Of a stretch of 64,000 nt of DNA, positions 1 through 64,000 are shown piece by piece (within the stretch, counting starts at the first letter, position 1; the number at the start of each line of letters is the position of its first letter). The notes beneath the pieces are model-generated. The model saw only the letters and a list, made by a program, of their open reading frames with translations. It was not told the origin of the DNA and made no database searches. Source of the stretch: a virus (taxonomy: Duplodnaviria; Caudoviricetes); the IMG/VR virus record IMGVR_UViG_3300025073_000989, one strand, 5' to 3'. The position numbers and the translations under genes are program-made.

Positions 1-2054
1 AGTAAATTGTTTACTGGGTAAGAAGAAGTACCTATAGGGTAACTTATACCTGCTTGTCCATTATCTATATCTATAGTAACTCCTCCACCGAAACTTGCAT
101 ATTGAATCTCTGCTCCTATTTCTTGCCCAACAGAATAAGCTATGTTACTCTGATTCATTAATCCTTCTACATTTAAGGACGTAAGACTAGTGGAATTATT
201 TACAAAAATCCCTGCTCCGGACAAAATAAAATTACCTGCTGTAACACTAGAAGCTAATTCAAGACCACCGGCAGATAGTAAAAATTTAAAATCTATTGGC
301 TGTGTGCAGTTATTAATCTTTATATGTCCGCAAAAATTTCTAAAATTCATATCTGTGCTAGAACCGTCAAAATCAACTATCGTGATTGGAATTGTATCAG
401 TAGGCAATGATACACAATCTAAAACATTTATAAACCCTGAAAATAGGGGTGAAATACGTATAGTTCCCATCAATTGACAATTACTAACAGTTAATACTGC
501 GTTAACTGGTATAGGTGTTTCTCCTGCAATATCTTTTAATTTACAATTAAAAAACCCCCTAATTCCTTGCTCAACCCCCGTACAATACGCATTAAATACT
601 TCACAATTAATTGCAAAACTACCTACCTCAAATGTAAATATAGTATACTGATTACTATCACCATATAATTTGTAACCATTTATAAATACAGAATTTGAAA
701 AAGTATAACTAGAAAAAAAATATAAAACCTTAAACCCTTGAATAGTTGCTATGGTTAGTGCGTCTGTTAAATTATTAACTGGATAGGCTACAGTACCAAC
801 AGGATAGACTGTACCTGAATAGTCTGATGCTGTATTTATTGACACCTTTCCGTCAAAAGCAGCTAATTTTAAAGAAGCAGCAACAGTATTTACACCAGTA
901 AAAGGGATTAATTCAGTATTTAATACTGCCGACGAAATTGTATATTTACTCATCAGCCCTTCAGAAATAACTATAGCACCATCTGTACTATTATCCTCTA
1001 ACATACCCACACCACGAAGCATTATAGTACCACTAACAATAGTATCCTGCAAAATAATAGCACCAGAATTTAAATCTATAGATATACCTTCAGGTCCGCT
1101 TTTATTAACTATCTCTAAAGCCCCATTATATCCTCTAACCCCCAATGATTGACCAGCCCCTCCCATATCTATAGTTGGTGGATTTTCTGAATTTGTACTA
1201 CCGCTCCAACAATCCATAAAAAGAGCGTCAGCATTACCACCTAGGAATATAGTACCTGAACTAAGAAGACATTGCCAAACAAAGCCATTAACATAATATA
1301 AATCACCAATAACTCTACTTAAAGTAATAGTATTTCCACCATCTAAAACTCCAGTAATAGAACAAGTTTGAAACTTAGAATTAGTAACAGTAGCTTCGTC
1401 TAAAATAGTAATAGTAGTTAAAATTTGATCTTGGCCTATCAGTAACATATTAGAAATAACATCATCTACACCAAGTGTTATATTTCCAATTATGTATAGA
1501 GAAGAAAAACCTCTTTCTTGTGCTATCTGCATAGCATCAGTAATATTATTAACTGGATAAGCAGCAGTACCTATTGGATACTCTATACCAGAGTTAGAAC
1601 TAAGAACATCTACAACTACCCGCTCAGCATACTCCATACGTTTAACTGCTGCAATCTCTGACTCTGCTCGAACAAGTTCAGATGCCGGAGGAGTTATATA
1701 AAGCTTAATTGCTTGAGTTCTTGTGCTTGTATCAAAAACATCAGGGTCAATGTCCGCATTATCTGTAATAGCCTCGCCTTTTACTTCTATAAGTATATTT
1801 TCATCGTAAGGTATTATCCTAACACCGTCTAACAAAGTGACATAACGGGGGGTGTATTTACCACCCCCCTTATAGTCATTACCATCAGCCTTCATAAAAG
1901 GAGACCATTTTCTAGAAGACTCGTCGGTGCGTCTCCAGTAACGATATTCCCTATAAATATCCTCTATCCAGTGAAATGTTTCTACTCCTGACGCTAAATA
2001 GATACGCCTATTTGGACCGTCCCAACTAGATACTACTGGATTTGATACACTCAT
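1..2054 (-). CDS. Tail fibre/tailspike-like beta-helix virion protein (partial, runs off window start)
   Basis: Hand-translated, not in ORF track: ATG at 2054 (MSVSNPVVSSWDGPNRRIYL...), open to base 1; G/N/T/I-rich; motif (S/A)G..YP(I/V)GT..YPVNN recurs three times about 255-258 aa apart. Confidence 0.7.
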   Translation of the reverse strand, partial: MSVSNPVVSSWDGPNRRIYLASGVETFHWIEDIYREYRYWRRTDESSRKWSPFMKADGNDYKGGGKYTPRYVTLLDGVRIIPYDENILIEVKGEAITDNADIDPDVFDTSTRTQAIKLYITPPASELVRAESEIAAVKRMEYAERVVVDVLSSNSGIEYPIGTAAYPVNNITDAMQIAQERGFSSLYIIGNITLGVDDVISNMLLIGQDQILTTITILDEATVTNSKFQTCSITGVLDGGNTITLSRVIGDLYYVNGFVWQCLLSSGTIFLGGNADALFMDCWSGSTNSENPPTIDMGGAGQSLGVRGYNGALEIVNKSGPEGISIDLNSGAIILQDTIVSGTIMLRGVGMLEDNSTDGAIVISEGLMSKYTISSAVLNTELIPFTGVNTVAASLKLAAFDGKVSINTASDYSGTVYPVGTVAYPVNNLTDALTIATIQGFKVLYFFSSYTFSNSVFINGYKLYGDSNQYTIFTFEVGSFAINCEVFNAYCTGVEQGIRGFFNCKLKDIAGETPIPVNAVLTVSNCQLMGTIRISPLFSGFINVLDCVSLPTDTIPITIVDFDGSSTDMNFRNFCGHIKINNCTQPIDFKFLLSAGGLELASSVTAGNFILSGAGIFVNNSTSLTSLNVEGLMNQSNIAYSVGQEIGAEIQYASFGGGVTIDIDNGQAGISYPIGTSSYPVNNL

Positions 2055-2085
2055 CTGTTTACCTTATTACTTTATTTAAAACAAA

Positions 2086-3561
2086 TTATGCATTATTCTC
2101 TACACCAGGAGCACAAGCGAAAGCTACTGTTGCTGATTGAGTAATTGTATAAAGTGTCTTAGCTTGAGTCGCCCCACCATCGCCTTCACAAAGAAAAACA
2201 CAGTTTTTATTAGTATTAGCTGTACCACCTACTGTGTCGCCTGTATAGTCAAACGTGAAAATAATCTTATTGGAAACATCAGCAGTAGAAGCCATGCCTT
2301 TAACTTCTACTGCTTGATCATCCTGTACTGTAATGGCCCCTGATGTATTGTAGTCCGCAGCAAAAAATGAGTGGTACCATGCTTGAACATCTGACTTAGC
2401 AGCAGAACCAATATCTGCCTCAACAGAAACAGAGAATGAGTAAGTTTTAAGGTTTCCACTATCATCTGTAAAAACAATTCTCTGCTGGTCAGCGGTTGGG
2501 ACGTTATATAGATAAAGACCTAACGTATCAGCCCCTGATCTTGTTACAACTTTACCAGCAGCATTGTATGAGTACCAGGTATTAACCCTCTTACCATTAG
2601 TAACAGTCTCTGTTCCAAAATCAATATCATTATCTGTCTGAGAAAGAGCATCCAGAAAAGCCACCATCTGATCAAGATTTCCTGTACCACTATTTGTAAG
2701 AATCCAAGTAAAATCACCAGCAGCCTCAACAAACTCATCTCTATTAACTGGCGATGCTAATTTTTCTAAATGCATACCTGTCCATGGGGCAATTTGAGCA
2801 CCACCATAAACATCTACTAGAGCATAATCACCTGTTGTAAGATGAACGCTTTCGTTAACAGCAAAACCAGTAGAATACCCACCAAGTTCCGCAATACCAA
2901 GATCGGTAGTAGTTACTTTACGATCATAGTTGTTTCCAAATGTACGTACCGACACCGCTTGATAAGTTCTAGTATCAAAATCACCAGCTGTAGTGTCGGA
3001 TGGAGTATTTCCAGTATCTCCATAAACCTGTACAGCCTCATCTATCTGTCCTGGTTTGGCATAATCATAAGGGGCTCCGCCAGCTGATAGTTGGTAATAT
3101 GGCTGTGAGGCAACTTCAATGTTAGACAAGCCTTTATTACCGAAATAAATACGGTCAATTCCTTGATTAGTAGCATACTCAGTCCAACCTGAACCACGAA
3201 TAATAGCACGGTCTGCAGTAGAAGCCGGCTTACGTGAGTTAATAAAGTTATAAGCACCACCGAATTTGAATGTACCAGAAGTCCAACGGTTGAACTTACG
3301 AAGTTCTTCATTTGATGCCCTTTCTTGGTTTTCAAAAGCATAAATAGCCTCGAACTTGATGCCAAGAGTTTCATCAAGTGGGTTATCCTCCAACCCACTA
3401 CCAAGATCTACTTGAGTAAGCTCTTGTTTAGTAATGAATTCAATTGTACCGCTTACTGTATCAAAAAAGACGTTGCCTGTTGGCGTATCACTCCTTGATC
3501 CAGAAGACGTAACTAGGAGGGTATCATAGTTACTTAGGTCGATTAATGTTGCTGTCGCCAT
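2086..3561 (-). CDS. Putative virion/tail structural protein
   Basis: 491-aa ORF, G/T/D/N-rich beta-type composition, in the tail gene cluster. Confidence 0.55.
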   Translation of the reverse strand: MATATLIDLSNYDTLLVTSSGSRSDTPTGNVFFDTVSGTIEFITKQELTQVDLGSGLEDNPLDETLGIKFEAIYAFENQERASNEELRKFNRWTSGTFKFGGAYNFINSRKPASTADRAIIRGSGWTEYATNQGIDRIYFGNKGLSNIEVASQPYYQLSAGGAPYDYAKPGQIDEAVQVYGDTGNTPSDTTAGDFDTRTYQAVSVRTFGNNYDRKVTTTDLGIAELGGYSTGFAVNESVHLTTGDYALVDVYGGAQIAPWTGMHLEKLASPVNRDEFVEAAGDFTWILTNSGTGNLDQMVAFLDALSQTDNDIDFGTETVTNGKRVNTWYSYNAAGKVVTRSGADTLGLYLYNVPTADQQRIVFTDDSGNLKTYSFSVSVEADIGSAAKSDVQAWYHSFFAADYNTSGAITVQDDQAVEVKGMASTADVSNKIIFTFDYTGDTVGGTANTNKNCVFLCEGDGGATQAKTLYTITQSATVAFACAPGVENNA

Positions 3562-3563
3562 TT

Positions 3564-3932
3564 TTACATCTCCTTAGATATAAGTTTAATAAGTTTATCA
3601 GAAAGTCGTTCATTCTCTTCCCGAACCGTTTGTAGCGTTCTTTCATAATTACCTATAACCTCTTCATATCTTCTCCGAGTATCTTTTCTACCAAATTTAA
3701 TACCCTCATTGAACGCTATTAATTCAAATTCTCTCGCAAAATCTAAAATCTTAAAAACCTCTTCCTCTGTAAGTTCACTAGGAAGTTCAAAAAGATCTTC
3801 ACTAGTTATATTCTTCCTTACTTTCCACATACTATTTCCTTTACTGTCACTATACTGCGTAACATGCGCATGTTGTAAATGCACTAAATCATTGTTAACA
3901 ACAGGCTCTACTTTTTTTATTTCTGTTTCCAT
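3564..3932 (-). CDS. Hypothetical protein with C-terminal coiled coil
   Basis: 122-aa ORF with AGGAG RBS, tightly packed in operon. Confidence 0.6.
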   Translation of the reverse strand: METEIKKVEPVVNNDLVHLQHAHVTQYSDSKGNSMWKVRKNITSEDLFELPSELTEEEVFKILDFAREFELIAFNEGIKFGRKDTRRRYEEVIGNYERTLQTVREENERLSDKLIKLISKEM

Positions 3933-3945
3933 TATTACTTCTCCT

Positions 3946-6135
3946 TTACATGTTTGTATCTACTATTAAATTAGCATAAAAATCACCATTACTTGTAGGC
4001 ATTGTATATTGTTGCCCAAACTCTACATAACCTTCTTTCATTACTTGTATATAAATTAAATTATCTGCTTGTCCATTATAAACAAAAGTAGATGAATCAT
4101 GTGTTTCTATTCCGTCCAATTCAGTACCAAAATCAGGTGGTGCAGATTCATAATCATATATTCTTATTTCAGCTCCAACAAGCGTAACATTTGCTGATAT
4201 GGTTAAAGATACTCCTACATAAGGAGACCAAGTATTTCCGGAATCATCAGTAAAAAAGTCTACATTACCACTACTAAAATTAGTAATAAATACACCTTTT
4301 GAATTACTACGCTCTGTATAAAAACCAGAAGTACCAAGATATAAAGCTCTTACTTGGCTAGCACGGCCCCATTCATGTATTATTTCACCAGAGGCAGATA
4401 AAGATGTTTGAGAGGTTAGTGCTGCTAAGTAGTCATATATTACTTGCATTGTTTTATTATTACCGTCTACCCACATACTAAAATTTTGTTGGGTAGAGTC
4501 TGTGTAAGACGCAGACCAAGTTCCAGCTGTTCCACCGGTTCTACTAATGGATTCTCCATTAGAAAAGTTATTAGAATCTCTAGTACTTAGATGTACTGTA
4601 CCAGCAACTGAATCCCCGTCTACTATTTCTGTAACCACACCATCGGCACCAGAAGTTTCTCCAGTAATTACCATACCTATTTGTAAAGACCCAGTACCTC
4701 CTGTATAATCTATAATACAAGATGTATTTGTATCTTTATACCAGACAATACCACTACCATCAGAAAGAGCTGTAGCTTGTGACGAAGCAACAATATTACT
4801 ATCTAAATTTAATACAATAACATTATCAAAAGCCTCATTTGATACTAAGGTAGATATAAAAGGAGTATACCCCCAACAATCTATTCTTATAGCGTGTCCA
4901 CCATAAGTAGTGGTGGCTGAATTTGTTAGATGTTTTTTATATGTAAAAACACCATTAGCAATACCATTACTATTAGTGTAAGTTTCTAAAACTAGATCTG
5001 CTAAAATAGTGTTTTCATAAACTACAACAACTGTATTAATAATTATACTTCCGCCTGAATCTTTTACAATAACATCAACACTTCTTTGATCATATACACC
5101 ATTAGAAGTAGATGTTAACCAACTAAAATCTGAATAAGTAGTAGCAGACCAAATAGGATTTATTACATACCATGTTTTATTTGAATTAATAACAAGCAGT
5201 GCTAGATTATTGACAAATACTATATCTTTTGTTGTTAAAGTTTCAGTAGTAGTACTACCATTAGCTGTAGTTAAACCAGCAGTTTGAGTAAGAACCAAAC
5301 CATCTATAACAGTGTTAGCGTCTATACGAATAAGCTCGTTAGCACCAGATCTACCAGATATAACGCAATCATATAAAAATGATCCAAAAAACACTGAGCC
5401 GTAGGAATTATTTAAAAATTTAGTATTACGATAAATTACAGATGACCCAGAGGCATTTTCGTAGAATAAAGTTTTAACCTGTGACCATAATAAAGAGTCA
5501 ACAATTTCACCTTTTGCCCCTGAAAGAAACTGTATGGATGGCTCACCATCTGTATTTTGTGTATGAACACAAATACCACCACTTAAAGGAGTACTTCCTA
5601 CCTCTCTCAAATACCCCATATCAAAACGAGCATTATTTTTTACTAAAAAACCTTGTGTTGAACCACCATCATAGGTATCTGCAGCTTCTCCAGCACCCAT
5701 ATAAAGTCCAGCAAGGTCTGTTCCATTACCTATATTAAGAATACCAGTCCATTCATATAAACCAGACCTGGCATTAAGAGCAATACCTGTATTAGCACCA
5801 CCTGTTTCTAAATCATCCATATCATATGGAACATGTATAGTATCACTAGAAACAGGATTAGCACCCCAATCCCTATGAACTGTTAGAATCCTAGTAGTAC
5901 CTGTTCCTGCCGACTCAGAAATACACATACGTCTTTGTACAGTTCCAGCTATATTAATTAAAATAAGCCTACCTACATAGTTTGGATACTTAGTACCAAG
6001 AAACCCGGTATTTAAAACAGACAAAGTGTTAGATATAATTACAGTATTATTGCCTGTCTGTTGAGACTGTGAACCAAGAGTCTCTGTCATAAGATAAGTT
6101 AAAACTGTGCATGGTTTTCCTGCAGTTATTCCCAT
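3946..6135 (-). CDS. Putative tail fibre/beta-helix virion protein
   Basis: 729 aa, S/T/G/N-rich with beta-helix-like stretches; tail cluster context. Confidence 0.55.
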   Translation of the reverse strand: MGITAGKPCTVLTYLMTETLGSQSQQTGNNTVIISNTLSVLNTGFLGTKYPNYVGRLILINIAGTVQRRMCISESAGTGTTRILTVHRDWGANPVSSDTIHVPYDMDDLETGGANTGIALNARSGLYEWTGILNIGNGTDLAGLYMGAGEAADTYDGGSTQGFLVKNNARFDMGYLREVGSTPLSGGICVHTQNTDGEPSIQFLSGAKGEIVDSLLWSQVKTLFYENASGSSVIYRNTKFLNNSYGSVFFGSFLYDCVISGRSGANELIRIDANTVIDGLVLTQTAGLTTANGSTTTETLTTKDIVFVNNLALLVINSNKTWYVINPIWSATTYSDFSWLTSTSNGVYDQRSVDVIVKDSGGSIIINTVVVVYENTILADLVLETYTNSNGIANGVFTYKKHLTNSATTTYGGHAIRIDCWGYTPFISTLVSNEAFDNVIVLNLDSNIVASSQATALSDGSGIVWYKDTNTSCIIDYTGGTGSLQIGMVITGETSGADGVVTEIVDGDSVAGTVHLSTRDSNNFSNGESISRTGGTAGTWSASYTDSTQQNFSMWVDGNNKTMQVIYDYLAALTSQTSLSASGEIIHEWGRASQVRALYLGTSGFYTERSNSKGVFITNFSSGNVDFFTDDSGNTWSPYVGVSLTISANVTLVGAEIRIYDYESAPPDFGTELDGIETHDSSTFVYNGQADNLIYIQVMKEGYVEFGQQYTMPTSNGDFYANLIVDTNM

Positions 6136-6175
6136 TAATTACTCCAAATAACAGTATAAACACATAGTTGCATAA

Positions 6176-6373
6176 CTACCCAACTGGATTAGGAAAAGCC
6201 ACCAAACTTGGTTTAAGTATAGTTGCATTTATCCCAATAGAACTTATAGTAACTTCGGCCTTTAAGTTTTTATTACCAACCTCCTCTGAATATAAACTTG
6301 GGTGGCATACAGCTACAGCATCCGGATCACCTCTAAAATCATAACCAGCCCAGGCAAAGTATAGAATATTCAT
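6176..6373 (-). CDS. Hypothetical protein
   Basis: 65-aa ORF abutting upstream gene. Confidence 0.4.
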   Translation of the reverse strand: MNILYFAWAGYDFRGDPDAVAVCHPSLYSEEVGNKNLKAEVTISSIGINATILKPSLVAFPNPVG

Positions 6374-6918
6374 TAAAAAGGGCCTCCTATTTTATATGGG
6401 GCCTTATCGTTGGTACTTCTATAGTGAGCGTAAACTATTCCTGAAATAGTAGTATTACCCCAATCAGGATCATCATCATTCTTTATTCTAGTAATAATAT
6501 AATCTGTAGCTCTTTTTGGAACATTTCTAGCAATTTGAGATAGAGTAGCATCATTATCACCACGTATAACATCCTCTATACTTAAATTATAATGCCTATT
6601 TTGTTTTATTAATGCATAAAAATTATCTAAATTAATATCAGTAGAACTAACCAAAACTTCTTCAGTAGAAGTAATAAAACCATCAGACATAGCATAACAT
6701 ATATAACTACCTTCCTCAGGAATACTCAGTACAGTCTTATATATACCAGAAACAACTGTAGATTCTGAAAGATAACCATTAATTGCTGGATTAAGTTGGG
6801 TATCATCTATGTTTCTTACATCATAGGTTACTATTGCATCAGAAACCAAACTGCCTGTAGCCTCATCTAATAACATTGCTGTTATAGGAAAGTTTTCTGA
6901 TACACCAACCTTTATCAC
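6373..6918 (-). CDS. Putative virion protein, Ig-like N-terminal domain
   Basis: Beta-strand pattern (SGIYKTVLSIPEEGSYICY); structural operon context. Confidence 0.5.
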   Translation of the reverse strand: MIKVGVSENFPITAMLLDEATGSLVSDAIVTYDVRNIDDTQLNPAINGYLSESTVVSGIYKTVLSIPEEGSYICYAMSDGFITSTEEVLVSSTDINLDNFYALIKQNRHYNLSIEDVIRGDNDATLSQIARNVPKRATDYIITRIKNDDDPDWGNTTISGIVYAHYRSTNDKAPYKIGGPF

Positions 6919-6945
6919 TGTTACCTCTTATATAAAAATGTAAAA

Positions 6946-7215
6946 CTAAACAACATCCAATTGATAGTTTACAGTTAAATTATCATCCGCCGTAGGGTAT
7001 ATGTATATAAATGTTATTTCATTACTTCTTGTCTGTTTAAAATCGTTTGGAGATATTAATAATTGGCCATTATACGATATATTTATTCTATCTACTTTAT
7101 AATTGTAACCTGTTGTGTATACCTGATTAGTTCCATCTTTAACTCCTATCAACTCCTCAGAAACAAGCACAGATGTAACGGATGTATTTAATGACGGCTT
7201 CCTAAGTACAATCAT
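6946..7215 (-). CDS. Small putative virion protein
   Basis: EELIGVKDGTNQVYTT...ISYNGQLL motif typical of small phage tail/head accessory domains. Confidence 0.5.
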   Translation of the reverse strand: MIVLRKPSLNTSVTSVLVSEELIGVKDGTNQVYTTGYNYKVDRINISYNGQLLISPNDFKQTRSNEITFIYIYPTADDNLTVNYQLDVV

Positions 7216-7261
7216 ATTAAAATATCCTAAACTATTTACAATTATTTAATGTCTATAAACA

Positions 7262-7726
7262 TTATCTAGAAACAGTAAGATCTTGTATTCTTTTTCTTAA
7301 AATTCTACACAAACTATCTTTTCCTGCTCTAGGTGAAGCTTCTTGTAAAGCGTACTTTAAAAGCTTTAGATCAGTCATATTTGGCAATATATCTCTGGCC
7401 TGCCTAACCGATAACTGTACAATATCCTCCACTTCCATATTTTTTGGTGATATACTTTTAGCCCTATTAGCAGCAGTAGTAGTGGCTATTACTTTATCAG
7501 CCTCCTGTTTTTCTGCTTCAGAAGTACCTAGCACTATTTCCCATTTATTTTTATCTGTTAATTTAACTGTTTTTAACCACGCTATAAAATCCTCACCCTC
7601 AGGAAGCGCATACTTCTTACCATACTGCTCATACAACTCATCCAAAGATACTGTAGCGCCCGGGCCAATTGCCCTTTTCATAGCATGTGTCCACATTGAA
7701 CTTTTATTTTTTATATAACCTTTCAT
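7262..7726 (-). CDS. Hypothetical protein, helical C-terminus
   Basis: 154-aa ORF with AAGGAG RBS. Confidence 0.6.
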   Translation of the reverse strand: MKGYIKNKSSMWTHAMKRAIGPGATVSLDELYEQYGKKYALPEGEDFIAWLKTVKLTDKNKWEIVLGTSEAEKQEADKVIATTTAANRAKSISPKNMEVEDIVQLSVRQARDILPNMTDLKLLKYALQEASPRAGKDSLCRILRKRIQDLTVSR

Positions 7727-7770
7727 TTAACTTCTCCTTTTCTTTTTTGTTTTATTAAATAACCTTGTCC

Positions 7771-8085
7771 TTAATCTACCTTTTTATATCTATCAAATCT
7801 ATCTATTATAAAATGTAATAAATTTGACATTCTGTGAATAATTAAACCATAAAACAGCCAATTAAAATATCCATATACACCCGTTAAATACAAAACAGAT
7901 AAAGCAACACCTACCCATACAGACAAACAGTAACCGCAATCAAAAAGTTTATGTAAAAAATTAAAAAATTTTCTAGCTCTTCTATTAAAAAAATACCCCC
8001 TTACCGGGCTAAAAAATTCAGACTTTGTAAGTAATTCAGTTATAGCCTCAACTAATATAATCCCTAAAATAAATTTAGTTAACAT
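7771..8085 (-). CDS. DUF1360-like membrane protein (possible holin-like)
   Basis: Hydrophobic segments flanking LFDCGYCLSVW (CxYCxSVW) motif. Confidence 0.6.
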   Translation of the reverse strand: MLTKFILGIILVEAITELLTKSEFFSPVRGYFFNRRARKFFNFLHKLFDCGYCLSVWVGVALSVLYLTGVYGYFNWLFYGLIIHRMSNLLHFIIDRFDRYKKVD

Positions 8086-9592
8086 CTATTTCCCTATAAA
8101 CATTAAGAAGGTTAGTTAATTTATAAACATATGTCCTGTGACCACAATCCCAAATACGATCATATCCTTGTGCTTCTCGCAGCTGCCACTCGGTTTTACC
8201 AGTTATTCTTTCTTCAGGAGTCTTACGCAAAGACAGATTTCTATACCTAACCCCATTTTTAGTATAATGAGGTGTATATTTAGTATACTCTTGAAGCTCA
8301 AAACCAATAGATTCATATACTGGCTTAATTATATTAGCATAACGCATATCACAGTAAGACTTTATCATATCATAATTGTTTTCTACAGCAAATTTAATAA
8401 CACGTTTAAATAATTTACCTACTCCACCAATTACACTGACAAATCTTTTAGTACAAAATCTTTTTAACTCTAGTACTTTACCATTTGATGTATGTTTTCT
8501 GGAAGGAATACCAACGCTACCTATAGCTACTAATTCTTTATTATAAACAAGCCCCCAAGCCTTTATTGCCGTAGATTTACCTTGTATATGATTTTCTATA
8601 AAAAATTTATTTGCCTCTGAAGAGGTTAATTCCACTATATCACATTTCCTGGCATAAATTCTAGCATTATGAATACCTAAAGCATTTAGTATTCTAGACA
8701 TAACTATATCAAAATTATTATTTAGTTCATCTTCAAATACAGTAATAAGTCTTATTTCCTCGTTAAAGCAAGCGACCATTTTATTATAATGATATGAACG
8801 TTCCTTACCTGAAGCGTCTCCGTGCCAGTACAAACCACACAATTCGATTGCTAATTTATTATCAGGAAAATAGATATCTAATTCTCTTGGTAATAATATA
8901 GTTCTGTTGTTATATTCTATATTTGTTTTAGGGTAGTTTTGTAGAAAAAAGTCTCTAACTTTTTTTTCTAAACTTGATACGTAATCACCTGAAGCATAAC
9001 AATGTAGACATCTACTATTATTACCGTCTTTGAAGTTATGAAAACTAGTTAGCCACCTATGTCCTTTTGGGCACTCCAAAAGAAGCTTTGTACTATTATT
9101 AATATAGTCGTCTGATAAAAGTTTATAGTTATTTTCTTCAATGTAATTCTTTACATATTCAAAAGTTAAACGACTTGGTTTTCCTGAAATGTACTCTTTG
9201 GCGTCTGGGTACTTTTTTCTATAATACTCTGCCTTACTTAAAAGACATTTTTCTTTATTATTTTTATAATAGTTTCTACCCTTATCCAACATATACTGCT
9301 TCGATCTTCTGGCCTGTATTCTTTGATTTTTTATAAAAACTCTAACTTTATCACATTCTTTGGCACCACAATACTCTTTTTGTGGATAATAAGTTTTAAA
9401 TTCTATAGAACAGGCTTTGCATGTTTTTATAAATTCAATTGGATGATTTAATCTGTTCTTTTTTGCGTCTAATTTAGTTTGAAGTAGCTTCTTTCCTGTA
9501 TCCATACAGTTTATGCAGTACCTCTGTTTTGGGCTAGTTGGGTAGTATTTTATAGAACATAAATCACATATTTTTTCTTTATAACTAGCCAT
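8075..9592 (-). CDS. Free-standing PD-(D/E)xK (DUF559/Hef-like) homing endonuclease
   Basis: N-terminal CxxC repeats, ELDIYFPDNKLAIELCGLYWHG nuclease motif, C-terminal ELKRFC...SYCD...IWDCG domain. Confidence 0.7.
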   Translation of the reverse strand: MASYKEKICDLCSIKYYPTSPKQRYCINCMDTGKKLLQTKLDAKKNRLNHPIEFIKTCKACSIEFKTYYPQKEYCGAKECDKVRVFIKNQRIQARRSKQYMLDKGRNYYKNNKEKCLLSKAEYYRKKYPDAKEYISGKPSRLTFEYVKNYIEENNYKLLSDDYINNSTKLLLECPKGHRWLTSFHNFKDGNNSRCLHCYASGDYVSSLEKKVRDFFLQNYPKTNIEYNNRTILLPRELDIYFPDNKLAIELCGLYWHGDASGKERSYHYNKMVACFNEEIRLITVFEDELNNNFDIVMSRILNALGIHNARIYARKCDIVELTSSEANKFFIENHIQGKSTAIKAWGLVYNKELVAIGSVGIPSRKHTSNGKVLELKRFCTKRFVSVIGGVGKLFKRVIKFAVENNYDMIKSYCDMRYANIIKPVYESIGFELQEYTKYTPHYTKNGVRYRNLSLRKTPEERITGKTEWQLREAQGYDRIWDCGHRTYVYKLTNLLNVYREIDVN

Positions 9593-9601
9593 AAACCCTC
9601 A

Positions 9602-10417
9602 TTATAATTTACTTAAACTACTGTAAGAACAATCATCATCATTACTATGTATTTTGTTGTGACAAACACTACAACATGCCAAGCCGTTATCTGAATCAAG
9701 CGCCCTACAGGCGTCTACTTTTTTTGGAATTATATGATGAGCTGTAGAAGCAACACCGCCACACAATTCACAAACATTAGTGTATTTCTCTAAAATAATT
9801 TTACTCCAAACCCTAAGCGACGATTCACTATAATTAGAATTATTTCTGTGTTTTCTAGGATTTTTTCCTTTTGGATAATACTTTTTATGAAATATAGAAC
9901 AAAGGTCTTTGCATTTATCTGAACAATAAAACCTACTTTCCCTATCTGTGTGGCCTAAAATAAATTGTACTCTATTATCACAGTTTACTCTTGTTGGCCT
10001 AAACCACTCTTTACAATAAAAGCACCTCACATTAAGTATCCTAGAATCCTGTAAATCAGTTTGTATCTCTTCAACTATACTGAGTTTATCACAAAAGGTA
10101 CTATATAAAGGAATGTTTAATTTAACTACATCACCTTTAGACATACGCCTAGCTATAGCCTCACACTCTTGCTTAGTTTTTATTCTACCAGTAGACAGCA
10201 ACCTCATTTTATTTATATAGTCGATGTCTTTGCAAACACACCCAGCGCAACAGTAACTAGAATTATACGAAGTACGAGTTAAATATGCACTACCACACAC
10301 AACACAGCTACTTTTAAACTTATAGTAATTGCTACCTTTTCTAAAAACATCCCTTTTATACACATAAGAAAACTTATCTAAAATCTCAAAACCATCTTCA
10401 TCTATAGGTATCTTCAT
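9602..10417 (-). CDS. HNH homing endonuclease
   Basis: C-terminal CELCG...AHHIIP...NGLACCSVCHNKIH HNH motif. Confidence 0.75.
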   Translation of the reverse strand: MKIPIDEDGFEILDKFSYVYKRDVFRKGSNYYKFKSSCVVCGSAYLTRTSYNSSYCCAGCVCKDIDYINKMRLLSTGRIKTKQECEAIARRMSKGDVVKLNIPLYSTFCDKLSIVEEIQTDLQDSRILNVRCFYCKEWFRPTRVNCDNRVQFILGHTDRESRFYCSDKCKDLCSIFHKKYYPKGKNPRKHRNNSNYSESSLRVWSKIILEKYTNVCELCGGVASTAHHIIPKKVDACRALDSDNGLACCSVCHNKIHSNDDDCSYSSLSKL

Positions 10418-10584
10418 AAACTAAACCTTTGTGTATAATATAATCACTCTATGTTATAAAATAAAGCAATAAAATATAAAACAAGTAACCAAATAACCCT
10501 TACTTATGTATAACTACAAAAACAAGACCGGTTTGGATAAAAATACTTTATAATTACCAAAAAACTCTTACTTTTGTTTTTTGT

Positions 10585-10623
10585 AAAAAAGTACCCTACT
10601 CCATCATTAATGAAGTAGGGTAC
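10585..10623 (-). terminator. Rho-independent terminator after major capsid gene
   Basis: 10-bp stem GTACCCTACT/AGTAGGGTAC followed by T6 on minus strand, about 20 nt past the MCP stop. Confidence 0.75.
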
Positions 10624-10644
10624 TGTTATTACTTCATTTTTTTA

Positions 10645-11715
10645 TTATAGAGAACGATCTATAATACCCATTCCTAGCATACGAGAGTCCAAACACGCAA
10701 ATCCCAAATCAGCCCACCCAAAAAATCCTTGCTTTTGTTTACGTAGTAAAGTAGGGTCATCGTGAGCCTCAAACTCTTTTCTGATCGGCATAACAAGTGA
10801 GTCATTAGTAGTTAGATCAAAACCAAGCACCTGAGTCTCGCCCAAAGTGTTAATAGTCCCATCAGCATTAACCAGATTTGGGTTTTCTATTGTGTAGGAA
10901 TTATAAGCCTCACTACCGTCAGCAATAAATTTACCAAAACTAGAAGCATTACCGTTAATATTATACATACCGGTTGCACCTAAATGCTGTACCTCATGTA
11001 ACTGCACATTCCAAATACTTCCCATACCTGAAGCTTGAAATATTTCTCTTCTGGTTACTGGATCGATATCTGTATCTGTCCACTCACGTATATCAGCCGC
11101 ATCTTCTGGGCTAACATAAAGATCTGTTAGTTTACGGCCAGTTCTCTTGAATCCTACAATCATCTTGTTTATCAATTCCTTCGAAAGATAACCAGCTCCA
11201 GTAGAAGCCGGATTAATTTCATAAATAGGAGCAGGTCTAGCACCTAATAAACCTTTACCAGAAAAAGAAGTTGTTGCGGCCGGCATAATTACTCTCCAAC
11301 CACATTCTTCTTCATAATTTGCTAAGTCTTTAGCAGCCCTAGCAGCAGCTTTTTGTGGAATATCAATTCTAGAATCTCTAGCATATGTTATCTTCCAATC
11401 ATAAGCTGTATCAATTGTGAATGTTGGTACAAACACCTCTTCCCCTATACCCTCAATAAAGTTCTGAGCAATATAACCTAGTCCTGGTAAAACCCACACT
11501 GGAATCTCAAAATCCTCTGCTATTGGATAAACAGCCTGAGCACCAGGAGCTAAACGTTCTACAGCAAAGAGATGTCTCATGATAGACTCTAATTCAATTT
11601 TTTGAAGTATTGGTACAGTAAGAGCTGAAGCAAAAGCTCTATATGCAGCCAATCCTTCAGGGGTATGAACTTCTGCGGTTGCCCTAAAAAGTTCCTGCAT
11701 TTCTTTTCGTTCCAT
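10645..11715 (-). CDS. Major capsid protein (HK97-fold)
   Basis: 356 aa, last gene of portal-protease-scaffold-decoration series, followed by a strong terminator. Confidence 0.8.
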   Translation of the reverse strand: MERKEMQELFRATAEVHTPEGLAAYRAFASALTVPILQKIELESIMRHLFAVERLAPGAQAVYPIAEDFEIPVWVLPGLGYIAQNFIEGIGEEVFVPTFTIDTAYDWKITYARDSRIDIPQKAAARAAKDLANYEEECGWRVIMPAATTSFSGKGLLGARPAPIYEINPASTGAGYLSKELINKMIVGFKRTGRKLTDLYVSPEDAADIREWTDTDIDPVTRREIFQASGMGSIWNVQLHEVQHLGATGMYNINGNASSFGKFIADGSEAYNSYTIENPNLVNADGTINTLGETQVLGFDLTTNDSLVMPIRKEFEAHDDPTLLRKQKQGFFGWADLGFACLDSRMLGMGIIDRSL

Positions 11716-11776
11716 AATTTAAATTCCTCCTAATTTTTATAGTTACGGATACACCTATAGGTGTATTAATCCGTTA

Positions 11777-12394
11777 TTATACTAACAGTTTAATTCTGAT
11801 AGGATAAAGAGTAGTATTGTTAATGTTGGCTGAACATTTAGTAGTACTTGCACCTTTAACTACTCTAGCTACAATAACATCAGAACAACGTTCCCCGGCA
11901 GTATCAGAACCATCTGAACTAACAGTACTATTTGTTACTTTTGCATCTTGAGCTGCTGGGTACAAAGCCAAACCAGGAGTCATAGCCACACTAGGTGTAG
12001 TATCACCTACACAAGTATAATGCACTGTATCCCAAATACCCAAATGTGCAACACCTACTGGTACTGCTTTAGTGCCTGTAATAGCACCAGATCCATTATA
12101 GGTGGGTTGAGCAATAGCGTCACTAGAACCTAAATCACCAGGCATCATAAATCCAGCAGGGTGTACTTGATGATAGCCAGTTTTAACTTTTTGCATTAAA
12201 AATCCAAATGGTGCCTCAGCAGTACCATGTGCCATTTTTTGAACTTCTGATTCTTGATTAGTGGCTCCTGTTACCAACTCTACAACTGCACCAGCATAAG
12301 CAACCACACCACCAACACCGGCAGAACCAGTTCCAGTCTGTGCTTTATAACTACAAAATTGATTCTCAACTACAGGATGTCTTGGTATAAACAT
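11777..12394 (-). CDS. Putative head decoration/minor capsid protein
   Basis: 205 aa G/A/T-rich, immediately upstream of MCP. Confidence 0.55.
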   Translation of the reverse strand: MFIPRHPVVENQFCSYKAQTGTGSAGVGGVVAYAGAVVELVTGATNQESEVQKMAHGTAEAPFGFLMQKVKTGYHQVHPAGFMMPGDLGSSDAIAQPTYNGSGAITGTKAVPVGVAHLGIWDTVHYTCVGDTTPSVAMTPGLALYPAAQDAKVTNSTVSSDGSDTAGERCSDVIVARVVKGASTTKCSANINNTTLYPIRIKLLV

Positions 12395-12408
12395 ATCCTT
12401 TATCCTCC

Positions 12409-13128
12409 TTATACTTCTTCGTTTTCTTGTTTAAAAACGGCGGCCATGGCTTTACCAAGATCACCGTATTTTTTAATTAAATCGTCGGACGGAGAGATCT
12501 CCAAATTCATAGCAGCCGCCAACGCCTTTCCTGTATCAATATCAGCCGGAGCAGTAGCAACACTTCCCTTGGCTTTAGCTTCGGCTTCGGCTTTAGCTTT
12601 GGCCTCAGCATCATCAAGCTTTTTAGCTTCTTCAGCCTCATGTAATTTTTTTGCTTCATCGAGCTCAGCCAAAACAGAAGCCCTTATAGAAATAAGTTCA
12701 TCTTTATAGGCAGAAAACTCCTCATCGCTCATCGTCAATACTTTAGCACGTTGGGATTCTTTATCTGATCTAACTACGCCAGCAGACTCCAAATCAGACA
12801 TTCGTTCCGTGGCTTTCTTATCCATTAACATATCTTCTACTGTTTTTTCAGCTTTTGCTGCTTTATCTTTAGTAACCTCAAGCTCAACCTTCGCCGCCTC
12901 AAGCTCAGATTTAAGTGTTAAGGCTAGTTTTTCAGATCCAGCTAGCTTTTCTGTTATAGTAGATACTTCTGTATTTTTTTCCTCCAAAGTAGTAGTAAGC
13001 TCTTCGATGACTTTAGCAGATTCCCCTAGGGCATCTTCAGTCCTTCTACGAGCATCCGCCTCTTCCTTTTCAGAAAAGATAGAAGCTACAACCGCTTCGA
13101 TGTCTTTTTTCATTTTATCGTCCATCAA
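12409..13128 (-). CDS. Putative capsid scaffolding protein
   Basis: Long E/K/A-rich coiled coil between protease and MCP; GGAGG RBS. Confidence 0.65.
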   Translation of the reverse strand: MMDDKMKKDIEAVVASIFSEKEEADARRRTEDALGESAKVIEELTTTLEEKNTEVSTITEKLAGSEKLALTLKSELEAAKVELEVTKDKAAKAEKTVEDMLMDKKATERMSDLESAGVVRSDKESQRAKVLTMSDEEFSAYKDELISIRASVLAELDEAKKLHEAEEAKKLDDAEAKAKAEAEAKAKGSVATAPADIDTGKALAAAMNLEISPSDDLIKKYGDLGKAMAAVFKQENEEV

Positions 13129-13145
13129 AACTCCTCCTTATATAC

Positions 13146-13153
13146 TATTTATA
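13146..13153 (-). promoter_or_regulatory. Possible T4-like late promoter TATAAATA
   Basis: TATAAATA just upstream of scaffold RBS; same octamer at 18544-18551; AT-rich genome makes chance matches likely. Confidence 0.3.
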
Positions 13154-13246
13154 TACAAGCTTTAATTTAATTTAATTTAGGTACCAACCTTATTAAATGA
13201 ACTATTTATTCCTTTTCCAAGTTTAATTTATATTAAACTAATAAAG

Positions 13247-13672
13247 TTATGGAAGCGATTGAGACGCTCCAGAATTACCTCTACAATAAATAGCTTCAAT
13301 GTATCTTGAACTTGATGCAGCACCCATCATAAACTTAACATCAAAATCAACATTGGATATAGTAGATGAAGATTTAATTTTTACTACATTATTCACAGTA
13401 TCTTTGTCTATCCAAACACGTACTGCTCCGGTATCACCAAGTGGAGTAACCGTAACGTTAGCATTAGAAGCAACCGTCATACCGTGCCAACCAATACCAC
13501 TAGCTACTGTTACTTCAGTACCTGACATGGATACAGTATCAGCCCAAATTACAGGCACTGTATGGTTATTACCCATGTTTTTATAGATAACCTTTAAGTT
13601 ATCATCTCCGCTGAGCTTGGTGATCTTAGGAGTACTGGATCTAGTGCCAGTTTGAGCTTTTCCTAAAGTCAT
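13247..13672 (-). CDS. Putative head-associated structural protein
   Basis: 141 aa beta-rich, in head module. Confidence 0.5.
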   Translation of the reverse strand: MTLGKAQTGTRSSTPKITKLSGDDNLKVIYKNMGNNHTVPVIWADTVSMSGTEVTVASGIGWHGMTVASNANVTVTPLGDTGAVRVWIDKDTVNNVVKIKSSSTISNVDFDVKFMMGAASSSRYIEAIYCRGNSGASQSLP

Positions 13673-13686
13673 AATAAAATTCCTCC

Positions 13687-14853
13687 TTATTTATTGTTCT
13701 TTAACATACTTTCTGCTTTGTCTAAAAGACTTTGCAAATTATAAATCTTGCTTTTACGCTGATCCTTATCATTCTTACACTTTATTAACTTCTCGGTATA
13801 AGCCTTTGCGGTATTACGAGCTACAGTTCTTAGACATTTTGGATCTGTTGTATCTCTAGAAAAAGAAGTACATCCTGTTTCAAACAAAGAGCACCAATCA
13901 GTATGTAATACTTCTGAATTTTGATCCTTAACTGTAGAGTTTATAACCTCTTTTTTGTAACTAACACAAATTCCAACTGTATCATTAGATTCCAATGCCG
14001 CTTTATCATCACTTGTCCTTTTCCCTACATTATTATTTTTATAATCCTCTGTAATTATAGAGGATACATTATTAGATTTATTTTTTTCTAATTTATCATA
14101 ATCCAACACTATTACAGCATTATCTTGCTTGTTATTGGCAGTCTCTAAAATTATAGACGGTGGATTAGCTGGATTTTTTACAATACCACAGCCAGAAAAG
14201 CATATACTTCTTAAAACTCTAGTAACAGTACCTTTGGCTACCTCAAGTCCGTTTTTTATTACCTTTGCCATTTTTCCAAAGTTATTATTTTTGCTAGCAT
14301 CAAAACCAAGCATTTCGGCTTCCTTCTTTGACAGTATTAAATCACCTATCTTTACATCGTACCCTTGATAATAACACTCCATAGATACTTTCCATTTTCC
14401 AGAAGCAACCTCTTCAGCAATACTTGGAAATCTGTTTTTATATACAATTCCAGCTATAACTATATGCATATCCTCTTTATCCAATAAAGCAGTCTCTTTA
14501 CTGGCTAACTCTTTAGTATCCAACCTATCTCCTGATTTACTAGTAAAAGCGTAATCGTATATATGCCCAATTATATCACTTTCTTCATGCTCAACATCCA
14601 AAGCCTTTGATGAAATAGTATCCTTAGCCAATACGAGCTCCGATGGAGTAAAAAAAGCATGATTTAAGTTTTCGCCCGAAGAAACAAAAATGGCCGTAAA
14701 ATACTGTAAATCTATTTGTCTTTCTTTTTCAGACGGTAATGCAATTACGGAGGATACCTCCTTTCTTAATTCATCTGTTTCCTCTAAAAGAGATATACTG
14801 GATTCCAGATAAAATCTATTATTTAAATTTGTACTCACTATTATATCCTCCAT
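13687..14853 (-). CDS. Prohead (capsid maturation) protease
   Basis: Position after portal; H...IIGHI, KVSMEC and FSGCGIVKNPANP motifs typical of phage prohead proteases. Confidence 0.7.
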   Translation of the reverse strand: MEDIIVSTNLNNRFYLESSISLLEETDELRKEVSSVIALPSEKERQIDLQYFTAIFVSSGENLNHAFFTPSELVLAKDTISSKALDVEHEESDIIGHIYDYAFTSKSGDRLDTKELASKETALLDKEDMHIVIAGIVYKNRFPSIAEEVASGKWKVSMECYYQGYDVKIGDLILSKKEAEMLGFDASKNNNFGKMAKVIKNGLEVAKGTVTRVLRSICFSGCGIVKNPANPPSIILETANNKQDNAVIVLDYDKLEKNKSNNVSSIITEDYKNNNVGKRTSDDKAALESNDTVGICVSYKKEVINSTVKDQNSEVLHTDWCSLFETGCTSFSRDTTDPKCLRTVARNTAKAYTEKLIKCKNDKDQRKSKIYNLQSLLDKAESMLKNNK

Positions 14854-14890
14854 ATTATAATTAAACTGTTCTAATTATTAAGTAGTTAGT

Positions 14891-16816
14891 TTATTGTTCA
14901 CGTCTTATTCTACTTAACTCATATAAAAAAGCTTCATATTGTTCGGAATCCATATTTTTTACAACATCTATTATAGTAATAGAAGATTCTGTTTGTTTAG
15001 GATTCTTAGTTGTTTGTCTTACTATCTTATCTGGATTGTTTTCTTTTGTCTTCTTTGTTGCCGGCTTACCTTTAGGTCTTCCAGAAGAGGGTGTACCAAC
15101 TGGGGCCCCTTGCGAAGGCTGTGACTTAGCTTGTTGCCAAGGCGATCCTAAAATGCCAAAAATTCCATCTTCTACCAGAGGTATTTCGTTAGTCATGTTC
15201 TCTAATTCATTAGCATAGTCAAAACCTAATGCCTCTAGCGCAGTTTCATAACTTAACATCCTTCTATCAACTAGTTGAGCAAGAGTACTCATATATAGAA
15301 TAGTATCTTTAAGTATACCTTCATCCCATCTAACTTTTGGAAATCTATCAAAACCCATAGCCTCGGCTATAAGCCTGTACTCTTTGTATATCCAGCGAGT
15401 AACTTGTCGTCTGGCGTAATTAATTTCCTCCATAAGCCCCTTTATTACTAAAGAGGCTTCGGCAGTACTTATATCACCAGTACCGTCTATAAAAGCCCTT
15501 GTAATAGCTAAACCACCTGTAATATCATCATTAACTTGAGCATACTTCTCTTTACCTAAAATACTTGAAATTTCTGGACTAACTATTTTTTCTACCTTCA
15601 AAGTGTGATTCCACACAACATCAAAAGATTTTGATGGTGTATTAAATAACTGAGCTATCGCTTCAAGTTCTGCCTCTTGTTGCACAGGAAACTCATCAGA
15701 ACCAATAGTAATTTTTAAAATATAGTTAGAAATACCATCCAAAGTACTTAAGTCTGCCTCTTTTAATGCTTTTTTATATTCAATACTATCAAATATTCTT
15801 AGAGATCTAGGTTTAGCATAACGCTCATATGGTTGCTTTCTGTAAAAAATGTTTCCTACTAATCTAGAATCTAGTAATACTTCACCGCCTTTTTCTGAAG
15901 CGCTTTTTATATCTGAAGGTAGAGATTTTAACATTGTTTTTTCTTCCTCAGAAAGATCTTTATTGTCTTTTTTAATTGTAGCTAATAATTCTGGAGGTAG
16001 TTTTAATCTAATAGATAATTTACTAAACAGCAAACTGCCATCTATAGTAACTAATTCAGGATTTAAAACAGTGTAGGATATAGGTAAATGTCCTTTTGAC
16101 CATATATTTTTCTTTGCTGATTGTTCTAATTTAGCAAGCTGTAGCTTATCAAAGTTTTTATCTTTTTTTACTTCTTCTAATAATAAGGCTAATTCTTTTT
16201 TAAAAGAGGCCTCTATATCTTCTAGTCTACCTTTGGCTTTTACTTGATCTACTTTTTTTGCTTTTTTTCCTGGCGCCGGAGAAACTATTGAAACTCTAGG
16301 TTCATATTTAGCTATAGCCTTGTATGTACTTACATTTCCTGTTTTAAAGAATTCAAGAAATACCCATTCCAACACCTCATCAAAGCCCACATCGAAAGCC
16401 CAAGTGTCGTAGAAATTTTTTATATCATGGTCATCAATATCATGCTCAAAACCTTTAGCAGCCATTGAGGCTAGTAAATTAACAGCACTTCCTAAAATAG
16501 GTTCCGTATAGTAGTATTTATTGGCCTTTTTTATAGCCTCTGTTGGACTCAGATCAAAAGGATCTTTGGCTGATAAATCTAAAACACCCCTACCTACAGA
16601 GTCTCTAGTTATAGTAGAAGCTTTTTCCCTAAATATATGCGGAATAATAGCAGACTCTGGTTTAAGATATGCTAGTGCTTTTGTGTTTTTTTCTGTTGGG
16701 TTTAAAAATAAAGTAGAAGTACCATTAGTCTCATTTATTTCAATATTCCTTATTCCAACGTCAGGATAACGAGCCCTAAGCTCTTCTGTAATCTTATTTG
16801 CTGTTTCTTGATCCAC
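14891..16816 (-). CDS. Portal protein
   Basis: 641 aa helical protein between terminase and protease, low-complexity P/K-rich C-tail. Confidence 0.75.
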   Translation of the reverse strand: MDQETANKITEELRARYPDVGIRNIEINETNGTSTLFLNPTEKNTKALAYLKPESAIIPHIFREKASTITRDSVGRGVLDLSAKDPFDLSPTEAIKKANKYYYTEPILGSAVNLLASMAAKGFEHDIDDHDIKNFYDTWAFDVGFDEVLEWVFLEFFKTGNVSTYKAIAKYEPRVSIVSPAPGKKAKKVDQVKAKGRLEDIEASFKKELALLLEEVKKDKNFDKLQLAKLEQSAKKNIWSKGHLPISYTVLNPELVTIDGSLLFSKLSIRLKLPPELLATIKKDNKDLSEEEKTMLKSLPSDIKSASEKGGEVLLDSRLVGNIFYRKQPYERYAKPRSLRIFDSIEYKKALKEADLSTLDGISNYILKITIGSDEFPVQQEAELEAIAQLFNTPSKSFDVVWNHTLKVEKIVSPEISSILGKEKYAQVNDDITGGLAITRAFIDGTGDISTAEASLVIKGLMEEINYARRQVTRWIYKEYRLIAEAMGFDRFPKVRWDEGILKDTILYMSTLAQLVDRRMLSYETALEALGFDYANELENMTNEIPLVEDGIFGILGSPWQQAKSQPSQGAPVGTPSSGRPKGKPATKKTKENNPDKIVRQTTKNPKQTESSITIIDVVKNMDSEQYEAFLYELSRIRREQ

Positions 16817-16834
16817 TATATCTCTCCACTAAGT

Positions 16835-17167
16835 CTATTTGTAATTAAATCTAGAAGACCGTTCATATACACTTATATCAGAACTAGCCCCAGTAGTACT
16901 AACTATATAAAAAGAAGCGTCCGTAGTGTCTTCCCACTCGCCACCATTACCTGTAATGATATAACCATCGCTAGCCTCGGAACCAGAAGCTGTTACTAGC
17001 GATACATCAACGGAACCTACGTTCTTAATTTTTATATAATTCCTTCGGCCTAAAGAAGCAGAAGGTACTGGTATAGGAGAGGTACCGCTTACAGTAACTC
17101 TACTTATATTTATTTTATCTCTGCTGTCCTGTCTACCGTACTTATCGTCCATACTATTAAAGCTCAT
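16835..17167 (-). CDS. Hypothetical protein (small beta-sandwich)
   Basis: 110-aa ORF with GGAGA RBS. Confidence 0.55.
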   Translation of the reverse strand: MSFNSMDDKYGRQDSRDKINISRVTVSGTSPIPVPSASLGRRNYIKIKNVGSVDVSLVTASGSEASDGYIITGNGGEWEDTTDASFYIVSTTGASSDISVYERSSRFNYK

Positions 17168-17187
17168 TTGAAGTCTCCTTTACAAAA

Positions 17188-18150
17188 TTAAAAAGGCACT
17201 GATATACCAATGCCATATGATTTTTCACTATTTGAATTAATACTAAACGTAGGTCCTACAAATAGATTTTCTACTAGTGGTAAAAAATTACCAACATTAT
17301 AGCTAAATGGGTACATACTTATAAAAAAAATATCTTTTGATCCCCCAGCGGCCATCCCAAAAAATCTCCAATCTATATCACGCTTTGTTCTTCCATAAGA
17401 AAATAAACTAACATCTATTGCTGGAAATATATCAACTGTGTCAATTATACCAGAAAAACCTATCCTAGGTCCCCATCTAAATTTCTTTTCCTGAAGCTCT
17501 CCTTTAGCCCAATTAACTGTTTTAACATTAATTGGAAATTTTTTACCTTTTGTAGAAGATACAAAATTATTTTCTATCCACATCTCAACATAACGTTCTT
17601 GTCCTTTATCACTCTCAGACTCAACTATGTTTACTCCTACATCTAACGGAAAGGATTGTGAAGAAAACTTATTATCCTCTGAAGCATTTGGACTAAAAAA
17701 TACCCTAGCTACTGGAAAAGACTCACCGTTAGATGCTGAACTTTCTACAATAAAGTCATACAAATCTTTTTTGTTGTCTTTTGGGTCTACATACACAGTA
17801 CCTACTCTAGGATCCGAATTAGTGTGACTTTGCAAACTTCCTACTATCTTAGCAACTTCCAATATTTTTTCATTATTTAGTTTTGCTTGCTTTATGGCAA
17901 TGCTGTTGTTTTTTTCCAACTCTTTTATAAGGCCTTTAAGTTCCTTGTTATTTTCTGACAGATGCACTTTAATTACATTTTCTGCTATATGCTCTATAGT
18001 AGTCTCATCATAGCCAGGTTTATCGTTGTTATTGTTTCTATCAAAATATTTTTGAGTATTTATCCATAAAAACACACATACAAAAATTACAGCACAAGAC
18101 TTAGTAATGTCCCATAGACTTATTTTAAACTTATTATTTTCAAATAACAT
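17188..18150 (-). CDS. Membrane-anchored protein (spanin-like or envelope associated)
   Basis: N-terminal TM, coiled coil, beta-rich C-terminus; next to holin-like gene. Confidence 0.45.
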   Translation of the reverse strand: MLFENNKFKISLWDITKSCAVIFVCVFLWINTQKYFDRNNNNDKPGYDETTIEHIAENVIKVHLSENNKELKGLIKELEKNNSIAIKQAKLNNEKILEVAKIVGSLQSHTNSDPRVGTVYVDPKDNKKDLYDFIVESSASNGESFPVARVFFSPNASEDNKFSSQSFPLDVGVNIVESESDKGQERYVEMWIENNFVSSTKGKKFPINVKTVNWAKGELQEKKFRWGPRIGFSGIIDTVDIFPAIDVSLFSYGRTKRDIDWRFFGMAAGGSKDIFFISMYPFSYNVGNFLPLVENLFVGPTFSINSNSEKSYGIGISVPF

Positions 18151-18168
18151 AAAGCACCCCTTTATTAC

Positions 18169-18522
18169 TTACTTGTCTGTATCAAAACTATACATACTAT
18201 TTACATTACTAATATTACGCATAGTAACTGCGCTTCCACAATCCTCTGGATCATTTTTTTCTACCAATGACGTATTCGCTATGATTCTACCTAAAGCTAG
18301 AGTAACAAACCCACCAAACAGTGCACTTAACCCTACTGAGTCACTTATCCATGGTGCTCCTGTTTTTTCATTTATGTGAAACATTCCATAAATTACAGGT
18401 ATATATAAAAGTACCATCCATTGATACTTTACAGAAGCTATGTTTCGTAATAACTTCATAAAAAACAAATCCCAAAAAGGCCATTCTTTTATAGTTAAGT
18501 CGCCTTCACCTGTTTCTATCAT
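18169..18522 (-). CDS. Putative holin-like membrane protein
   Basis: Two hydrophobic helices in 117 aa. Confidence 0.45.
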   Translation of the reverse strand: MIETGEGDLTIKEWPFWDLFFMKLLRNIASVKYQWMVLLYIPVIYGMFHINEKTGAPWISDSVGLSALFGGFVTLALGRIIANTSLVEKNDPEDCGSAVTMRNISNVNSMYSFDTDK

Positions 18523-18574
18523 AATAATTAATATAACTCCTAATATTTATAGTTCTATTTTATAAGAGGTTACT

Positions 18575-21500
18575 TTATTTCTTTTTACTTAAAATAGCCA
18601 TACTTAATCCCTTCTTAGTGGAACTATGACTAGCGCCTGTTTTATCTAAAACTGTCCAGGAACTTCCTGGGTGATGTGACCTAACCATACCACTAACATT
18701 ATGAAGTACAGGATCAGTATCCCCCTCTATCTCCTTTTCTACTAAACGTATACCGTATCCAGCCAAAATCAAAGCAGAATATAAGTCCTTGTTTTGTCCT
18801 TTTTTAGGAGTATCAAAATGCATAGCCCCACCAGAAGTTGGTGTAACTATAATATTAAGCATTTGTTTTTTTAAATCTTCTACAGTCTCATATCTAATAG
18901 CCTCCATATCTATAGTAGATACTGGGGGTTGTGGGAACAATAATTTCTTATCCTCCAACAAAGACAATGTAGCAAAATTAGCATCGGTTATCCAGGATGT
19001 ATTAAAATTAACCATCTCAAGAATATGTCTACCCTGCATATTTCTATGTTCATCGTTAGTTCTGTCTATAATAGGTGTCTTTCCACCATAACCTTCTTCC
19101 AATAAATCCATTACAGCCTTTCCGCCGCCGCCTTTATCCATAAACAACCTTATAACTCTATAGTTATCACAAACATCCTGGATGGCGGATGTTAGTTCTT
19201 GGGTAGTATGTTTTTTAAGTTCAATTACATTTACTATTCTATTGACAGTTCCTATTTTAACTATAACTACACCACAACTGGCACTACCTGCTTGGTTTGG
19301 GTCAACTCCAACAATGTATTGACCTTCCCTATCACCCGCCAGCTCTATATAAAAATTGGAACCCAAAGTACATGATTCTAACAAAGATGCTTTGAAAAAA
19401 CCATCAGAATCTGAAACCATAGCAGCCTCGTATTCCATACGAAACTCATGATTAGACATAACTCTTTTAGCTTCTTCAATATTATTTTTATCTAAAAACC
19501 CTTCTGGCAATAATGTATATGGTATTTGGTGAACAACAAAAGGACACTTAGAACTCAATAGATCACATTCTTCCATCTTTTTCCAATAAGCTCGCATCCT
19601 ATTATACATATGATTGAACTTATAATATCCTGAAGAGGTCATTATCATTTTATTCACCAATTCATCTTCAAAATCACTATCAATTGCTAAGCCTGCCTCA
19701 AGCAAAAGTTTTTTTCTTTCTAAAGCACGTACTTGTTCCATAGGATCCTGTTTGGTGGCACCCATAGGGCGTAAAACCATATCAACTATTTTGTTGGGAA
19801 CCTGTGCTAGTTCATCTACACATACCAAGTAAAAACGAGAACCACGTATTTTTGAACCATCATTACCTATTGGTAGTGCCTCTATAAAAGAGCCATTTTT
19901 ACCACCAACAGCTTTAAATTTTAAATTATGCGTATCTGCTCCGTGTGTAGGAGGACCAACACACGCTTCTCTAAATATAGATGATTTTGAGTATAGTTTT
20001 TCAATCTCACTAAACATCATTTTTGCTTGTCTAAAAGACGGGGCTATTAACCCAACTCTGTAACCTGGGTATAATAAACAACTTAGAGCAGATAACAAAC
20101 CTTGTAAATATGTATTGTGGTTTATAAAACCATTTGCAAAGTAATTAGGCTCTATGCTACATACCTCATCCATCTCAAAATCATAACAATCACCCTTCCA
20201 ATCATCTACATACACTACTGTATCAAAAAAATAGTTAGTTTTTAGAATATCTAAAAGTAGATTAAACTTGTCAATAAAATAACTATTTATTGTATAAGTA
20301 CTTGAAGATATAATTTTTATAATATCATGAATAAAGATACTAAGTGTAGAATAAGTTACTTCTTTTTTATTGCTTTTTTTAAATAATAAAAATTTTCCTG
20401 GAAAATTGTTACAATTCTTATTATTAAGTAATAGTAATATCTGTCTTAAATCCCAACAAATATCTTTTATATAAGGAATAGTATCTTTATTAACATTTAA
20501 CTTCTTAGACTCAAAATATTCATTTAGTATTTTTTGTTTTCTAGTTAACCTAAAACCAATTAACTCTTTAAACTTGAAAGCGTCTTCTGAAAACATATCA
20601 AGTAAGTAAGCTTTTCCAAAATTAGATTTGGTTTTTTTCTTCCTTAATCTGGCCACTATTCCAAAATTAAGAAGCATCAATTGTATCTCTATTAAAAGTT
20701 TTTTAGACACAGAACAACATGACACTCCGCCAGACCTTTTATCAACAGTACCATCAGTATCAAAATATCCCTGTAAAAAAGCTACTTGTGATTGTCTAGT
20801 AGAAGTTCTAATTGAATATGGTACTGATTTATTATAAGATAAAACCCTAGCTATACCGTACTTATCAAAAAACCATGAAAAATTATTATTACTAAAACCT
20901 ATTCTTAGAGTACAATCACCACTTTCGTACGATACACTGTATGGTATATTATTACGTATACAGTATTGAGAGGAAAAGGATAATATTTGTTCATCCTCAG
21001 ATGTCAAAGAAAAACTGTTTTTGTTTATACAACCGTCTCCTATCAATAAACCTATTAAATAAGCGTCATCTAAAGAAACTAAAGTATAACCAAAAGAGTT
21101 GTTCCCCCTCTGTAAGCACACTTTATCGCCTGGAATAAAATCTTCTAGTTTTTTATATATAAATTCACCATCTTTATTTAAAGTAAGTAGTGGATGGTGA
21201 TTACTGCCTTTACTAATAAATCCATTATTAGTTTTTAGTTGCTTACCTTCTATACCCTTTTCTAGACACAATCTTTTTGTACCCTTAAACCCATTTGAAG
21301 TATGTATATTAATATTCCAATCTATAACTTCTTCTTCACCGTCACGTAAATATGATGGTATAGGCGGTAAAATTTCATTTAAATAAACCAACCCTTTGTT
21401 TTTTTCATTAATAATACTTGATGTACAAACGCTTTTACCGAAACCTCTACCACATACAGCAATAACATAATCCTTAAACCACATGTCCTCAAAAACTACT

Positions 21501-21631
21501 CTTTGTATTGGAGCTAAATCTACTCCTAATAGATCGTACACTGCCACGCATGGATTCTGTCTATAAAAAGCTATTAACTGAGCACCTTGGCCCATAATAA
21601 CATCTATTTTTTTATCTCTATCAATAATCAT
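18575..21631 (-). CDS. terL: Terminase large subunit, intein-containing
   Basis: Walker A GRGFGK|T, Walker B VCVDELAQ, RuvC-like nuclease YIVGVDP and DLYSAL. Confidence 0.92.
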   Translation of the reverse strand: MIIDRDKKIDVIMGQGAQLIAFYRQNPCVAVYDLLGVDLAPIQRVVFEDMWFKDYVIAVCGRGFGKSVCTSSIINEKNKGLVYLNEILPPIPSYLRDGEEEVIDWNINIHTSNGFKGTKRLCLEKGIEGKQLKTNNGFISKGSNHHPLLTLNKDGEFIYKKLEDFIPGDKVCLQRGNNSFGYTLVSLDDAYLIGLLIGDGCINKNSFSLTSEDEQILSFSSQYCIRNNIPYSVSYESGDCTLRIGFSNNNFSWFFDKYGIARVLSYNKSVPYSIRTSTRQSQVAFLQGYFDTDGTVDKRSGGVSCCSVSKKLLIEIQLMLLNFGIVARLRKKKTKSNFGKAYLLDMFSEDAFKFKELIGFRLTRKQKILNEYFESKKLNVNKDTIPYIKDICWDLRQILLLLNNKNCNNFPGKFLLFKKSNKKEVTYSTLSIFIHDIIKIISSSTYTINSYFIDKFNLLLDILKTNYFFDTVVYVDDWKGDCYDFEMDEVCSIEPNYFANGFINHNTYLQGLLSALSCLLYPGYRVGLIAPSFRQAKMMFSEIEKLYSKSSIFREACVGPPTHGADTHNLKFKAVGGKNGSFIEALPIGNDGSKIRGSRFYLVCVDELAQVPNKIVDMVLRPMGATKQDPMEQVRALERKKLLLEAGLAIDSDFEDELVNKMIMTSSGYYKFNHMYNRMRAYWKKMEECDLLSSKCPFVVHQIPYTLLPEGFLDKNNIEEAKRVMSNHEFRMEYEAAMVSDSDGFFKASLLESCTLGSNFYIELAGDREGQYIVGVDPNQAGSASCGVVIVKIGTVNRIVNVIELKKHTTQELTSAIQDVCDNYRVIRLFMDKGGGGKAVMDLLEEGYGGKTPIIDRTNDEHRNMQGRHILEMVNFNTSWITDANFATLSLLEDKKLLFPQPPVSTIDMEAIRYETVEDLKKQMLNIIVTPTSGGAMHFDTPKKGQNKDLYSALILAGYGIRLVEKEIEGDTDPVLHNVSGMVRSHHPGSSWTVLDKTGASHSSTKKGLSMAILSKKK
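20114..21433 (-). mobile_element. 440-aa intein with LAGLIDADG homing endonuclease
   Basis: Starts at Ser67 after GFGK, ends FANGFINHN followed by Thr; two LAGLIDADG-like motifs (AYLIGLLIGDG, AFLQGYFDTDG). Confidence 0.92.
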
Positions 21632-22163
21632 CGTTATTTGCTTCTGCCTTTTTTATATCATCTACATCATACCTATTTCCTGGAGTTTTAGTTAGTTGTT
21701 CAAGTGCGATACCCTGTTCTAGTTTTAATTTTCTAGCTCTATCTTCCATTGCATGTTTTTTAATATTGTCAAAAGCTACAGCTAGGTCTACAATAGATAA
21801 ACCTTTAAATTCATTAGGATCCAGCCTATCTCTTCTCCGTAAAGATAAACTTTCTTTTATTTTTTCTGTTTGTTTTCTTAGTTTTTCTATTGAAGTTGAT
21901 ATATCTATTTGTCTATCTGGTTTATCTTTACTTGTTTTTAGTAATCTTATTTCCAACACTCTGTTCATTGAAAGGGATATTATATCATCTAGGTCTGCTG
22001 AAGATAAATCATCTTCATCAAAATCCTTAATATAAATATCAACCAACGTATTATAAATATCTAATTCCTCTTCATTAAATAGATCTTTTGCCGGAAAAAT
22101 TTCTTTTAATAGCTTTTTTGCTGAAGGAGGGCTTTTCGGCCTTCCTGATCCAGAACCACCCAT
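21621..22163 (-). CDS. Putative terminase small subunit
   Basis: Helical 180 aa immediately upstream of and overlapping terL. Confidence 0.5.
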   Translation of the reverse strand: MGGSGSGRPKSPPSAKKLLKEIFPAKDLFNEEELDIYNTLVDIYIKDFDEDDLSSADLDDIISLSMNRVLEIRLLKTSKDKPDRQIDISTSIEKLRKQTEKIKESLSLRRRDRLDPNEFKGLSIVDLAVAFDNIKKHAMEDRARKLKLEQGIALEQLTKTPGNRYDVDDIKKAEANNDDY

Positions 22164-22176
22164 ATTGATTGGTCTC

Positions 22177-22608
22177 CTAAAATAGTTTACCTACAATTAT
22201 ATTATTTAATATACAATACTCTTTAAGTTCTAAAATAAATTCAGGAGTAAGTTCGTGACTAAATAGTTCTATGTTCTGACCATAATCAATTTCTATTTTT
22301 CTTATATTACTCATGGCCCGTTCAGTCTTTACATCATCACATTCATCTATAGCATCACTAGTAGAATTTAACCACTTACAAAGACTATCATCCGTTACCC
22401 TACAATACTTATCTATAATCTCTTTAGAAACAGGATGTTGTCTTCTAAAGTATAATATCAATGTCCTGGATATTTTATCTTTAGTTTCCTGTTTATGTTT
22501 TTGTCCTATTTTTGAATCACTAATAGCTTTCTTACTAGCATCACTCAATTTGAAACCTAAAGGTCTACCCCTTCGCCTAATCCTCATTAAGTTCCTCCAC
22601 TGCAGCAT
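22177..22608 (-). CDS. NUMOD3-motif DNA-binding protein
   Basis: GFKLSDASKKAISDSKIGQKHKQETKDKISR tandem NUMOD3-like motifs; no nuclease motif seen. Confidence 0.6.
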   Translation of the reverse strand: MLQWRNLMRIRRRGRPLGFKLSDASKKAISDSKIGQKHKQETKDKISRTLILYFRRQHPVSKEIIDKYCRVTDDSLCKWLNSTSDAIDECDDVKTERAMSNIRKIEIDYGQNIELFSHELTPEFILELKEYCILNNIIVGKLF

Positions 22609-22909
22609 ACTGATTACATTGTGAACAAATCACCCCTACCGTATTAACACTTACATATTTTACACTACCACAACTTTGGCATCTGGCTACTTTTTGTCTA
22701 GTGGCTTTTTTTGGTTTAGAAAAAGAAAAAGGCAGATTTTTATTATCATCCACCAGTTTACTTTCTTTATGAATATGCTCTCTGTGTTTTTTTAAACCAA
22801 TAGTTGGCTCGTACCGTCTTCCTTTCTCTCCTGGAGATAATTCACGACCTCCATCCATTACTGAGTTTTTTACATATTTAGAAATAGCCTTAATAGCTTC
22901 ATTGTTCAT
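22577..22909 (-). CDS. Zinc-ribbon protein
   Basis: C-terminal CQSC...CSQC. Confidence 0.55.
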   Translation of the reverse strand: MNNEAIKAISKYVKNSVMDGGRELSPGEKGRRYEPTIGLKKHREHIHKESKLVDDNKNLPFSFSKPKKATRQKVARCQSCGSVKYVSVNTVGVICSQCNQYAAVEELNED

Positions 22910-22930
22910 ATATAAACCCCAATATTTATT

Positions 22931-23545
22931 TTATCTTTTATAATTAACTTCAATAAAACGCTTACTAGCAATATAATCTGAGAGATATAGACATAATTCC
23001 TCAGGCGTATATTCACTTAATGGTTTTTTCCACTCACCTGACCCCCATAAACCATAATGATAACCGCAACAGTTATGAACAACGGTATATTGCTCATCAG
23101 TAAGTATACCAGTATCTTGTTGAATCATTGCTACATGCTTAGCGGCTAAATCTGGATGGTTTTTAACAGTATGCCCAGTTTTAATTTTTCCTTGTTTTAA
23201 ACCGTCATGTAAAAGAGCAGATAACAACAATAAATCCCTAGATTCCTCAATACCCATAGCCCTACATAAATCATAAACAACAGTGAATACCTTCTTAGTG
23301 TGTTTTAAATTTCCATCAGAGGTCAAATCTGAAACCGGATGGTACTTCCCACTAGAAGAGGAAGCACAATCATTAAAAAAATATGAGGGAAGTGTTACTA
23401 TAGCCAGTCTAGCAAATTCCCTAACACTTTTATCAAAAATTAAACCTAACTCATCTTTAAATAACTCTATTTTCTCTTCTGCAGTTAATTCCTTTGCCAT
23501 ACAAATCCCCTTTAACTCACTATCTAGCTTTAATAGTAAACTCAT
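22931..23545 (-). CDS. HD-domain phosphohydrolase
   Basis: SSSGKYHP...H...ALLHDGLK...H...HYG...SDYIAS motifs. Confidence 0.8.
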   Translation of the reverse strand: MSLLLKLDSELKGICMAKELTAEEKIELFKDELGLIFDKSVREFARLAIVTLPSYFFNDCASSSSGKYHPVSDLTSDGNLKHTKKVFTVVYDLCRAMGIEESRDLLLLSALLHDGLKQGKIKTGHTVKNHPDLAAKHVAMIQQDTGILTDEQYTVVHNCCGYHYGLWGSGEWKKPLSEYTPEELCLYLSDYIASKRFIEVNYKR

Positions 23546-23750
23546 CTGATTCCATATTTATCTTTTCTATAGTTGTAGACTGATGATTTGGGTTATACCC
23601 AGGCTGCGGAAAAGAACCACCATCACCTCTATAACTTCTAGACACACCTTCAAACTTTATAAATCTGTCTTTCTTATCTTCAGATAGTGGGTATCTGGTT
23701 TTATACTTTATAAAATACGGAGTTGCAAAATCCTCTATAGCTATAGGCAT
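23520..23750 (-). CDS. Hypothetical protein
   Basis: ORF with GAGGAG RBS. Confidence 0.5.
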   Translation of the reverse strand: MPIAIEDFATPYFIKYKTRYPLSEDKKDRFIKFEGVSRSYRGDGGSFPQPGYNPNHQSTTIEKINMESDEFTIKAR

Positions 23751-23801
23751 TTTTATGTCTCCTCAAAAAAATATTTTTTTTATTTTTATAATTACTATTA
23801 C

Positions 23802-24092
23802 TTATATAGTTTTATTTTCTTCATCCAATAGTTTCTTAGCTGATAATTCACTAGCATGAGTTAATTTAGCAGCATCTATTGTTTCTTTATTAGCCGACAT
23901 AAAAGACATTACGTCCATAGCAAAATCAGTTACACTATCCCCCTGCCATTCATAATTAATGGATATGTATTCATTTTCACCTTTTTTAACACCAATAGTA
24001 GCAGCATTATATCCACTTTTGGATTTAGAAATACTAGTATACATAATCTCTGAAGCGTCAACACTTATATTTAAACCCTTTTTTTCTGCCAT
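23802..24092 (-). CDS. Hypothetical protein
   Basis: ORF with GGAGG RBS. Confidence 0.55.
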   Translation of the reverse strand: MAEKKGLNISVDASEIMYTSISKSKSGYNAATIGVKKGENEYISINYEWQGDSVTDFAMDVMSFMSANKETIDAAKLTHASELSAKKLLDEENKTI

Positions 24093-24109
24093 TTTTTCAA
24101 ATCCTCCAT

Positions 24110-24442
24110 TTATTTATCTTTTATTCTATCATCATAGTCAATATTAGTTTTAGCCAAACTTAAGAGAGTAAAGCATCCCCAAGCCGCATGAGCCAGATGA
24201 GGAAGACCGCTTTCTTTATCACTATCTTCACCCCTAAACCAAGCCCATAGATGTCTCATAATGGCACCAAATACTCTGTTCCATGATAAACCCTTTCTCC
24301 AGTTATTATCATCGTATTTTTTACTACCAAAAGTATAAACCTCTACCAACGACTCTAGCGCGTCTCCTGGAATAAGATCATATCTAAGTTTACCTTCATC
24401 ATATTTTATTCCCCCTTCCTTTTCCATAAAACAATACTCCAC
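24110..24442 (-). CDS. dATP/dGTP diphosphohydrolase domain protein (DUF5664-like)
   Basis: KYDEGKLRYDLIP...FGSKKY...NWRKG...A..RHL.AW..GED.D.ESGLPHLAHA signature. Confidence 0.8.
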   Translation of the reverse strand: MEYCFMEKEGGIKYDEGKLRYDLIPGDALESLVEVYTFGSKKYDDNNWRKGLSWNRVFGAIMRHLWAWFRGEDSDKESGLPHLAHAAWGCFTLLSLAKTNIDYDDRIKDK

Positions 24443-24455
24443 TATTTTTTAGTCT

Positions 24456-24896
24456 TTATTCAATATCTTTTAGCCAATCACTTTTGGAAACCTCAACAAG
24501 CATAGTAATATATTCTTCCATAAGAATATCTCTTTTATCCATAAGTTCTGAGATAGATAAATTATACTCATTACTATTTATAAGTCTACTTAGTACGTCG
24601 ATCTTGTACCTAGTAGTTTTCAGTATATGTACAGCATCTAGTACTGAAATTTCAGACTTACCTATAACAATAGAAGTGTCCGAATTTTCTTTATCTAGCA
24701 ACGCCCTATGGCTCTGAAGTTTATTATACATATCAAACAACTGGTTTATAGTGTTTGTATAAACACTAGCTTTAGTTTTAGAATCTATATCACTCATCAT
24801 CAAACCTTCTAGATAACTAGTAAGCTCTGATATCTTAGTTTCTATATAGTCCTTTCTTATTAAAATTTCACCTATCAACATATATAAGTACCACAC
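24456..24896 (-). CDS. Hypothetical helical protein
   Basis: 146-aa ORF in operon. Confidence 0.55.
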   Translation of the reverse strand: MWYLYMLIGEILIRKDYIETKISELTSYLEGLMMSDIDSKTKASVYTNTINQLFDMYNKLQSHRALLDKENSDTSIVIGKSEISVLDAVHILKTTRYKIDVLSRLINSNEYNLSISELMDKRDILMEEYITMLVEVSKSDWLKDIE

Positions 24897-25651
24897 CTAC
24901 TACAAAACTTAGCTACAGATCTAGACCGTTTACCGCAGGTTGAACAAACTAATTTAGTATTAACCGTTACTACTTTATTAATAGTACTCTTTGTAATAAA
25001 GTCAACACCCACTAATTTTAAAGTAATTACAGTAGATTCAGACTCTAAATTACCAACAATACCAAAATCAAAAGACTGTGATACTTCAGAACCTTTAACT
25101 GTAATACCATCATTAGTTTTCGAAGCAGTTGGTGCGCTAAAACAACAAGCAGAAGCACCATTACCATATTTAGATCTATATTTTATATTAGAAACGTTAT
25201 TAGGAGTACCATCAAAGGTACCATGAGTCCAATAAGGTTTGCTTATAGGTGTAAGCCTAGTCCTTGGCTCTTCAAACTTAAACTCTACTCGAACCAAACC
25301 GTCTTCTACTCTATCACCTCTATATCTAGAAATCTGTTTTGTTTTTTCAATAAACCTAAATTTATTTTTAATAGTGGTTCCTGACATAAATCCTATTAAA
25401 TCAAAAGTTTCATTAGGCTCTATTATCAAAGCTTTTCCATCTAAAACAACAACGCCATCTATTTCTACAGTTACCACTGCTCTACTAGAGTTTTTATTTT
25501 TTAATAACAATGAATATTCAGAACCAAAAGGTATGGATACTATACCTCCGGCCTCTCTTAATATCTTACCGCTATTTTTTACTGCCACAACAAAATTATT
25601 TTTATAAGCCATAATACACTTCTCCTTTAAAATACAAGGACCTTCAGCCAA
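24875..25651 (-). CDS. Hypothetical protein with C-terminal double zinc ribbon
   Basis: CSTCG...FCSRCG at C-terminus; real start probably the later ATG (MAYKNN). Confidence 0.6.
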   Translation of the reverse strand: MAEGPCILKEKCIMAYKNNFVVAVKNSGKILREAGGIVSIPFGSEYSLLLKNKNSSRAVVTVEIDGVVVLDGKALIIEPNETFDLIGFMSGTTIKNKFRFIEKTKQISRYRGDRVEDGLVRVEFKFEEPRTRLTPISKPYWTHGTFDGTPNNVSNIKYRSKYGNGASACCFSAPTASKTNDGITVKGSEVSQSFDFGIVGNLESESTVITLKLVGVDFITKSTINKVVTVNTKLVCSTCGKRSRSVAKFCSRCGTYIC

Positions 25652-25687
25652 AGTCCTATATGTTTATCATAGGCTGAAATAAAAAAA

Positions 25688-25909
25688 TTACACTGACTGT
25701 ATTGATGTTGCTTGAATGCCTTTATCTGTTTCTTTTAATTCAAAAGTAACAGATTGACCTGTTTTCAACGTTTTATATCCTTCCATTTCTATACTGCTAA
25801 AATGTACAAAATATTCAGTATTAGTAGTATCTCCATCTACCGTTAAGAAGCCATACCCTCTTTCATTACTAAACCACTTTACTTTACCATTAATTCTTTT
25901 TGACATCAC
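25688..25909 (-). CDS. cspA: Cold-shock domain protein (CspA family)
   Basis: GKVKWFSNERGYGFL (RNP1) and YFVHFSSI (RNP2). Confidence 0.92.
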   Translation of the reverse strand: MMSKRINGKVKWFSNERGYGFLTVDGDTTNTEYFVHFSSIEMEGYKTLKTGQSVTFELKETDKGIQATSIQSV

Positions 25910-25940
25910 ATCTCTCCTTTATTTTTATTCAAATTAACTA

Positions 25941-26387
25941 CTACCCCAACACAAACAACTCACGTTCGGCTATACGCCTATTAGTTAACCCCAATGACTC
26001 TTTGCCTCTAGCCCTATTCCATCTTAAAATCTGGTCAGCAGCCCCTTGATAATCACCAGCATTAAGTTTTTTAAGTAATGTAGATGAGGCAAAGTTACCC
26101 ATACCTATATTGTAGGTCAAAGAAACCAAAGCAGAAAACTGGTTGTTACTTATAGGAACTTTTATCAAATTAGCTACTTTATCAGCAAAAACAGACACAA
26201 CAAACCAAAGTAACTCTTCTCCCCTCTCTAAAGTTATTGGAGAATCGTTTAGTGTGACTTTAGTACCATTCTCATAAAAAGTATTTCCATAACCTATAGT
26301 AGGAACTCCAGCTGCACATAGATATGGTTTAGAACTAAAACCCTCAAACCTCTTTATTAAATCTATTCCTTTCTTTGTTAACTGCAT
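25941..26387 (-). CDS. Lysozyme/endolysin (GH24)
   Basis: IKRFEG...YLCAAGVPTIGYG catalytic motif; FSALVSLTYNIG; GLTNRRIAE. Confidence 0.92.
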   Translation of the reverse strand: MQLTKKGIDLIKRFEGFSSKPYLCAAGVPTIGYGNTFYENGTKVTLNDSPITLERGEELLWFVVSVFADKVANLIKVPISNNQFSALVSLTYNIGMGNFASSTLLKKLNAGDYQGAADQILRWNRARGKESLGLTNRRIAERELFVLG

Positions 26388-26404
26388 ATAATGCTCCTTA
26401 TTTA

Positions 26405-27394
26405 TTATAGCTGAGAGGCTAAAAGTGCCCCATTAGCCACGCAGGTCATAGGTGATTCAGCTCTTCTAACTTCACTTATACGCATTGGTAATTTTATACT
26501 ATTTACTTTATCTTTGAACATATCTGTAAATCCGGTAGCCAAAGTCAAACCTCCAGACACCACAATAGGTACTGCCTCTCTAAATACTGGTAATTCTTTT
26601 TCCCTTCTATTAAGTTCATACATTATATTTTGCAAAGCATAATTCATAACAGAACCATAATAAACAGCCACAGCTTCCATTATTTTATTAGATGGGTTAT
26701 ATAAATCCACCCCTGCTTCTTTTTCTAGTTGTATCAAAGAAGGTGATAAATCCAAAGCAGTAGCAACCGCTTGATCTATAAAATCACCAGATCTTGTTAT
26801 GCTGAATTCTACTAAGGGGTCCCCTTGATGTATCACCGCTATATTTATCATACCAGCACCAAAAGACATAGTAATTCCAGTTAAAGCATCATCTATTAAC
26901 TCACTTAGTGCTATAGCAAAAGCCTCATTTATTGGGTGACTATTATATCCCTGCTCTTTAAAAAATTTATTAAGAAGTTCGGTATGATATACAATATCGA
27001 AATTACCATCTACTGGCCTAGCTGGCACTGAATAGACTAAAGTTTCATCTCCATTACCTTTACCTATAAGGTTGCTTATAAGTAGCTTTAACATAGGTAA
27101 ACTATTCTTTTCTTTTGGAGATACTACTCCCTTACTCATAGGTCTTTTTGCTATATCATTTCTCTCTATTGCTATTTGTAGAGCATCCTCACCAACCACA
27201 ATATAAGAATCCCCATCCACTATAAAACTAGAACCTCTCTTCTCAAGAGAGGTTTTTATAGCCGAACTATTAACATCACTTTTAGGAACTATTTTATAAA
27301 AAGCATCTCTCTCCATTTTAAAAGAAGTAGTACCATCATCATTTAAAAAACCGCACACTAATAAGTTTGTACCAACATCTAAACCCTTTCCCAT
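26405..27394 (-). CDS. Actin-like ATPase (MamK/salactin-like)
   Basis: Phosphate-1 GLDVGT, connect-1 INEAFA, phosphate-2 SFGAG, SGDFID, adenosine VSGG, connect-2 VANGA. Confidence 0.85.
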   Translation of the reverse strand: MGKGLDVGTNLLVCGFLNDDGTTSFKMERDAFYKIVPKSDVNSSAIKTSLEKRGSSFIVDGDSYIVVGEDALQIAIERNDIAKRPMSKGVVSPKEKNSLPMLKLLISNLIGKGNGDETLVYSVPARPVDGNFDIVYHTELLNKFFKEQGYNSHPINEAFAIALSELIDDALTGITMSFGAGMINIAVIHQGDPLVEFSITRSGDFIDQAVATALDLSPSLIQLEKEAGVDLYNPSNKIMEAVAVYYGSVMNYALQNIMYELNRREKELPVFREAVPIVVSGGLTLATGFTDMFKDKVNSIKLPMRISEVRRAESPMTCVANGALLASQL

Positions 27395-27411
27395 CTTTTA
27401 TTCTCCTATAC

Positions 27412-28161
27412 CTATCTAGGTAAACTGCCTATAAGCGATTTAAGTTTGTTTACTTTATCGTTCAAATGATCTTTTTTAATATCTTCTTTTACTTCAATGT
27501 GCGAAACCATTGACTCTTCGTTACCTTTATCTACTGGATCTATAAAAACTGTCTCCATTACAGGCCTATCAGAAACATTAATTGAGTTAACTACATCGTC
27601 TGTTTTACTTTTAATAAAACATATAGTATCTTCTTGTAATTTTATCATATTATCTCTAGAAAGTAATTCTTTTGTTAAGGACTCTACTTTATGTTCTAAT
27701 ACTAAATTTTCTTTTTCTAAACCTATAATTTGATTTTCTAGTTTTTTTATTACACTATCTTGTCTTTCTGATCTTTCATTATTAAATTTTATAGTATTTT
27801 CTTGATCTTGTAAAGTTATTTTTAGTTTATCATTATCAGAAATATACTTTAGTATTTTTTCTTCTAGCTGATTAAACTCTTTACTATATTTTTGCTCTAC
27901 TTCATTAACTGCTATAGTAATATGCTTATTTAGTTCTATATCAAAATCTTCAGCTGTAAAATTACCGTTAGACTCTACTACTGACTGCTTAGTTATACTA
28001 GTAGTTAGTTTATCTATTTGATCTTTAAGGTTGTTCAATAAAACATCACTTGATTCATGATAAACAACATCTGGGTTTAGATGTTTTTGTAAATCCCTAG
28101 GACCTCTTCTTCCTAATAATCTATGGCCCTTTTTGCCTACGTCTTTATTATAATCCATCAC
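27412..28161 (-). CDS. Long coiled-coil protein
   Basis: About 100-aa heptad-rich central region; between clpP and actin gene. Confidence 0.7.
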   Translation of the reverse strand: MMDYNKDVGKKGHRLLGRRGPRDLQKHLNPDVVYHESSDVLLNNLKDQIDKLTTSITKQSVVESNGNFTAEDFDIELNKHITIAVNEVEQKYSKEFNQLEEKILKYISDNDKLKITLQDQENTIKFNNERSERQDSVIKKLENQIIGLEKENLVLEHKVESLTKELLSRDNMIKLQEDTICFIKSKTDDVVNSINVSDRPVMETVFIDPVDKGNEESMVSHIEVKEDIKKDHLNDKVNKLKSLIGSLPR

Positions 28162-28754
28162 TTGTTTACTATTCTTTTATATTCTACTTTGTCGATAAGG
28201 CCATACTCTTTTGCTTCTTCTGAAGTAAGCCAGTGATCTTTTTCCATATCTTTTTTAATTTTAGCAATCTTTTGTCCGGTAATAATTGAATAATGTCTAG
28301 CCATTTTGTCATAAAGCTTTTCCATCTTTTTGTAACTGTTTACCACTTCATTGAACTTACCGCTAGCGCCAGTAGACATCTCATGTATCATAATTTCAGT
28401 ATTAGGTAGAGCATATCTTTTACCTTTGGCTCCAGCAGCCAAAATAAATGAACCAGCGCTGCATACAGAACCATACCCAATAGTAACTACATCAGGCTTA
28501 ATATATTGCATAGTATCATATACAGCATACATAGCTGATACATTTCCTCCCGGACTATTGATATACATAAAAATGTCTTTTTCAGAATCATCTGACTCTA
28601 AAAACAACAACTGGCCAACAATAGCGTCAGCCATTTCTGGTACAAACTCCCCTGTTACAAAGATAATTCTATCTTTTAGCATTCTAGAGTATAAATCGTA
28701 AGCCCGTTCTCCGTCCTTGTCGTTTTTTTCAATCACATATGGAATTCTAGACAT
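28158..28754 (-). CDS. clpP: ATP-dependent Clp protease proteolytic subunit
   Basis: YDLYSRMLKDRII, YINSPGG, Ser (VCSAGS), His (MIHEM), Asp (KDHWLTSEEAKEYGLID). Confidence 0.95.
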   Translation of the reverse strand: MSRIPYVIEKNDKDGERAYDLYSRMLKDRIIFVTGEFVPEMADAIVGQLLFLESDDSEKDIFMYINSPGGNVSAMYAVYDTMQYIKPDVVTIGYGSVCSAGSFILAAGAKGKRYALPNTEIMIHEMSTGASGKFNEVVNSYKKMEKLYDKMARHYSIITGQKIAKIKKDMEKDHWLTSEEAKEYGLIDKVEYKRIVNK

Positions 28755-28821
28755 AGTAATTAATTCTCCTTAAATCTGTTAAATTAGTAAAACATTAAAA
28801 ATCAACCATTACAATAATAAT

Positions 28822-28850
28822 ATTATAATTACTATGTGTACATATGTCAA
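28822..28850 (-). promoter_or_regulatory. Perfect sigma70 promoter for clpP-coiled-coil-actin operon
   Basis: Minus strand TTGACA (28850-28845), 17 bp, TATAAT (28827-28822). Confidence 0.85.
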
Positions 28851-29019
28851 GTAAAAATCTAAAATTACTGCAACAAAAGTTAAATAAAATCTTGTTATTG
28901 TAAAATGGTTTTAGTATATCTTAAAAAGGTGCGGATGATTTTGATAAAAAAAATCAGCTGCGTTGTCTATTCTAAATTAACGATATACTATATACCGTTA
29001 TACTTGTATATTCTAGGGG

Positions 29020-29065
29020 GACATTTTTGTCACCTATATATAGTGACATTTTTGTCACCTATATA
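29020..29065. repeat. Two 21-bp direct repeats (iteron-like)
   Basis: GACATTTTTGTCACCTATATA at 29020-29040 and 29045-29065, each with a GACA-N4-TGTC dyad. Confidence 0.9.
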
Positions 29066-29073
29066 CCTGTAAA

Positions 29074-29550
29074 CTACTTGTAGAGTTCCTCTATAAAAAA
29101 ACATGAATTGTTGTTTTCATGTTTACCTAATATGTAAACATTTCTTTTTTGTTGGCCTGGTATTTTGACTTTATCTATTTTTATGTACTCCAGTCTTTCT
29201 AGGGCATTGATCCATCTTTTTATAGTTCTTGTATTGGAATGACCAAAAGCTTCTGCTAGTTTATTGTGTGTAATACTACAGGCAAGATAATTATTGTAAT
29301 AGTATTTTTTATATAAATTTAAATTATCGGCCATCGGTTTTCTCACTATCTTAGAACATAGATATAAATATAAAGTAGTCATATTGTTATTGTCTTCTCT
29401 GTATTTTTTATTATTTATGGTTGTGAATGGGAAAGGTATAAATTGTTTAACATTTATGTTCGAAGTATCAACAGTACTCATCTCTTGTTTTTTTATAAAT
29501 ACTGATACAGTATTATTTTTTTTAATTTCTTTTCTTTTTTCAGCGTACAT
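29074..29550 (-). CDS. Winged-helix replication-initiator-like protein
   Basis: LYLYL...ITHNKLAEAFGHSNTRTIKRWINALERLEYIKI wHTH pattern; iteron-like repeats just past its stop. Confidence 0.5.
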   Translation of the reverse strand: MYAEKRKEIKKNNTVSVFIKKQEMSTVDTSNINVKQFIPFPFTTINNKKYREDNNNMTTLYLYLCSKIVRKPMADNLNLYKKYYYNNYLACSITHNKLAEAFGHSNTRTIKRWINALERLEYIKIDKVKIPGQQKRNVYILGKHENNNSCFFIEELYK

Positions 29551-29646
29551 TATTATACCTCTTTTTTAATTCTTGTTTTGTACTAAAACCATTAACTATA
29601 TAAAATATAAATATTGTTTGTTGTTTGTCAAGGTTATATAAAGTAT

Positions 29647-29952
29647 CTACCACGGTTTTTTAGAAAAAATAGAACTACCTTCTTGCTCCTTAAACTTATT
29701 GCAACTTAGTACTACATGATCTAAATCCATATGCAATACAATACAGGTATTATGTACTATCACTACCTCTTCATCGTCTTCTAATTCTTCCCTTAATTTG
29801 TCTATATCTATTCCAAATTCTTCATAATTTATCGGTATTATATTTCTAGATACCAAATGTTCACATGTTTTACACAAAGTATCATCAAACAAATCATCAT
29901 CTAAGTTATATTCCATTATAGATTTTCCTTTAAATGTCCACAGTTTATACAA
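29647..29952 (-). CDS. Hypothetical Cys/His protein
   Basis: CxxCxH and C-terminal C...C motifs. Confidence 0.5.
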   Translation of the reverse strand: MYKLWTFKGKSIMEYNLDDDLFDDTLCKTCEHLVSRNIIPINYEEFGIDIDKLREELEDDEEVVIVHNTCIVLHMDLDHVVLSCNKFKEQEGSSIFSKKPW

Positions 29953-30005
29953 ATATCAGTATCACTACAGTAAATGGCACACATATAACAATAAAAAAAG
30001 TACAT

Positions 30006-30215
30006 TCATATACCTCTTTGTTTATAAGCTCTAATTCTGGTATCTATCTCCTTACCATCAACTAATTTACCTAAAAACTTAAGCCTTTTTATTTTAGCAT
30101 TAATCATGTCTGCATTTCTGTTTGATAATAGCACTTCCAACTCTTTAATAGTCATAGTGTGATAATTGTCTATTAAGAGTTTTTCTTCAGTAAAAGACCA
30201 TTCCTTTCTAGCCAT
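30006..30215 (-). CDS. Myb/SANT-like HTH protein
   Basis: WSFTEEKLLIDNY...NR...I..KIKRL pattern. Confidence 0.55.
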   Translation of the reverse strand: MARKEWSFTEEKLLIDNYHTMTIKELEVLLSNRNADMINAKIKRLKFLGKLVDGKEIDTRIRAYKQRGI

Positions 30216-30242
30216 TTAATTCCCTCCAAATCTTTATTTTAT

Positions 30243-30455
30243 TCATTGATCATCAAACCACTCCTCTAGTGATTTATTTCTAGTTCTTATTTCGCCACTT
30301 TCCAACAATTCCTTCATTATCAACATAGTAGTAACATCAACATTACCCATACTTATTACTTTATTTATATTAGCAATAAGTTCATTTTCTAGTAGTTTCC
30401 ATTCATCTATAAGTAAACAATTACCCTCATCTATTAAATCTTTTTTTTCTACCAT
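30243..30455 (-). CDS. Hypothetical protein
   Basis: ORF with GGAGGGG RBS. Confidence 0.5.
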   Translation of the reverse strand: MVEKKDLIDEGNCLLIDEWKLLENELIANINKVISMGNVDVTTMLIMKELLESGEIRTRNKSLEEWFDDQ

Positions 30456-30477
30456 AATGTGCCCCTCCTTAATTTTT

Positions 30478-31686
30478 TTAACTGTCCAATACTTTCCTTA
30501 CCTTTTTAAGAAGTACCTCTATAGTATAGGGTTTGGTGATTATATCATCAACACCTAGATCTAATAATTCCTGCCTTTGTTTATCATCTAAACTATATCC
30601 AGTTGTTATTATTGTTTTGTGTTTTTTATTTATTTTTTTTATGTTTTTTATGTATTGCTTACCACTAGTTCCTGGCATAACTAGATCTATTATTGATAAA
30701 TGTATATTGTTTAAATTATCTAAATAATAATCAAAGGCCTTGTTTGTGTTATCAAAATTAATAGTAGAGTATCCAAAAACATTTAGCACATTTGAGCAGG
30801 TTTTAGATACGAAACAGTTATCGTCTAGTATCAGTATTGTTTCTTTTCCTATCTTTATCGATTCTTCTATGTCTATTTCGTTTATATTTTCTACTATACT
30901 ACTTAATAAAGGTATGTATATAGTAATAGTAGTATTTGGTTTATTTTTTACATCTATTATTCCTTTATAGTTTTTTACTATCTTGCTGACTGTATATAAA
31001 CCTAAGCCTACTGCTAATAATGAGCCTTTACTTTTTTTACTTTTAGTACTAAAAAACGGATCAAAAATATGATTGATAATGGTGTCTGAAATACCAATAC
31101 CATTATCTGACACAGATAATTCTAAATATTTTCCAGGATATATATTTTTGTGTTCTATACAAAAAGCACTATCTAGATAAATACTTTTTATTTCTATAAC
31201 TATTTTACCACTACTTGCTATAGCCTCTACTGAGTTTAGTACAAGATTTATTAGTATTTGTTCTATATGTTTTGGGTCAATTAATGATAACTCTTCGATT
31301 TCTTGTATATCATACTCTATCTCTATTCTGTCTGGTATATTTCTATTTATTATTTTTTGTATTAATACTAACTCTTTATTTATATTACAAATTGTTGTAT
31401 TTTTGTTATTACTACTTTCATTAGTTGATAAAGCTAGAGCAGATAGTCTACTAGTAATATCACTACCTCTGATTACTGCTTCATATATAGCTTCTAGATA
31501 CTTGTAATTTTTGTAGTTTTCGTTTTCATTTAGTAATATTAATTCTATATTAAATCTAAGTGATTGTAGTATATCACTAAAATCATGTGCTACATCACTA
31601 GCTAGCGCTAGTACTACTTCTATTTTAGAAGCATACTGTTTTAACTCATCTTCACTAAGCTCTTTAAAATACTTAGTAGCATGCAT
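30478..31686 (-). CDS. Sensor-less hybrid histidine kinase (HisKA-HATPase_c-REC)
   Basis: H-box VAHDFSDIL, N-box QILINLVLNS, G1 SDNGIG, F-box FDPFFSTK, G2 GLGL; receiver ILDD, IIDLVMP, TTGY, KP. Confidence 0.92.
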   Translation of the reverse strand: MHATKYFKELSEDELKQYASKIEVVLALASDVAHDFSDILQSLRFNIELILLNENENYKNYKYLEAIYEAVIRGSDITSRLSALALSTNESSNNKNTTICNINKELVLIQKIINRNIPDRIEIEYDIQEIEELSLIDPKHIEQILINLVLNSVEAIASSGKIVIEIKSIYLDSAFCIEHKNIYPGKYLELSVSDNGIGISDTIINHIFDPFFSTKSKKSKGSLLAVGLGLYTVSKIVKNYKGIIDVKNKPNTTITIYIPLLSSIVENINEIDIEESIKIGKETILILDDNCFVSKTCSNVLNVFGYSTINFDNTNKAFDYYLDNLNNIHLSIIDLVMPGTSGKQYIKNIKKINKKHKTIITTGYSLDDKQRQELLDLGVDDIITKPYTIEVLLKKVRKVLDS

Positions 31687-31774
31687 GTTTTTTTCCTTTT
31701 ATTTTTTGTAAAATATTGTATTTACATTAAAAACTTCTCTTAATTTGTTAAAGGTTAGTTTATTCAACCATCAT

Positions 31775-33055
31775 TTAGGCTATAGTTCTGTCTTGTAGCT
31801 TGTCCGCCACTTTTATAAGGTCACTTCTGTATGATATTTTTAAATCCACGTGGCATATTGATGGATCTGGTAATAAGTGCATTAGTTTTAGTAGTCCAGA
31901 TTCACTTGGTTTTACTGCGCTATATGTTTGTCTTAGATCTCCTAAAAGGATTAATTTTGATTCCTTATTGGCCCTGGATAATAACATTGATAACAAGTCA
32001 ATGGTGACTAATTGTACTTCGTCAACAATGAATATATCATCCTCTAGTATGCTCAGCCCCTGTATAGCGTTTATCTGTATAGGCTCAAATTTATCTTTGA
32101 ATATCTTTTCTTTTACATAATCATAGGCTACAAAACCCTCTTTGTTAGAGCTTTGATTTTTTGTATTAGCGTATATGTAATATAAACTAGATATAAATCC
32201 AGCTAACCATGCTTCCATCTTATCTTCTATAAACCCAGGTAAAAACCCTATATCATATTTTGAGCTTATTCCTACCGGAGGTCTGGTTATAAACACTTTA
32301 TTTGATGAGGCATTAAGTGCATAGGCTGTGGCTAGAATACTTTTACCAGATCCCCATTTACCGGTAAGTATAGTACATGGGGCATTTTTAAAAGCGTATA
32401 TGGCACATACTTGGTAAGGGTCACTTGCTTTTATATTTTTTCCTTCTGTTTTTAAGTTGCGATATTGAGGTAAGTTATCTATCCTATGTATTTTATGCTC
32501 TATTGGATTAGTTGCATACACATAACGTATGTTGTTATTTTCCTCAAATAAAATAAATTTCCAATAATTAGTATTGATTTCTTTGTCGTTGATGATTATT
32601 ATATCACTATACTCTTGATTAAATGAAAAGTTAGCTAGGTCACTATTTATTTGGATCGTTATATATGGGTTGTGTATACCATTAGCTACAGGACCGTACA
32701 AAACGGTTGGTACATTTTTTGTTTCGGCAATGATAGACATAGATATGTCTTTTGTGGCCAACTCAGCGTTATTATCTACAGCGGATTGAATTATTCTTAA
32801 ATCGTTGGAGTCTATGTCTAGTTCATGTGGACCTACTGATAGAATTAGTTTATCTGGATACAGATGTTTGAATTGTAGTATTTCATTAATAGCACTTCTT
32901 GCGCTATAAGATAGATCTGGTTTTAATTTTAATTTATCTAATTCTTTTAATACTGTAATTGGTATTATTATTTTATCATAGCTGTTTGAGAGTTTAAATA
33001 TTATTTTTGAATCGTCTAGTAATAAGTTTGTATCTATTATTATAGATTTAATCAT
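31775..33055 (-). CDS. phoH: PhoH-like ATPase with N-terminal PIN domain
   Basis: PIN IIDTNLL...VLKELD...TKD; Walker A GKWGSGKS; IVDEVQ, LGDLRQ. Confidence 0.9.
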   Translation of the reverse strand: MIKSIIIDTNLLLDDSKIIFKLSNSYDKIIIPITVLKELDKLKLKPDLSYSARSAINEILQFKHLYPDKLILSVGPHELDIDSNDLRIIQSAVDNNAELATKDISMSIIAETKNVPTVLYGPVANGIHNPYITIQINSDLANFSFNQEYSDIIIINDKEINTNYWKFILFEENNNIRYVYATNPIEHKIHRIDNLPQYRNLKTEGKNIKASDPYQVCAIYAFKNAPCTILTGKWGSGKSILATAYALNASSNKVFITRPPVGISSKYDIGFLPGFIEDKMEAWLAGFISSLYYIYANTKNQSSNKEGFVAYDYVKEKIFKDKFEPIQINAIQGLSILEDDIFIVDEVQLVTIDLLSMLLSRANKESKLILLGDLRQTYSAVKPSESGLLKLMHLLPDPSICHVDLKISYRSDLIKVADKLQDRTIA

Positions 33056-33145
33056 CCATTATCTCCTGTAGTTATTATTAACTGTAAACACTACTAATGA
33101 TATAATTACTTTAAATCTTTATATTTTTTTATAAATAATACCTCC

Positions 33146-33718
33146 TTATTTTAAATTAATATAAGTATATTCTACCATAAAAGTAAGAACTTCCAATAAT
33201 GCAATATGTAATTCAGTTAAATCTCTGTCCAGATTATTTAGAAGGTACTTAGTTTCATTTAAATAATATTTTATAAAACTATTTGGTATTTTTGGGCTAT
33301 TTAGTCCTATTATATTATGTAATCTATCTGCTAGTTTTATAATAAAAGCTTCATTACTCATGCTGTTTACATGTTGTACTGTATAATTACGTTTACCAAG
33401 TAATTGTATTTGTTTTTCATCATCAGTGAGTTCTTCTACCATCAAACCTATTCTGTCACCAAAAATTTCGTATATTTCTTGTATAGTGGCGTTTGTATCC
33501 TCTACTACGTCATGTAACATACTTGCTGCTAGTATACTTGTATCGTTTATATACATAGACACAATACCTACTACTTGTTCAGGATGATTTATATAAGGTT
33601 CATCTGTAAATTTTCTAAATTGGTTTTTATGCTTCAACATAGCAAACCGATGTGCCTTTTTAATATCTACTGGTATTATATTTGGGCCTATTTCCATATC
33701 GCTTACCTCTAAAATCAT
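33146..33718 (-). CDS. Small alarmone hydrolase (RelA/SpoT HD domain, Mesh1-like)
   Basis: H..Q.RK...EPYINHP, LHDVVEDT, V.ELTDD, IKLADRLHN. Confidence 0.85.
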   Translation of the reverse strand: MILEVSDMEIGPNIIPVDIKKAHRFAMLKHKNQFRKFTDEPYINHPEQVVGIVSMYINDTSILAASMLHDVVEDTNATIQEIYEIFGDRIGLMVEELTDDEKQIQLLGKRNYTVQHVNSMSNEAFIIKLADRLHNIIGLNSPKIPNSFIKYYLNETKYLLNNLDRDLTELHIALLEVLTFMVEYTYINLK

Positions 33719-33748
33719 TTATAAATTACCCCCATACTTATACAATAG

Positions 33749-33931
33749 TTACTTAAATATAAATACCAAATATTTAATGATTTCTTTTAAAGTTGTGCCT
33801 TTTTTGCAGTTCTGGGCTAATATTTCGGTTTTTTCTTTATATATATTTGTTCTATAAAGGCTCATAATAATAAGTAACAGAAAAAACAAAAGTGCATATG
33901 AAAAAGTATTTACGGTAATAATTTCAAGCAT
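33749..33931 (-). CDS. Small membrane protein
   Basis: N-terminal hydrophobic helix. Confidence 0.4.
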   Translation of the reverse strand: MLEIITVNTFSYALLFFLLLIIMSLYRTNIYKEKTEILAQNCKKGTTLKEIIKYLVFIFK

Positions 33932-33973
33932 GTGATTATTTCCTACCTTATTAATAGATTAATTTATATAAAA

Positions 33974-34243
33974 TCAAGTTCCCTTATCTGATTGTGTTTG
34001 TAAATTTTTTTGTATATTTTCTTTTATTTGTTTGTTAACCTCTATACTTCTTTCTTTATATTTATTAGAAAAATTATCCATAAAATTTTCATCCTTTTCA
34101 GATAACAAAGATAAACAAGCATCTAATGCTATCTCAGTACTCATAACTCTCTGTACTAACATATTAACATGTTGCGCTAGTTCTTTAATTATTCTTTCGT
34201 TATCATTGCCTACTTCTATTGGTTCATGTATTTCTTTTTTCAT
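33974..34243 (-). CDS. Hypothetical protein
   Basis: ORF in small-gene run. Confidence 0.5.
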   Translation of the reverse strand: MKKEIHEPIEVGNDNERIIKELAQHVNMLVQRVMSTEIALDACLSLLSEKDENFMDNFSNKYKERSIEVNKQIKENIQKNLQTQSDKGT

Positions 34244-34265
34244 ATTGTTTCCTTTTGTATAAATT

Positions 34266-34514
34266 TTAGTTTTCTCTAGATACTAGTTCAATATTAATCG
34301 AGGCCATTAGTGGTTTGGAGTATAAATCACATGTCTCTTTACCACCATTATAAACTATGTGTTCTCCTATCATAAAATTTCTCCTAGCTTTACCATCTCT
34401 TAGCTCATAAGGATAGGTATTACCGTTAAATATTTTACCATCGTGGTGAACATATATCCAATCTCCTTGTTTAATTTCATTAGCTACTGTGTACACTTCT
34501 TCATGCTTTTTCAT
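34266..34514 (-). CDS. Hypothetical protein
   Basis: AGGAG RBS. Confidence 0.55.
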   Translation of the reverse strand: MKKHEEVYTVANEIKQGDWIYVHHDGKIFNGNTYPYELRDGKARRNFMIGEHIVYNGGKETCDLYSKPLMASINIELVSREN

Positions 34515-34536
34515 AATTAATTTCTCCTAAATAAAT

Positions 34537-34872
34537 TTATTGTATATCGTCTCCAGATATTAATCCTTTATCTATTAAGGTTTTGATTACGGTTACCATG
34601 TTTTCATATAAAACATCCATACTTTTAATGTAGTCGTTTATAAATACTAATTTATCTTTTTCTAACACTATTAGTTTTTCTAAATTATCAGTAGTAACTT
34701 TTTGTATATTTATTAACATGTTTATGTCATTTCTAAGTTTTTCTTCCATGTTTATTACATATGAAGCCATACCACTATTATCTTTTCCAATACCAACAAT
34801 TAAATTATTTAATTGATTTATGTCCTGTTCTAATTTATTTATTTTTTTATTTTTAAACATTACAAACCTCAC
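34537..34872 (-). CDS. Hypothetical coiled-coil protein
   Basis: ORF, heptad pattern. Confidence 0.5.
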   Translation of the reverse strand: MRFVMFKNKKINKLEQDINQLNNLIVGIGKDNSGMASYVINMEEKLRNDINMLINIQKVTTDNLEKLIVLEKDKLVFINDYIKSMDVLYENMVTVIKTLIDKGLISGDDIQ

Positions 34873-35063
34873 TTATTTCTAATCATAGTATATTTCTTTA
34901 GATATTTATTGTTATTTTCTTTTTTATCTATTTTAATCTTTTTTCCAGGAATGTCTTTAAAATTTATATGACTATGGTCTTCTAATATACTAGAATAAAT
35001 TTCCTCAGCAGTAGGTCCGGAAGTTTCTTCTATTAAATCATTAATATTACTGTTGTTTTCCAT
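34869..35063 (-). CDS. Hypothetical protein
   Basis: ORF with GGAGGG RBS. Confidence 0.45.
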   Translation of the reverse strand: MENNSNINDLIEETSGPTAEEIYSSILEDHSHINFKDIPGKKIKIDKKENNNKYLKKYTMIRNK

Positions 35064-35259
35064 ATATTATTTTCCCTCCAATAGTTATAGTGTCCACAAC
35101 AACACAATCACACTTATCGCCTCTACATTTTCTCTTTTTTCTCACTATTCCAGGTCTTGGTTTGTCTTCACTACAGACTCTAGGTTTACCTGATTCTTTT
35201 ATACTAATTAAATTGTCTATAATTAGGTGTAATTTATTTATATTCATTTTTATATTCAT
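35047..35259 (-). CDS. Hypothetical basic Cys-containing protein
   Basis: ORF overlapping next gene. Confidence 0.4.
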   Translation of the reverse strand: MNIKMNINKLHLIIDNLISIKESGKPRVCSEDKPRPGIVRKKRKCRGDKCDCVVVDTITIGGKIIYGKQQ

Positions 35260-35348
35260 TTAAGGTTTTTTTATTTTTTTCCGCGCGCAGGGTAAAGCAA
35301 AGCAGTTAGCATTCAGTTTTTACTAGTAACTACTGTTTACTTTTGTGT

Positions 35349-35600
35349 TTATGTATTTAAATTTATAGCTTTTTTATAACCATTCCAATAACCAAACAAG
35401 TAGTCTACGGAAAATGTTTTATTACAACCACTACAATAAACTAGTTTGATATTATCTGATTGATCTAGTTCTTCTAGATTATAACTTAGTCCATCCAATG
35501 TACGTATTACTTGTTTTGAATATTTTTTATCAAAAACTTTACAATTACAGAATGGACATAAATCAAATCTATTTAGTGTTCTACCATAGTGATTCATCAT
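35349..35600 (-). CDS. Zinc-ribbon protein
   Basis: CPFC...CSGC. Confidence 0.55.
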   Translation of the reverse strand: MMNHYGRTLNRFDLCPFCNCKVFDKKYSKQVIRTLDGLSYNLEELDQSDNIKLVYCSGCNKTFSVDYLFGYWNGYKKAINLNT

Positions 35601-35612
35601 ATACCTCTAACT

Positions 35613-35891
35613 TTAAAATACTAGACTTTTATCTGTTACTAGGAAATCGTTGCTTTTAATTGTACTACTAAGATCTGTAGTTACTTCTAGCTCCATATCT
35701 TTTGGTAAACCTTCCATAGTAGTATAGTAACTACTATCCTCTACTATTCTAAATATAGAACTAATAGGATACTTATATATTATATTATTATCTACGTTTA
35801 TACATAAAAAACCATCTCTTACAAAGGTACTTTCACAAATATGCTCTATAGAATTAGTTGAATCCTTTAGTTGTATATTTATTCTACTCAT
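35613..35891 (-). CDS. Hypothetical protein
   Basis: ORF overlapping upstream stop. Confidence 0.5.
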   Translation of the reverse strand: MSRINIQLKDSTNSIEHICESTFVRDGFLCINVDNNIIYKYPISSIFRIVEDSSYYTTMEGLPKDMELEVTTDLSSTIKSNDFLVTDKSLVF

Positions 35892-36144
35892 CCTTTTCCT
35901 CCTTGTTTATTCTACCCATTAGTTCTAAGTTTAGTATAACAAACCAACCTTTTTTAAATAAATCTAACATCTCTTCTGTTACAACATCATTAGGTTCTAT
36001 ATTAGTTAGTAAACTAGCGCCGTTTACATACAACTCAGACAGTTCTTCATAACTCATGTTATTAAGTTCTATCTGAAGACATCTGTCACAATATTCATCA
36101 TTGGCCGGGTTGTTGTTATAGCAGTTTGGGTTTGTACACTTCAT
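35884..36144 (-). CDS. Zn-finger + helical domain paralogue 1
   Basis: Cx4C-x9-CxxC then helical domain; family shared with 36342, 36607, 36928. Confidence 0.6.
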   Translation of the reverse strand: MKCTNPNCYNNNPANDEYCDRCLQIELNNMSYEELSELYVNGASLLTNIEPNDVVTEEMLDLFKKGWFVILNLELMGRINKEEKDE

Positions 36145-36341
36145 TTGGATACCTTTATTTTTATGTCGGATTCAGCAATTACAGAGTTTTTGTTTTTAGT
36201 ATTAAAACTTATTAGTATAGGACACGTCATAGGACTACATCTATTTAAATTATAGCAATTGGTTGGTTCTTCACATAAATATGAAATTGATCTATATCTA
36301 CAAAGTGTTCTTAAATCATAGAAAGATAGTTCTATTTTCAT
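36141..36341 (-). CDS. Hypothetical Cys-rich protein
   Basis: ORF overlapping neighbour. Confidence 0.45.
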   Translation of the reverse strand: MKIELSFYDLRTLCRYRSISYLCEEPTNCYNLNRCSPMTCPILISFNTKNKNSVIAESDIKIKVSK

Positions 36342-36614
36342 TTATACTCCTTTATCAAGCATTACTTGGTTTAATATATCAAACCATTTTTTTCTACACT
36401 TAATTAGATTTTTCTTATTGTTAGGAGTTAACAGCCCGTGGGCTTCCCCATCCTCTATGGCGCGATTTATGTTTTCTAATCCAGAAATAAATATATCATA
36501 TAAATCATTACAATTCATTTCTTTTACTAATTCAGCTAAACATTTTTCACAAAAAATAGAAGCTGAATTGTCATAATTATAACATTCTGGGTCATTACAT
36601 TTTTTTCTACTCAT
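36342..36614 (-). CDS. Zn-finger + helical domain paralogue 2
   Basis: CNDPEC...CEKCL...DLYDIF. Confidence 0.6.
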   Translation of the reverse strand: MSRKKCNDPECYNYDNSASIFCEKCLAELVKEMNCNDLYDIFISGLENINRAIEDGEAHGLLTPNNKKNLIKCRKKWFDILNQVMLDKGV

Positions 36615-36888
36615 TGCTTTCTTCCAGTTGTTTTATTAGTATTAGTTCGTTATAGCACTCAAAAATTATATCCTTTATATCGTCTATACGAACTCCTTTA
36701 AGTACAAAGTTACTTCCTTTCTTTTTTATCAAATCATCTATACTGTCCGACAAATTAGCATATAAAGTATATATATCTTCTATACTTAAAACAGGAAAGT
36801 TAATTATTAAACAATCAGGACAGTACATAAAAGCTTTGTCGTTATTGGTTTTACATGCTTTGATATTACAACTCATATTGTACTCCAT
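36607..36888 (-). CDS. Zn-finger + helical domain paralogue 3
   Basis: CNIKAC...CPDCL...DIYTLY. Confidence 0.6.
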   Translation of the reverse strand: MEYNMSCNIKACKTNNDKAFMYCPDCLIINFPVLSIEDIYTLYANLSDSIDDLIKKKGSNFVLKGVRIDDIKDIIFECYNELILIKQLEESNE

Positions 36889-36927
36889 TATTTTTATAAA
36901 CTAGTTTAAAGTAAAACTAATTATTGT

Positions 36928-37152
36928 TTAATTATCTAGGAGAGTTTTCTTAACCAATAACAATTCATTGAAGACATCAAAGAAAGAATCACTGTGTTCT
37001 CCGGATACGTCTCGTTCTTTAAGATATACAAACATCTCGTATAGGTCATTCTCCGTTAGTTTACACTAATGTTTAACTAAACAGTTAGAACAGTATATAG
37101 GTAAAGTCGGGTCTACTGTCTTACATTTTTCACCAAAGCATTTATATTCCAT
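36928..37152 (-). pseudogene. Zn-finger + helical domain paralogue 4 with in-frame TAG
   Basis: MEYKCFGEKC...CSNCLVKH*CKLTENDLYEMF...FNELLLVKKTLLDN; TAG at 37068-37066; AAGGAG RBS. Confidence 0.7.
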
Positions 37153-37182
37153 TTTTTATCTCCTTTTTATTAGTTTACTTAT

Positions 37183-37211
37183 ATAATAATCATTTATTTT
37201 CAAATAATCAA
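37183..37211 (-). promoter_or_regulatory. Leftward sigma70-like promoter at the strand switch
   Basis: TTGATT-17-TATTAT on minus strand. Confidence 0.5.
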
Positions 37212-37243
37212 GTTTTATTTTTATATTAGTTTGAATTATTTAT

Positions 37244-37335
37244 TAGTTTACGGTGGTTACTAGTTTACGGTGGTTACTAGTTTACGGTGGTTACTAGTTT
37301 ACGGTGGTTACTAGTTTACGGTGGTTACTAGTTTA
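37244..37335. repeat. 17-bp tandem repeat x5.4
   Basis: TAGTTTACGGTGGTTAC five perfect copies plus TAGTTTA, in the divergent intergenic region. Confidence 0.97.
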
Positions 37336-37597
37336 TAATACTATTACTATTATTATATAGGTTAGTTTATCGTGGTTGAACAGATTAATCAGCACCAAAA
37401 TTTTTTATTCTCGTCCTACTATCGTGGTCCAAGCTTAATTTTCATGGTGATTTATTGCATTAGGGAGCCTTCGGCTTTCCCCGTGTGTTGATTTATACTT
37501 TTTTATTTTATAGCCCCGGCCTATGCAGCTTTTACATTTTTTACCAGAGCACTGAGGCAATAAAGCCTAAATAATACTTAACGTAGGGAGGTGTATT

Positions 37598-37780
37598 ATG
37601 GAGATATCCAAAGAAAATGAGTACGAGGCTACTACTTGCCCACATTGTGGACAGGTGCGCGTTTTGGACATAGTGGCAGAAGAAGATGGTAGAATAACAG
37701 CTGTCATAGAAAGCTGTAAGAAATGTAACACTGCTCGTTTCCTGAAAGCCCCAGGCCGTGTATGGGCGGCTATGGGATAA
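37598..37780 (+). CDS. Zinc-ribbon protein
   Basis: CPHC...CKKC; GGGAGG RBS. Confidence 0.6.
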   Translation: MEISKENEYEATTCPHCGQVRVLDIVAEEDGRITAVIESCKKCNTARFLKAPGRVWAAMG

Positions 37781-37808
37781 ACCTTAATCTTAACTTGGAG
37801 GAAAGACA

Positions 37809-38123
37809 ATGATAATACGCAATAAGACTAAAAGAGACCTTCGTAATGTTACTATCGGTGTACTGCTTTGTGTTATATCTGCTATCATTATGTTTGGTGG
37901 TTATGTATTTTATATTAACACCGGAGTGAACGGTAGGGCCACAGAAATCGAGGTCCATTATGAAAACATACACCAGGTAAAAGTGCTGACCAAAACAACC
38001 GGCAATGAGATATTGGTCATCTTCAACGATAAGGTACATTGTACCTGGCTGCCTGGAGATACTGCCAACAAAGGAGATGTACACATCTTCTCTATTGACG
38101 GTAATACCACTGAAGAAAATTAA
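37809..38123 (+). CDS. Membrane-anchored hypothetical protein
   Basis: N-terminal TM; GGAGG RBS. Confidence 0.6.
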   Translation: MIIRNKTKRDLRNVTIGVLLCVISAIIMFGGYVFYINTGVNGRATEIEVHYENIHQVKVLTKTTGNEILVIFNDKVHCTWLPGDTANKGDVHIFSIDGNTTEEN

Positions 38124-38146
38124 CCCTTTACTGGAGGAATTGTTAT

Positions 38147-38533
38147 GTGGAAAGTACTGCGTTGGTTGTTTGTAATGTGGATACTGTTTTGTATTTTGGC
38201 AATGCTTCCTGGCTGGGGCCTGCTGTTGCTTTTGGCTGGATTGTTTTATGGACTATGGCAAGAGTAGGACCGCAACAGCTGTTGGTAGATTCGAAACAGG
38301 AATTAATAATTGGGTTAAAGGAGGAACGTGAAATGAATAAATGTGAGTTACTACCAATACACAATGGCATCTTGAGTCTGGACGTAATGGGGTGCCTGTT
38401 TGACCTGTATTGTAAAAACTGTACTGGAGAGAACTGTCCTCTGGTTGTAGTACACAACCAAGAAGCAGACAAGTATCTCTTTGCTTCTTATGGTATTCCT
38501 AATAAAGGGGACCATGTATTACCGTTAAACTGA
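38147..38533 (+). CDS. Hypothetical protein
   Basis: ORF; an internal ATG (MNKCE) has a strong GGAGG RBS, so the start is uncertain. Confidence 0.45.
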   Translation: MESTALVVCNVDTVLYFGNASWLGPAVAFGWIVLWTMARVGPQQLLVDSKQELIIGLKEEREMNKCELLPIHNGILSLDVMGCLFDLYCKNCTGENCPLVVVHNQEADKYLFASYGIPNKGDHVLPLN

Positions 38534-38586
38534 GGCGGGAATCAACTCCTAACTCATAGCCGCCCGGATGGGCAAAGGAGGGCTCG

Positions 38587-38733
38587 ATGTTACAGGAAGC
38601 CTCGGGCTTAGAGGCTAAGGCTTTAAACAACAACCACAACTCAGCAAAGGCTGATGCCGCTATGCTGCCAGCCAGTAACGTGCTGGCACCCGCCGTGAAG
38701 CGCCGTTTTTACTTCTATAGGACCGGCATATGA
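38587..38733 (+). CDS. 48-aa hypothetical protein
   Basis: AAGGAGG RBS then MLQEASGLEAK...; below ORF-track cutoff. Confidence 0.4.
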   Translation: MLQEASGLEAKALNNNHNSAKADAAMLPASNVLAPAVKRRFYFYRTGI

Positions 38734-38772
38734 GATATATTTCTACAACAAACTTAACAAAGGAGCCCAACA

Positions 38773-39312
38773 ATGAAAAACTGTAATCTTTTATACGATG
38801 TAATCGCTGCTCATCTCTTATGGCTGGAAACAAGCGGTATTTCAGGGAAAAGGGCCGACCTTAAAGGGGCCGATCTTAGATGGGCCAATCTTAGAGAGGC
38901 CAACCTTAGAAAGGCCAATCTTAGAGAGGCCAACCTTAGAAAGGCCAATCTTAGAGAGGCCGATCTAGAAGGGGCCGATCTGAAAAGGGCCAATCTAGAA
39001 GGGGCCGATCTTAGATGGGCCAATCTTAGAGAGGCCAATCTTAGAGAGGCCAACCTTAGAAAGGCCAACCTTGTAGGGGCCAACCTGGACTTCTCTTCAG
39101 GAATTCCATTTCACTGCGGAGGTACAGTGGCTAAGGGCGATGACTGCCTGTTCGCCCAAATACTGTACCACTTGACCAGACAGGACTGGTCAAACTGTTC
39201 TAAAGAAGTTCTGGAAGCTATCAAAATCATTAACAACATTAGATCGGCCAGCGGCGATAAGATAGTTGACCTGTTCTGTAAGTACAGGAAAGACGTAAAA
39301 ATACTTAATTAG
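38773..39312 (+). CDS. Pentapeptide-repeat protein, copy A (16 repeats)
   Basis: A(D/N)Lx repeats; near-identical to 42749 and 52383. Confidence 0.92.
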   Translation: MKNCNLLYDVIAAHLLWLETSGISGKRADLKGADLRWANLREANLRKANLREANLRKANLREADLEGADLKRANLEGADLRWANLREANLREANLRKANLVGANLDFSSGIPFHCGGTVAKGDDCLFAQILYHLTRQDWSNCSKEVLEAIKIINNIRSASGDKIVDLFCKYRKDVKILN

Positions 39313-39322
39313 GAGAATACTG

Positions 39323-39622
39323 ATGAGTAAAGAACACAGTATAGCCCTTGTAGGCATAGTTGTAATTAATCCGGAGGCTGTCTTGTCAAAAACAACTGTA
39401 GCAACTTCGCAAACAGCGTCCAAGGTTAGTTACTTCAGTACCGTTAATGGTAAGATAACCGTTAAGATACAAAAAGACGGTTCTGTTTTTATGTCAACCA
39501 ATAAAGGTAAATATACTCTTAAAAAACATCCAACCTTGAACATATGGACTGGTGTGTGTAAGAGCACCAAAGTCCACGTTTCTCTCAAGAAGATTGTCGG
39601 AAAAATTATATACTGGAAATAA
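39323..39622 (+). CDS. Hypothetical protein
   Basis: AGGAG RBS. Confidence 0.55.
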   Translation: MSKEHSIALVGIVVINPEAVLSKTTVATSQTASKVSYFSTVNGKITVKIQKDGSVFMSTNKGKYTLKKHPTLNIWTGVCKSTKVHVSLKKIVGKIIYWK

Positions 39623-39647
39623 CAAACGACTGTTATAAGGAGGAAGT

Positions 39648-39971
39648 ATGATAACTAGAATCACTGTAAATGACAAACCACTTCAAGAGGTGCTTGATTT
39701 TGCCCACGGCGGCGAAATAAGTGACGCACTAAAGTGCGAGGTTAAGGAAAAAGCACTTATAGTAAAATTCAGTAGAAGTGTCAAGCCTCCTACGCGCACT
39801 TATCGAAAGCCGAGAAGAGGTAAGGTTATTTTACGTAACGATATCAAAGAGGAAAGGAATCGCATACTGCTGCTGCGTAGTATGTCTATGCATATAGTTA
39901 ATCTTGGCAGTGGTAAAATACTTGTTGTCAAGATCGGAAAAAGGGTATTTATAAAAACAATAAAGAATTAA
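39648..39971 (+). CDS. Hypothetical basic protein
   Basis: GGAGG RBS. Confidence 0.55.
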   Translation: MITRITVNDKPLQEVLDFAHGGEISDALKCEVKEKALIVKFSRSVKPPTRTYRKPRRGKVILRNDIKEERNRILLLRSMSMHIVNLGSGKILVVKIGKRVFIKTIKN

Positions 39972-39984
39972 AAGGAGACAAGTT

Positions 39985-40338
39985 ATGAAGGCAGCTAAAG
40001 ACCCCTCACTAGTTTAGCCTAAGTGTTACATTCGTACAGCCGATAACACTATATTGGGAGGTATAATCTACAAAGATTACAAAACTGCCGTAGAAGCTTA
40101 CCAAATAGTCAACAACTCGTCATACAAAATAGTTGAAGGCTGTTGTAACCCGCGTACTGATTGTACCGTTATTACTGAAAACATTGTGTCGCACTTTTCA
40201 GCCTGGAAGGCAGCACTAGGTATAGCCTATAACGCAGCCTACGTAAATGATATTGATATAAACAATAAAGCTTACTGGGACCACGAAATAAAGGCTCTTG
40301 AGAAGATATATTGTGCTGCTTGTAGGCTCGGCTTCTAG
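39985..40338 (+). pseudogene. Hypothetical protein with in-frame TAG at codon 11
   Basis: AAAGGAG RBS + ATG 39985 in frame with ORF 40054; TAG at 40015-40017. Confidence 0.55.
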
Positions 40339-40386
40339 AACAAAAAAATCAAGGTGATATAGTCTATCAATAATAGGAGCAATATT

Positions 40387-40587
40387 ATGACAAAATCAAT
40401 AGGCAGATTTAATTACGATATTAAGTACCCAAAAAGAGGAGGCGGCTTCCGTATTATCAAAAGAGGTAAGTGGTATATTAACCAATGTACTCCTGTTGGA
40501 GAGGACGCCGAGCTTTATGAGTGTATGCCTTACGGTGGAAGAAGGCTGTTAGACATAAGCAGAATGATCGAGCTAACAGAAAAGTAA
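40387..40587 (+). CDS. Hypothetical protein
   Basis: AGGAG RBS. Confidence 0.55.
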   Translation: MTKSIGRFNYDIKYPKRGGGFRIIKRGKWYINQCTPVGEDAELYECMPYGGRRLLDISRMIELTEK

Positions 40588-40760
40588 CAAGGAGGGGTTT
40601 TATACAAAGTCGCTGTTTGTAGTGATTGTGGCGGACAATTAGCCATCGTATACTGGAAAAATACAGAAACAGGTAAGATAGAACCTAACTATGGGACTTG
40701 CTTAGTTTGCTTAAAATGTTTTCCAGTGCAATAAACAAAAAATAACAAGGAGATGAATTT

Positions 40761-41021
40761 ATGTTCTGCCCAAATTGTACAGAACCTATGAGAATAGTTA
40801 ACCACAAATTTATATGCAGCAATTGTGGTTTTTCAGAAGAAATTACAGCAACAGCGTCTTCCTGCGTAATTTGTGGCAGAGAAAAGCTAAATGAGCTACT
40901 TGTTGACTTATTCTTCTTAGAGAACTCGCTTGGTCCAGAATACATTACACGTTTTGATAGGGCCTTTATAAAACAAAAAGTACTTGAAAGATGCCCCGAT
41001 TGTATCAGAGCAAATATATAA
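40761..41021 (+). CDS. Zinc-ribbon protein
   Basis: CPNC...CSNC...CVIC...CPDC. Confidence 0.6.
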   Translation: MFCPNCTEPMRIVNHKFICSNCGFSEEITATASSCVICGREKLNELLVDLFFLENSLGPEYITRFDRAFIKQKVLERCPDCIRANI

Positions 41022-41235
41022 AGTAAGCGTCAGGAGATGTCTTACCAAACATGGCAGAGCTCGTTTTATAGAGCGAATAGGTTATATGTCAGATAAGGAA
41101 ATGCTATCTGTAGCCACAATTGGCCTCGTTGGTTACAATTTTATTTGGGCCGCCGACTCGAAAGATAAGCGGTGTTTAAGGTTGGTCACGTTAGTACCTG
41201 TAGACACCTGTCGCAATGAGGCAGAGCAGTTCTAA
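40984..41235 (+). CDS. Hypothetical protein (possibly frameshifted at 3-prime end)
   Basis: ORF; an alternative frame continues NGPLYDLISWFSSFARP after 41233. Confidence 0.4.
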   Translation: MKDAPIVSEQIYKVSVRRCLTKHGRARFIERIGYMSDKEMLSVATIGLVGYNFIWAADSKDKRCLRLVTLVPVDTCRNEAEQF

Positions 41236-41417
41236 ATGGACCGCTCTATGATTTAATATCCTGGTTTTCTTCTTTTGCTAGACCAAAAAGTATAGACAAA
41301 AGAGCTTATAAAACTATACAGCAGTAATTTTGCTGCGCAGCTTTACACCCGGCTAAATTTTTCAATTTAACATGGCCCCGACGGGCTTCGCCCGCCGCTC
41401 CTCCGGTGGCCCGCTCC

Positions 41418-41458
41418 CGGCATACTACTTGCTAGAACACAAAGCAAGTAGTATGCCG
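41418..41458. repeat. Perfect 16-bp inverted repeat in GC-rich intergenic element
   Basis: CGGCATACTACTTGCT - 9 nt - AGCAAGTAGTATGCCG. Confidence 0.9.
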
Positions 41459-41641
41459 TACGCTCCGCCTTCCGTTACTAGTAGGCCTTAGCTTCGTACT
41501 AACCGCCTGTAGGACCAGGACATCACTCGCACCAACTACTTAGCTACGACTAAACAATCTTTTGTTCACGTAACTACACTTTCTTTTTTCCCGTCTTTTG
41601 AACCCCTTTATTACTTCACCTTTATAAGAAGGAGGAAAACA

Positions 41642-41998
41642 ATGCCATTATACACAGCACAATTTCGTTACTCAGGACCGGACAGATTGGACATAACCGT
41701 AAAATCCAGTAATGGGGCATTACGTATTTTCGCACCAACCTGGAAAATGGTTACAGACTACAAGAATCATGGAGATAAATTCTTCTATACAAGTATGTAC
41801 AACAGCCTTTTGTTGGCTGCTATAGAAAAACACAGAAACACATTTCAGCATCTTCACAACAAAGCTACTGAGGGAGATGCTACTTTAGTATGCTATTGTC
41901 CAGCAGAAAACTTCTGTCATCGTTTATTATTGGCAGAGTTTATGTACAAACATTTCGAAACAATATTGGGAGGAGAACGATGTTTAAAGAAACAGTAG
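41642..41998 (+). CDS. DUF488-family protein
   Basis: FAPTWKMV...Y...Y and LVCYC...FCHRLLLA motifs. Confidence 0.75.
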   Translation: MPLYTAQFRYSGPDRLDITVKSSNGALRIFAPTWKMVTDYKNHGDKFFYTSMYNSLLLAAIEKHRNTFQHLHNKATEGDATLVCYCPAENFCHRLLLAEFMYKHFETILGGERCLKKQ

Positions 41999-42201
41999 AC
42001 AAAGAAAACGTATGGCTCGGATTCAAGATAGTAATAGGCCTAATGTTTATAGTAGCGTTGTGGCCTATTATAGTAGCCATACTTACCTTCCTGTTCTGGC
42101 TTATGTTGTATACTATTTTATTTATAGTCATAACAGCAAGTGTTTTAATAGGCATGAGCTGCGTTGGTAAACTCTACCACAAATTAAAAGGAGCATTATG
42201 A
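41980..42201 (+). CDS. Small membrane protein
   Basis: GGAGGAG RBS before ATG 41980; two hydrophobic helices. Confidence 0.55.
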   Translation: MFKETVDKENVWLGFKIVIGLMFIVALWPIIVAILTFLFWLMLYTILFIVITASVLIGMSCVGKLYHKLKGAL

Positions 42202-42752
42202 AAACCATCTGTTTTACTGGACCAAGAAAAATATATGGGAGTTATTCCGGGTCTGAACATACACGGATATATCATAAGTTAATCGAGGTAGTAAAAAGAG
42301 CCTATAAAGGCGGATTCAACCATTTCATTTCCGGCGCCGCTTTGGGTATAGATACCTTAGCGGCAGAGGCGGTTTTGTATTCAATACAAAGCTTGTGGCT
42401 GCCCATAAAGCTCACGGTAGCTTTATCTCACAAGGACCACGGATCAAACTGGCCACGACCATCACAACAAAGACTTAGGTCCATATGCCATAGGACGGCC
42501 GCCACAAAAGGCGAAATTATAACAGTATCAGCAGGACCATTTCACAATGGTGTAGGAAACATAAGGAACTACTGGATGATAGACAGAAGTGACGCAGTAA
42601 TCGCAGTATGGGAAAATCCAAAAAAAGGGGGCACAAAGCACGCAGTAGAATATGCTTTCAAAAAAGGACTACCTATACTCTTGATAGATCCAATAACGCT
42701 GAACGAAATATGGAAACAACAACTCAACCTTAACAAAGGAGCCCGACATTGA
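42198..42752 (+). CDS. SLOG-superfamily (YspA/DUF1273-like) protein
   Basis: ICFTGPR, FISGAALGID..AAE, RN.WMIDRSD.VIAVW, GGTKHAVEYA. Confidence 0.85.
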   Translation: MKTICFTGPRKIYGSYSGSEHTRIYHKLIEVVKRAYKGGFNHFISGAALGIDTLAAEAVLYSIQSLWLPIKLTVALSHKDHGSNWPRPSQQRLRSICHRTAATKGEIITVSAGPFHNGVGNIRNYWMIDRSDAVIAVWENPKKGGTKHAVEYAFKKGLPILLIDPITLNEIWKQQLNLNKGARH

Positions 42753-43183
42753 AAAACTGTAATCTTTTATACGATGTAATCACTGCTCATCTCTTATGGC
42801 TGGAAACAAGCGGTATTTCAGGGAAAAGGGCCGACCTTAAAGGGGCCGATCTTAGAGAGGCCAATCTAGAAGGGGCCGATCTTAGAGAGGCCAACCTTAT
42901 AGGGGCCAACCTGGACTTCTCTTCAGGAATTCCATTTCACTGCGAAGGTACAGGGGCTAAAGGCGATGACCACCTGTTTGCCCAAATGTTGTTCCATTTG
43001 ACCAGGCAGGATTGGTCGACGTGCTCAGAGGAAGTTAAGAAAATAGTTAAATCGATAAACAAAATAAAAAGCAATAACGGAAGAGCAGTTGACCTGTTCT
43101 GTAGATACAGGACGGATGTAGAAACCCAGAACACTTTTTCCCGTCTTTTGAGGACTCAAACAAAGGACCAAATCAAGTCCTAA
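42749..43183 (+). CDS. Pentapeptide-repeat protein, copy B (6 repeats)
   Basis: TTG start; same N- and C-terminal domains as copies A and C. Confidence 0.88.
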   Translation: MKNCNLLYDVITAHLLWLETSGISGKRADLKGADLREANLEGADLREANLIGANLDFSSGIPFHCEGTGAKGDDHLFAQMLFHLTRQDWSTCSEEVKKIVKSINKIKSNNGRAVDLFCRYRTDVETQNTFSRLLRTQTKDQIKS

Positions 43184-43213
43184 CCAAAAAACCTTCATGA
43201 AGGAGACAACGAA

Positions 43214-44824
43214 ATGACTGAAGTAATTGAAGCTGAAGCAGCAGAAATACAAAAAGTGCCTGAGCAAGCACCAGAACCCACAGTTAACAAATGGTTTCCT
43301 GAATGCCAAGTTGCTATGTTCAGTACGCAACTGATAAGCTTAAAGCTGCTTAACATTTTCAGGTACATTCTCAACACACACAACGAACATGGGATAAACT
43401 CCGTAGTATTCAATACGAATATCCCAAGAAATGGCCTGGCTAACTTTGATCTGGAAACCAAGGCAATGGCAATAAACGTGGATGAACACGTGAAACTGGC
43501 TGGGAAGAAAATAACAGAATCTATACTGATGATGGAGATGGGCGCATCTGTCCAATCCTCTATGATCGCAACGTTTCTTCACGAACTTTATCACGCCGAA
43601 AAATATATGGACGCTGATGACCCATACAGCATCGATCACGACAAAGAAGACGAGGCCGCCGAGCATTTTGCCTGGTCAGAATTAATGGACCTGGCCGAGC
43701 ATATCAATATTGAACCGGCAGCAACCGGGGAAGAAAGTACATTCCTCCTATCTGCCATAACCATGTTTGAGCAAACACTCAATGCTCAAGAAAACGCAGA
43801 CGAAGACTGGTGCAAAGTATACCAGATAATAATCGACGAAAAACTGGTATACATGGACAGCGAAAAGAAACTGAGCAGCCTGCGCAACTTCTTCAGACGA
43901 GTAGTTACCGGTGAAGGAAAAGACGATAACTGGCCTGATGATGTCAGAGAAATAACCGAATCGATGTTCTCGGTACCTGACATCAATAAACCGGCCAAGA
44001 ATAATATAACCTTGGCAATGCCGACAATCGCTTCAACTGAATTACTACCGTCAGTGCCTGTAGTCACGGTACCAATAGCTACGCTGACAGAAACTACCTC
44101 AGAAATCACAACTCTTGATTATACCAACTACGTCGATTACGGAGACGATACTCCGACACATCAAGCATACCACAACGAATGCGGTCAAAGCGCAATTCCG
44201 GCAATGCTGGCTCAGCCTGCTCAAATATCCAACCCAGCCGCAGCACCAATACAAAACACAAACGTGCTGATAGCCGGACATACTTTGGCCGAATGGACAA
44301 ATTGTTTAGCTGAAGTATGTAAAAGGATGACCAGCACATTCTTCAACCAATGTGGGTTCAATCCAGGCATCGACAACGATCAGGGGTTCACCCAGCCGTC
44401 CAGCGTGTATGCCCCCATAGGTATTGCAGATATACCACTGGCAAAAGAATTACTGATTGAATATATTACCCATGATTCGGCCGGCAACAGAATACGAGTC
44501 GACATATGGAATCCGACTATGGCCGGCGTAAACCCTGGTGAAATCCGCGGTATAGTGTGGGATAAATCTCAAACAAACAGGACCTCGGACTTCCCACTTC
44601 CAGGTTATGATTTCTTCCTCAATTCAGCAGTAGTAGGTGAACATTGCCGAAGAACCTTGGCACCGCAAAACTGTAACAAACGCGGGACAAATGGTCAACT
44701 GAAAGCCTGGGCAAAACAAGCCAGGGCAGGAAAGAAGCTGGCAATGTTATTCAACGATAAAGTAGAGCAGAAAATCAGAATGATTATCGAAGACGGCGAA
44801 GTAAAAGTAAATCCGTTCGGGTAG
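43214..44824 (+). CDS. Multidomain protein with N-terminal HExxH (zincin-like) domain
   Basis: FLHELYHAE followed by E.AAE; T/P-rich linker; unknown C-terminal domain. Confidence 0.6.
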   Translation: MTEVIEAEAAEIQKVPEQAPEPTVNKWFPECQVAMFSTQLISLKLLNIFRYILNTHNEHGINSVVFNTNIPRNGLANFDLETKAMAINVDEHVKLAGKKITESILMMEMGASVQSSMIATFLHELYHAEKYMDADDPYSIDHDKEDEAAEHFAWSELMDLAEHINIEPAATGEESTFLLSAITMFEQTLNAQENADEDWCKVYQIIIDEKLVYMDSEKKLSSLRNFFRRVVTGEGKDDNWPDDVREITESMFSVPDINKPAKNNITLAMPTIASTELLPSVPVVTVPIATLTETTSEITTLDYTNYVDYGDDTPTHQAYHNECGQSAIPAMLAQPAQISNPAAAPIQNTNVLIAGHTLAEWTNCLAEVCKRMTSTFFNQCGFNPGIDNDQGFTQPSSVYAPIGIADIPLAKELLIEYITHDSAGNRIRVDIWNPTMAGVNPGEIRGIVWDKSQTNRTSDFPLPGYDFFLNSAVVGEHCRRTLAPQNCNKRGTNGQLKAWAKQARAGKKLAMLFNDKVEQKIRMIIEDGEVKVNPFG

Positions 44825-44829
44825 CGATC

Positions 44830-45105
44830 ATGCTACCTATAACGGGATGGGTCTTCAAAATAGAAGGAGATAAAGTAGTTGTCAGAACAAAAGTAGGCAA
44901 CTTCCTAACAGCTCCAACAAAAACAATACTGGAGGAAGACAAAAATCTTCCGTACGGAACAAAAATACGGATAAACTTTAACCACAAATCAAACAAAATA
45001 AAAAACATAAAAAAAATGACAACACCAATAAAAGGGACCGTGGTTAAGGCCACGTGTTCTATGACAACAATAATATTAGGGGAGGATAATATAGAAAAAC
45101 TATAG
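44830..45105 (+). CDS. Hypothetical protein
   Basis: ORF in operon. Confidence 0.5.
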   Translation: MLPITGWVFKIEGDKVVVRTKVGNFLTAPTKTILEEDKNLPYGTKIRINFNHKSNKIKNIKKMTTPIKGTVVKATCSMTTIILGEDNIEKL

Positions 45106-45183
45106 GACTAAAAGATTTTTTACCGACTTTTTGAAAACCAACTGAAAGGCCTCACTATTAACAATCCACAAGGAGATCACAAA

Positions 45184-46032
45184 ATGTCGAAAAAAAGTAT
45201 GGAACTAGTAACTCTAGCAGGCTGTCGTGTGGCCAAACGTCTGGATGAGCGCTTTCCGGGCATCTCATTTTCAGGAATCTACTACCCGGCGGAAGCAAAC
45301 GGTACATCAGCACGATTCGAGACCACCGTGGTGATTAATCGCGGTGACTATACCGACGCCACCGGCAAACGTGTAGAACGCGATCCCGATTACGCACGTC
45401 TGGTATTCTGGAACGGACGCGGCGCCGCTGCCGGCAAGGGTCTGGCAGATATCGCAGCAAAATGCCTGAGTCCCGGAAAAGAGATTTCCGTTATGGGAAA
45501 TGTCCACTCCTATATGGGAAGAGTGTTTTTCAAAGGCCAGCCCATGAATTTCCCCGATGGTACACCAATCGAAATCCAGAAAAATTCAATCACAATCATT
45601 CCGGGCAGCCTTCTACTCGGCGCCGACTCGGAAAAACAGGAAGACTTCGAAATCGCCAACTGGAATCGCCAGCCAGGCATATTCAGCTTCTTTGCACGAC
45701 CGGCCGGATGGGCCACACGCGGAACCCAGGATAACCAAACCTGGCAGGCCATTTCAGCCCAAAGAATGGCCACCGTCTACAACGGCGGAGATCACTACGG
45801 CTATGCCCTAATTCGCCGAAATCAAGCCAAAGCGGCGCCGCCCATCGTCGATATGAATACCCTGTCACCGCACGGCGTGGCTGCAGCAACAACACCGGTA
45901 TACACAGTACCCGGTCCAATATACCCAACCACAAGTAATGTACAGACTACCATTCCCTCCGCAGTAGCAGCAGGCCAACCGATCCCTGGAACGGTAGGTC
46001 AAGCAATCTACGCCGGCCAAGTACCTTTCTAA
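45184..46032 (+). CDS. Divergent SSB-like OB-fold protein
   Basis: VTLAG...YTDATGKRVERDPDYARLVFWNG...LADIAAKCLSPGKEISVMGNVHSY matches the SSB strand pattern; P/A/Q/T-rich tail ending QVPF. Confidence 0.7.
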   Translation: MSKKSMELVTLAGCRVAKRLDERFPGISFSGIYYPAEANGTSARFETTVVINRGDYTDATGKRVERDPDYARLVFWNGRGAAAGKGLADIAAKCLSPGKEISVMGNVHSYMGRVFFKGQPMNFPDGTPIEIQKNSITIIPGSLLLGADSEKQEDFEIANWNRQPGIFSFFARPAGWATRGTQDNQTWQAISAQRMATVYNGGDHYGYALIRRNQAKAAPPIVDMNTLSPHGVAAATTPVYTVPGPIYPTTSNVQTTIPSAVAAGQPIPGTVGQAIYAGQVPF

Positions 46033-46053
46033 CGTAAGAGCAACATCAAGCAG

Positions 46054-46096
46054 AAAAATATGGGCAGGGGAGAAATCCTCTGCCCATATTTTTTTA
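46054..46096 (+). terminator. Rho-independent terminator ending the GC-rich early operon
   Basis: AAAAATATGGGCAG/CTGCCCATATTTTT stem plus T-run. Confidence 0.85.
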
Positions 46097-46559
46097 TAAA
46101 ATACGTTAGGAATAAGCATATGATACTACATATAAGCTATAACTCCCAAAAAAATTTACAAATAAAAATAACTACAATACAATTATACTTATTTATGAAC
46201 CGGCCAAAATTATTATATCGTACAAATTATCAACCAAGGGCAAAAATATCTCTAATGAACCGAACCTAAAATTGTATCTGAGATTAAAGGAAAATACATA
46301 ATGGAAAAATATATCTGCGGAACAAGTAGACGTACTTGTAAAATTCTGACAGGAATCCTTTTGATATTAATTTTAGCTGCTGCTGTTTTACCTTTATCAA
46401 CAATAATTATATTTTTTTTGAATAAATGCTAATTTATATATAAGTATATAGGTTAGTTTAATAATACAATTAAAATAGAATAAAAGTTTATACTTGCATG
46501 GGAAGAAAAGTATACTTCATATTCAGAAATAGTTTATATTGTTATAATTAATTTTTTGA

Positions 46560-47108
46560 TTATTCTTCCTCCTCCACTGCGTATTGTATACCTTTTCGAA
46601 TTAATAGTCTAAATGCTGCTGATTTAGATATATTTTCTTTTTCAGCATATACAGCTATTGCATTTAATTCATATTCACTTAATCTAACAGACATTAACTG
46701 TTTTTGTTCTTTTTTTATTACAACAGTCTCTGCAGTTTCATCTTTTATTATAATTTTGTCATTATATTTATATTTGTTGGGCTTAGCCTGCCAATTAGCA
46801 TCTCCAGGCTTTTCTACTTTATTTCTACCGCGCTTAAACATAGCATGTGTATTTTCCATAAAAGTTCCTAAATATAAATGATCTGGGTTTACACAACCAG
46901 GAGTAGCACACTTATGTAATACACATTTTCCTTCTGGAACATCTCCTACAAGTAATAGATAACTTGCTTTATGTGCATTTACTACTTTACTATTTAATCT
47001 AAATGAACCATAACGTTTAGCATTACTCCATAACCAGCACCCACTATCCATAATAGTAAACTTACCAAAGAAACACTTCAATGCCCTTTCTTTTTCTTCC
47101 TTTTCCAT
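46560..47108 (-). CDS. HNH endonuclease fused to C-terminal ribbon-helix-helix domain
   Basis: CWLW...AHKASY...VLHKCATPGCVNPDHL.LGT..EN; C-terminal QLMSVRLSEYELNAI..YAEKENISKSAAFRLLIRKGI (RHH pattern). Confidence 0.8.
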   Translation of the reverse strand: MEKEEKERALKCFFGKFTIMDSGCWLWSNAKRYGSFRLNSKVVNAHKASYLLLVGDVPEGKCVLHKCATPGCVNPDHLYLGTFMENTHAMFKRGRNKVEKPGDANWQAKPNKYKYNDKIIIKDETAETVVIKKEQKQLMSVRLSEYELNAIAVYAEKENISKSAAFRLLIRKGIQYAVEEEE

Positions 47109-47129
47109 TTTGTAGTACCCCCCCCCTAC

Positions 47130-47555
47130 TTAAAAAACGTAATACAAAAATTAGTTATACCCCATCTACAAAATGTAGAAGGTATTAAAAAACGTAATAC
47201 AAAAATTAGTTATACCCCATCTACAAAATGTAGAAGGTATTAAAAAACGTAATACAAAAATTAGTTATACCCCATCTACAAAATGTAGAAGGTATTAAAA
47301 AACGTAATACAAAAATTAGTTATACCCCATCTACAAAATGTAGAAGGTATTAAAAAACGTAATACAAAAATTAGTTATACCCCATCTACAAAATGTAGAA
47401 GGTATTAAAAAACGTAATACAAAAATTAGTTATACCCCATCTACAAAATGTAGAAGGTATTAAAAAACGTAATACAAAAATTAGTTATACCCCATCTACA
47501 AAATGTAGAAGGTATTAAAAAACGTAATACAAAAATTAGTTATACCCCATCTACA
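47130..47555. repeat. 55-bp perfect tandem array x7.7 with internal hairpin
   Basis: TTAAAAAACGTAATACAAAAATTAGTTATACCCCATCTACAAAATGTAGAAGGTA, units start 47130, 47185...47515; each has a TCTACA-AAA-TGTAGA dyad. Confidence 0.97.
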
Positions 47556-47870
47556 TTTTATTTAATTATATTTTATCTAATTTGTAGGATACCTATAATA
47601 TAATCATTTGTATTACAAAAACAAGCCTCCTACAAAAATAAATTATATAGTCTATATCTACCTTATTATAGAGCTAAATCACTGAATATGGTTCATATAG
47701 CCTATTTTCTATAACAAAATTAATAAATTGAATAACAAAGGGGTATAAAAATTAATAAAAAGAAGAATAAACTATGGGTATTGTATACTACTATATTAAA
47801 GCATCTAAACCCAATTTTACTCGCCGGCTAAAAGATAACTATATTAATAACTTATGTGAGGGACTAATCT

Positions 47871-48074
47871 ATGAGTAGAATATACAAAATGATTATAAGA
47901 AAATGCATGGACTGCCCAAGTTGTACGGATATAATAAATAAACCGTTCTGGAAAACGCCTTCTTCGAATTGGTGTTCTTTATCAAAAAGAAGCATATTCA
48001 ATATACAATCTTTTCCTGACTAGTGTAGCCTAGAAAAAGCAGTTTTCGATGAAAGAGCCAAAGCACGAAAATAA
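47871..48074 (+). pseudogene. Cys-rich protein with in-frame TAG at a Trp position
   Basis: MSRIYKMIIRKCMDCPSC...QSFPD*CSLEKA...; TAG 48021-48023 falls in the common phage motif PDWCPL; GAGGG RBS. Confidence 0.7.
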
Positions 48075-48142
48075 TTATATTTGCATAGGGGTATTTTCGA
48101 TACCTAGTCTAATAAAATCAAATACTTACGAAGGATAAAATT

Positions 48143-48376
48143 ATGTCTTATTTAGAGAGTCTATATACACATTGGTACTTATCTTATTCCCTGTTAACTT
48201 TATTATTTGGTATTATTACTATAGTATTGTTTATGTTTTATACAACAGATGCAAAACGCTACTATAGTATATCGAATTCGACAAAAGAAGACCTATACCA
48301 AATAGTAACGGTCTTTTTAGTTTTACTTATTGTCTATATTATTTTTCCTGATCCAAGAGTATTGTTTCCTGATTAA
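48143..48376 (+). CDS. Two-TM membrane protein
   Basis: Two hydrophobic helices; AAGGA RBS. Confidence 0.55.
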   Translation: MSYLESLYTHWYLSYSLLTLLFGIITIVLFMFYTTDAKRYYSISNSTKEDLYQIVTVFLVLLIVYIIFPDPRVLFPD

Positions 48377-48456
48377 ACTATTGATATGGTTATACTACTT
48401 TATGGTAGATGGTATGGTAGACTATGCTATTTCTATGCTAGAAAATATAGAACAGT

Positions 48457-48500
48457 GTCGATCGAAATTTCGATCGACGAGTAAAGTGTCTTCGATCGAC
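48457..48500. repeat. Perfect 22-bp palindrome plus a repeated half-site
   Basis: GTCGATCGAAATTTCGATCGAC (48457-48478); TTCGATCGAC again at 48491-48500. Confidence 0.92.
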
Positions 48501-48540
48501 TACTAGGGATATTGTAATACAAAATGTAATACATAAATAA

Positions 48541-48690
48541 GTATAGTATAGTATACCGCAATATAGTATACCGCAATATAGTATAGTATAGTAAAACAGT
48601 AATATACCGCAGTGTAGTAAACCGCAATATAGTATACAGTTATACAAGAGTATAGTATAAAGTAGTATACCGTAGTATAGTATAATATAT
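48541..48690. repeat. Low-complexity TATAG/ACCGCA repeat tract
   Basis: TATAGTATACCGCAA x2 (48547-48576), four ACCGCA, many TATAG units. Confidence 0.8.
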
Positions 48691-48975
48691 AATAAATCTA
48701 TAGTCTAGTAAATCAATCACATAATAAAATTAATAAGCATCAGTCTTGTCCTTTTTATAGTGATACTGGACTTAGTTGTAGTTCACCTGTTGGTAGTAGT
48801 AAGTTTGCTAATCCTTATGTTGATACAGTACCTTTAGGTTGTCTTTTACTTGATGAATGAGTATTAATCAAAGTTAAAAATTATGCCAACTAATCTTTTT
48901 AGCCCGGCAGAAAAATTTGATATAAAGAGTATAAATACTTATTATTAAACATTAAATTATAAGGAGTATATTCTA

Positions 48976-49188
48976 ATGAAGTACTCTAAAAGAGTTTTAC
49001 TAGCAATTGAAGTACCTGAAGGAAATTTATGTTTTGGAAATGGACGTTGTTGCCAGTATTTTAATAATGAAGGAGATCATCCTGACTGTAAATTAAATTT
49101 AGATAGTAAAGAGAGTTTAAGCATAAATGAAGCTGGTGAAGTTAATAAGCCTGAAGTATGTAGAAAGCTATATGAATACATAGTATAA
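48976..49188 (+). CDS. Cys-rich hypothetical protein
   Basis: AAGGAG RBS; flanked by imperfect ~46-bp direct repeats. Confidence 0.6.
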   Translation: MKYSKRVLLAIEVPEGNLCFGNGRCCQYFNNEGDHPDCKLNLDSKESLSINEAGEVNKPEVCRKLYEYIV

Positions 49189-49253
49189 TAAAAATTATGC
49201 TAAATAATTCTTTTCGCGCGGGATGAAAAATTTAATCAAATGAAGGAGTTATT

Positions 49254-49589
49254 ATGAAAACTGATAAGATAAAAGTAGGAGATATAGTAATTATTACGGA
49301 TAGAAGCTACGGTATGTCCAAAGTAGGGCGTAAGCTGGTTAAAGATTGTTTTCTCAGAGCATCATGACCTTCTTCAGAGCCGAGCACTACGAGCCACAAG
49401 TGCCGAGTAATGGAAATAGGAGGCCCTTTTCCTACCAACATGCTTTGTTATGATCAAGGTTTAGTTACACGTAAACCGCCAACGAATGATGTAAAGCTTA
49501 GCGTGATCGGAATTAAAGGAGTGGCTATCTATACCAATCTGAAATTCATAGTTAAGGCGCTTGAAATTCCAGAAAAAACCAAAAAATAA
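49254..49589 (+). pseudogene. 111-codon ORF with single in-frame TGA
   Basis: AAGGAG RBS, MKTDKIKVGDIV...RAS*PSS...EKTKK; TGA 49365-49367. Confidence 0.55.
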
Positions 49590-49813
49590 TAAAGAAAAAG
49601 TGATTTAATAACCATTTGTAATTGTTACAAGTATTATACCTAGTATAATATTATATTAACTATATGTTATTATTAGCAAATTACAGTAATAGTATAGTAT
49701 AGTATATTAGAATGTTAAATAGAAATAAACTTAAGCAATTACAATAGGTTAATGCCTAATTTTTATAAAAAAATTAAATAGGTATTTGGAGAAAGAATTA
49801 CTAAGGAGCCAAC

Positions 49814-50011
49814 ATGAATACTATTATAATTAAGCGTCTGAACACAAAGTTGTATGTTTTCAAAGGGCAGGTCTATCAAAGTTTGGACCCAATTGACACA
49901 ATATGCCAAGAATTTTTCAAAGGTCAACCAGTCCAAATAACAGACGCAGATAAGCATGAAAAAGCTTTTTGGGGCTTCTCCATAAAAGATGGTACAGCAA
50001 CTATTATTTAA
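49814..50011 (+). CDS. Hypothetical protein
   Basis: AAGGAG RBS. Confidence 0.55.
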   Translation: MNTIIIKRLNTKLYVFKGQVYQSLDPIDTICQEFFKGQPVQITDADKHEKAFWGFSIKDGTATII

Positions 50012-50096
50012 GGAAACAACCATGAAATACACAAGTTGACGGAAGAATCAAACTTGATCACTGTATAATCTGTAAAAATCCTATTTAGGGGGCACT

Positions 50097-50672
50097 ATGG
50101 ACAACAATAGTTGAATACCAAAAGTCGGAGATATCTGCACACAGAAAAAGCAAAAAAGTATAAAATTAGGATCTCATCACTTTAATTATCTTATAGATAT
50201 GTTCTTTGCGCAAGTATATGCAAGATTTAATCATATAGCTATTGCTGAAATTATACTTTCCATTTTGGGCGAGCCTAAGATTTTACTTACAGTAAATACA
50301 GTACATAACTACATTAGTCCTATTGATATGATGATTAGAAAAGGGGCTATTGCAAGTTATAAAGATTCGTTAATGGTAATTCCGTTCAATATGGAAGATG
50401 GTTTATTAATTTGTAGAGGAAAATCCAATGAGGGCTGGAATTTTTCCGCCCCTCATGGGGCCGGTAGAATTGGTAGTCGCGCTTGGGCAAAAGAAAATCT
50501 AAATCTTGAACAAGCAAGAGCAGGCATGTCGTCAAAAGGAATTTATTCTTCTAATATTCCAATAGACGAAACCAAGGGAGCCTACAAATCATCAGAAATG
50601 ATAAAGGCAGCGATTGGGCCTACAGCTGAAATAATTCATCAAGTAAGACCAATACTTAATATTAAAGCGTGA
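50097..50672 (+). pseudogene. rtcB: RtcB RNA ligase C-terminal fragment fused to short leader
   Basis: YL.DM..AQ.YA..N, HNY, RKGA, IPFNM, SAPHGAGR, DE...AYK present; N-terminal metal-binding motifs absent; in-frame ATG 50097 with TGA at 50112. Confidence 0.75.
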
Positions 50673-51523
50673 GGTACTTTATGATTGATCTTTGGAACTC
50701 AAGTACAAGTAAATATCTGAAGGATTTGGTGATATATTTCAGTAATCTTGAACAAAAACCTTTTTATGAAGGAGTAAGTAAAATGTTTAATAAAGATGAT
50801 TCAACTTGGTCACGGAGTCAGGACGCTCTTTTATTAGGATTCCAAACAACTTGCAGAGAAAGGATCGCTAAGTTATTAAAAGTAGAAGATTTAGCAACTG
50901 AGGCCAGCAAAGAATTTATTCCTAGACATGAGGAAAAAGTTGCTTCAGTTATGGCAGATATAAATAATCGTATAGCGACAGATATTCAAGATCTAAAAGA
51001 TACTTTTGAGTACAGACTTTTTTCTTCAGATAACCCCACTTTATTACAAAGAATTTTTAATTTTTTTAATAGCAACGAAAGAAAATATTCTTTTGTACCA
51101 GAATCTATTGAAGTGGAAAAAAGAACATTTGCTATATATGAAGGATTGCTGGAAACTACAATTAGCTTTAAAGTAAAAGCCTCTGCTTGGAAGGGCTATC
51201 ATAAACGAATAGGTTATAGAAGAGGTTATATAAGAGAAGAAGAAACCATTATAAATAGGTGTTTTTATATTAAAACTCAAGCTAGAAGGGGTAGAACAGC
51301 TTATATAGCGTATGATAAATATTCCGCAAGTTTGCTACCGGACAAAGTTTTACATGTAGTAAAAGATGCAATTCTTATCGGAATGACTGATATACAAGTA
51401 GCTGTTCCTATGGTTGAACCGGCCCAAAAAGATCCTATTATAGTTGGATTTGTAGACGAGCAGATGTTCCTTATAACCTGGTTTGGTTACGACCTCAATA
51501 AGCATACGTCGTATAATCTCTAA
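50669..51523 (+). CDS. Hypothetical protein
   Basis: 284-aa ORF; C-terminal DPIIVG...FLITWFG. Confidence 0.65.
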   Translation: MRYFMIDLWNSSTSKYLKDLVIYFSNLEQKPFYEGVSKMFNKDDSTWSRSQDALLLGFQTTCRERIAKLLKVEDLATEASKEFIPRHEEKVASVMADINNRIATDIQDLKDTFEYRLFSSDNPTLLQRIFNFFNSNERKYSFVPESIEVEKRTFAIYEGLLETTISFKVKASAWKGYHKRIGYRRGYIREEETIINRCFYIKTQARRGRTAYIAYDKYSASLLPDKVLHVVKDAILIGMTDIQVAVPMVEPAQKDPIIVGFVDEQMFLITWFGYDLNKHTSYNL

Positions 51524-51540
51524 TAATTTTTGTTGGAGAA

Positions 51541-52032
51541 ATTAAAATACAAGAAATTACTGGTAATATACTTGATTTTAAGAGAGGTATCATATGTCAA
51601 CAAGTAAACTGTATGGGAGTAATGGCCGCTGGTTTGGCCAAAGAGATCAAAACCGTGTATCCTGAGGTATATACAATATACCGTAATTGGTTTGAAAATA
51701 ATTACTTAAGTTTAGGACAACTATGTTGTGTTCCAATCAATAACCCTAACAATTCATTGTGGATAGCTAATTTATGTGGTCAATACAACTACGGTAGAAG
51801 TGGCTGCTATACAAGTTACGACGCTTTAACTGTAGCGTTACAAGCATTAGCTAACTTCATTTCTCAAAGATATATCCTTAGAGATCTACCAGTTTATATT
51901 CCATACAATATGGGTTGTGGTTTGGCCGGTGGAGACTGGAGTAGAGTGAAACAAATTATTTCAGAAAAGATACCGGAAGCGATTATTGTACGTTTACCAA
52001 AAAAAGGACTAAACCTATGCCTACTACAATAA
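51541..52032 (+). CDS. Macrodomain ADP-ribose hydrolase (DarG/Poa1p-like), start codon unclear
   Basis: Frame open upstream of ATG 51613: IKIQEITGNILD...IICQQVNCMGVMAAGLAK; IPYNMGCGLAGGDW; no ATG/GTG/TTG at the expected start. Confidence 0.8.
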   Translation: MKIQEITGNILDFKRGIICQQVNCMGVMAAGLAKEIKTVYPEVYTIYRNWFENNYLSLGQLCCVPINNPNNSLWIANLCGQYNYGRSGCYTSYDALTVALQALANFISQRYILRDLPVYIPYNMGCGLAGGDWSRVKQIISEKIPEAIIVRLPKKGLNLCLLQ

Positions 52033-52355
52033 AAATACGACTAATAGTAGGGTCTCTGTTAGTATCCTTTATCTTATTGGGTATGGATATAGCAGATGCC
52101 TATAAAACAGTAGATAAAGCTGAACCTATTTCTTCAGAAACTACTTTTGGAAAATACACAGTAATCTACGACGGCCCAAACAAAACTATGACTTGGAAGG
52201 ATGTTTATGACGTAAGGGAAAAAGATAATTTGTACTATGTTTTTTACACCACAATAGATAAAGAAAGGGTCAGAATTAAGGCACCAATTTCTCGTACAGT
52301 AATTAAACAGATTATGAAAGAAATTCCACATATAGAGAGTTCTATTGCCGGCTAA
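52017..52355 (+). CDS. Secreted/membrane-anchored hypothetical protein
   Basis: N-terminal signal-like helix. Confidence 0.5.
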   Translation: MPTTIKIRLIVGSLLVSFILLGMDIADAYKTVDKAEPISSETTFGKYTVIYDGPNKTMTWKDVYDVREKDNLYYVFYTTIDKERVRIKAPISRTVIKQIMKEIPHIESSIAG

Positions 52356-52382
52356 ACGAAACTCTAACAAAGGAGCTCAACA

Positions 52383-52862
52383 ATGAAAAACTGTAACCTT
52401 TTGTACGATGTAATCGCTGCGCACCTCTTGTGGTTGGAAACAAGCGGTATTTCAGGGACAAGGGCCGATCTTAGAGGGGCCAATCTTAGAGAGGCCGATC
52501 TTAGAGGGGCCGATCTTAGAAAGGCCGATCTGAAAAGGGCCAATCTAGAAGGGGCCGATCTTAGAGAGGCCAATCTTAGAGAGGCCAATCTTAGAGAGGC
52601 CAACCTTAGAAAGGCCAACCTTGTAGGGGCCAACCTGGACTTCTCTTCAGGAATTCCATTTCACTGCGGAGGTACAGAAATCATAGGAGATGACCGGATG
52701 TTCGCCCAAATACTGTACCACTTGACCAGACAGGATTGGTCAAACTGTTCTGAAGAAGTTCTGGAAGCTATCAAAATCATTAACAACATAAGATCGGCCA
52801 GCGGCGATAAGATAGTCGACCTGTTCTGTAAGTACAGGAGTGACGTAAAAATACTTAATTAG
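52383..52862 (+). CDS. Pentapeptide-repeat protein, copy C (12 repeats)
   Basis: Near-identical to copy A including flanking RBS regions. Confidence 0.92.
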   Translation: MKNCNLLYDVIAAHLLWLETSGISGTRADLRGANLREADLRGADLRKADLKRANLEGADLREANLREANLREANLRKANLVGANLDFSSGIPFHCGGTEIIGDDRMFAQILYHLTRQDWSNCSEEVLEAIKIINNIRSASGDKIVDLFCKYRSDVKILN

Positions 52863-52937
52863 GAGAATACTAATGGGCAATAATAAAGGCTTTACTCTTA
52901 ATGATTTACAGAGAAATAAAAAGATAAGGGGACTGGA

Positions 52938-53176
52938 ATGGTTAAGTCAATACTATCATCAGAAGACCTTTCCATTTGGAAAAACTTTTAAGTCTAACAA
53001 ATGAAAAAGGTATTCTAAAAACTGCCGTGGAAGCTGGTTTTCACAACGCAGATTGTCCAGGACATGATGCAGTGCTTATAGACCCGTATTTTTGGTTTTT
53101 AGTTTTATACGGTGCTACTTTTGTTATTATTTCGATTGCTTTGATGATATATGATACTAGTAGAGAGAACTATTAA
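52938..53176 (+). pseudogene. Membrane protein, apparent frameshift near 52980
   Basis: AGGGG RBS + MVKSILSSEDLSIW joins EKLLSLTNEKG... only after a frame change. Confidence 0.45.
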
Positions 53177-53569
53177 TGCCTTTGGGCCCAACGATAAAGC
53201 TCAGTGGACGCCGCCACAGAAGGGCTAAAAAATCAGCGCAAGGAGTTAATTTTATATGCAAAACCTAGAGTTCAATGCCTTTTGCGAAACGATACGGAGG
53301 TATTTCAAATGCGACGCCTCCTGTTATAGGTAGCACTTTTTAATTTTTTAACCCAGTGGATGGCGCCGGCGCGCAGGAGGGTCTTATAAACTCTTTAGCT
53401 GTAGATCACAGTTCTCGGGAGGGATCTACACCCTCATCCACTACCAATTTTAGTAGGAGAAATTAAATGTCATGGAATGACATTTAAAAGTTTTTGTCCA
53501 CCAAGACAAAAAAGTAGTAAACCAACCAAGCAGTCCAACCGTAAACCAAATGTAGGAGAAAGAAAGACT

Positions 53570-54391
53570 ATGGCACCAAGATTTGAGAAGGCAGTAGGAA
53601 TTGAAGTGGAATTTTTTGTAAAAAATGATAAGGGTGAGGTAGTAATGCCCGGTACTAATCTGGACAGGGATGATTTTCCACTTCTTGGAGAAATCAGAGC
53701 TGTTCAAGGTAAAACTATGGCTGAAGCCTTAGGCAATTTCTACAGAAAAAAAGTAGAAATGGAAGCTCTTTTAACAAAAAAGCAAGTTATGTCCATTTCA
53801 CACTTCGAACTTGCAAAGCTTAAGGTATACCAAGAAGCTATTAGGCTAATAACCGCACCAAAAAACAGTAAAGATATACGTAACATTTACGGAATCGATA
53901 TATCTGGTTTTACTGATCAAGTAGTTAAAGATGGTAAAATTCAAGGAGCTAATGTTTCCTGTGGTCTTCATATTCATCTCTCTTGTAGAGAAATTGATGA
54001 GGTTAAAGTGGAACAAGATGTTTATTCCGCAGTAAGTATACCAATTACTACTACCGCCTCAAAAGATGTTATTGGTCTTACCCATTTGGTTACTCCGTGT
54101 CTATCACTATTTAAACATGAAGGCACAAAGATTGAAAGAACGCTTATGGCATCTACATCAAAATTAAATCAGCCCACAATTGAATATATTGTTAGGGCTT
54201 TTGATGAAAAATTCTTTAAAAGATTTGCGCCGAAAAAAGAAGAATGCACAAAGTATCGTCAACCTGGATTCTTTGAACGGAAATCTTATGGTTTTGAATA
54301 TAGAAGCCTCCCCGCTAACGCAGAAACTATTAACGCTTTACCAGAGATAGTTGGTTTCGCGTTTGATATGCTAAAGCTAGCTTCAAGTTAA
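53570..54391 (+). CDS. phiEco32-like COOH-NH2 (amido)ligase
   Basis: GIEVEFF, GEIR, CGLHIHLS, YRQPG...GFEYRSLP; AGGAG RBS favours ATG 53570. Confidence 0.75.
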   Translation: MAPRFEKAVGIEVEFFVKNDKGEVVMPGTNLDRDDFPLLGEIRAVQGKTMAEALGNFYRKKVEMEALLTKKQVMSISHFELAKLKVYQEAIRLITAPKNSKDIRNIYGIDISGFTDQVVKDGKIQGANVSCGLHIHLSCREIDEVKVEQDVYSAVSIPITTTASKDVIGLTHLVTPCLSLFKHEGTKIERTLMASTSKLNQPTIEYIVRAFDEKFFKRFAPKKEECTKYRQPGFFERKSYGFEYRSLPANAETINALPEIVGFAFDMLKLASS

Positions 54392-54478
54392 TCAATAAAT
54401 CGAAGATAGCAGCTTTCCGGCATCCACTGGATGTAATTGTTGGGCGATTTTGCCCTTATCATTAGAGGAAAATAGGAC

Positions 54479-54676
54479 ATGGAAGAACAGATATTGCCCA
54501 GCGAGGAATTTAAAATGACAAAAGGGATTCTTTATTGTGTATGTGCTGAAGCGGAAGCAGAAATATGTGATAGATGCGAAAAATATAAAAGAATAAAACC
54601 AGATCACACATTGAATTACCCAGCGTGGAAAAGAGAAAACGCACAACTACCAGAAAACGGCATCGATGCCGCTTAA
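54479..54676 (+). CDS. Hypothetical protein
   Basis: ORF with CVC...CDRC. Confidence 0.5.
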   Translation: MEEQILPSEEFKMTKGILYCVCAEAEAEICDRCEKYKRIKPDHTLNYPAWKRENAQLPENGIDAA

Positions 54677-54741
54677 AATGACGAGCAAGCAAAGCACGGG
54701 GCTATCAATGTATTTCTTATAATTAGATTAAAAATTTTGTT

Positions 54742-54903
54742 AGCTGATGTGCCGGAACTGGCATACGGCGGTGTGGATATAAGCCTATATGGATGGGGTT
54801 GAGCAATAAATAGCGGCCTTCTGGCTCAAGGCAAAAACCACCGTGGACTAAACAGCCAGACGTAATAGTCCTATTCGGGTTCGACTCCCGGTATCAGCTA
54901 CCA
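54742..54903 (+). ncRNA. tRNA-shaped RNA with 65-nt insert in place of anticodon loop
   Basis: Acceptor (A)GCTGATG/TATCAGC(T) plus ACCA; class-II D arm CCGGAACTGGCATACGG; T arm TCGGG-TTCGACT-CCCGG; variable arm GGACTA/TAGTCC; CGGTG/CACCG stem encloses 54774-54838. Confidence 0.8.
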
Positions 54904-54926
54904 GTTGGAGAGTAAAGGAGAAAATT

Positions 54927-55244
54927 ATGGCCGAAGAACAAGTCCTGCTTGAAATTAGTAAACACTACTTTAATTTTTAAGAAAAAATAAAACTAACCGA
55001 AAGTTATCTACAAAAAACAGTTTGCTAGGAATACTTTATGTTGAACACATTACTATTTAAGTGGAATTACCGGTGTTTTGAGCCCCCACAACCATGCTTC
55101 ACTTGTGGTTCCGAAGAATACTATAGGGTTGATACAGAAGAAGGCTATCTTGTATTGTGTAAATCCTGCTACAATAAATTTGACCCTGTTTATAAACAAC
55201 CTTCTAACACTATTACTCTTCCTATTATAGGGGGTATATTATGA
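54927..55244 (+). pseudogene. Zn-ribbon protein with two in-frame stops in N-terminal part
   Basis: AAAGGAG RBS + ATG 54927 in frame with ORF 55038; TAA 54978, TAG 55026. Confidence 0.5.
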
Positions 55245-55546
55245 ATAGAGATACAGTGATTTTAGATTTTAGACAAACAGTTTTATTGCTTAATAAACTT
55301 AGAACATACGATCCTAATGGGTGTTCTGTTGCTGGATGTGCCAATAAGGCTCAAGTGTTTATTGAGGACACTAGTAAACCAGTAAAAAGCTACTGTTTAC
55401 CTTGTTACCGGAAAAAGCATCGCAGAGAAACAGAATACCTGAAACACTTAGTAAGCGCTTATATAGATAGACACAGACCGGTAAAAATAAGCAGAAAAAA
55501 AGTTTCTGAAATCTTTACAGAACTAAAAGGCTACTTTATCAAGTAA
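55241..55546 (+). CDS. Zn-finger hypothetical protein
   Basis: CSVAGC...CLPC; ATGA overlap. Confidence 0.55.
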   Translation: MNRDTVILDFRQTVLLLNKLRTYDPNGCSVAGCANKAQVFIEDTSKPVKSYCLPCYRKKHRRETEYLKHLVSAYIDRHRPVKISRKKVSEIFTELKGYFIK

Positions 55547-55568
55547 GTCTGAAAAGTAATAATAAATC

Positions 55569-55790
55569 ACTCCTACTAGGACATTGTCAGTCAAACGTCA
55601 GGTTCGCCGCAGTTAGGGGAACAGTTGGAGGTTCTGGAACATGCGTTTGTGATATAGTAGAAGTCTAGTAAGGAGTTGTGTTTTCTTCTACTATACTCTC
55701 CTGAGTAAGTTAATGGTATGTCTACCAATAAGTAAACCCCCGGACAGACACAGGGGGGGGGCCGTCGCTGGCCCTTCCCGATTTTTTTTA
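55569..55790 (+). ncRNA. Candidate structured intergenic RNA/leader
   Basis: Two long overlapping helices, several small hairpins, GC hairpin followed by T-run. Confidence 0.45.
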
Positions 55791-55960
55791 AAAAAAATAA
55801 AAAGAAGGTATGTAAATATATACATAAAATTTGTAGGGAGAGGGAAATTGCCTACTACCAGTAGAATCTGGCCCTGATGTCTACCCGAGGCTGAGAAGTT
55901 ATAGATAGGAAACTATAGGCAGCCCTACACAAACATCTAATTAAAAATGGAGAATAAACT

Positions 55961-56332
55961 ATGAACGACAATTACACAGAAGTAGTAAAAATAATTGCAG
56001 AAAAGCTTGGTTCTACTACGCAGCATGTTTGGGAAATTCTTCTTCGCCAGGCACCAATTACTTGTACTGTTAATTTAGTAATTGGTTTCATACTCTCTAT
56101 ACTAGCCTATAAGTATTTTGTTTTTACTAAACACAAAACCACAACACCACCAAAAACAGAAGATAATCATTTTCCCACAGCAGATTGGGCTGATGATGCC
56201 GCCTTTGCTGCACGTCTTGTTTGTGTGGCTGTAGTACTTTTTGTATTATTATTTAACCTCATATTTATACGAGACGCAATAATAGCATTTCTCAATCCAG
56301 AATATTGGGCGCTTAAAACACTCTTAAAATAA
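55961..56332 (+). CDS. Two-TM phage membrane protein
   Basis: AEKLG...WEILLRQA N-terminus, two TMs, FLNPEYWAL. Confidence 0.65.
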   Translation: MNDNYTEVVKIIAEKLGSTTQHVWEILLRQAPITCTVNLVIGFILSILAYKYFVFTKHKTTTPPKTEDNHFPTADWADDAAFAARLVCVAVVLFVLLFNLIFIRDAIIAFLNPEYWALKTLLK

Positions 56333-56540
56333 AAAGTAAAATTATGAAGTGGTTTTTGGAATTAATAGAAAAACATAAAAACATATCTATTTTATTAATT
56401 ATAGTAATACCTATGGTTTTATTAGTGTTTAGTCATAATAAAATAGTAGAATTGCTTACTCTTCTTTATTTTGTAGTTCTATGTTTAATTGGCCTATTTC
56501 TTTAGAAGTTAAATAAAAATTAAACTAAAGAGGAAAACCT

Positions 56541-56744
56541 ATGACTACCAATAAAAACACCGTACTTAAAAAAGCTATACATAAAATTAAAAGAGAACAA
56601 GGTAGATATAGAAGAAAAATATCACTTTTAAACGTACAAACTTTTGATTATAGACTTATGATGGAAGATGTCGGTGAGCCAATAAGAAAATTTGAATCTT
56701 TTTCTGAGGTAGACAGATTACTAAATAATAGCTGTAGAAGGTAA
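56541..56744 (+). CDS. Hypothetical protein
   Basis: GAGG RBS. Confidence 0.5.
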   Translation: MTTNKNTVLKKAIHKIKREQGRYRRKISLLNVQTFDYRLMMEDVGEPIRKFESFSEVDRLLNNSCRR

Positions 56745-56756
56745 ATAAGATTAAAA

Positions 56757-57209
56757 ATGATAATACAACAGATAAAATTTCTAAGAAAAGAATTAAATTG
56801 TCCAAAATGTGGACAAATAGTAAATGGAACACCGTGTAATCACATACTATTTATTCATATGAGTTTACTAAAAGATACCTTTATATACAATAATTGGTGT
56901 TTCGAAGATTTTATGTGCAGCTATAGCGAGTTGTATGAGGCCTATTATAATTCAAGAGAGGGCTGTACTATAAAAAACTTAGATCTAAAAATCTTAACTC
57001 TTTTAGAATGCAAAGAGATAGAAATATTCTTTTCACAGGAGAGAAGTTTGACTAATTTAGCAATAGAAAATACTACTATAATAGGTATAGCAAGGAAAAC
57101 AGAAACACAACAATTAATTTTTGATGAAAAGAGATTGGAAATTAAAACTATTGATAATAGATGTGATTATTGTATAGTTACTAACAAACCAATCTGCATT
57201 CATAATTAA
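56757..57209 (+). CDS. Zn-ribbon hypothetical protein
   Basis: CPKC...C.H. Confidence 0.5.
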   Translation: MIIQQIKFLRKELNCPKCGQIVNGTPCNHILFIHMSLLKDTFIYNNWCFEDFMCSYSELYEAYYNSREGCTIKNLDLKILTLLECKEIEIFFSQERSLTNLAIENTTIIGIARKTETQQLIFDEKRLEIKTIDNRCDYCIVTNKPICIHN

Positions 57210-57225
57210 AACTGAGGAAATTAAA

Positions 57226-57465
57226 ATGCGCCCGCTACTAAATGACGTAGGGATTATACCTTATTGTAAATGGAGATCTGTTTCTGGTAGACAGCTAGTA
57301 GCTAATAGCAATACAGTTATTGTCAGTGTTTGTAATAGCCCCAGTGTACTGATTCCTGCAAAAATTGTTGTTGCAAACGCACCTGGTATTCCCATTTTAA
57401 ATGTATTAACATGTTGTCACTGTCCTTATAGAAACAAGGAGGATGCTAACTATGCTAAAACTTAA
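57226..57465 (+). CDS. Cys-containing hypothetical protein
   Basis: GAGG RBS. Confidence 0.5.
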   Translation: MRPLLNDVGIIPYCKWRSVSGRQLVANSNTVIVSVCNSPSVLIPAKIVVANAPGIPILNVLTCCHCPYRNKEDANYAKT

Positions 57466-57784
57466 AGATATTGCATTCACAAAATTTATAGAAGACACCC
57501 CAGCAATTATACTTACAATGATAATAATATTAATAGTGAGTGTTGGGGGCGGAATTATAGTAACCTGTACAAAAGGGGAGTCTGTTACAGATACAACAAC
57601 GCTGAAAAAGCATGCCATATTTAGAGGCAACAATGAAGTCTATGAAATAGTTATAGATAATTGCCAATATCTAGCTAATCCACAAGGTACCTTATTGACA
57701 CACAAAGGTAATTGTACCAATCATGCTAACATTCCGACCGTTTTCTTTAATAGGGAAATATTAAGATTAAATTTAGGAAAATGA
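57443..57784 (+). CDS. Membrane-anchored protein
   Basis: TM followed by IDNCQY...THKGNC.NH. Confidence 0.6.
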   Translation: MLTMLKLKDIAFTKFIEDTPAIILTMIIILIVSVGGGIIVTCTKGESVTDTTTLKKHAIFRGNNEVYEIVIDNCQYLANPQGTLLTHKGNCTNHANIPTVFFNREILRLNLGK

Positions 57785-58003
57785 CAAGAGTGTTTTATGA
57801 CTAAAATGAATGAAATGAATGATATGTCCTATACTAAGTCTAGGTTTCCTTGCAAATAAACATTCAGCGCTTTGTATCAGACCAACAACTTTTACTTTAA
57901 ATAATTTACCTAAATACTTAAAGAGTGATTGTTCTTTTTGGGAATCAATGAATAAGAAATGTATTTTTGTTATATTTATGTGTAAATAATATTTGGTGAA
58001 AAA

Positions 58004-58252
58004 ATGAAGCCTATCGAAATAGTAACAGGAGTTACAGTAACTTTTACACGCGATATTCCAAAAGTAATAGAAGAACCACTAATTACTACTGTAATAAAAG
58101 CGGCTGAGTTGTATCAATACTCAAGAGTAAATTTAAAAGTAAAAAGTGTTTGTCCAGATTGCCATAGCATCCTTATAGAAGAAACCGACGTTGATACAAA
58201 AACGTTATACCAATGGTATTGCTCTAATAAAGGATGTAATTATAAGTTTTAA
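58004..58252 (+). CDS. Zn-ribbon protein
   Basis: CPDC...C...C. Confidence 0.55.
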   Translation: MKPIEIVTGVTVTFTRDIPKVIEEPLITTVIKAAELYQYSRVNLKVKSVCPDCHSILIEETDVDTKTLYQWYCSNKGCNYKF

Positions 58253-58279
58253 TTTTAAAAGTTAGGAGATCTAAAAACT

Positions 58280-58522
58280 ATGCTCTTAGGTAATTTTACT
58301 CTACTTGAACGTATAAACAGCCCCGGTAGCTTTGGATGTCGTGTTTCAGTCGATGTAACAACCGGAATGCTTTGGTGGAAAAAAACTTCACATAAAGAAA
58401 TCCGACGTGAATTGGGAGGGTTTTGGTTTTTTGTTGAAACTGGTAAGTTTACTCCAGACCACCAAGCTGAAGAGTTAGAACGGGCGTGGAGAGCAAAAAA
58501 CGAAACAAGGCCAATACGTTAA
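58280..58522 (+). CDS. Hypothetical protein
   Basis: AGGAG RBS. Confidence 0.6.
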   Translation: MLLGNFTLLERINSPGSFGCRVSVDVTTGMLWWKKTSHKEIRRELGGFWFFVETGKFTPDHQAEELERAWRAKNETRPIR

Positions 58523-58526
58523 CACT

Positions 58527-58901
58527 ATGAATTCTCCATTTATTGATCGGGCAGTAAAAGAGGCTGAGAAAGTAGAGCATAAATTCCGCCTTGGTGCTGT
58601 AATACACAAAGGAGGTAGATTATTATCTATAGGAAGGAACTATTACCAAAGAAGTGCTAGAAACCTTCATCCTCGATATTCTCCTTGGGCAGGAAGTATA
58701 CATGCCGAAGTAGATGCTATTTTAAAAGCAAAAAAAGATCTTAAGGGTGCCTCTTTAACAATAGTTCGTATAAACAAAGACAAACAGCTGATGTTAGCAC
58801 GGCCCTGCACACATTGTATGCTCTACCTTAAACACGCGGGCATTAAACGAATATATTACTCGACTAGTAGTTACCCATACGAAGAAGTGGAGAATTTATG
58901 A
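58527..58901 (+). CDS. Zn-dependent deaminase (CDA/TadA fold)
   Basis: GAVI...G.N, HAE, PCxxC (RPCTHC). Confidence 0.88.
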   Translation: MNSPFIDRAVKEAEKVEHKFRLGAVIHKGGRLLSIGRNYYQRSARNLHPRYSPWAGSIHAEVDAILKAKKDLKGASLTIVRINKDKQLMLARPCTHCMLYLKHAGIKRIYYSTSSYPYEEVENL

Positions 58902-59119
58902 GTATTAATATTAAAGTTACTTGTTGTAAAAAATGTCCATGGCTAATACCAGAAGATGAAATTATAGATGAATATCATGGGTGTTTATGTATAAATGTTC
59001 CTCCACGTTGTGGAAGGAAACTACACCGTACAGATGGCGGACATATGGTAGGAGTTGACTTAGATAAAAATAAATTAGATGTTATTCCAAGAAACTGTCC
59101 ATATAAAAATACAATTTAG
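58898..59119 (+). CDS. Cys-rich hypothetical protein
   Basis: CKKCPW...C...IP.NCP; same style as the 47871 ORF. Confidence 0.55.
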   Translation: MSINIKVTCCKKCPWLIPEDEIIDEYHGCLCINVPPRCGRKLHRTDGGHMVGVDLDKNKLDVIPRNCPYKNTI

Positions 59120-59232
59120 ATAGTAAATAACTAGTTTTTATAAATTAAAGGATACCACATATATGGATCCGCCTGTGATTGATGAAATCATAACTTTAGA
59201 ATAATTACTCTAAAACAAATTGAGGTAAACAA

Positions 59233-59409
59233 ATGAGAAAGCCTATACAAATAAAAATAGAGCTGGTAGGAGATGCTTTATATACCGTAGCCCTTTGTAA
59301 CGACGGTACTATTTGGCTATTTGATGGATTTAGCGTAGATTGGATACAACTTCCTCCTATACCACAACCAGTAGAAGACCTACCACCAGCGGAAGATATA
59401 CCAGTCTAA
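59233..59409 (+). CDS. 58-aa hypothetical protein
   Basis: GAGG RBS; ALCNDGTIW...W..LPPIP; below ORF-track cutoff. Confidence 0.5.
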   Translation: MRKPIQIKIELVGDALYTVALCNDGTIWLFDGFSVDWIQLPPIPQPVEDLPPAEDIPV

Positions 59410-59451
59410 TCTTTAGGGGATTCTGTTTAATCCTTTTCTTGGAACAAACTG

Positions 59452-59619
59452 ATGAAAATAAAAAAATTGTACCTTGTAACTTTAATTGGTATCTTATTAT
59501 CTGGATGTGCTTCATACCAAACTAAAATAGATGCCACTATTTTAGTAGATCCAGTAACAGGAAAATACTATGAAGTAATAGAAACTTATGATAGTTATCA
59601 TATTAAACCAATTAAATAA
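59452..59619 (+). CDS. Small lipoprotein
   Basis: MKIKKLYLVTLIGILLSG-C lipobox. Confidence 0.55.
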   Translation: MKIKKLYLVTLIGILLSGCASYQTKIDATILVDPVTGKYYEVIETYDSYHIKPIK

Positions 59620-59884
59620 TTGGGCACAAGTAAATTTTTTTTGTACAGGTGAGTATATGAACTCTATAGTTTATCTCTGTGTTAATTGTGATACAAAAGT
59701 AGCTAATATCTTGAAAGGTTCTAGTATGAAAAGGGGAACAGGTTTTATTTGTGATACTTGTATAAGTAGTTTAGGTATTAAAGTAAAATCTACTCCAAGC
59801 GTTTCTGGTAAAGATATGCTTGATACTTTTAATACAATTTTTGGTAATATATTTCCAACCAAAAAACCTAAGGGGAAGAAATGA
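59588..59884 (+). CDS. Zn-finger hypothetical protein
   Basis: CVNC...CDTC; likely starts at the later ATG (MNSIV). Confidence 0.5.
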   Translation: MIVIILNQLNNWAQVNFFCTGEYMNSIVYLCVNCDTKVANILKGSSMKRGTGFICDTCISSLGIKVKSTPSVSGKDMLDTFNTIFGNIFPTKKPKGKK

Positions 59885-60132
59885 GCGATAACTTAAAACT
59901 ATATTGGTATTGCGATACTTGTTTGAAGGATGGAGAATTTGAAGTAAGCGGAGATACATCTGTAAAAAGAGTCTTAACTATGGCGCTAGATGCCCATAAA
60001 AGAGCAGAAAATGAATGTGCCCAGGATACTATGTATATCTCATGCCCAAACTTTGGAACAAAAACAAGAGTAGCTTTTGATACTACAAATGAGCTGTTAA
60101 AGCTATTTCAAGAAGGACCTTTAACTTCGTAA
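59881..60132 (+). CDS. Hypothetical protein
   Basis: ATGA overlap; WYCDTC. Confidence 0.55.
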   Translation: MSDNLKLYWYCDTCLKDGEFEVSGDTSVKRVLTMALDAHKRAENECAQDTMYISCPNFGTKTRVAFDTTNELLKLFQEGPLTS

Positions 60133-60282
60133 AAATTTTAATGAATGAAGGGGATATGAAAGGTGGACCTGGAGCTATAAAGAAAAGCACTTCTAACAAA
60201 AAACTAAATAGACCTCCGCCCCCACCATGTGTAATAAAAAAAACAAAGATTAACCGTTAGTTGTAGAGCAAGGATAAAAAGA

Positions 60283-60576
60283 ATGAATAACATATTGGCA
60301 AGAAATGGAATATTAAATGGTTTGGGAGTAGCAAGATTTGGAAGACAGATTTATCCATATATACCTAAAGACTATAAAATTATTGATTCTTGTGTACACA
60401 GAAAATGCAAACAGAATGGTAGGTGTTCTTGTAGGACAACCTTTGTTATACTAAAATACGGAGTAGTTACACAAGACGTAAATAGTATACAAGAGGGGTT
60501 GTCTATCATAGAATCTTTTATGCTAGAAGAAAAATTCTTTTCTAAAGGTATTGCGAAAAAATTAGCAGATGGCTAG
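60283..60576 (+). CDS. Hypothetical protein
   Basis: 97-aa ORF whose 3-prime end overwrites a tRNA 5-prime end. Confidence 0.5.
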   Translation: MNNILARNGILNGLGVARFGRQIYPYIPKDYKIIDSCVHRKCKQNGRCSCRTTFVILKYGVVTQDVNSIQEGLSIIESFMLEEKFFSKGIAKKLADG

Positions 60577-60630
60577 AGTCACCGGCTCATAACCGGTCGG
60601 TCCCTGGTTCGAGCCCAGGTGAGCCCACCA
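60563..60630 (+). pseudogene. tRNA-Met/Ile2 (CAT) remnant lacking 5-prime acceptor strand
   Basis: Intact anticodon arm ACCGG-CTCATAA-CCGGT, T arm CCTGG-TTCGAGC-CCAGG, TGAGCCC-A-CCA; expected GGGCTCA replaced by AAAAAAT and D stem lacks 2 nt. Confidence 0.8.
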
Positions 60631-60653
60631 ATTTTTACTAGGAGACTAAAACA

Positions 60654-61175
60654 ATGGATTATTTTTTTACTGCCGATGAACACTATAGACATCACAATAT
60701 AATTAAATATACAAATAGGCCTTTTTCTTCTGTAGAAGAAATGGATGAAACCTTAATCTCACGGTACAACGAAGTAGTAAAAGACAATGATGTTGTGATT
60801 CATGCTGGCGATTTTACGTTAGCTCCAGAAAAAATAGCGGTCGCTTATATAAAACGACTAAAAGGACAACATATCTTTCTAAGCGGAAGCCATGATCGTT
60901 GGTTAAAAGGCAAAAAAAACATAAAGCAAATATTAGAACTAACTGTTGGTAAACAACTAATAGTAATAGGACACTATTGTCTCCGAACATGGGCAGCGTC
61001 GCACTATAATAGCTGGCATCTCTACGGTCACAGCCATAACACGTTGCCACCAATAGGGAAAAGTTGGGATATCGGTGTTGACGGACATAACTTCTATCCA
61101 TACTCTTTAGAAGAAATTAGAGAAATAATGAAAGACCGACCAGATAATCCTAATTTAGTAAAAAAAGTGAAATAA
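60654..61175 (+). CDS. Calcineurin-like metallophosphoesterase
   Basis: ADEHY.H, HAGDF, GSHD, GH, GHSH. Confidence 0.88.
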   Translation: MDYFFTADEHYRHHNIIKYTNRPFSSVEEMDETLISRYNEVVKDNDVVIHAGDFTLAPEKIAVAYIKRLKGQHIFLSGSHDRWLKGKKNIKQILELTVGKQLIVIGHYCLRTWAASHYNSWHLYGHSHNTLPPIGKSWDIGVDGHNFYPYSLEEIREIMKDRPDNPNLVKKVK

Positions 61176-61180
61176 ATTAT

Positions 61181-62104
61181 ATGTTATATTTTATAGATCA
61201 CGATTTTAAAGGCGAAACACTGCTAGGTGTCTTTCTATACGGTGAAAAAATATATCTAGACAATGTTCCGATAGCAGTACAAGCATATAAATTTAGAGTA
61301 TACATAAGCACAGAAGATCAATTTTTTAAAATTAATAAAACCAGTAGTGAGTTTCTGGAGTTTATTTATACCTGTAACTTATCGAAATATACTAGAACTA
61401 TAAATCGTAAACTTAATTGGTTAGGGGCAAAGTTAACTCCATTTAAAAAACTCGACTGGGAAAATCTAATAAAAGATGCTGAGCCAGCAGAATATGAAGA
61501 AATATTAAGTAGATTGCACAGGAAACAGAATAAAATAATTCCACACAAAGTTGTTTATAATGCTGGTGATTACGGATTGGGTTGTGAATTTTTTGAATTT
61601 ACAGAAGACACTGCCTCATCTTGGGCAGGCCCCTTTAAGCAGAATGGTAAATTAGGAGCATTAGTCTTACCGGAAGTAATAAACAAGCAACAAGGTTTCC
61701 CAGTATTTGATGTAAAAAAGTACTTTAGTTACTACGATTTACCGTATAATTTTGGAGAAAAATTAGATACAGACAAACAACCTGAATTTCCAAACGGAGA
61801 TTATTTTCTATGCTCATTGACTGAAGAAGAAAAAATAAACTTTTTTGATAATTTACCGCTAGAAGTAAAACATGCAACAGCACAGAATTATTATAGCAAA
61901 CTAGCTAACAAAGAAAGAATTGCAGAATACTTGGGCCGTACCCTTCCATATAAAATTTATATGTATGGTACGGACGACTGTTCCTACACAAAATGGTTTA
62001 TTAGTCTAGAAGAAGTAGAAAGAGAGCTTAACTACTTGAGAACGATGCAACCATTGAACTTTAATAGAGATATCATGGATAGAGAATATATTTTTACAAA
62101 CTAA
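61181..62104 (+). CDS. Hypothetical protein
   Basis: 307-aa ORF. Confidence 0.65.
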   Translation: MLYFIDHDFKGETLLGVFLYGEKIYLDNVPIAVQAYKFRVYISTEDQFFKINKTSSEFLEFIYTCNLSKYTRTINRKLNWLGAKLTPFKKLDWENLIKDAEPAEYEEILSRLHRKQNKIIPHKVVYNAGDYGLGCEFFEFTEDTASSWAGPFKQNGKLGALVLPEVINKQQGFPVFDVKKYFSYYDLPYNFGEKLDTDKQPEFPNGDYFLCSLTEEEKINFFDNLPLEVKHATAQNYYSKLANKERIAEYLGRTLPYKIYMYGTDDCSYTKWFISLEEVERELNYLRTMQPLNFNRDIMDREYIFTN

Positions 62105-62151
62105 AAGTAAGTTAAGGGGCAAAAACGAAAATCTTCAATAAAGTAAAAGAC

Positions 62152-62427
62152 GTGTTTTGTATTTTATTCAATATATATTTTTGGTCAATGACCCCTAAGT
62201 ATGATAAGCAATGGGATAAAGAACTAAAAGAGTTAATGCAAGTAAATAAATTTAAGAATATAGACGGATCTGATTTTAGATTTTCTCTAGGGAAAACAAG
62301 AATGTGGTGTGCAAATTATCCGTACGCTTGTTTTACTAGAATATGTAAACCAGGTAGACCAAGTAGATTTACTATTTTAGCAGCAGCTAAAAAATTTAAA
62401 CTTGATGTTGGAAGAAAACCGCTTTAA
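62152..62427 (+). CDS. Hypothetical protein
   Basis: ORF; W...YPY...GRPSR.TI motif. Confidence 0.5.
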   Translation: MFCILFNIYFWSMTPKYDKQWDKELKELMQVNKFKNIDGSDFRFSLGKTRMWCANYPYACFTRICKPGRPSRFTILAAAKKFKLDVGRKPL

Positions 62428-62465
62428 ATAAATATATTTAGTGAGAGCTATGAAATAAAAATTAT

Positions 62466-62909
62466 TTGTATAAGGATTATTTTCAAATGAAAAATATAAA
62501 TATATGGACAGATAGAAACTGTAGAATTTATGCTATAATTATGCAACAATTTAGAGCTTTTGTTAAAAAGATAGATTCTCACCTAAATATTGAAGGAGAT
62601 ACGATCTTATCGGACAGATTAAAAAAAGCATTTGCTGGTGATCTAAATAATTATGACCAACTATTAGTCATCGAAGTAGGCTCAGACGAGCAAGGTATTT
62701 TTTTAACCGATAGACTAAAAGAAAAATTTAAACTAGAAACGTTTTTTATGATGGATGAGTTTCCAAGAAGTATTTGCCTAAAAGCAATAACGAGTGAAAA
62801 TGATGAAAAAACCAAACATACGTATACCAATACCCCGGCCGGGAGGCCCCATGAAGAGCATTCGGGAGTACAACAGGAATCGATTCAAAATAGAGGATTC
62901 CTACTGTGA
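62466..62909 (+). CDS. Hypothetical protein
   Basis: ORF; start and 3-prime end uncertain (overlaps 62794 ORF). Confidence 0.45.
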   Translation: MYKDYFQMKNINIWTDRNCRIYAIIMQQFRAFVKKIDSHLNIEGDTILSDRLKKAFAGDLNNYDQLLVIEVGSDEQGIFLTDRLKEKFKLETFFMMDEFPRSICLKAITSENDEKTKHTYTNTPAGRPHEEHSGVQQESIQNRGFLL

Positions 62910-63101
62910 GGAGAATATGTATGAAGATGTATACTGTCATCTATGTGGTATGTTAGTATGTCAAACCTGTGGATGCTGTTGTAATAAATCCTGTAAAAAT
63001 TGTTCATGCCCAGAAGTAATAAAGTAGAAAACAGCTTTAAAGAGTAAAAAAAATGAAAAAAGAAAGGCTTTGGAGACTACTATATTATCTCAACCAACAG
63101 A

Positions 63102-63299
63102 ATGAATAATTACCTAGAATGTTTAGAATCAGGAGCTAAGAAGATACGGGAACTTACTGCCGAAAACGAAAGGCTGCGGGAAAGGGATGGAATGGAACAA
63201 TCAGAGAAAATTCAAAATATAATGTGGTTAGTTTTTGAGTACGCTAAAATTATGGATGGTGCCGAAAGACTATTTGGTAAAGAGAGAGAGAAGCATTAG
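63102..63299 (+). CDS. Hypothetical coiled-coil protein
   Basis: ORF; upstream ATG 63053 joins only via a frameshift in an A-run. Confidence 0.45.
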   Translation: MNNYLECLESGAKKIRELTAENERLRERDGMEQSEKIQNIMWLVFEYAKIMDGAERLFGKEREKH

Positions 63300-63340
63300 C
63301 AATAAAAGCAAGCGCAAAAGGCCAAGAAATTAGAGATTTA

Positions 63341-63577
63341 TTGGGAAAATATATTAAAGAGAAACCTTTTGTATGTGTCTACCGTGAAGGGATGAGTGGA
63401 CGTGATCGAGATAACCGCTATACAGTAGACTGGCAAGAACCAGAAGTGAAAATGTTTCCATTAGATAAAGCAAGGGCAACGTGGATTAAAGAACGAGAGA
63501 TAATTGCAGCTGTAGACCCAAATCACTACGAGAGCGGTTATGTGTTTGAGGTAATATATTCAGGCTGTAAAGCATAA
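63341..63577 (+). CDS. Hypothetical protein
   Basis: TTG-start ORF. Confidence 0.5.
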   Translation: MGKYIKEKPFVCVYREGMSGRDRDNRYTVDWQEPEVKMFPLDKARATWIKEREIIAAVDPNHYESGYVFEVIYSGCKA

Positions 63578-63585
63578 ACATAACT

Positions 63586-64000
63586 ATGGTATTTTACACA
63601 TAAAACTAGAATGTAACTGCTGTGATGGTGTATATAATTCATTTGACGTGCACTTTACAAGTGCCTGCGATAATAAATGTACTCACTGTATTGATAGAAG
63701 GTTTAGCGGTTTAGGTATAGTAAAACCGGATGTTGCGGCGATAGTGAGTACAGTCGTGGCAAATGCTCAGGGACTTGATGATGTATTATTTCTAGGTGGC
63801 GAACCGTGTTTGTACTTGGATGAGCTTTTAGATTGCGTAAGACAGATTAAAGCTAAAACAAGGTTAAAAGTTTTTGTAACTACTTCAGTACCAAAAATGT
63901 GCTATGATAGGCACGAAATTTTTTATGCGCTAATTAATGAACTCGATGGGATAAATCTATCAGTACAACATTACAAAGAAGAGGTTGCTGATAAAATAAG
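63586..64000 (+). CDS. Radical SAM protein (partial, runs off window end)
   Basis: Hand-translated: CDNKCTHC (CxxxCxxC), FLGGEP, VTT, INLSVQH; ATG 63586 is out of frame with the domain, so the start is uncertain. Confidence 0.8.

What the first reader, a model, noticed from the sequence alone, without database searches (positions are those of the whole stretch)
36928..55244. Accessory genes carry single stop codons, several at Trp positions, in a phage encoding a TadA/CDA-fold deaminase
Seen: RBS-led ORFs that continue past one stop: TAG 48021 in FPD*CSL, TGA 50112 in *IPKVGD, TAG 37066, TAG 40015, TGA 49365, plus TAA 54978 and TAG 55026. A strong RBS precedes TTA at 40600 and ATT/ATA at 51541/51547. 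The long core genes have no such breaks, which argues against random sequencing noise. Established: PDWCPL and WxPKVGD are common phage motifs; A-to-I editing makes UAG and UGA read as Trp and AUA/UUA as starts. Inference: either G-to-A-biased erosion of dispensable genes or a speculative editing/readthrough switch involving the deaminase at 58527. Nearby frameshifts (about 41233, 52980, 63056, 63600) favour simple decay.
Basis: partly seen in the sequence, partly recalled or inferred. Interest (0 to 1): 0.6.

Follow-up and report, generated by a model that had tools for sequence, protein, structure and literature searches.

The report
Broken accessory genes in jumbo phage
An uncultivated giant phage carries about ten recently broken small accessory genes (premature stops, lost start codons, one half-deleted RNA ligase gene); this looks like ordinary gene decay, not RNA editing or an altered genetic code.

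Summary
Such breaks cluster in the plus-strand accessory block (36.9-64 kb) and are absent from the minus-strand core block.

Homologues settle three cases:
- The TAG at 48021 replaces the Trp of a conserved PDWC(P/S)L motif.
- The 'gene' at 50097 is only the 3' 40% of RtcB.
- The macrodomain gene at 51517 is full length but has no ATG, GTG or TTG start.

The same broken products occur on 11-24 contigs from four public sources, so these are not assembly errors.

I found no support for recoding or editing. All three stop codons are broken through, and all three also end normal genes. No stop-reading tRNA is in the window. None of the sites has the UACG motif of TadA editing. The deaminase at 58527 resembles dCMP deaminases, not TadA. 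Three paralogous cassettes show no G-to-A excess, and stops at Trp codons are expected from ordinary transitions.

Verdict: young pseudogenes and gene relics in a fast-turnover accessory region. This is a known kind of thing, of low interest. Leaky expression is not excluded.

The parts
36931..37152 (-). Gene A: RBS-led 74-codon Cys-rich frame broken by TAG at 37066-37068 (...CLVKH*CKLTE...)
   Evidence: Both halves score best in frame 0. The post-stop part has no RBS-led start. No homologue was found, so the ancestral residue is unknown.
39985..40338 (+). Gene B: ATG 39985 behind AAAGGAG, TAG at codon 11 (40015-17), then 106 open codons with no ATG at all
   Evidence: The C-terminal YWDHEIKAL motif is shared with phage proteins (phrog_24659; E. 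coli phage PJ16). The 94-aa post-stop product is on 23 contigs, the longest 275,832 bp. No full-length form is in the collection.
40588..40735 (+). Gene C: 48-codon CxxC...CxxC frame behind RBS AAGGAGG (40589-95) with no canonical start (TTA at 40600); it lies in frame with the upstream gene's TAA at 40585
   Evidence: An ancestral TTG changed to TTA is an inference.
47871..48077 (+). Gene D: 67-codon Cys-rich gene with TAG 48021-23 at the Trp of the PDWC(P/S)L motif, 17 codons before its natural stop
   Evidence: HMMER search of 1.84 billion proteins found P0012 (65 aa, E 7.7e-4). The pairwise alignment runs across the stop: FPD[stop]CSLEKA against IPDWCPLETA (E 3e-12).
49254..49589 (+). Gene E: 111-codon gene with TGA at 49365-67 (37 + 73 codons)
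   Evidence: The two fragments are on 15 contigs. An exact 111-aa form with Trp at the stop (P0005) is on 3 short contigs (2,578 bp or less). That form is either a TGG allele or a code-4 gene call.
50097..50672 (+). Gene F: relic of RtcB RNA ligase. Only the C-terminal ~163 residues remain (50181-50669), fused to an unrelated 28-codon leader that holds TGA 50112-14
   Evidence: Pfam RtcB positions 227-425 of 426. phrog_1075 positions 268-441 of 459. tblastn of a 421-aa phage RtcB matches residues 258-420 only, and the N-terminal half is nowhere in the window.
51517..52032 (+). Gene G: complete DarG-like macrodomain gene without a canonical start codon (ATT 51541, AAA 51544, ATA 51547 behind GGAGAA; first ATG at 51613 lies inside the domain)
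   Evidence: phrog_335 matches from residue 2. The N-termini of homologues (MI.EV.GDLL) align with window KIQEITGNIL. NCBIfam DarG, E 2.8e-17. All conserved motifs are intact.
54927..55244 (+). Gene H: RBS-led ATG 54927, TAA 54978, TAG 55026, then a 68-aa zinc-ribbon ORF with its own ATG at 55038. This is the weakest case.
   Evidence: DUF7685 hit below cut-off. The 68-aa product is called on 4 contigs.
52873..53176 (+). Probable +1 frameshift at GGAAAAACTTTTAAG, splitting a gene of about 110 codons with a C-terminal membrane helix
   Evidence: The second frame has no RBS-led start. No homologues were found.
62851..63577 (+). Possible multiply broken gene (TAG 63025 plus two frame switches)
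   Evidence: No homologues, so this is unverified.
58527..58901 (+). 124-aa CDA-fold deaminase (HAE...PCxxC), dCMP-deaminase-like; no evidence links it to the stops
   Evidence: Pfam PF00383, E 6e-12. The top four PDB matches are a human CDADC1 (cytidine/dCMP deaminase domain protein) and three dCMP deaminases; TadA reaches E 0.77. No NCBIfam TadA hit at E 0.001 or better.

Best explanation
The plus-strand block from about 37 kb onward is the fast-turnover accessory and early-gene region of a 270-kb-class uncultivated phage. It holds about ten recently inactivated genes. Point mutations made premature stops (TGG to TAG in D, probably TGG to TGA in E) or removed start codons (G, C). A deletion removed the 5' 60% of RtcB (F). 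At least one indel shifted a frame (near 52980). The genes are dispensable or redundant, for example counter-defence-type genes (DarG-like macrodomain, RtcB) and tiny Cys-rich proteins. The damage is therefore tolerated, is fixed in the population, and has not yet been deleted. Each gene carries only one or two lesions and keeps its codon usage, so the inactivations are young. The stops terminate translation as usual, and the deaminase serves nucleotide metabolism. Shown: the lesions, their clustering, their reproducibility, and the homology across three of them. Inferred: relaxed selection as the cause, and the ancestral codons other than in D.
For: Coordinates and frames. Codon usage continues across the breaks in 17 of 18 segments. 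Breaks cluster in the accessory block only. D aligns across its stop to a Trp. F is a 5'-truncated RtcB. G is full length without a start. The same broken products are on 11-24 contigs in JGI, ENA, Logan and MetaClust, the longest 275,832 bp. Different lesion types occur together (nonsense of all three kinds, start loss, truncation, frameshift). All three stop codons also end normal genes (TAA 39, TAG 11, TGA 9 of 59 genes of 100 aa or more). No stop-anticodon tRNA in the window, even with introns allowed.
Against: About 15-20% broken genes is high for a phage. Every lesion is single (or double in H), and the reading frames are otherwise clean. That is also what one would see if low-level expression were still selected. 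A 111-aa form of E with Trp at the TGA exists in the protein collection. The genome outside the window, including its tRNA cluster, could not be searched. For A, B, E and H no homologue spans the stop.
Confidence: 0.77

Rival explanations
1. Attenuated but functional genes. The stops and the near-cognate start codons (ATA or ATT, TTA) are kept because they lower expression to a few percent. UGA-C in E would be read by tRNA-Trp, and initiation in G would occur at AUU or AUA. This would suit enzymes or toxic early proteins that are needed only in traces.
For: The frames stay open and codon-like after the break. G keeps every conserved macrodomain motif. E's TGA is followed by C; from my own knowledge, UGA-C is a weak terminator in E. 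coli. The lesions are fixed in all assemblies seen.
Against: D loses the conserved WC.L end. F lacks the whole N-terminal 60% of RtcB, so it cannot be rescued by readthrough. Stops at codons 6 and 11, and a double stop in H, are not like known programmed readthrough. All contigs are near-identical, so being fixed says nothing about selection.
Confidence: 0.1
2. Stop-codon recoding or suppression by phage-encoded tRNAs, as in phages that read TAG as Gln or TGA as Trp. One of the atypical tRNA-shaped RNAs at 53355 or 54742 might be involved.
For: Two unusual tRNA-like genes lie inside the region. More tRNAs are reported outside the window (earlier notes, untested).
Against: Three different stop codons are involved. 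Each also ends many normal genes, and the 35 long core genes have none in frame. The only tRNA call has anticodon UAU. The intron-allowing model of 54742 gives UGG. Neither reads a stop. Known recoded phages concentrate recoded stops in late structural genes (PMC11210395, abstract seen, plus my own knowledge); here it is the opposite.
Confidence: 0.03
3. The stops arise from deaminase action. Either A-to-I mRNA editing by the 58527 deaminase restores Trp and Met codons, or a host DNA cytosine deaminase hypermutated this region, in the way APOBEC causes G-to-A changes.
For: The lesions whose ancestral codon is shown (D) or assumed (E, G, C) would all be G-to-A on the sense strand. A CDA-fold deaminase is encoded 3 kb downstream.
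Against: The deaminase groups with dCMP deaminases, not TadA. No site has the UACG context. TGG-to-stop is G-to-A by necessity. Cassette paralogues show no G-to-A excess. GC skew in the block is positive, so G is not depleted. The sequence contexts of the mutated G differ from site to site.
Confidence: 0.02
4. Sequencing or assembly artefacts, or a minority allele taken into the consensus.
For: This is a metagenome-assembled genome. One frameshift sits in a homopolymer run. An exact full-length Trp form of E exists on 3 short contigs.
Against: The same truncated products are found on 11-24 contigs from JGI, ENA, Logan and MetaClust, including a 275,832-bp contig. The RtcB truncation and the missing starts are not substitution errors. 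The core genes of the same assembly are clean.
Confidence: 0.05

Closest known systems
Pseudogenes and gene remnants in the hyperplastic accessory regions of large phages (T4-like and jumbo phages; my own knowledge, no paper read here)
   Same: Small non-essential genes between conserved modules are gained, broken by point mutations and deletions, and lost. Core modules stay intact.
   Different: The density here is high: about ten lesions in 27 kb. Several lesions are single nonsense or start-loss hits in otherwise pristine frames, which points to very recent inactivation.
Stop-codon reassignment in phages (TAG to Gln, TGA to Trp; Crassvirales, Lak phages; PMC11210395, PMC10879173)
   Same: In-frame stop codons in phage genes; tRNA genes nearby.
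   Different: In those phages one stop type is recoded in many, mostly late, genes and a matching suppressor tRNA is present. Here three stop types occur once each or a few times, only in small accessory genes, all three are also used as terminators, and no suppressor tRNA was found in the window.
TadA-dependent A-to-I mRNA editing in bacteria (hokB and others; PMC10027721, PMC12214031)
   Same: A CDA-fold deaminase is encoded nearby, and editing of A could in principle turn UAG or UGA into a Trp-like codon.
   Different: Known sites carry UACG in a tRNA-Arg-like loop, and none of the sites here does. The phage enzyme is closest to dCMP deaminases. PMC10027721, the one review I searched, does not contain the phrase 'stop codon'; I know of no report of stop-codon rescue by editing in bacteria or phages.
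APOBEC3G hypermutation of retroviral DNA (TGG to TAG/TGA, ATG to ATA; my own knowledge)
   Same: The same visible signature: Trp codons turned into stops and start codons turned into ATA.
   Different: Hypermutation gives dense G-to-A changes in a fixed dinucleotide context on one strand. Here there is no G-to-A excess in paralogue comparisons, no common context and no G depletion.

Membership tests
Stop-codon-recoded phage (genetic code 15 or 4 type) | One stop codon type occurs in frame many times across many genes, typically late genes | tested here: not met
   About seven in-frame stops of three types, all in small accessory ORFs. The 35 core genes of 100 aa or more (9,555 codons) tile the minus-strand block without breaks.
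Stop-codon-recoded phage (genetic code 15 or 4 type) | The recoded codon is avoided as a terminator | tested here: not met
   Terminators of 59 genes of 100 aa or more: TAA 39, TAG 11, TGA 9, in both core and accessory blocks.
Stop-codon-recoded phage (genetic code 15 or 4 type) | The phage encodes a suppressor tRNA with a matching anticodon | tested here: inconclusive
   None in the 64-kb window (ARAGORN default and with introns, Rfam). The rest of the genome, including a reported tRNA cluster, could not be searched: no genome is held.
TadA-type A-to-I mRNA editing | The enzyme is a TadA orthologue | tested here: not met
   No NCBIfam TadA hit at E 0.001 or better. The weak hits are to dCTP/dCMP deaminase models. 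The best PDB matches are dCMP deaminases; TadA 2nx8 reaches E 0.77.
TadA-type A-to-I mRNA editing | The edited A lies in a UACG motif in a tRNA-Arg-like loop | tested here: not met
   Contexts: GAC-TAG-TGT, GTT-TAG-CCT, CAT-TAG-TGT, TCA-TGA-CCT, AGT-TGA-ATA, TTT-TAA-GAA, TGC-TAG-GAA, AAA-ATA-CAA, GTT-TTA-TAC. None contains TACG (motif from PMC10027721).
TadA-type A-to-I mRNA editing | A-to-G differences between RNA and DNA at the sites | not testable with these tools
   No reads or transcriptome are available.
Pseudogene or gene relic | Homology to an intact gene family continues across or beyond the lesion | tested here: met
   Met for D (P0012 across the stop), F (RtcB residues 258-420 only) and G (homologues' N-termini align upstream of the first ATG). 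Not testable for A, B, E and H, which have no spanning homologue.
Pseudogene or gene relic | The lesion is real in the DNA, not an assembly error | tested here: met
   Identical truncated products are on 11-24 contigs from four sources. These may in part be re-assemblies of the same reads.
Pseudogene or gene relic | Loss of function or relaxed constraint (no full-length product; elevated dN/dS) | not testable with these tools
   All available copies are near-identical. No diverged orthologues were found.
RtcB RNA ligase (gene F) | A complete catalytic domain, including the N-terminal metal-binding half | tested here: not met
   Only Pfam positions 227-425 of 426 are present. The N-terminal half is absent from the window.

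The most novel reading that the evidence does not exclude
The single stops at Trp codons and the near-cognate start codons are kept as expression dimmers. Trace amounts of full-length accessory proteins would be made by tRNA-Trp misreading of UGA/UAG and by AUA/AUU initiation, perhaps helped by one of the phage's atypical tRNA-shaped RNAs. In that case the 'pseudogenes' would be a regulated low-dose gene set.
Probability: 0.06. Interest if true: 0.7.

Novelty: already known. Interest (0 to 1): 0.17.

Why it matters
Mostly as a caution. G-to-A-looking Trp-to-stop and ATG-to-ATA changes next to a deaminase gene invite an editing story, but ordinary transitions in an AT-rich genome produce the same picture. 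For annotating this giant phage, the result means that about ten accessory ORFs, including an RtcB fragment and a DarG-like macrodomain, should be marked as disrupted rather than as functional counter-defence genes. It also means that the accessory block turns over quickly. If the low-probability 'dimmer' reading were true, it would be a new way for phages to set gene dosage.

Tried and rejected
Searches that led nowhere:
- No near DNA match of 36.9-55.3 kb in 50,697 phage records.
- tblastn against phages found nothing for A, D, E and H. For B it found only weak hits to the C-terminal part.
- The word-based protein search for E found nothing, because its fragments fall under the length window.
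- A profile search with D plus P0012 found only P0012. tblastn of P0012 against phages gave noise.
- Searches for related loci found no relative: the 284-aa protein and PhoH in viral contigs, E in metagenome contigs, the 284-aa protein in genome contigs.
- The 284-aa protein in metagenome contigs gave one 37%-identical hit on a 1.7-kb contig with no shared neighbours.
I therefore could not read the DNA of the contigs that carry the Trp form of E, or the phage's tRNA cluster.
- The ESM Atlas search for E was uninformative (best score 0.81). The AlphaFold model of E had pLDDT 36.
- Pfam and PHROGs gave nothing for the frameshift candidates.

Ideas rejected:
- The TAGs of B and D share a 15-mer (ACTAGTKTAGCCTAR). 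However, 27 of 300 random sets of stop triplets match as well, and the motif is not enriched in the window.
- A code-4 gene call might explain the Trp form of E. The code-4 extended forms of F are not in the collection, so this stays open.
- G-to-A hypermutation: there is no excess in the cassette paralogues.
Full report
CONTEXT. The window is AT-rich phage DNA. A minus-strand block at 1-36.9 kb holds long, tightly packed genes. A plus-strand block of about 65 small genes runs from 37.5 kb to the window's end. Earlier notes of this scan describe the genome as an uncultivated 268-276-kb jumbo phage; I took that as a lead only. No whole genome is held. The region has no near match among 50,697 deposited phage genomes.

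- A: minus strand, ATG 37152 behind AAGGAG, 28 codons, TAG 37066-68, 45 codons.
- B: ATG 39985 behind AAAGGAG, 10 codons, TAG 40015, then 106 codons with no ATG.
- D: ATG 47871, 50 codons, TAG 48021, 17 codons.
- E: ATG 49254 behind AAGGAG, 37 codons, TGA 49365, 73 codons.
- F: ATG 50097, 5 codons, TGA 50112, 185 codons.
- H: ATG 54927 behind AAAGGAG, 17 codons, TAA 54978, 15 codons, TAG 55026, 72 codons.

Two frames have a ribosome-binding site but no canonical start. C is a 48-codon CxxC...CxxC frame behind AAGGAGG at 40589-95, with TTA at 40600. G (51517-52032) has ATT/AAA/ATA behind GGAGAA and its first ATG only at 51613.

IS IT MORE THAN CHANCE? I trained a codon-usage log-odds model on the 35 longest ORFs of the window. 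The claimed frame scores best of all six frames in 17 of 18 pre- and post-lesion segments. A scan of all coding-like open frames shows that in the core block every such frame of 60 codons or more has a start within 17 codons of its upstream stop. Frames with no start or a late start (A, B, C, E, F, G, 40972, 52946, 63057, 63281) all lie at 36.9-64 kb. A second scan looked for the pattern 'RBS-led start, stop, coding-like continuation without its own RBS-led start'. It recovers A, B, C and E plus a few marginal cases in the accessory block, and only one trivial case (5 + 21 codons) in the core. So the breaks are real and clustered.

WHAT HOMOLOGUES SAY.
- D. A full HMMER search of 1.84 billion representative proteins found a 65-aa protein, P0012 (E 7.7e-4). 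It aligns end to end with D: RIYK.II..C..CP...D...W...WC..KR, then FPD[stop]CSLEKA against IPDWCPLETA (pairwise E 3e-12). The TAG therefore replaces a Trp, and the coding sequence once ran on to the next stop. The truncated product loses the terminal WC.L element.
- F. Pfam and PHROGs match RtcB only from profile position 227 of 426 (Pfam) or 268 of 459 (PHROGs) onward. Hundreds of phage RtcB genes align only from F residues 17-31 onward. tblastn of a 421-aa phage RtcB against the whole window matches residues 258-420 at 50181-50669 and nothing else. F is thus a 5'-truncated relic fused to 28 unrelated codons. Whether its TGA was a Trp is moot.
- G. phrog_335 matches from residue 2 of the open frame. 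Macrodomain proteins of Bacillus phage FADO and Geobacillus virus E3 begin MI(H/K)(I/E)V.GDLL, which aligns with window KIQEITGNIL. The gene is full length with all conserved motifs, but the start position now reads ATT-AAA-ATA. It is DarG-like (NCBIfam NF048014, E 2.8e-17, below cut-off).
- B. It shares only a C-terminal motif with phage proteins, from residue 26 on, which does not settle its N-terminus. The strong RBS plus ATG at 39985, and the lack of any ATG or RBS-led start after the TAG, make a nonsense hit at codon 11 the simplest reading.
- A, E and H have no detectable homologues.

NOT AN ASSEMBLY ERROR. Exact look-ups in a 15-billion-protein collection find the broken products on many contigs from JGI/IMG, ENA, Logan and MetaClust:
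- B post-stop, 94 aa: 12 + 11 contigs, the longest 275,832 bp.
- The two halves of E: 15 contigs.
- F from its internal ATG: 16 contigs.
- G from its internal ATG: 16 contigs.
- Intact neighbours: 18 and 24 contigs.

No full-length B (Trp or Gln at the stop), D, A, F or H form is present. One exception is the 111-aa form of E with Trp at the TGA (P0005), which is on 3 contigs of at most 2,578 bp. The counts add up (15 + 3 = 18, the number of contigs with the gene just upstream). So either a TGG allele exists, or gene callers chose a TGA=Trp model on short 30%-GC contigs. The code-4 extended forms of F are not in the collection, which does not decide it.

RECODING AND EDITING.
- All three stop codons appear as lesions, and all three end normal genes (TAA 39, TAG 11, TGA 9 of 59 genes of 100 aa or more).
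- ARAGORN finds one tRNA-like gene in the window (53355-53446, anticodon UAU, 92 nt). Rfam finds nothing.
- With introns allowed and a relaxed threshold, ARAGORN models 54742-54903 as a tRNA with a 66-nt intron and anticodon UGG. No stop anticodon appears.
- The deaminase at 58527 (HAE...PCxxC, 124 aa) hits PF00383. Its weak NCBIfam hits are to dCTP/dCMP deaminase models. Its best solved relatives are T4, Streptococcus mutans and cyanophage dCMP deaminases; TadA reaches only E 0.77.
- TadA-dependent mRNA editing in bacteria has UACG at all 15 E. coli sites (PMC10027721). None of the nine sites here contains TACG.

IS THERE A G-TO-A BIAS? Using the third pentapeptide cassette as outgroup, the substitutions that separate the other two copies are G>A 4, C>T 5, A>G 4, T>C 6, plus a few transversions. 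There is no excess. GC skew on the coding strand of the block is positive. In this window's genes, 296 of the 681 transition routes to a stop are G>A at Trp codons and 385 are C>T at CAA, CAG or CGA. So 'several stops at Trp' is what ordinary transitions give. The 15-mer shared by the TAGs of B and D is matched by 27 of 300 random control sets.

MECHANISM. The most likely picture (about 0.77) is young pseudogenes and relics in a fast-turnover accessory region. Different lesion types occur side by side: nonsense, start loss, a large 5' deletion and a frameshift. They occur in small or redundant genes, while the core is clean. Each gene has one or two lesions and intact codon usage, so the hits are recent. 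Leaky expression through near-cognate decoding (about 0.10) is not excluded for E and G, but it cannot rescue F or explain D's lost motif. Suppressor-tRNA recoding, deaminase editing or hypermutation, and artefact are each unlikely, for the reasons above.

FRAMESHIFT CLAIMS. 52873-53176 shows a clean +1 switch at GGAAAAACTTTTAAG with no start for the second frame. 62851-63577 looks broken by a TAG and two frame switches. Both lack homologues. I could not confirm the claims at 41233 and 63600. The radical SAM domain begins at residue 2 of the frame that opens with GTG 63648.

NOVELTY. Gene decay in phage accessory regions is known. The case is a somewhat dense example, and a useful correction to annotation: the RtcB and DarG-like genes here should not be counted as working counter-defence genes.

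Noticed in passing
window 37207-37342: Five to six tandem 17-bp units (ACTAGTTTACGGTGGTT) lie in the gene-free junction between the minus-strand and plus-strand blocks. They look like iterons or operators. Similar half-sites occur at 36900, 37057 and 40008.
   Followed up: partly
window 38000-46000: A GC-rich island (0.40-0.47, against 0.28-0.34 on either side). It holds two of three near-identical pentapeptide-repeat cassettes (38755-39320, 42731-43183; the third is at 52365-52875), a DUF488 gene and a SLOG/YpsA-like gene. It looks like foreign DNA acquired later.
   Followed up: partly
window 51517-52032: The macrodomain gene without a start is DarG-like (NCBIfam NF048014, E 2.8e-17, below cut-off). 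A phage-borne DarG-like macrodomain would be a candidate counter to DarT DNA ADP-ribosylation defence.
   Followed up: partly
window 53355-53446 and 54742-54903: Two atypical tRNA-shaped genes ending in CCA. The first is 92 nt with a long variable arm and anticodon UAU (ARAGORN; no Rfam hit). The second is 162 nt; ARAGORN can model it only as a tRNA with a 66-nt insert in the anticodon loop. Neither reads a stop codon.
   Followed up: partly
window 47075-47665 and 46560-47108 (-): Seven exact 55-bp tandem units lie directly upstream of a minus-strand HNH endonuclease gene with a C-terminal DUF6290 (RHH-like) part.
   Followed up: no
window 48875-48918 / 49189-49232 and 51520-51560 / 53441-53481: Pairs of similar leader sequences, about 40 nt long, stand in front of different small genes. 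They are probably repeated promoter and RBS modules of the early-gene block.
   Followed up: no
window 48545-48700: A gene-free stretch full of degenerate TATAGTATACCGCAA-like repeats between two small genes.
   Followed up: no
window 53570-54391: An amidoligase-like protein (GIEVEF and CGLHIHLS motifs, read by eye; no Pfam hit). It probably starts at ATG 53570, not 53477. A 6-codon mini-ORF (ATG 53467) sits behind the better RBS.
   Followed up: no

What the first reader, a model, noticed from the sequence alone, without database searches (positions are those of the whole stretch)
46560..47559. 55-bp array with a Cas12a-repeat-like hairpin feeding into an HNH-RHH gene
Seen: 7.7 identical units lie about 20 nt upstream of the HNH-RHH start. 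On the gene strand each reads ...TTTTTTAATACCTTCTACATTTTGTAGAT followed by GGGGTATAACTAATTTTTG. Flipped half-sites bound the array (CATTTTGTAG over the ATG at 47106-47115; TCTACATTTT at 47550-47559), and a 9-G run forms the RBS. Established: Cas12a repeats end TTTAAATAATTTCTAC-loop-GTAGAT; the 20-nt end here matches the Lb handle AAUUUCUACUAAGUGUAGAU at 14/20 with the stem intact; phage repeat-mimic RNAs (Racrs) can inhibit CRISPR; RHH domains bind arrays of short dyads. Inference: either a multimeric crRNA-mimic decoy against type V-A CRISPR, or an operator/centromere array for the RHH-guided HNH nuclease (possibly a guided or addiction-type nuclease module).
Basis: partly seen in the sequence, partly recalled or inferred. 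Interest (0 to 1): 0.78.

Follow-up and report, generated by a model that had tools for sequence, protein, structure and literature searches.

The report
Repressor operator array before phage nuclease
The 55-bp repeat array is real, but it is most likely the multiplied DNA binding-site region of a small phage repressor that in this phage has become fused to a DNA-cutting enzyme. Its likeness to a Cas12a CRISPR repeat looks coincidental.

Summary
The array is real: 7.7 identical 55-bp units at 47130-47555, 21 nt upstream of a 182-aa gene. That gene fuses an HNH_3 (His-Me) nuclease domain to a C-terminal ribbon-helix-helix (RHH) domain. Copy number is unresolved: six of seven independent assemblies break inside the array and one shows 1.7 units.

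The decisive evidence is comparative. A sister phage contig (L141) has a plain 60-aa RHH gene at the same place and in the same orientation. It is 51% identical to the RHH part here and has no nuclease domain. It is preceded by a near-consensus promoter and six GTATTAC boxes, three of them inside 25-bp palindromes.

This window keeps the same -10 region, one GTATTAC box in the promoter spacer and one box in every 55-bp unit. The array is therefore best read as an amplified operator-bearing leader of an autoregulated RHH locus that has acquired a nuclease domain.

The Cas12a reading fails every test I could run:
- The AAUU motif and the pseudoknot pair are not kept.
- No matching CRISPR array turned up in the metagenome scans.
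- The same 17-mer serves as a CI/Cro-type operator dyad in another phage.
- The sister phage's palindrome is TCTAT..ATAGA.

The verdict is a new variant of known kinds, of moderate interest. RHH binding and nuclease activity are inferred, not shown. The same stretch was also noted in an overlapping window of this genome.

The parts
46560..47108 (-). P0001, a 182-aa HNH_3::RHH fusion protein (nuclease domain about residues 1-100, disordered linker 106-140, RHH 136-176)
   Evidence: Pfam HNH_3 7.9e-6, above its cut-off. phrog_1872 endonuclease 3.4e-27. All family-invariant His/Cys/Asn residues are kept, but the nearly invariant D68 is Ala. The AF2 N-domain has pLDDT above 90. Weak Foldseek matches to I-PpoI and I-HmuI.
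46581..46703 (-). RHH domain of P0001 (residues 136-176)
   Evidence: DUF6290 6.5e-5 and RHH_1 0.0098, both below their cut-offs. AF2 helices 145-157 and 162-171. Weak Foldseek matches to CopG, MazE, VapB and NikR. 51% identity over 45 aa to the stand-alone RHH P0165 of sister phage L141, E 3e-12.
47099..47115 (+). Degenerate, flipped copy of the unit's dyad core, lying over the start codon and first codons
   Evidence: 15/17 to CCTTCTACATTTTGTAG, with 0.32 matches expected in the window. 25-nt, 80% inverted repeat with 47166-47190. In the RNA fold the AUG region pairs with CAUUUUGUAG of an upstream unit.
47118..47126 (-). G9 run, the presumed Shine-Dalgarno substitute, 9 nt before the AUG
   Evidence: Read directly from the sequence. 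It is 9 or 10 G in different assemblies.
47130..47555 (.). 7.7 identical 55-bp units. Each holds one GTAATAC box (47139, 47194 ... 47524) and one 34-bp imperfect palindrome around TCTACA-AAA-TGTAGA (47165-47179 ... 47495-47509).
   Evidence: TRF. Motif searches. Box list. Unit hairpin of 12 bp, -10.9 kcal/mol.
47576..47589 (.). Possible further degenerate dyad (TCTAATTTGTAGGA) between the promoter and the array
   Evidence: Read from the sequence. It lies inside the stretch that aligns with L141's operator region. Weak.
47597..47624 (-). Inferred leftward promoter of the HNH-RHH gene: -35 TTGTTT (47619-47624), GTATTAC box in the spacer (47610-47616), -10 TATATT (47597-47602)
   Evidence: The -10 region AATGATTATATTATA is 14/15 identical to that of L141's promoter TTGACA-17-TATATT, which scores 11/12. 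The window's own -35 is weak and falls below the scan's threshold.
48513..48539 (-). Double GTATTAC box, identical over 27 nt to the element just downstream of the RHH promoter in L141
   Evidence: Exact 27-nt match between L141 1969-1995 and window 48513-48539. The longest match in 30 shuffles was 17.

Best explanation
The array is the amplified operator region of an autoregulated ribbon-helix-helix (RHH) repressor locus that this group of jumbo phages carries at this position.

In the sister phage the locus is simple. A 60-aa RHH gene is read leftward from a near-consensus sigma-70 promoter. Six GTATTAC boxes lie around that promoter and in the leader, three of them inside 25-bp palindromes.

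In this phage three things differ:
- An HNH_3 (His-Me) nuclease domain and a roughly 35-residue linker are fused in front of the same RHH.
- One GTATTAC box sits in the promoter spacer.
- The leader between the promoter and the start codon consists of 7.7 (or some other number of) identical 55-bp units. Each unit carries one GTATTAC box and a 34-bp imperfect palindrome. One more degenerate palindrome lies over the start codon.

Inferred mechanism: RHH dimers of the protein bind these sites cooperatively and coat the promoter and leader. This shuts off the gene's own transcription and so keeps a potentially dangerous nuclease scarce, much as I-TevI represses its own gene. It also tethers the nuclease domain to this kind of site.

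Shown here: homology, synteny, shared boxes, the conserved -10 region and intact nuclease motifs. Inferred: DNA binding, repression and nuclease activity.

The resemblance to the Cas12a handle is a coincidence of a 5-bp palindrome arm plus one U.
For: 1. Orthologous stand-alone RHH. P0165 (L141 1684-1866, minus strand) is 51% identical to P0001 132-176, E 3e-12. It lies next to the ortholog (51% identity) of the window's 282-aa neighbour gene and has the same orientation.
2. L141 has 6 GTATTAC boxes in the 234 bp upstream of that gene. 0.05 were expected and the maximum in 2000 shuffles was 2. Three of them lie in 25-bp palindromes. They sit behind the promoter TTGACA-17-TATATT.
3. The window shares the -10 region, a box in the promoter spacer, one box per unit and a 27-nt exact double-box match. 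A colinear local alignment joins the last unit and right flank to L141's operator region.
4. Both RHH proteins have Ser and Arg at the strand positions that align with DNA-facing Thr6 and Thr8 of CopG. This is my own reading of the alignment, and it predicts similar specificity.
5. Relatives of the HNH_3 family carry a small C-terminal HTH where P0001 has the RHH. This is the usual build of a nuclease plus a DNA-binding module.
6. More distant relatives (L128, L130, L142) have neither this gene nor this array at the locus.
7. RHH proteins binding arrays of short boxes are well known: ParG on parH (PMC3130281) and pCXC100 ParB (PMC3074162). Autorepression by a homing endonuclease is known from I-TevI (PMC2988022).
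Against: - No binding data exist. Only two RHH/array pairs are available, so co-variation cannot be tested.
- The orientation of the GTATTAC box relative to the gene is opposite in the two phages.
- The large palindrome in the unit (TCTACA..TGTAGA) is not the L141 palindrome. Which element the RHH reads is therefore open.
- Eight perfect copies are far more than an operator needs. Perfect identity points to recent slippage, so the multi-copy state may have no function.
- The 55-bp period is 5.2 helical turns, so sites are not in phase.
- The RHH assignment rests on sub-threshold Pfam hits plus a monomer model.
- The window's -35 is weak.
Confidence: 0.6

Rival explanations
1. Neutral or near-neutral minisatellite. 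A 55-bp piece of the operator-bearing leader expanded by replication slippage or unequal recombination, or was inflated or collapsed by assembly. The extra copies do nothing in particular, and only the ancestral one or two sites matter.
For: - The units are 100% identical.
- Assemblies disagree on copy number, 1.7 against at least 3.6 against 7.7.
- All sampled populations are at least 99.87% identical, so nothing shows the multi-copy state is old or conserved.
- Related phages have other, unrelated perfect short arrays in the same region, for example 27 bp x 3.4 in L130.
Against: - The array is present in every assembly that reaches it.
- A unit that holds a binding box will titrate the protein whether or not it was selected to do so.
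- This rival overlaps with the best explanation and does not exclude it.
Confidence: 0.15
2. RNA-level control in cis. The array is transcribed as a roughly 480-nt leader. Its hairpins and its complementarity to the start region sequester the G-run and AUG, keeping translation of the nuclease low. Homing endonuclease genes of T4 are silenced in this way.
For: - The conserved -10 region lies to the right of the array, so the array is probably in the leader.
- Each unit holds CAUUUUGUAG, which is complementary to CUACAAAAUG at the start codon. The 25-nt inverted repeat is 80% complementary.
- The predicted fold pairs the AUG and the G run with unit sequence. The whole-leader z-score is -5.
- Translational silencing of T4 endonuclease genes by RNA structure is reviewed in PMC2988022.
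Against: - One complementary segment would be enough.
- Single-unit folds are only modestly better than shuffles (z -2 to -2.5).
- Any palindromic operator array folds well as RNA.
- The promoter is inferred, not mapped.
Confidence: 0.12
3. Centromere-like or origin-like site. The RHH acts like ParR or ParG and assembles on the tandem sites to segregate or position phage DNA, perhaps with the actin-like ATPase encoded 20 kb away, or to mark a replication start.
For: - RHH centromere-binding proteins coat arrays of direct repeats (PMC3130281, PMC3074162).
- The related phage L128 has a ParB-like gene at the same locus next to short repeats.
- The region to the right (48458-48690) is a conserved, repeat-rich, gene-poor stretch.
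Against: - No partition ATPase gene adjoins the RHH gene.
- The sister phage's layout (promoter, boxes, gene) is that of an autoregulated repressor.
- GC skew shows nothing special at the array beyond the local reversal of the gene.
- The better origin candidate is the strand switch near 37.2 kb, with its 17-bp repeats.
Confidence: 0.07
4. Cas12a decoy or crRNA-like array. The leader RNA is bound and cut by the host's Cas12a into 55-nt units. These occupy the enzyme (Racr-like) or guide it to a host promoter (Cracr-like).
For: - On the gene strand each unit reads UUCUAC-AUUUU-GUAGAU, with the stem, the 3' U and the loop length of a V-A handle. Identity to real handles is 15/20.
- The orientation is sense to the probable transcript.
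- V-A Racrs and Cracr arrays exist (PMC10651486; bioRxiv 10.1101/2024.10.29.618823).
- Other multi-copy repeat mimics have been noted in this scan.
Against: - The AAUU motif needed for maturation and the A-U reverse-Hoogsteen pair of the pseudoknot are replaced by ACCU and a loop-first A (PMC6507119; handle conservation in PMC10200996).
- The flanks AUACC/GGUAU extend the hairpin into what would be the guide.
- Validated RacrVA1-2 are 34-36/36 identical to a host repeat and are solitary.
- Rfam gives nothing at E up to 10.
- No CRISPR-spaced array with this stem-loop or with the C-variant handle was found in 241 million metagenome records.
- The same 17-mer occurs as operator-type dyads in a CI/Cro switch. 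It also occurs in a tandem array of a genome where no Cas12a match was found.
- The sister phage's homologous palindrome reads TCTAT..ATAGA.
- No acr or aca genes were recognised nearby.
- Cas12a is rare: 1 of 401 Bacteroidota genomes sampled.
Confidence: 0.04

Closest known systems
Autoregulated RHH repressors and RHH array binders (CopG, Arc/Mnt, RelB, omega, ParG on parH, ParR on parC)
   Same: A small ribbon-helix-helix domain is encoded next to repeated short dyad or direct-repeat boxes that overlap its own promoter and leader. The sister phage has exactly this layout.
   Different: Here the RHH is the C-terminal domain of a nuclease. The site-bearing segment is multiplied into perfect 55-bp units. 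No binding has been shown.
Free-standing HNH homing endonucleases of phages (T4 mob genes, I-HmuI; Pfam HNH_3 / PHROG 1872)
   Same: An N-terminal His-Me nuclease domain is joined to a separate C-terminal DNA-binding module. The gene sits in an intergenic slot that differs between related phages.
   Different: The DNA-binding module is an RHH orthologous to a resident repressor, not the family's usual HTH. No full-length relative was found in 5.8 and 1.8 billion proteins. Mobility was not observed.
I-TevI as transcriptional autorepressor (PMC2988022)
   Same: A homing endonuclease whose DNA-binding domain also binds an operator at its own promoter.
   Different: I-TevI is a GIY-YIG enzyme with one operator. 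Here there would be about nine sites, and the repressor function appears ancestral to the nuclease fusion.
RNA anti-CRISPRs of type V-A (RacrVA1-3, PMC10651486) and Cracr arrays (bioRxiv 10.1101/2024.10.29.618823)
   Same: A cas-less phage element with a hairpin that ends GUAGAU, probably transcribed in the sense orientation. Multi-copy forms of such mimics exist.
   Different: The defining AAUU motif and the pseudoknot pair are not kept. There is no cognate host repeat, no terminator, no acr neighbour, and only 15/20 identity to real handles.

Membership tests
Type V-A repeat mimic (Racr / Cracr) | Near-identity to a CRISPR repeat of a (host) V-A system over the repeat length | tested here: not met
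   Validated RacrVA1 and RacrVA2 are 36/36 and 34/36 identical. The unit matches real handles at 15/20. No CRISPR-spaced array with this stem-loop or the C-variant was found in the metagenome scans. The host is unknown.
Type V-A repeat mimic (Racr / Cracr) | Handle features needed by Cas12a: AAUU motif, 5-bp stem, U-U pair, A-U reverse-Hoogsteen pair | tested here: not met
   The stem and the 3' U are kept. AAUU is replaced by ACCU and the first loop base is A instead of U, so the A-U tertiary pair cannot form (sequence; requirements from PMC6507119).
Type V-A repeat mimic (Racr / Cracr) | Own promoter close upstream, terminator, frequent acr/aca neighbours | tested here: inconclusive
   A probable promoter lies right of the array, but it is the RHH gene's promoter. 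No terminator was found. No recognisable acr or aca gene is present.
Type V-A repeat mimic (Racr / Cracr) | Binding or processing by Cas12a and relief of interference | not testable with these tools
   This needs biochemistry or plaque assays.
HNH_3 / His-Me free-standing homing endonuclease | His-Me finger with conserved His, Cys/His zinc ligands and Asn | tested here: met
   Pfam HNH_3 scores above its cut-off. H46, H65, C67, C72, H77 and N86 are invariant and present. The nearly invariant D68 is Ala.
HNH_3 / His-Me free-standing homing endonuclease | Presence/absence polymorphism between related genomes and site-specific cleavage of the empty site | tested here: inconclusive
   The nuclease domain is absent from the sister phage's orthologous gene and the whole gene is absent from more distant relatives. 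All 24 contigs of this phage species that were read carry it. Cleavage was not tested.
Ribbon-helix-helix DNA-binding domain | Strand-helix-helix fold with an N-terminal strand of alternating polar and hydrophobic residues, dimeric | tested here: inconclusive
   DUF6290 6.5e-5 and RHH_1 0.0098 are both below their cut-offs. P0165 hits the same profile positions. Two helices have pLDDT 77-86, but the strand is not modelled in the monomer. Foldseek matches to CopG and MazE are weak.
Autoregulated RHH repressor/operator module | Repeated dyad or box sites overlapping the gene's own promoter or leader | tested here: met
   L141 has 6 boxes in 234 bp behind TTGACA-17-TATATT. The window has a box in the promoter spacer and one per unit.
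Autoregulated RHH repressor/operator module | The protein binds those sites and represses | not testable with these tools
   This needs EMSA, footprinting and reporter assays.

The most novel reading that the evidence does not exclude
A homing-type HNH nuclease has captured the resident repressor's RHH as its targeting domain. Its cleavage targets would then be the operator boxes that lie next to the plain RHH gene in sister phages.

A cut there would be repaired from this genome, using the RHH coding region and the promoter/operator region as homology arms. That would copy the nuclease domain and the array into the rival phage. The amplified array in the carrier's own genome would serve as a repressing sink that keeps the enzyme low and occupied.

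This would be a route by which a mobile nuclease acquires specificity for the very locus it sits in.
Probability: 0.2. Interest if true: 0.65.

Novelty: new variant of a known kind. Interest (0 to 1): 0.4.

Why it matters
The finding removes a tempting but unsupported anti-CRISPR call. It also shows, with concrete counter-examples, how easily a 5-bp palindrome arm can imitate the Cas12a handle.

On the positive side, it documents a natural pair of states of one locus in sister jumbo phages: a plain repressor with its operators, and a nuclease-repressor fusion with an amplified operator leader. That pair gives a directly testable case of how modular phage nucleases pick up DNA-binding specificity and how they may be kept in check.

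An RHH-targeted His-Me nuclease with a defined short box could also be of interest as a small programmable-by-domain-swap nuclease scaffold.

Tried and rejected
- Near and protein searches of INPHARED phages and of IMG/VR found no close relative of the phage, the fusion protein or the RHH.
- No whole genome is held for this window, so the host and its CRISPR content could not be examined.
- The genome-contig scan for the 16-mer gave about 120 or more single chance hits. It also gave one 41-bp degenerate tandem array in a Prolixibacteraceae MAG. No Cas12a match was found in that MAG, which may be incomplete, and I treat the array as unrelated.
- Collecting natural V-A repeats for a covariance model was given up, because only 1 of 401 genomes searched had Cas12a.
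- No k-mer of the unit recurs elsewhere in the window beyond chance, so it is not a dispersed promoter motif.
- No sigma-70-like promoter or intrinsic terminator lies inside the units.
- The full HMMER search returned 155,273 HNH_3 relatives but no full-length HNH-RHH match among the best 150. The search restricted to the RHH region found only the protein itself.
- The IMG/VR scan for the 19-nt double box gave 11 hits. That is about the chance level for an AT-rich 19-mer, and none had an RHH gene nearby.
- Searches of PDB sequences found nothing.
- CsrA-type GGA motifs, attC cores and phased A-tracts were considered by eye and not found.
Full report
**Observation**

The window is part of an uncultured jumbo phage. 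It encodes a terminase, a major-head-like protein, PhoH and many homing-type nucleases. The protein of interest occurs on contigs of up to 275,832 bp.

Tandem Repeats Finder reports 7.7 copies of a 55-bp unit at 47130-47555 with 100% matches. The array ends 21 nt from the ATG (47108) of a minus-strand ORF of 182 codons, 46560-47108. A run of nine G (gene strand, 47118-47126) lies between the array and the ATG.

The dyad TCTACA-AAA-TGTAGA occurs seven times in the window, all in the array, against 0.18 expected.

Seven independent assemblies of the same phage are at least 99.87% identical to the window. Six of them end inside the array with 0 to 3.6 units. One 80-kb contig spans it with only 1.7 units. 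The array is therefore real, but its length is not settled by short reads. The G run is 9 or 10 long in different assemblies.

**The gene**

P0001 has an N-terminal HNH_3 domain: Pfam above its cut-off and PHROG 1872 'endonuclease' at 3.4e-27. In an alignment with 17 relatives it keeps every invariant His, Cys and Asn of the His-Me finger. One nearly invariant Asp (D68) is Ala.

Those relatives carry a short helix-turn-helix after the nuclease domain. P0001 instead has a linker that AlphaFold2 leaves disordered (106-140), followed by a strand-helix-helix segment. That segment gives sub-threshold hits to DUF6290 and RHH_1. It is modelled as two helices at pLDDT 77-86 and gives weak Foldseek matches to CopG, MazE, VapB and NikR. 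The N-domain weakly matches I-PpoI and I-HmuI.

No full-length relative was found among 5.8 billion clustered proteins, or among the best hits of an exhaustive HMMER search of 1.8 billion representatives.

**The decisive comparison**

The 282-aa gene to the left (45184-46032) has orthologs in related phages. In the closest one with DNA available (L141, 51% identical), the next gene on the opposite strand is a 60-aa protein, P0165. P0165 is 51% identical over 45 residues to P0001 132-176, with E 3e-12 pairwise and 3e-10 by tblastn. It hits the same DUF6290 profile positions.

The sister phage therefore has the RHH alone, at the same place, in the same orientation and without a nuclease domain.

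Upstream of that gene lie these features:
- A leftward promoter, TTGACA-17-TATATT, scoring 11 of 12.
- Six GTATTAC boxes within 234 bp, where 0.05 are expected and 2000 shuffles never gave more than 2.
- Three of the boxes are embedded in 25-bp palindromes, TCTATTTGTGTATTACAWAAATAGA.

The window shares these features:
- The -10 region (AATGATTATATTATA, 47594-47608).
- A GTATTAC box in the promoter spacer (47610-47616).
- One box in each 55-bp unit.
- A colinear local alignment of the last unit and right flank with L141's operator region.
- A 27-nt exact match of L141's double box at 48513-48539. The longest match in shuffles was 17.

More distant relatives (L128, L130, L142) have neither this gene nor this array at the locus. 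L128 has a ParB-like gene there. A repeat-rich stretch further right is shared by all of them: three TCGATCGA palindromes followed by short (A)TAGTA repeats.

**Reading**

The simplest account is that the ancestral locus was an autoregulated RHH repressor with several operator boxes in its promoter and leader. In this phage the repressor gained an N-terminal His-Me nuclease domain, and a 55-bp piece of the operator-bearing leader was multiplied.

Each unit holds a GTATTAC box and a 34-bp imperfect palindrome. A further degenerate, flipped copy of the palindrome core lies over the start codon: 15 of 17 matches, with 0.32 such matches expected in the whole window, and it is part of a 25-nt inverted repeat.

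I infer that RHH dimers coat the promoter and leader and shut the gene off. This would keep the nuclease scarce and tether it to such sites. RHH proteins that bind arrays of short boxes are well documented (PMC3130281, PMC3074162), and so is a homing endonuclease that represses its own promoter (I-TevI, PMC2988022).

Binding, repression and cleavage have not been shown. Which of the two elements in the unit the RHH reads also remains open.

**Why not Cas12a**

On the gene strand each unit reads ACCUUCUAC-AUUUU-GUAGAU. Against real V-A handles obtained with tools, it matches 15 of 20 aligned columns. Those handles are the repeat of a Bacteroidota Cas12a locus...AAATTTCTACTATTGTAGAT, and the M. 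bovoculi repeat listed with RacrVA1. The matches are essentially the 5-bp stem, two U before it and the 3' U.

The evidence against is as follows:
- The AAUU motif, stated to be required for crRNA maturation, is replaced. So are both partners of the A-U reverse-Hoogsteen pair of the pseudoknot (PMC6507119). The handle is described as highly conserved across Cas12a systems (PMC10200996).
- The flanks AUACC/GGUAU extend the hairpin to 12 bp, into what would be the guide.
- Validated V-A Racrs are solitary and 34-36/36 identical to a host repeat.
- Rfam gives no hit even at E up to 10.
- A scan of 241 million metagenome records found no array with this exact stem-loop at CRISPR spacing.
- The four arrays with the C-variant handle are 39-, 63- and 78-bp tandem repeats, not CRISPRs.
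- The identical 17-mer TTCTACATTTTGTAGAT, with a second copy carrying another loop, lies between a cro-like and a CI-like (HTH plus S24) gene next to an integrase in an IMG/VR phage. By context it is an operator dyad.
- The same 17-mer also forms a 41-bp tandem array in a genome where no Cas12a match was found.
- The homologous palindrome of the sister phage reads TCTAT..ATAGA. This keeps the symmetry but not the Cas12a stem.

I cannot exclude a V-A system in the unknown host, so I leave this reading at about 4%.

**Other rivals**

- The multi-copy state may be a recent, functionless expansion. The units are perfectly identical, copy number is discordant between assemblies, and the samples have no evolutionary depth.
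- The transcribed leader may also act as RNA. Every unit is complementary to the start region, and the predicted folds sequester the AUG and the G run. T4 silences its endonuclease genes in this way (PMC2988022).
- A centromere or origin role is possible but has little direct support.

These rivals are not mutually exclusive with the main reading.

**Novelty and value**

Both ingredients are known kinds: an RHH repressor with operator arrays, and a modular free-standing HNH nuclease. Their fusion, with the unfused state preserved in a sister phage and an amplified operator leader, is a new variant.

The most novel reading that remains open is that the nuclease borrowed the local repressor's DNA-binding domain. 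It would then cut the operator region of sister phages and home into exactly this locus.

The same stretch was also noted from an overlapping window of this genome. On other genomes the scan has seen genuine multi-copy CRISPR-repeat mimics. In their write-ups these differ from this case by matching a host repeat and lying beside acr genes.

Noticed in passing
window 48458-48690; L128 10820-11130; L130 10700-10916; L141 2400-2764: A gene-poor stretch is conserved in layout across related jumbo phages: three TCGATCGA palindromes followed by many short (A)TAGTA / TATAGTATACCGCA-type repeats. It could be a regulatory or origin-like region. The HNH-RHH gene and the 55-bp array lie just left of it.
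   Followed up: partly
L128 9467-10687 (-): In a 276-kb related phage, the slot occupied here by the HNH-RHH gene holds a 406-aa ParB-like partition protein/nuclease gene (phrog_4715, 3.7e-16), also reverse-oriented and next to short tandem repeats. The slot seems to collect DNA-binding nuclease-type genes.
   Followed up: partly
window 47118-47126: The homopolymer G run before the start codon is 9 G in the window and in four assemblies but 10 G in L003 and L007. L003 also has AA for TA after it. This is either sequencing noise at a homopolymer or slippage that would change the spacing to the AUG.
   Followed up: no
window 50199-50672: The RtcB-like ORF covers only the C-terminal part of the family profile (positions 237-425 of 426). 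The upstream frame is full of stops, so no N-terminal half lies in that reading frame directly upstream. It looks like a gene fragment.
   Followed up: partly
L140 9672-9745 (IMGVR_UViG_3300021426_000198): A temperate phage's cro-like/CI-like divergent region holds two dyads, TTCTACA-N3-TGTAGAT, 58 bp apart. The first is identical over 17 nt to the core of the array here. It is a useful caution that Cas12a-handle look-alikes occur as ordinary operators.
   Followed up: yes
L061 5176-5340 (Prolixibacteraceae MAG): A 41-bp degenerate tandem array of five units, each starting TTCTACATTTTGTAGAT followed by related 24-nt segments, lies in a non-coding gap. No Cas12a match was found in that genome, which may be incomplete. 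Its nature is unknown.
   Followed up: partly
window 46301-46432 (+): A 43-aa ORF with a hydrophobic, membrane-like segment and a promoter-like site (TTTACA-17-TACAAT at 46155-46183) lies between the upstream terminator and the 3' end of the HNH-RHH gene. No family match was found.
   Followed up: no
window 18575-21631 (-): The large terminase ORF is 1018 aa. It carries an N-terminal half that matches endonuclease and helicase PHROGs ahead of the terminase part. This suggests an inserted or fused nuclease-type module.
   Followed up: no
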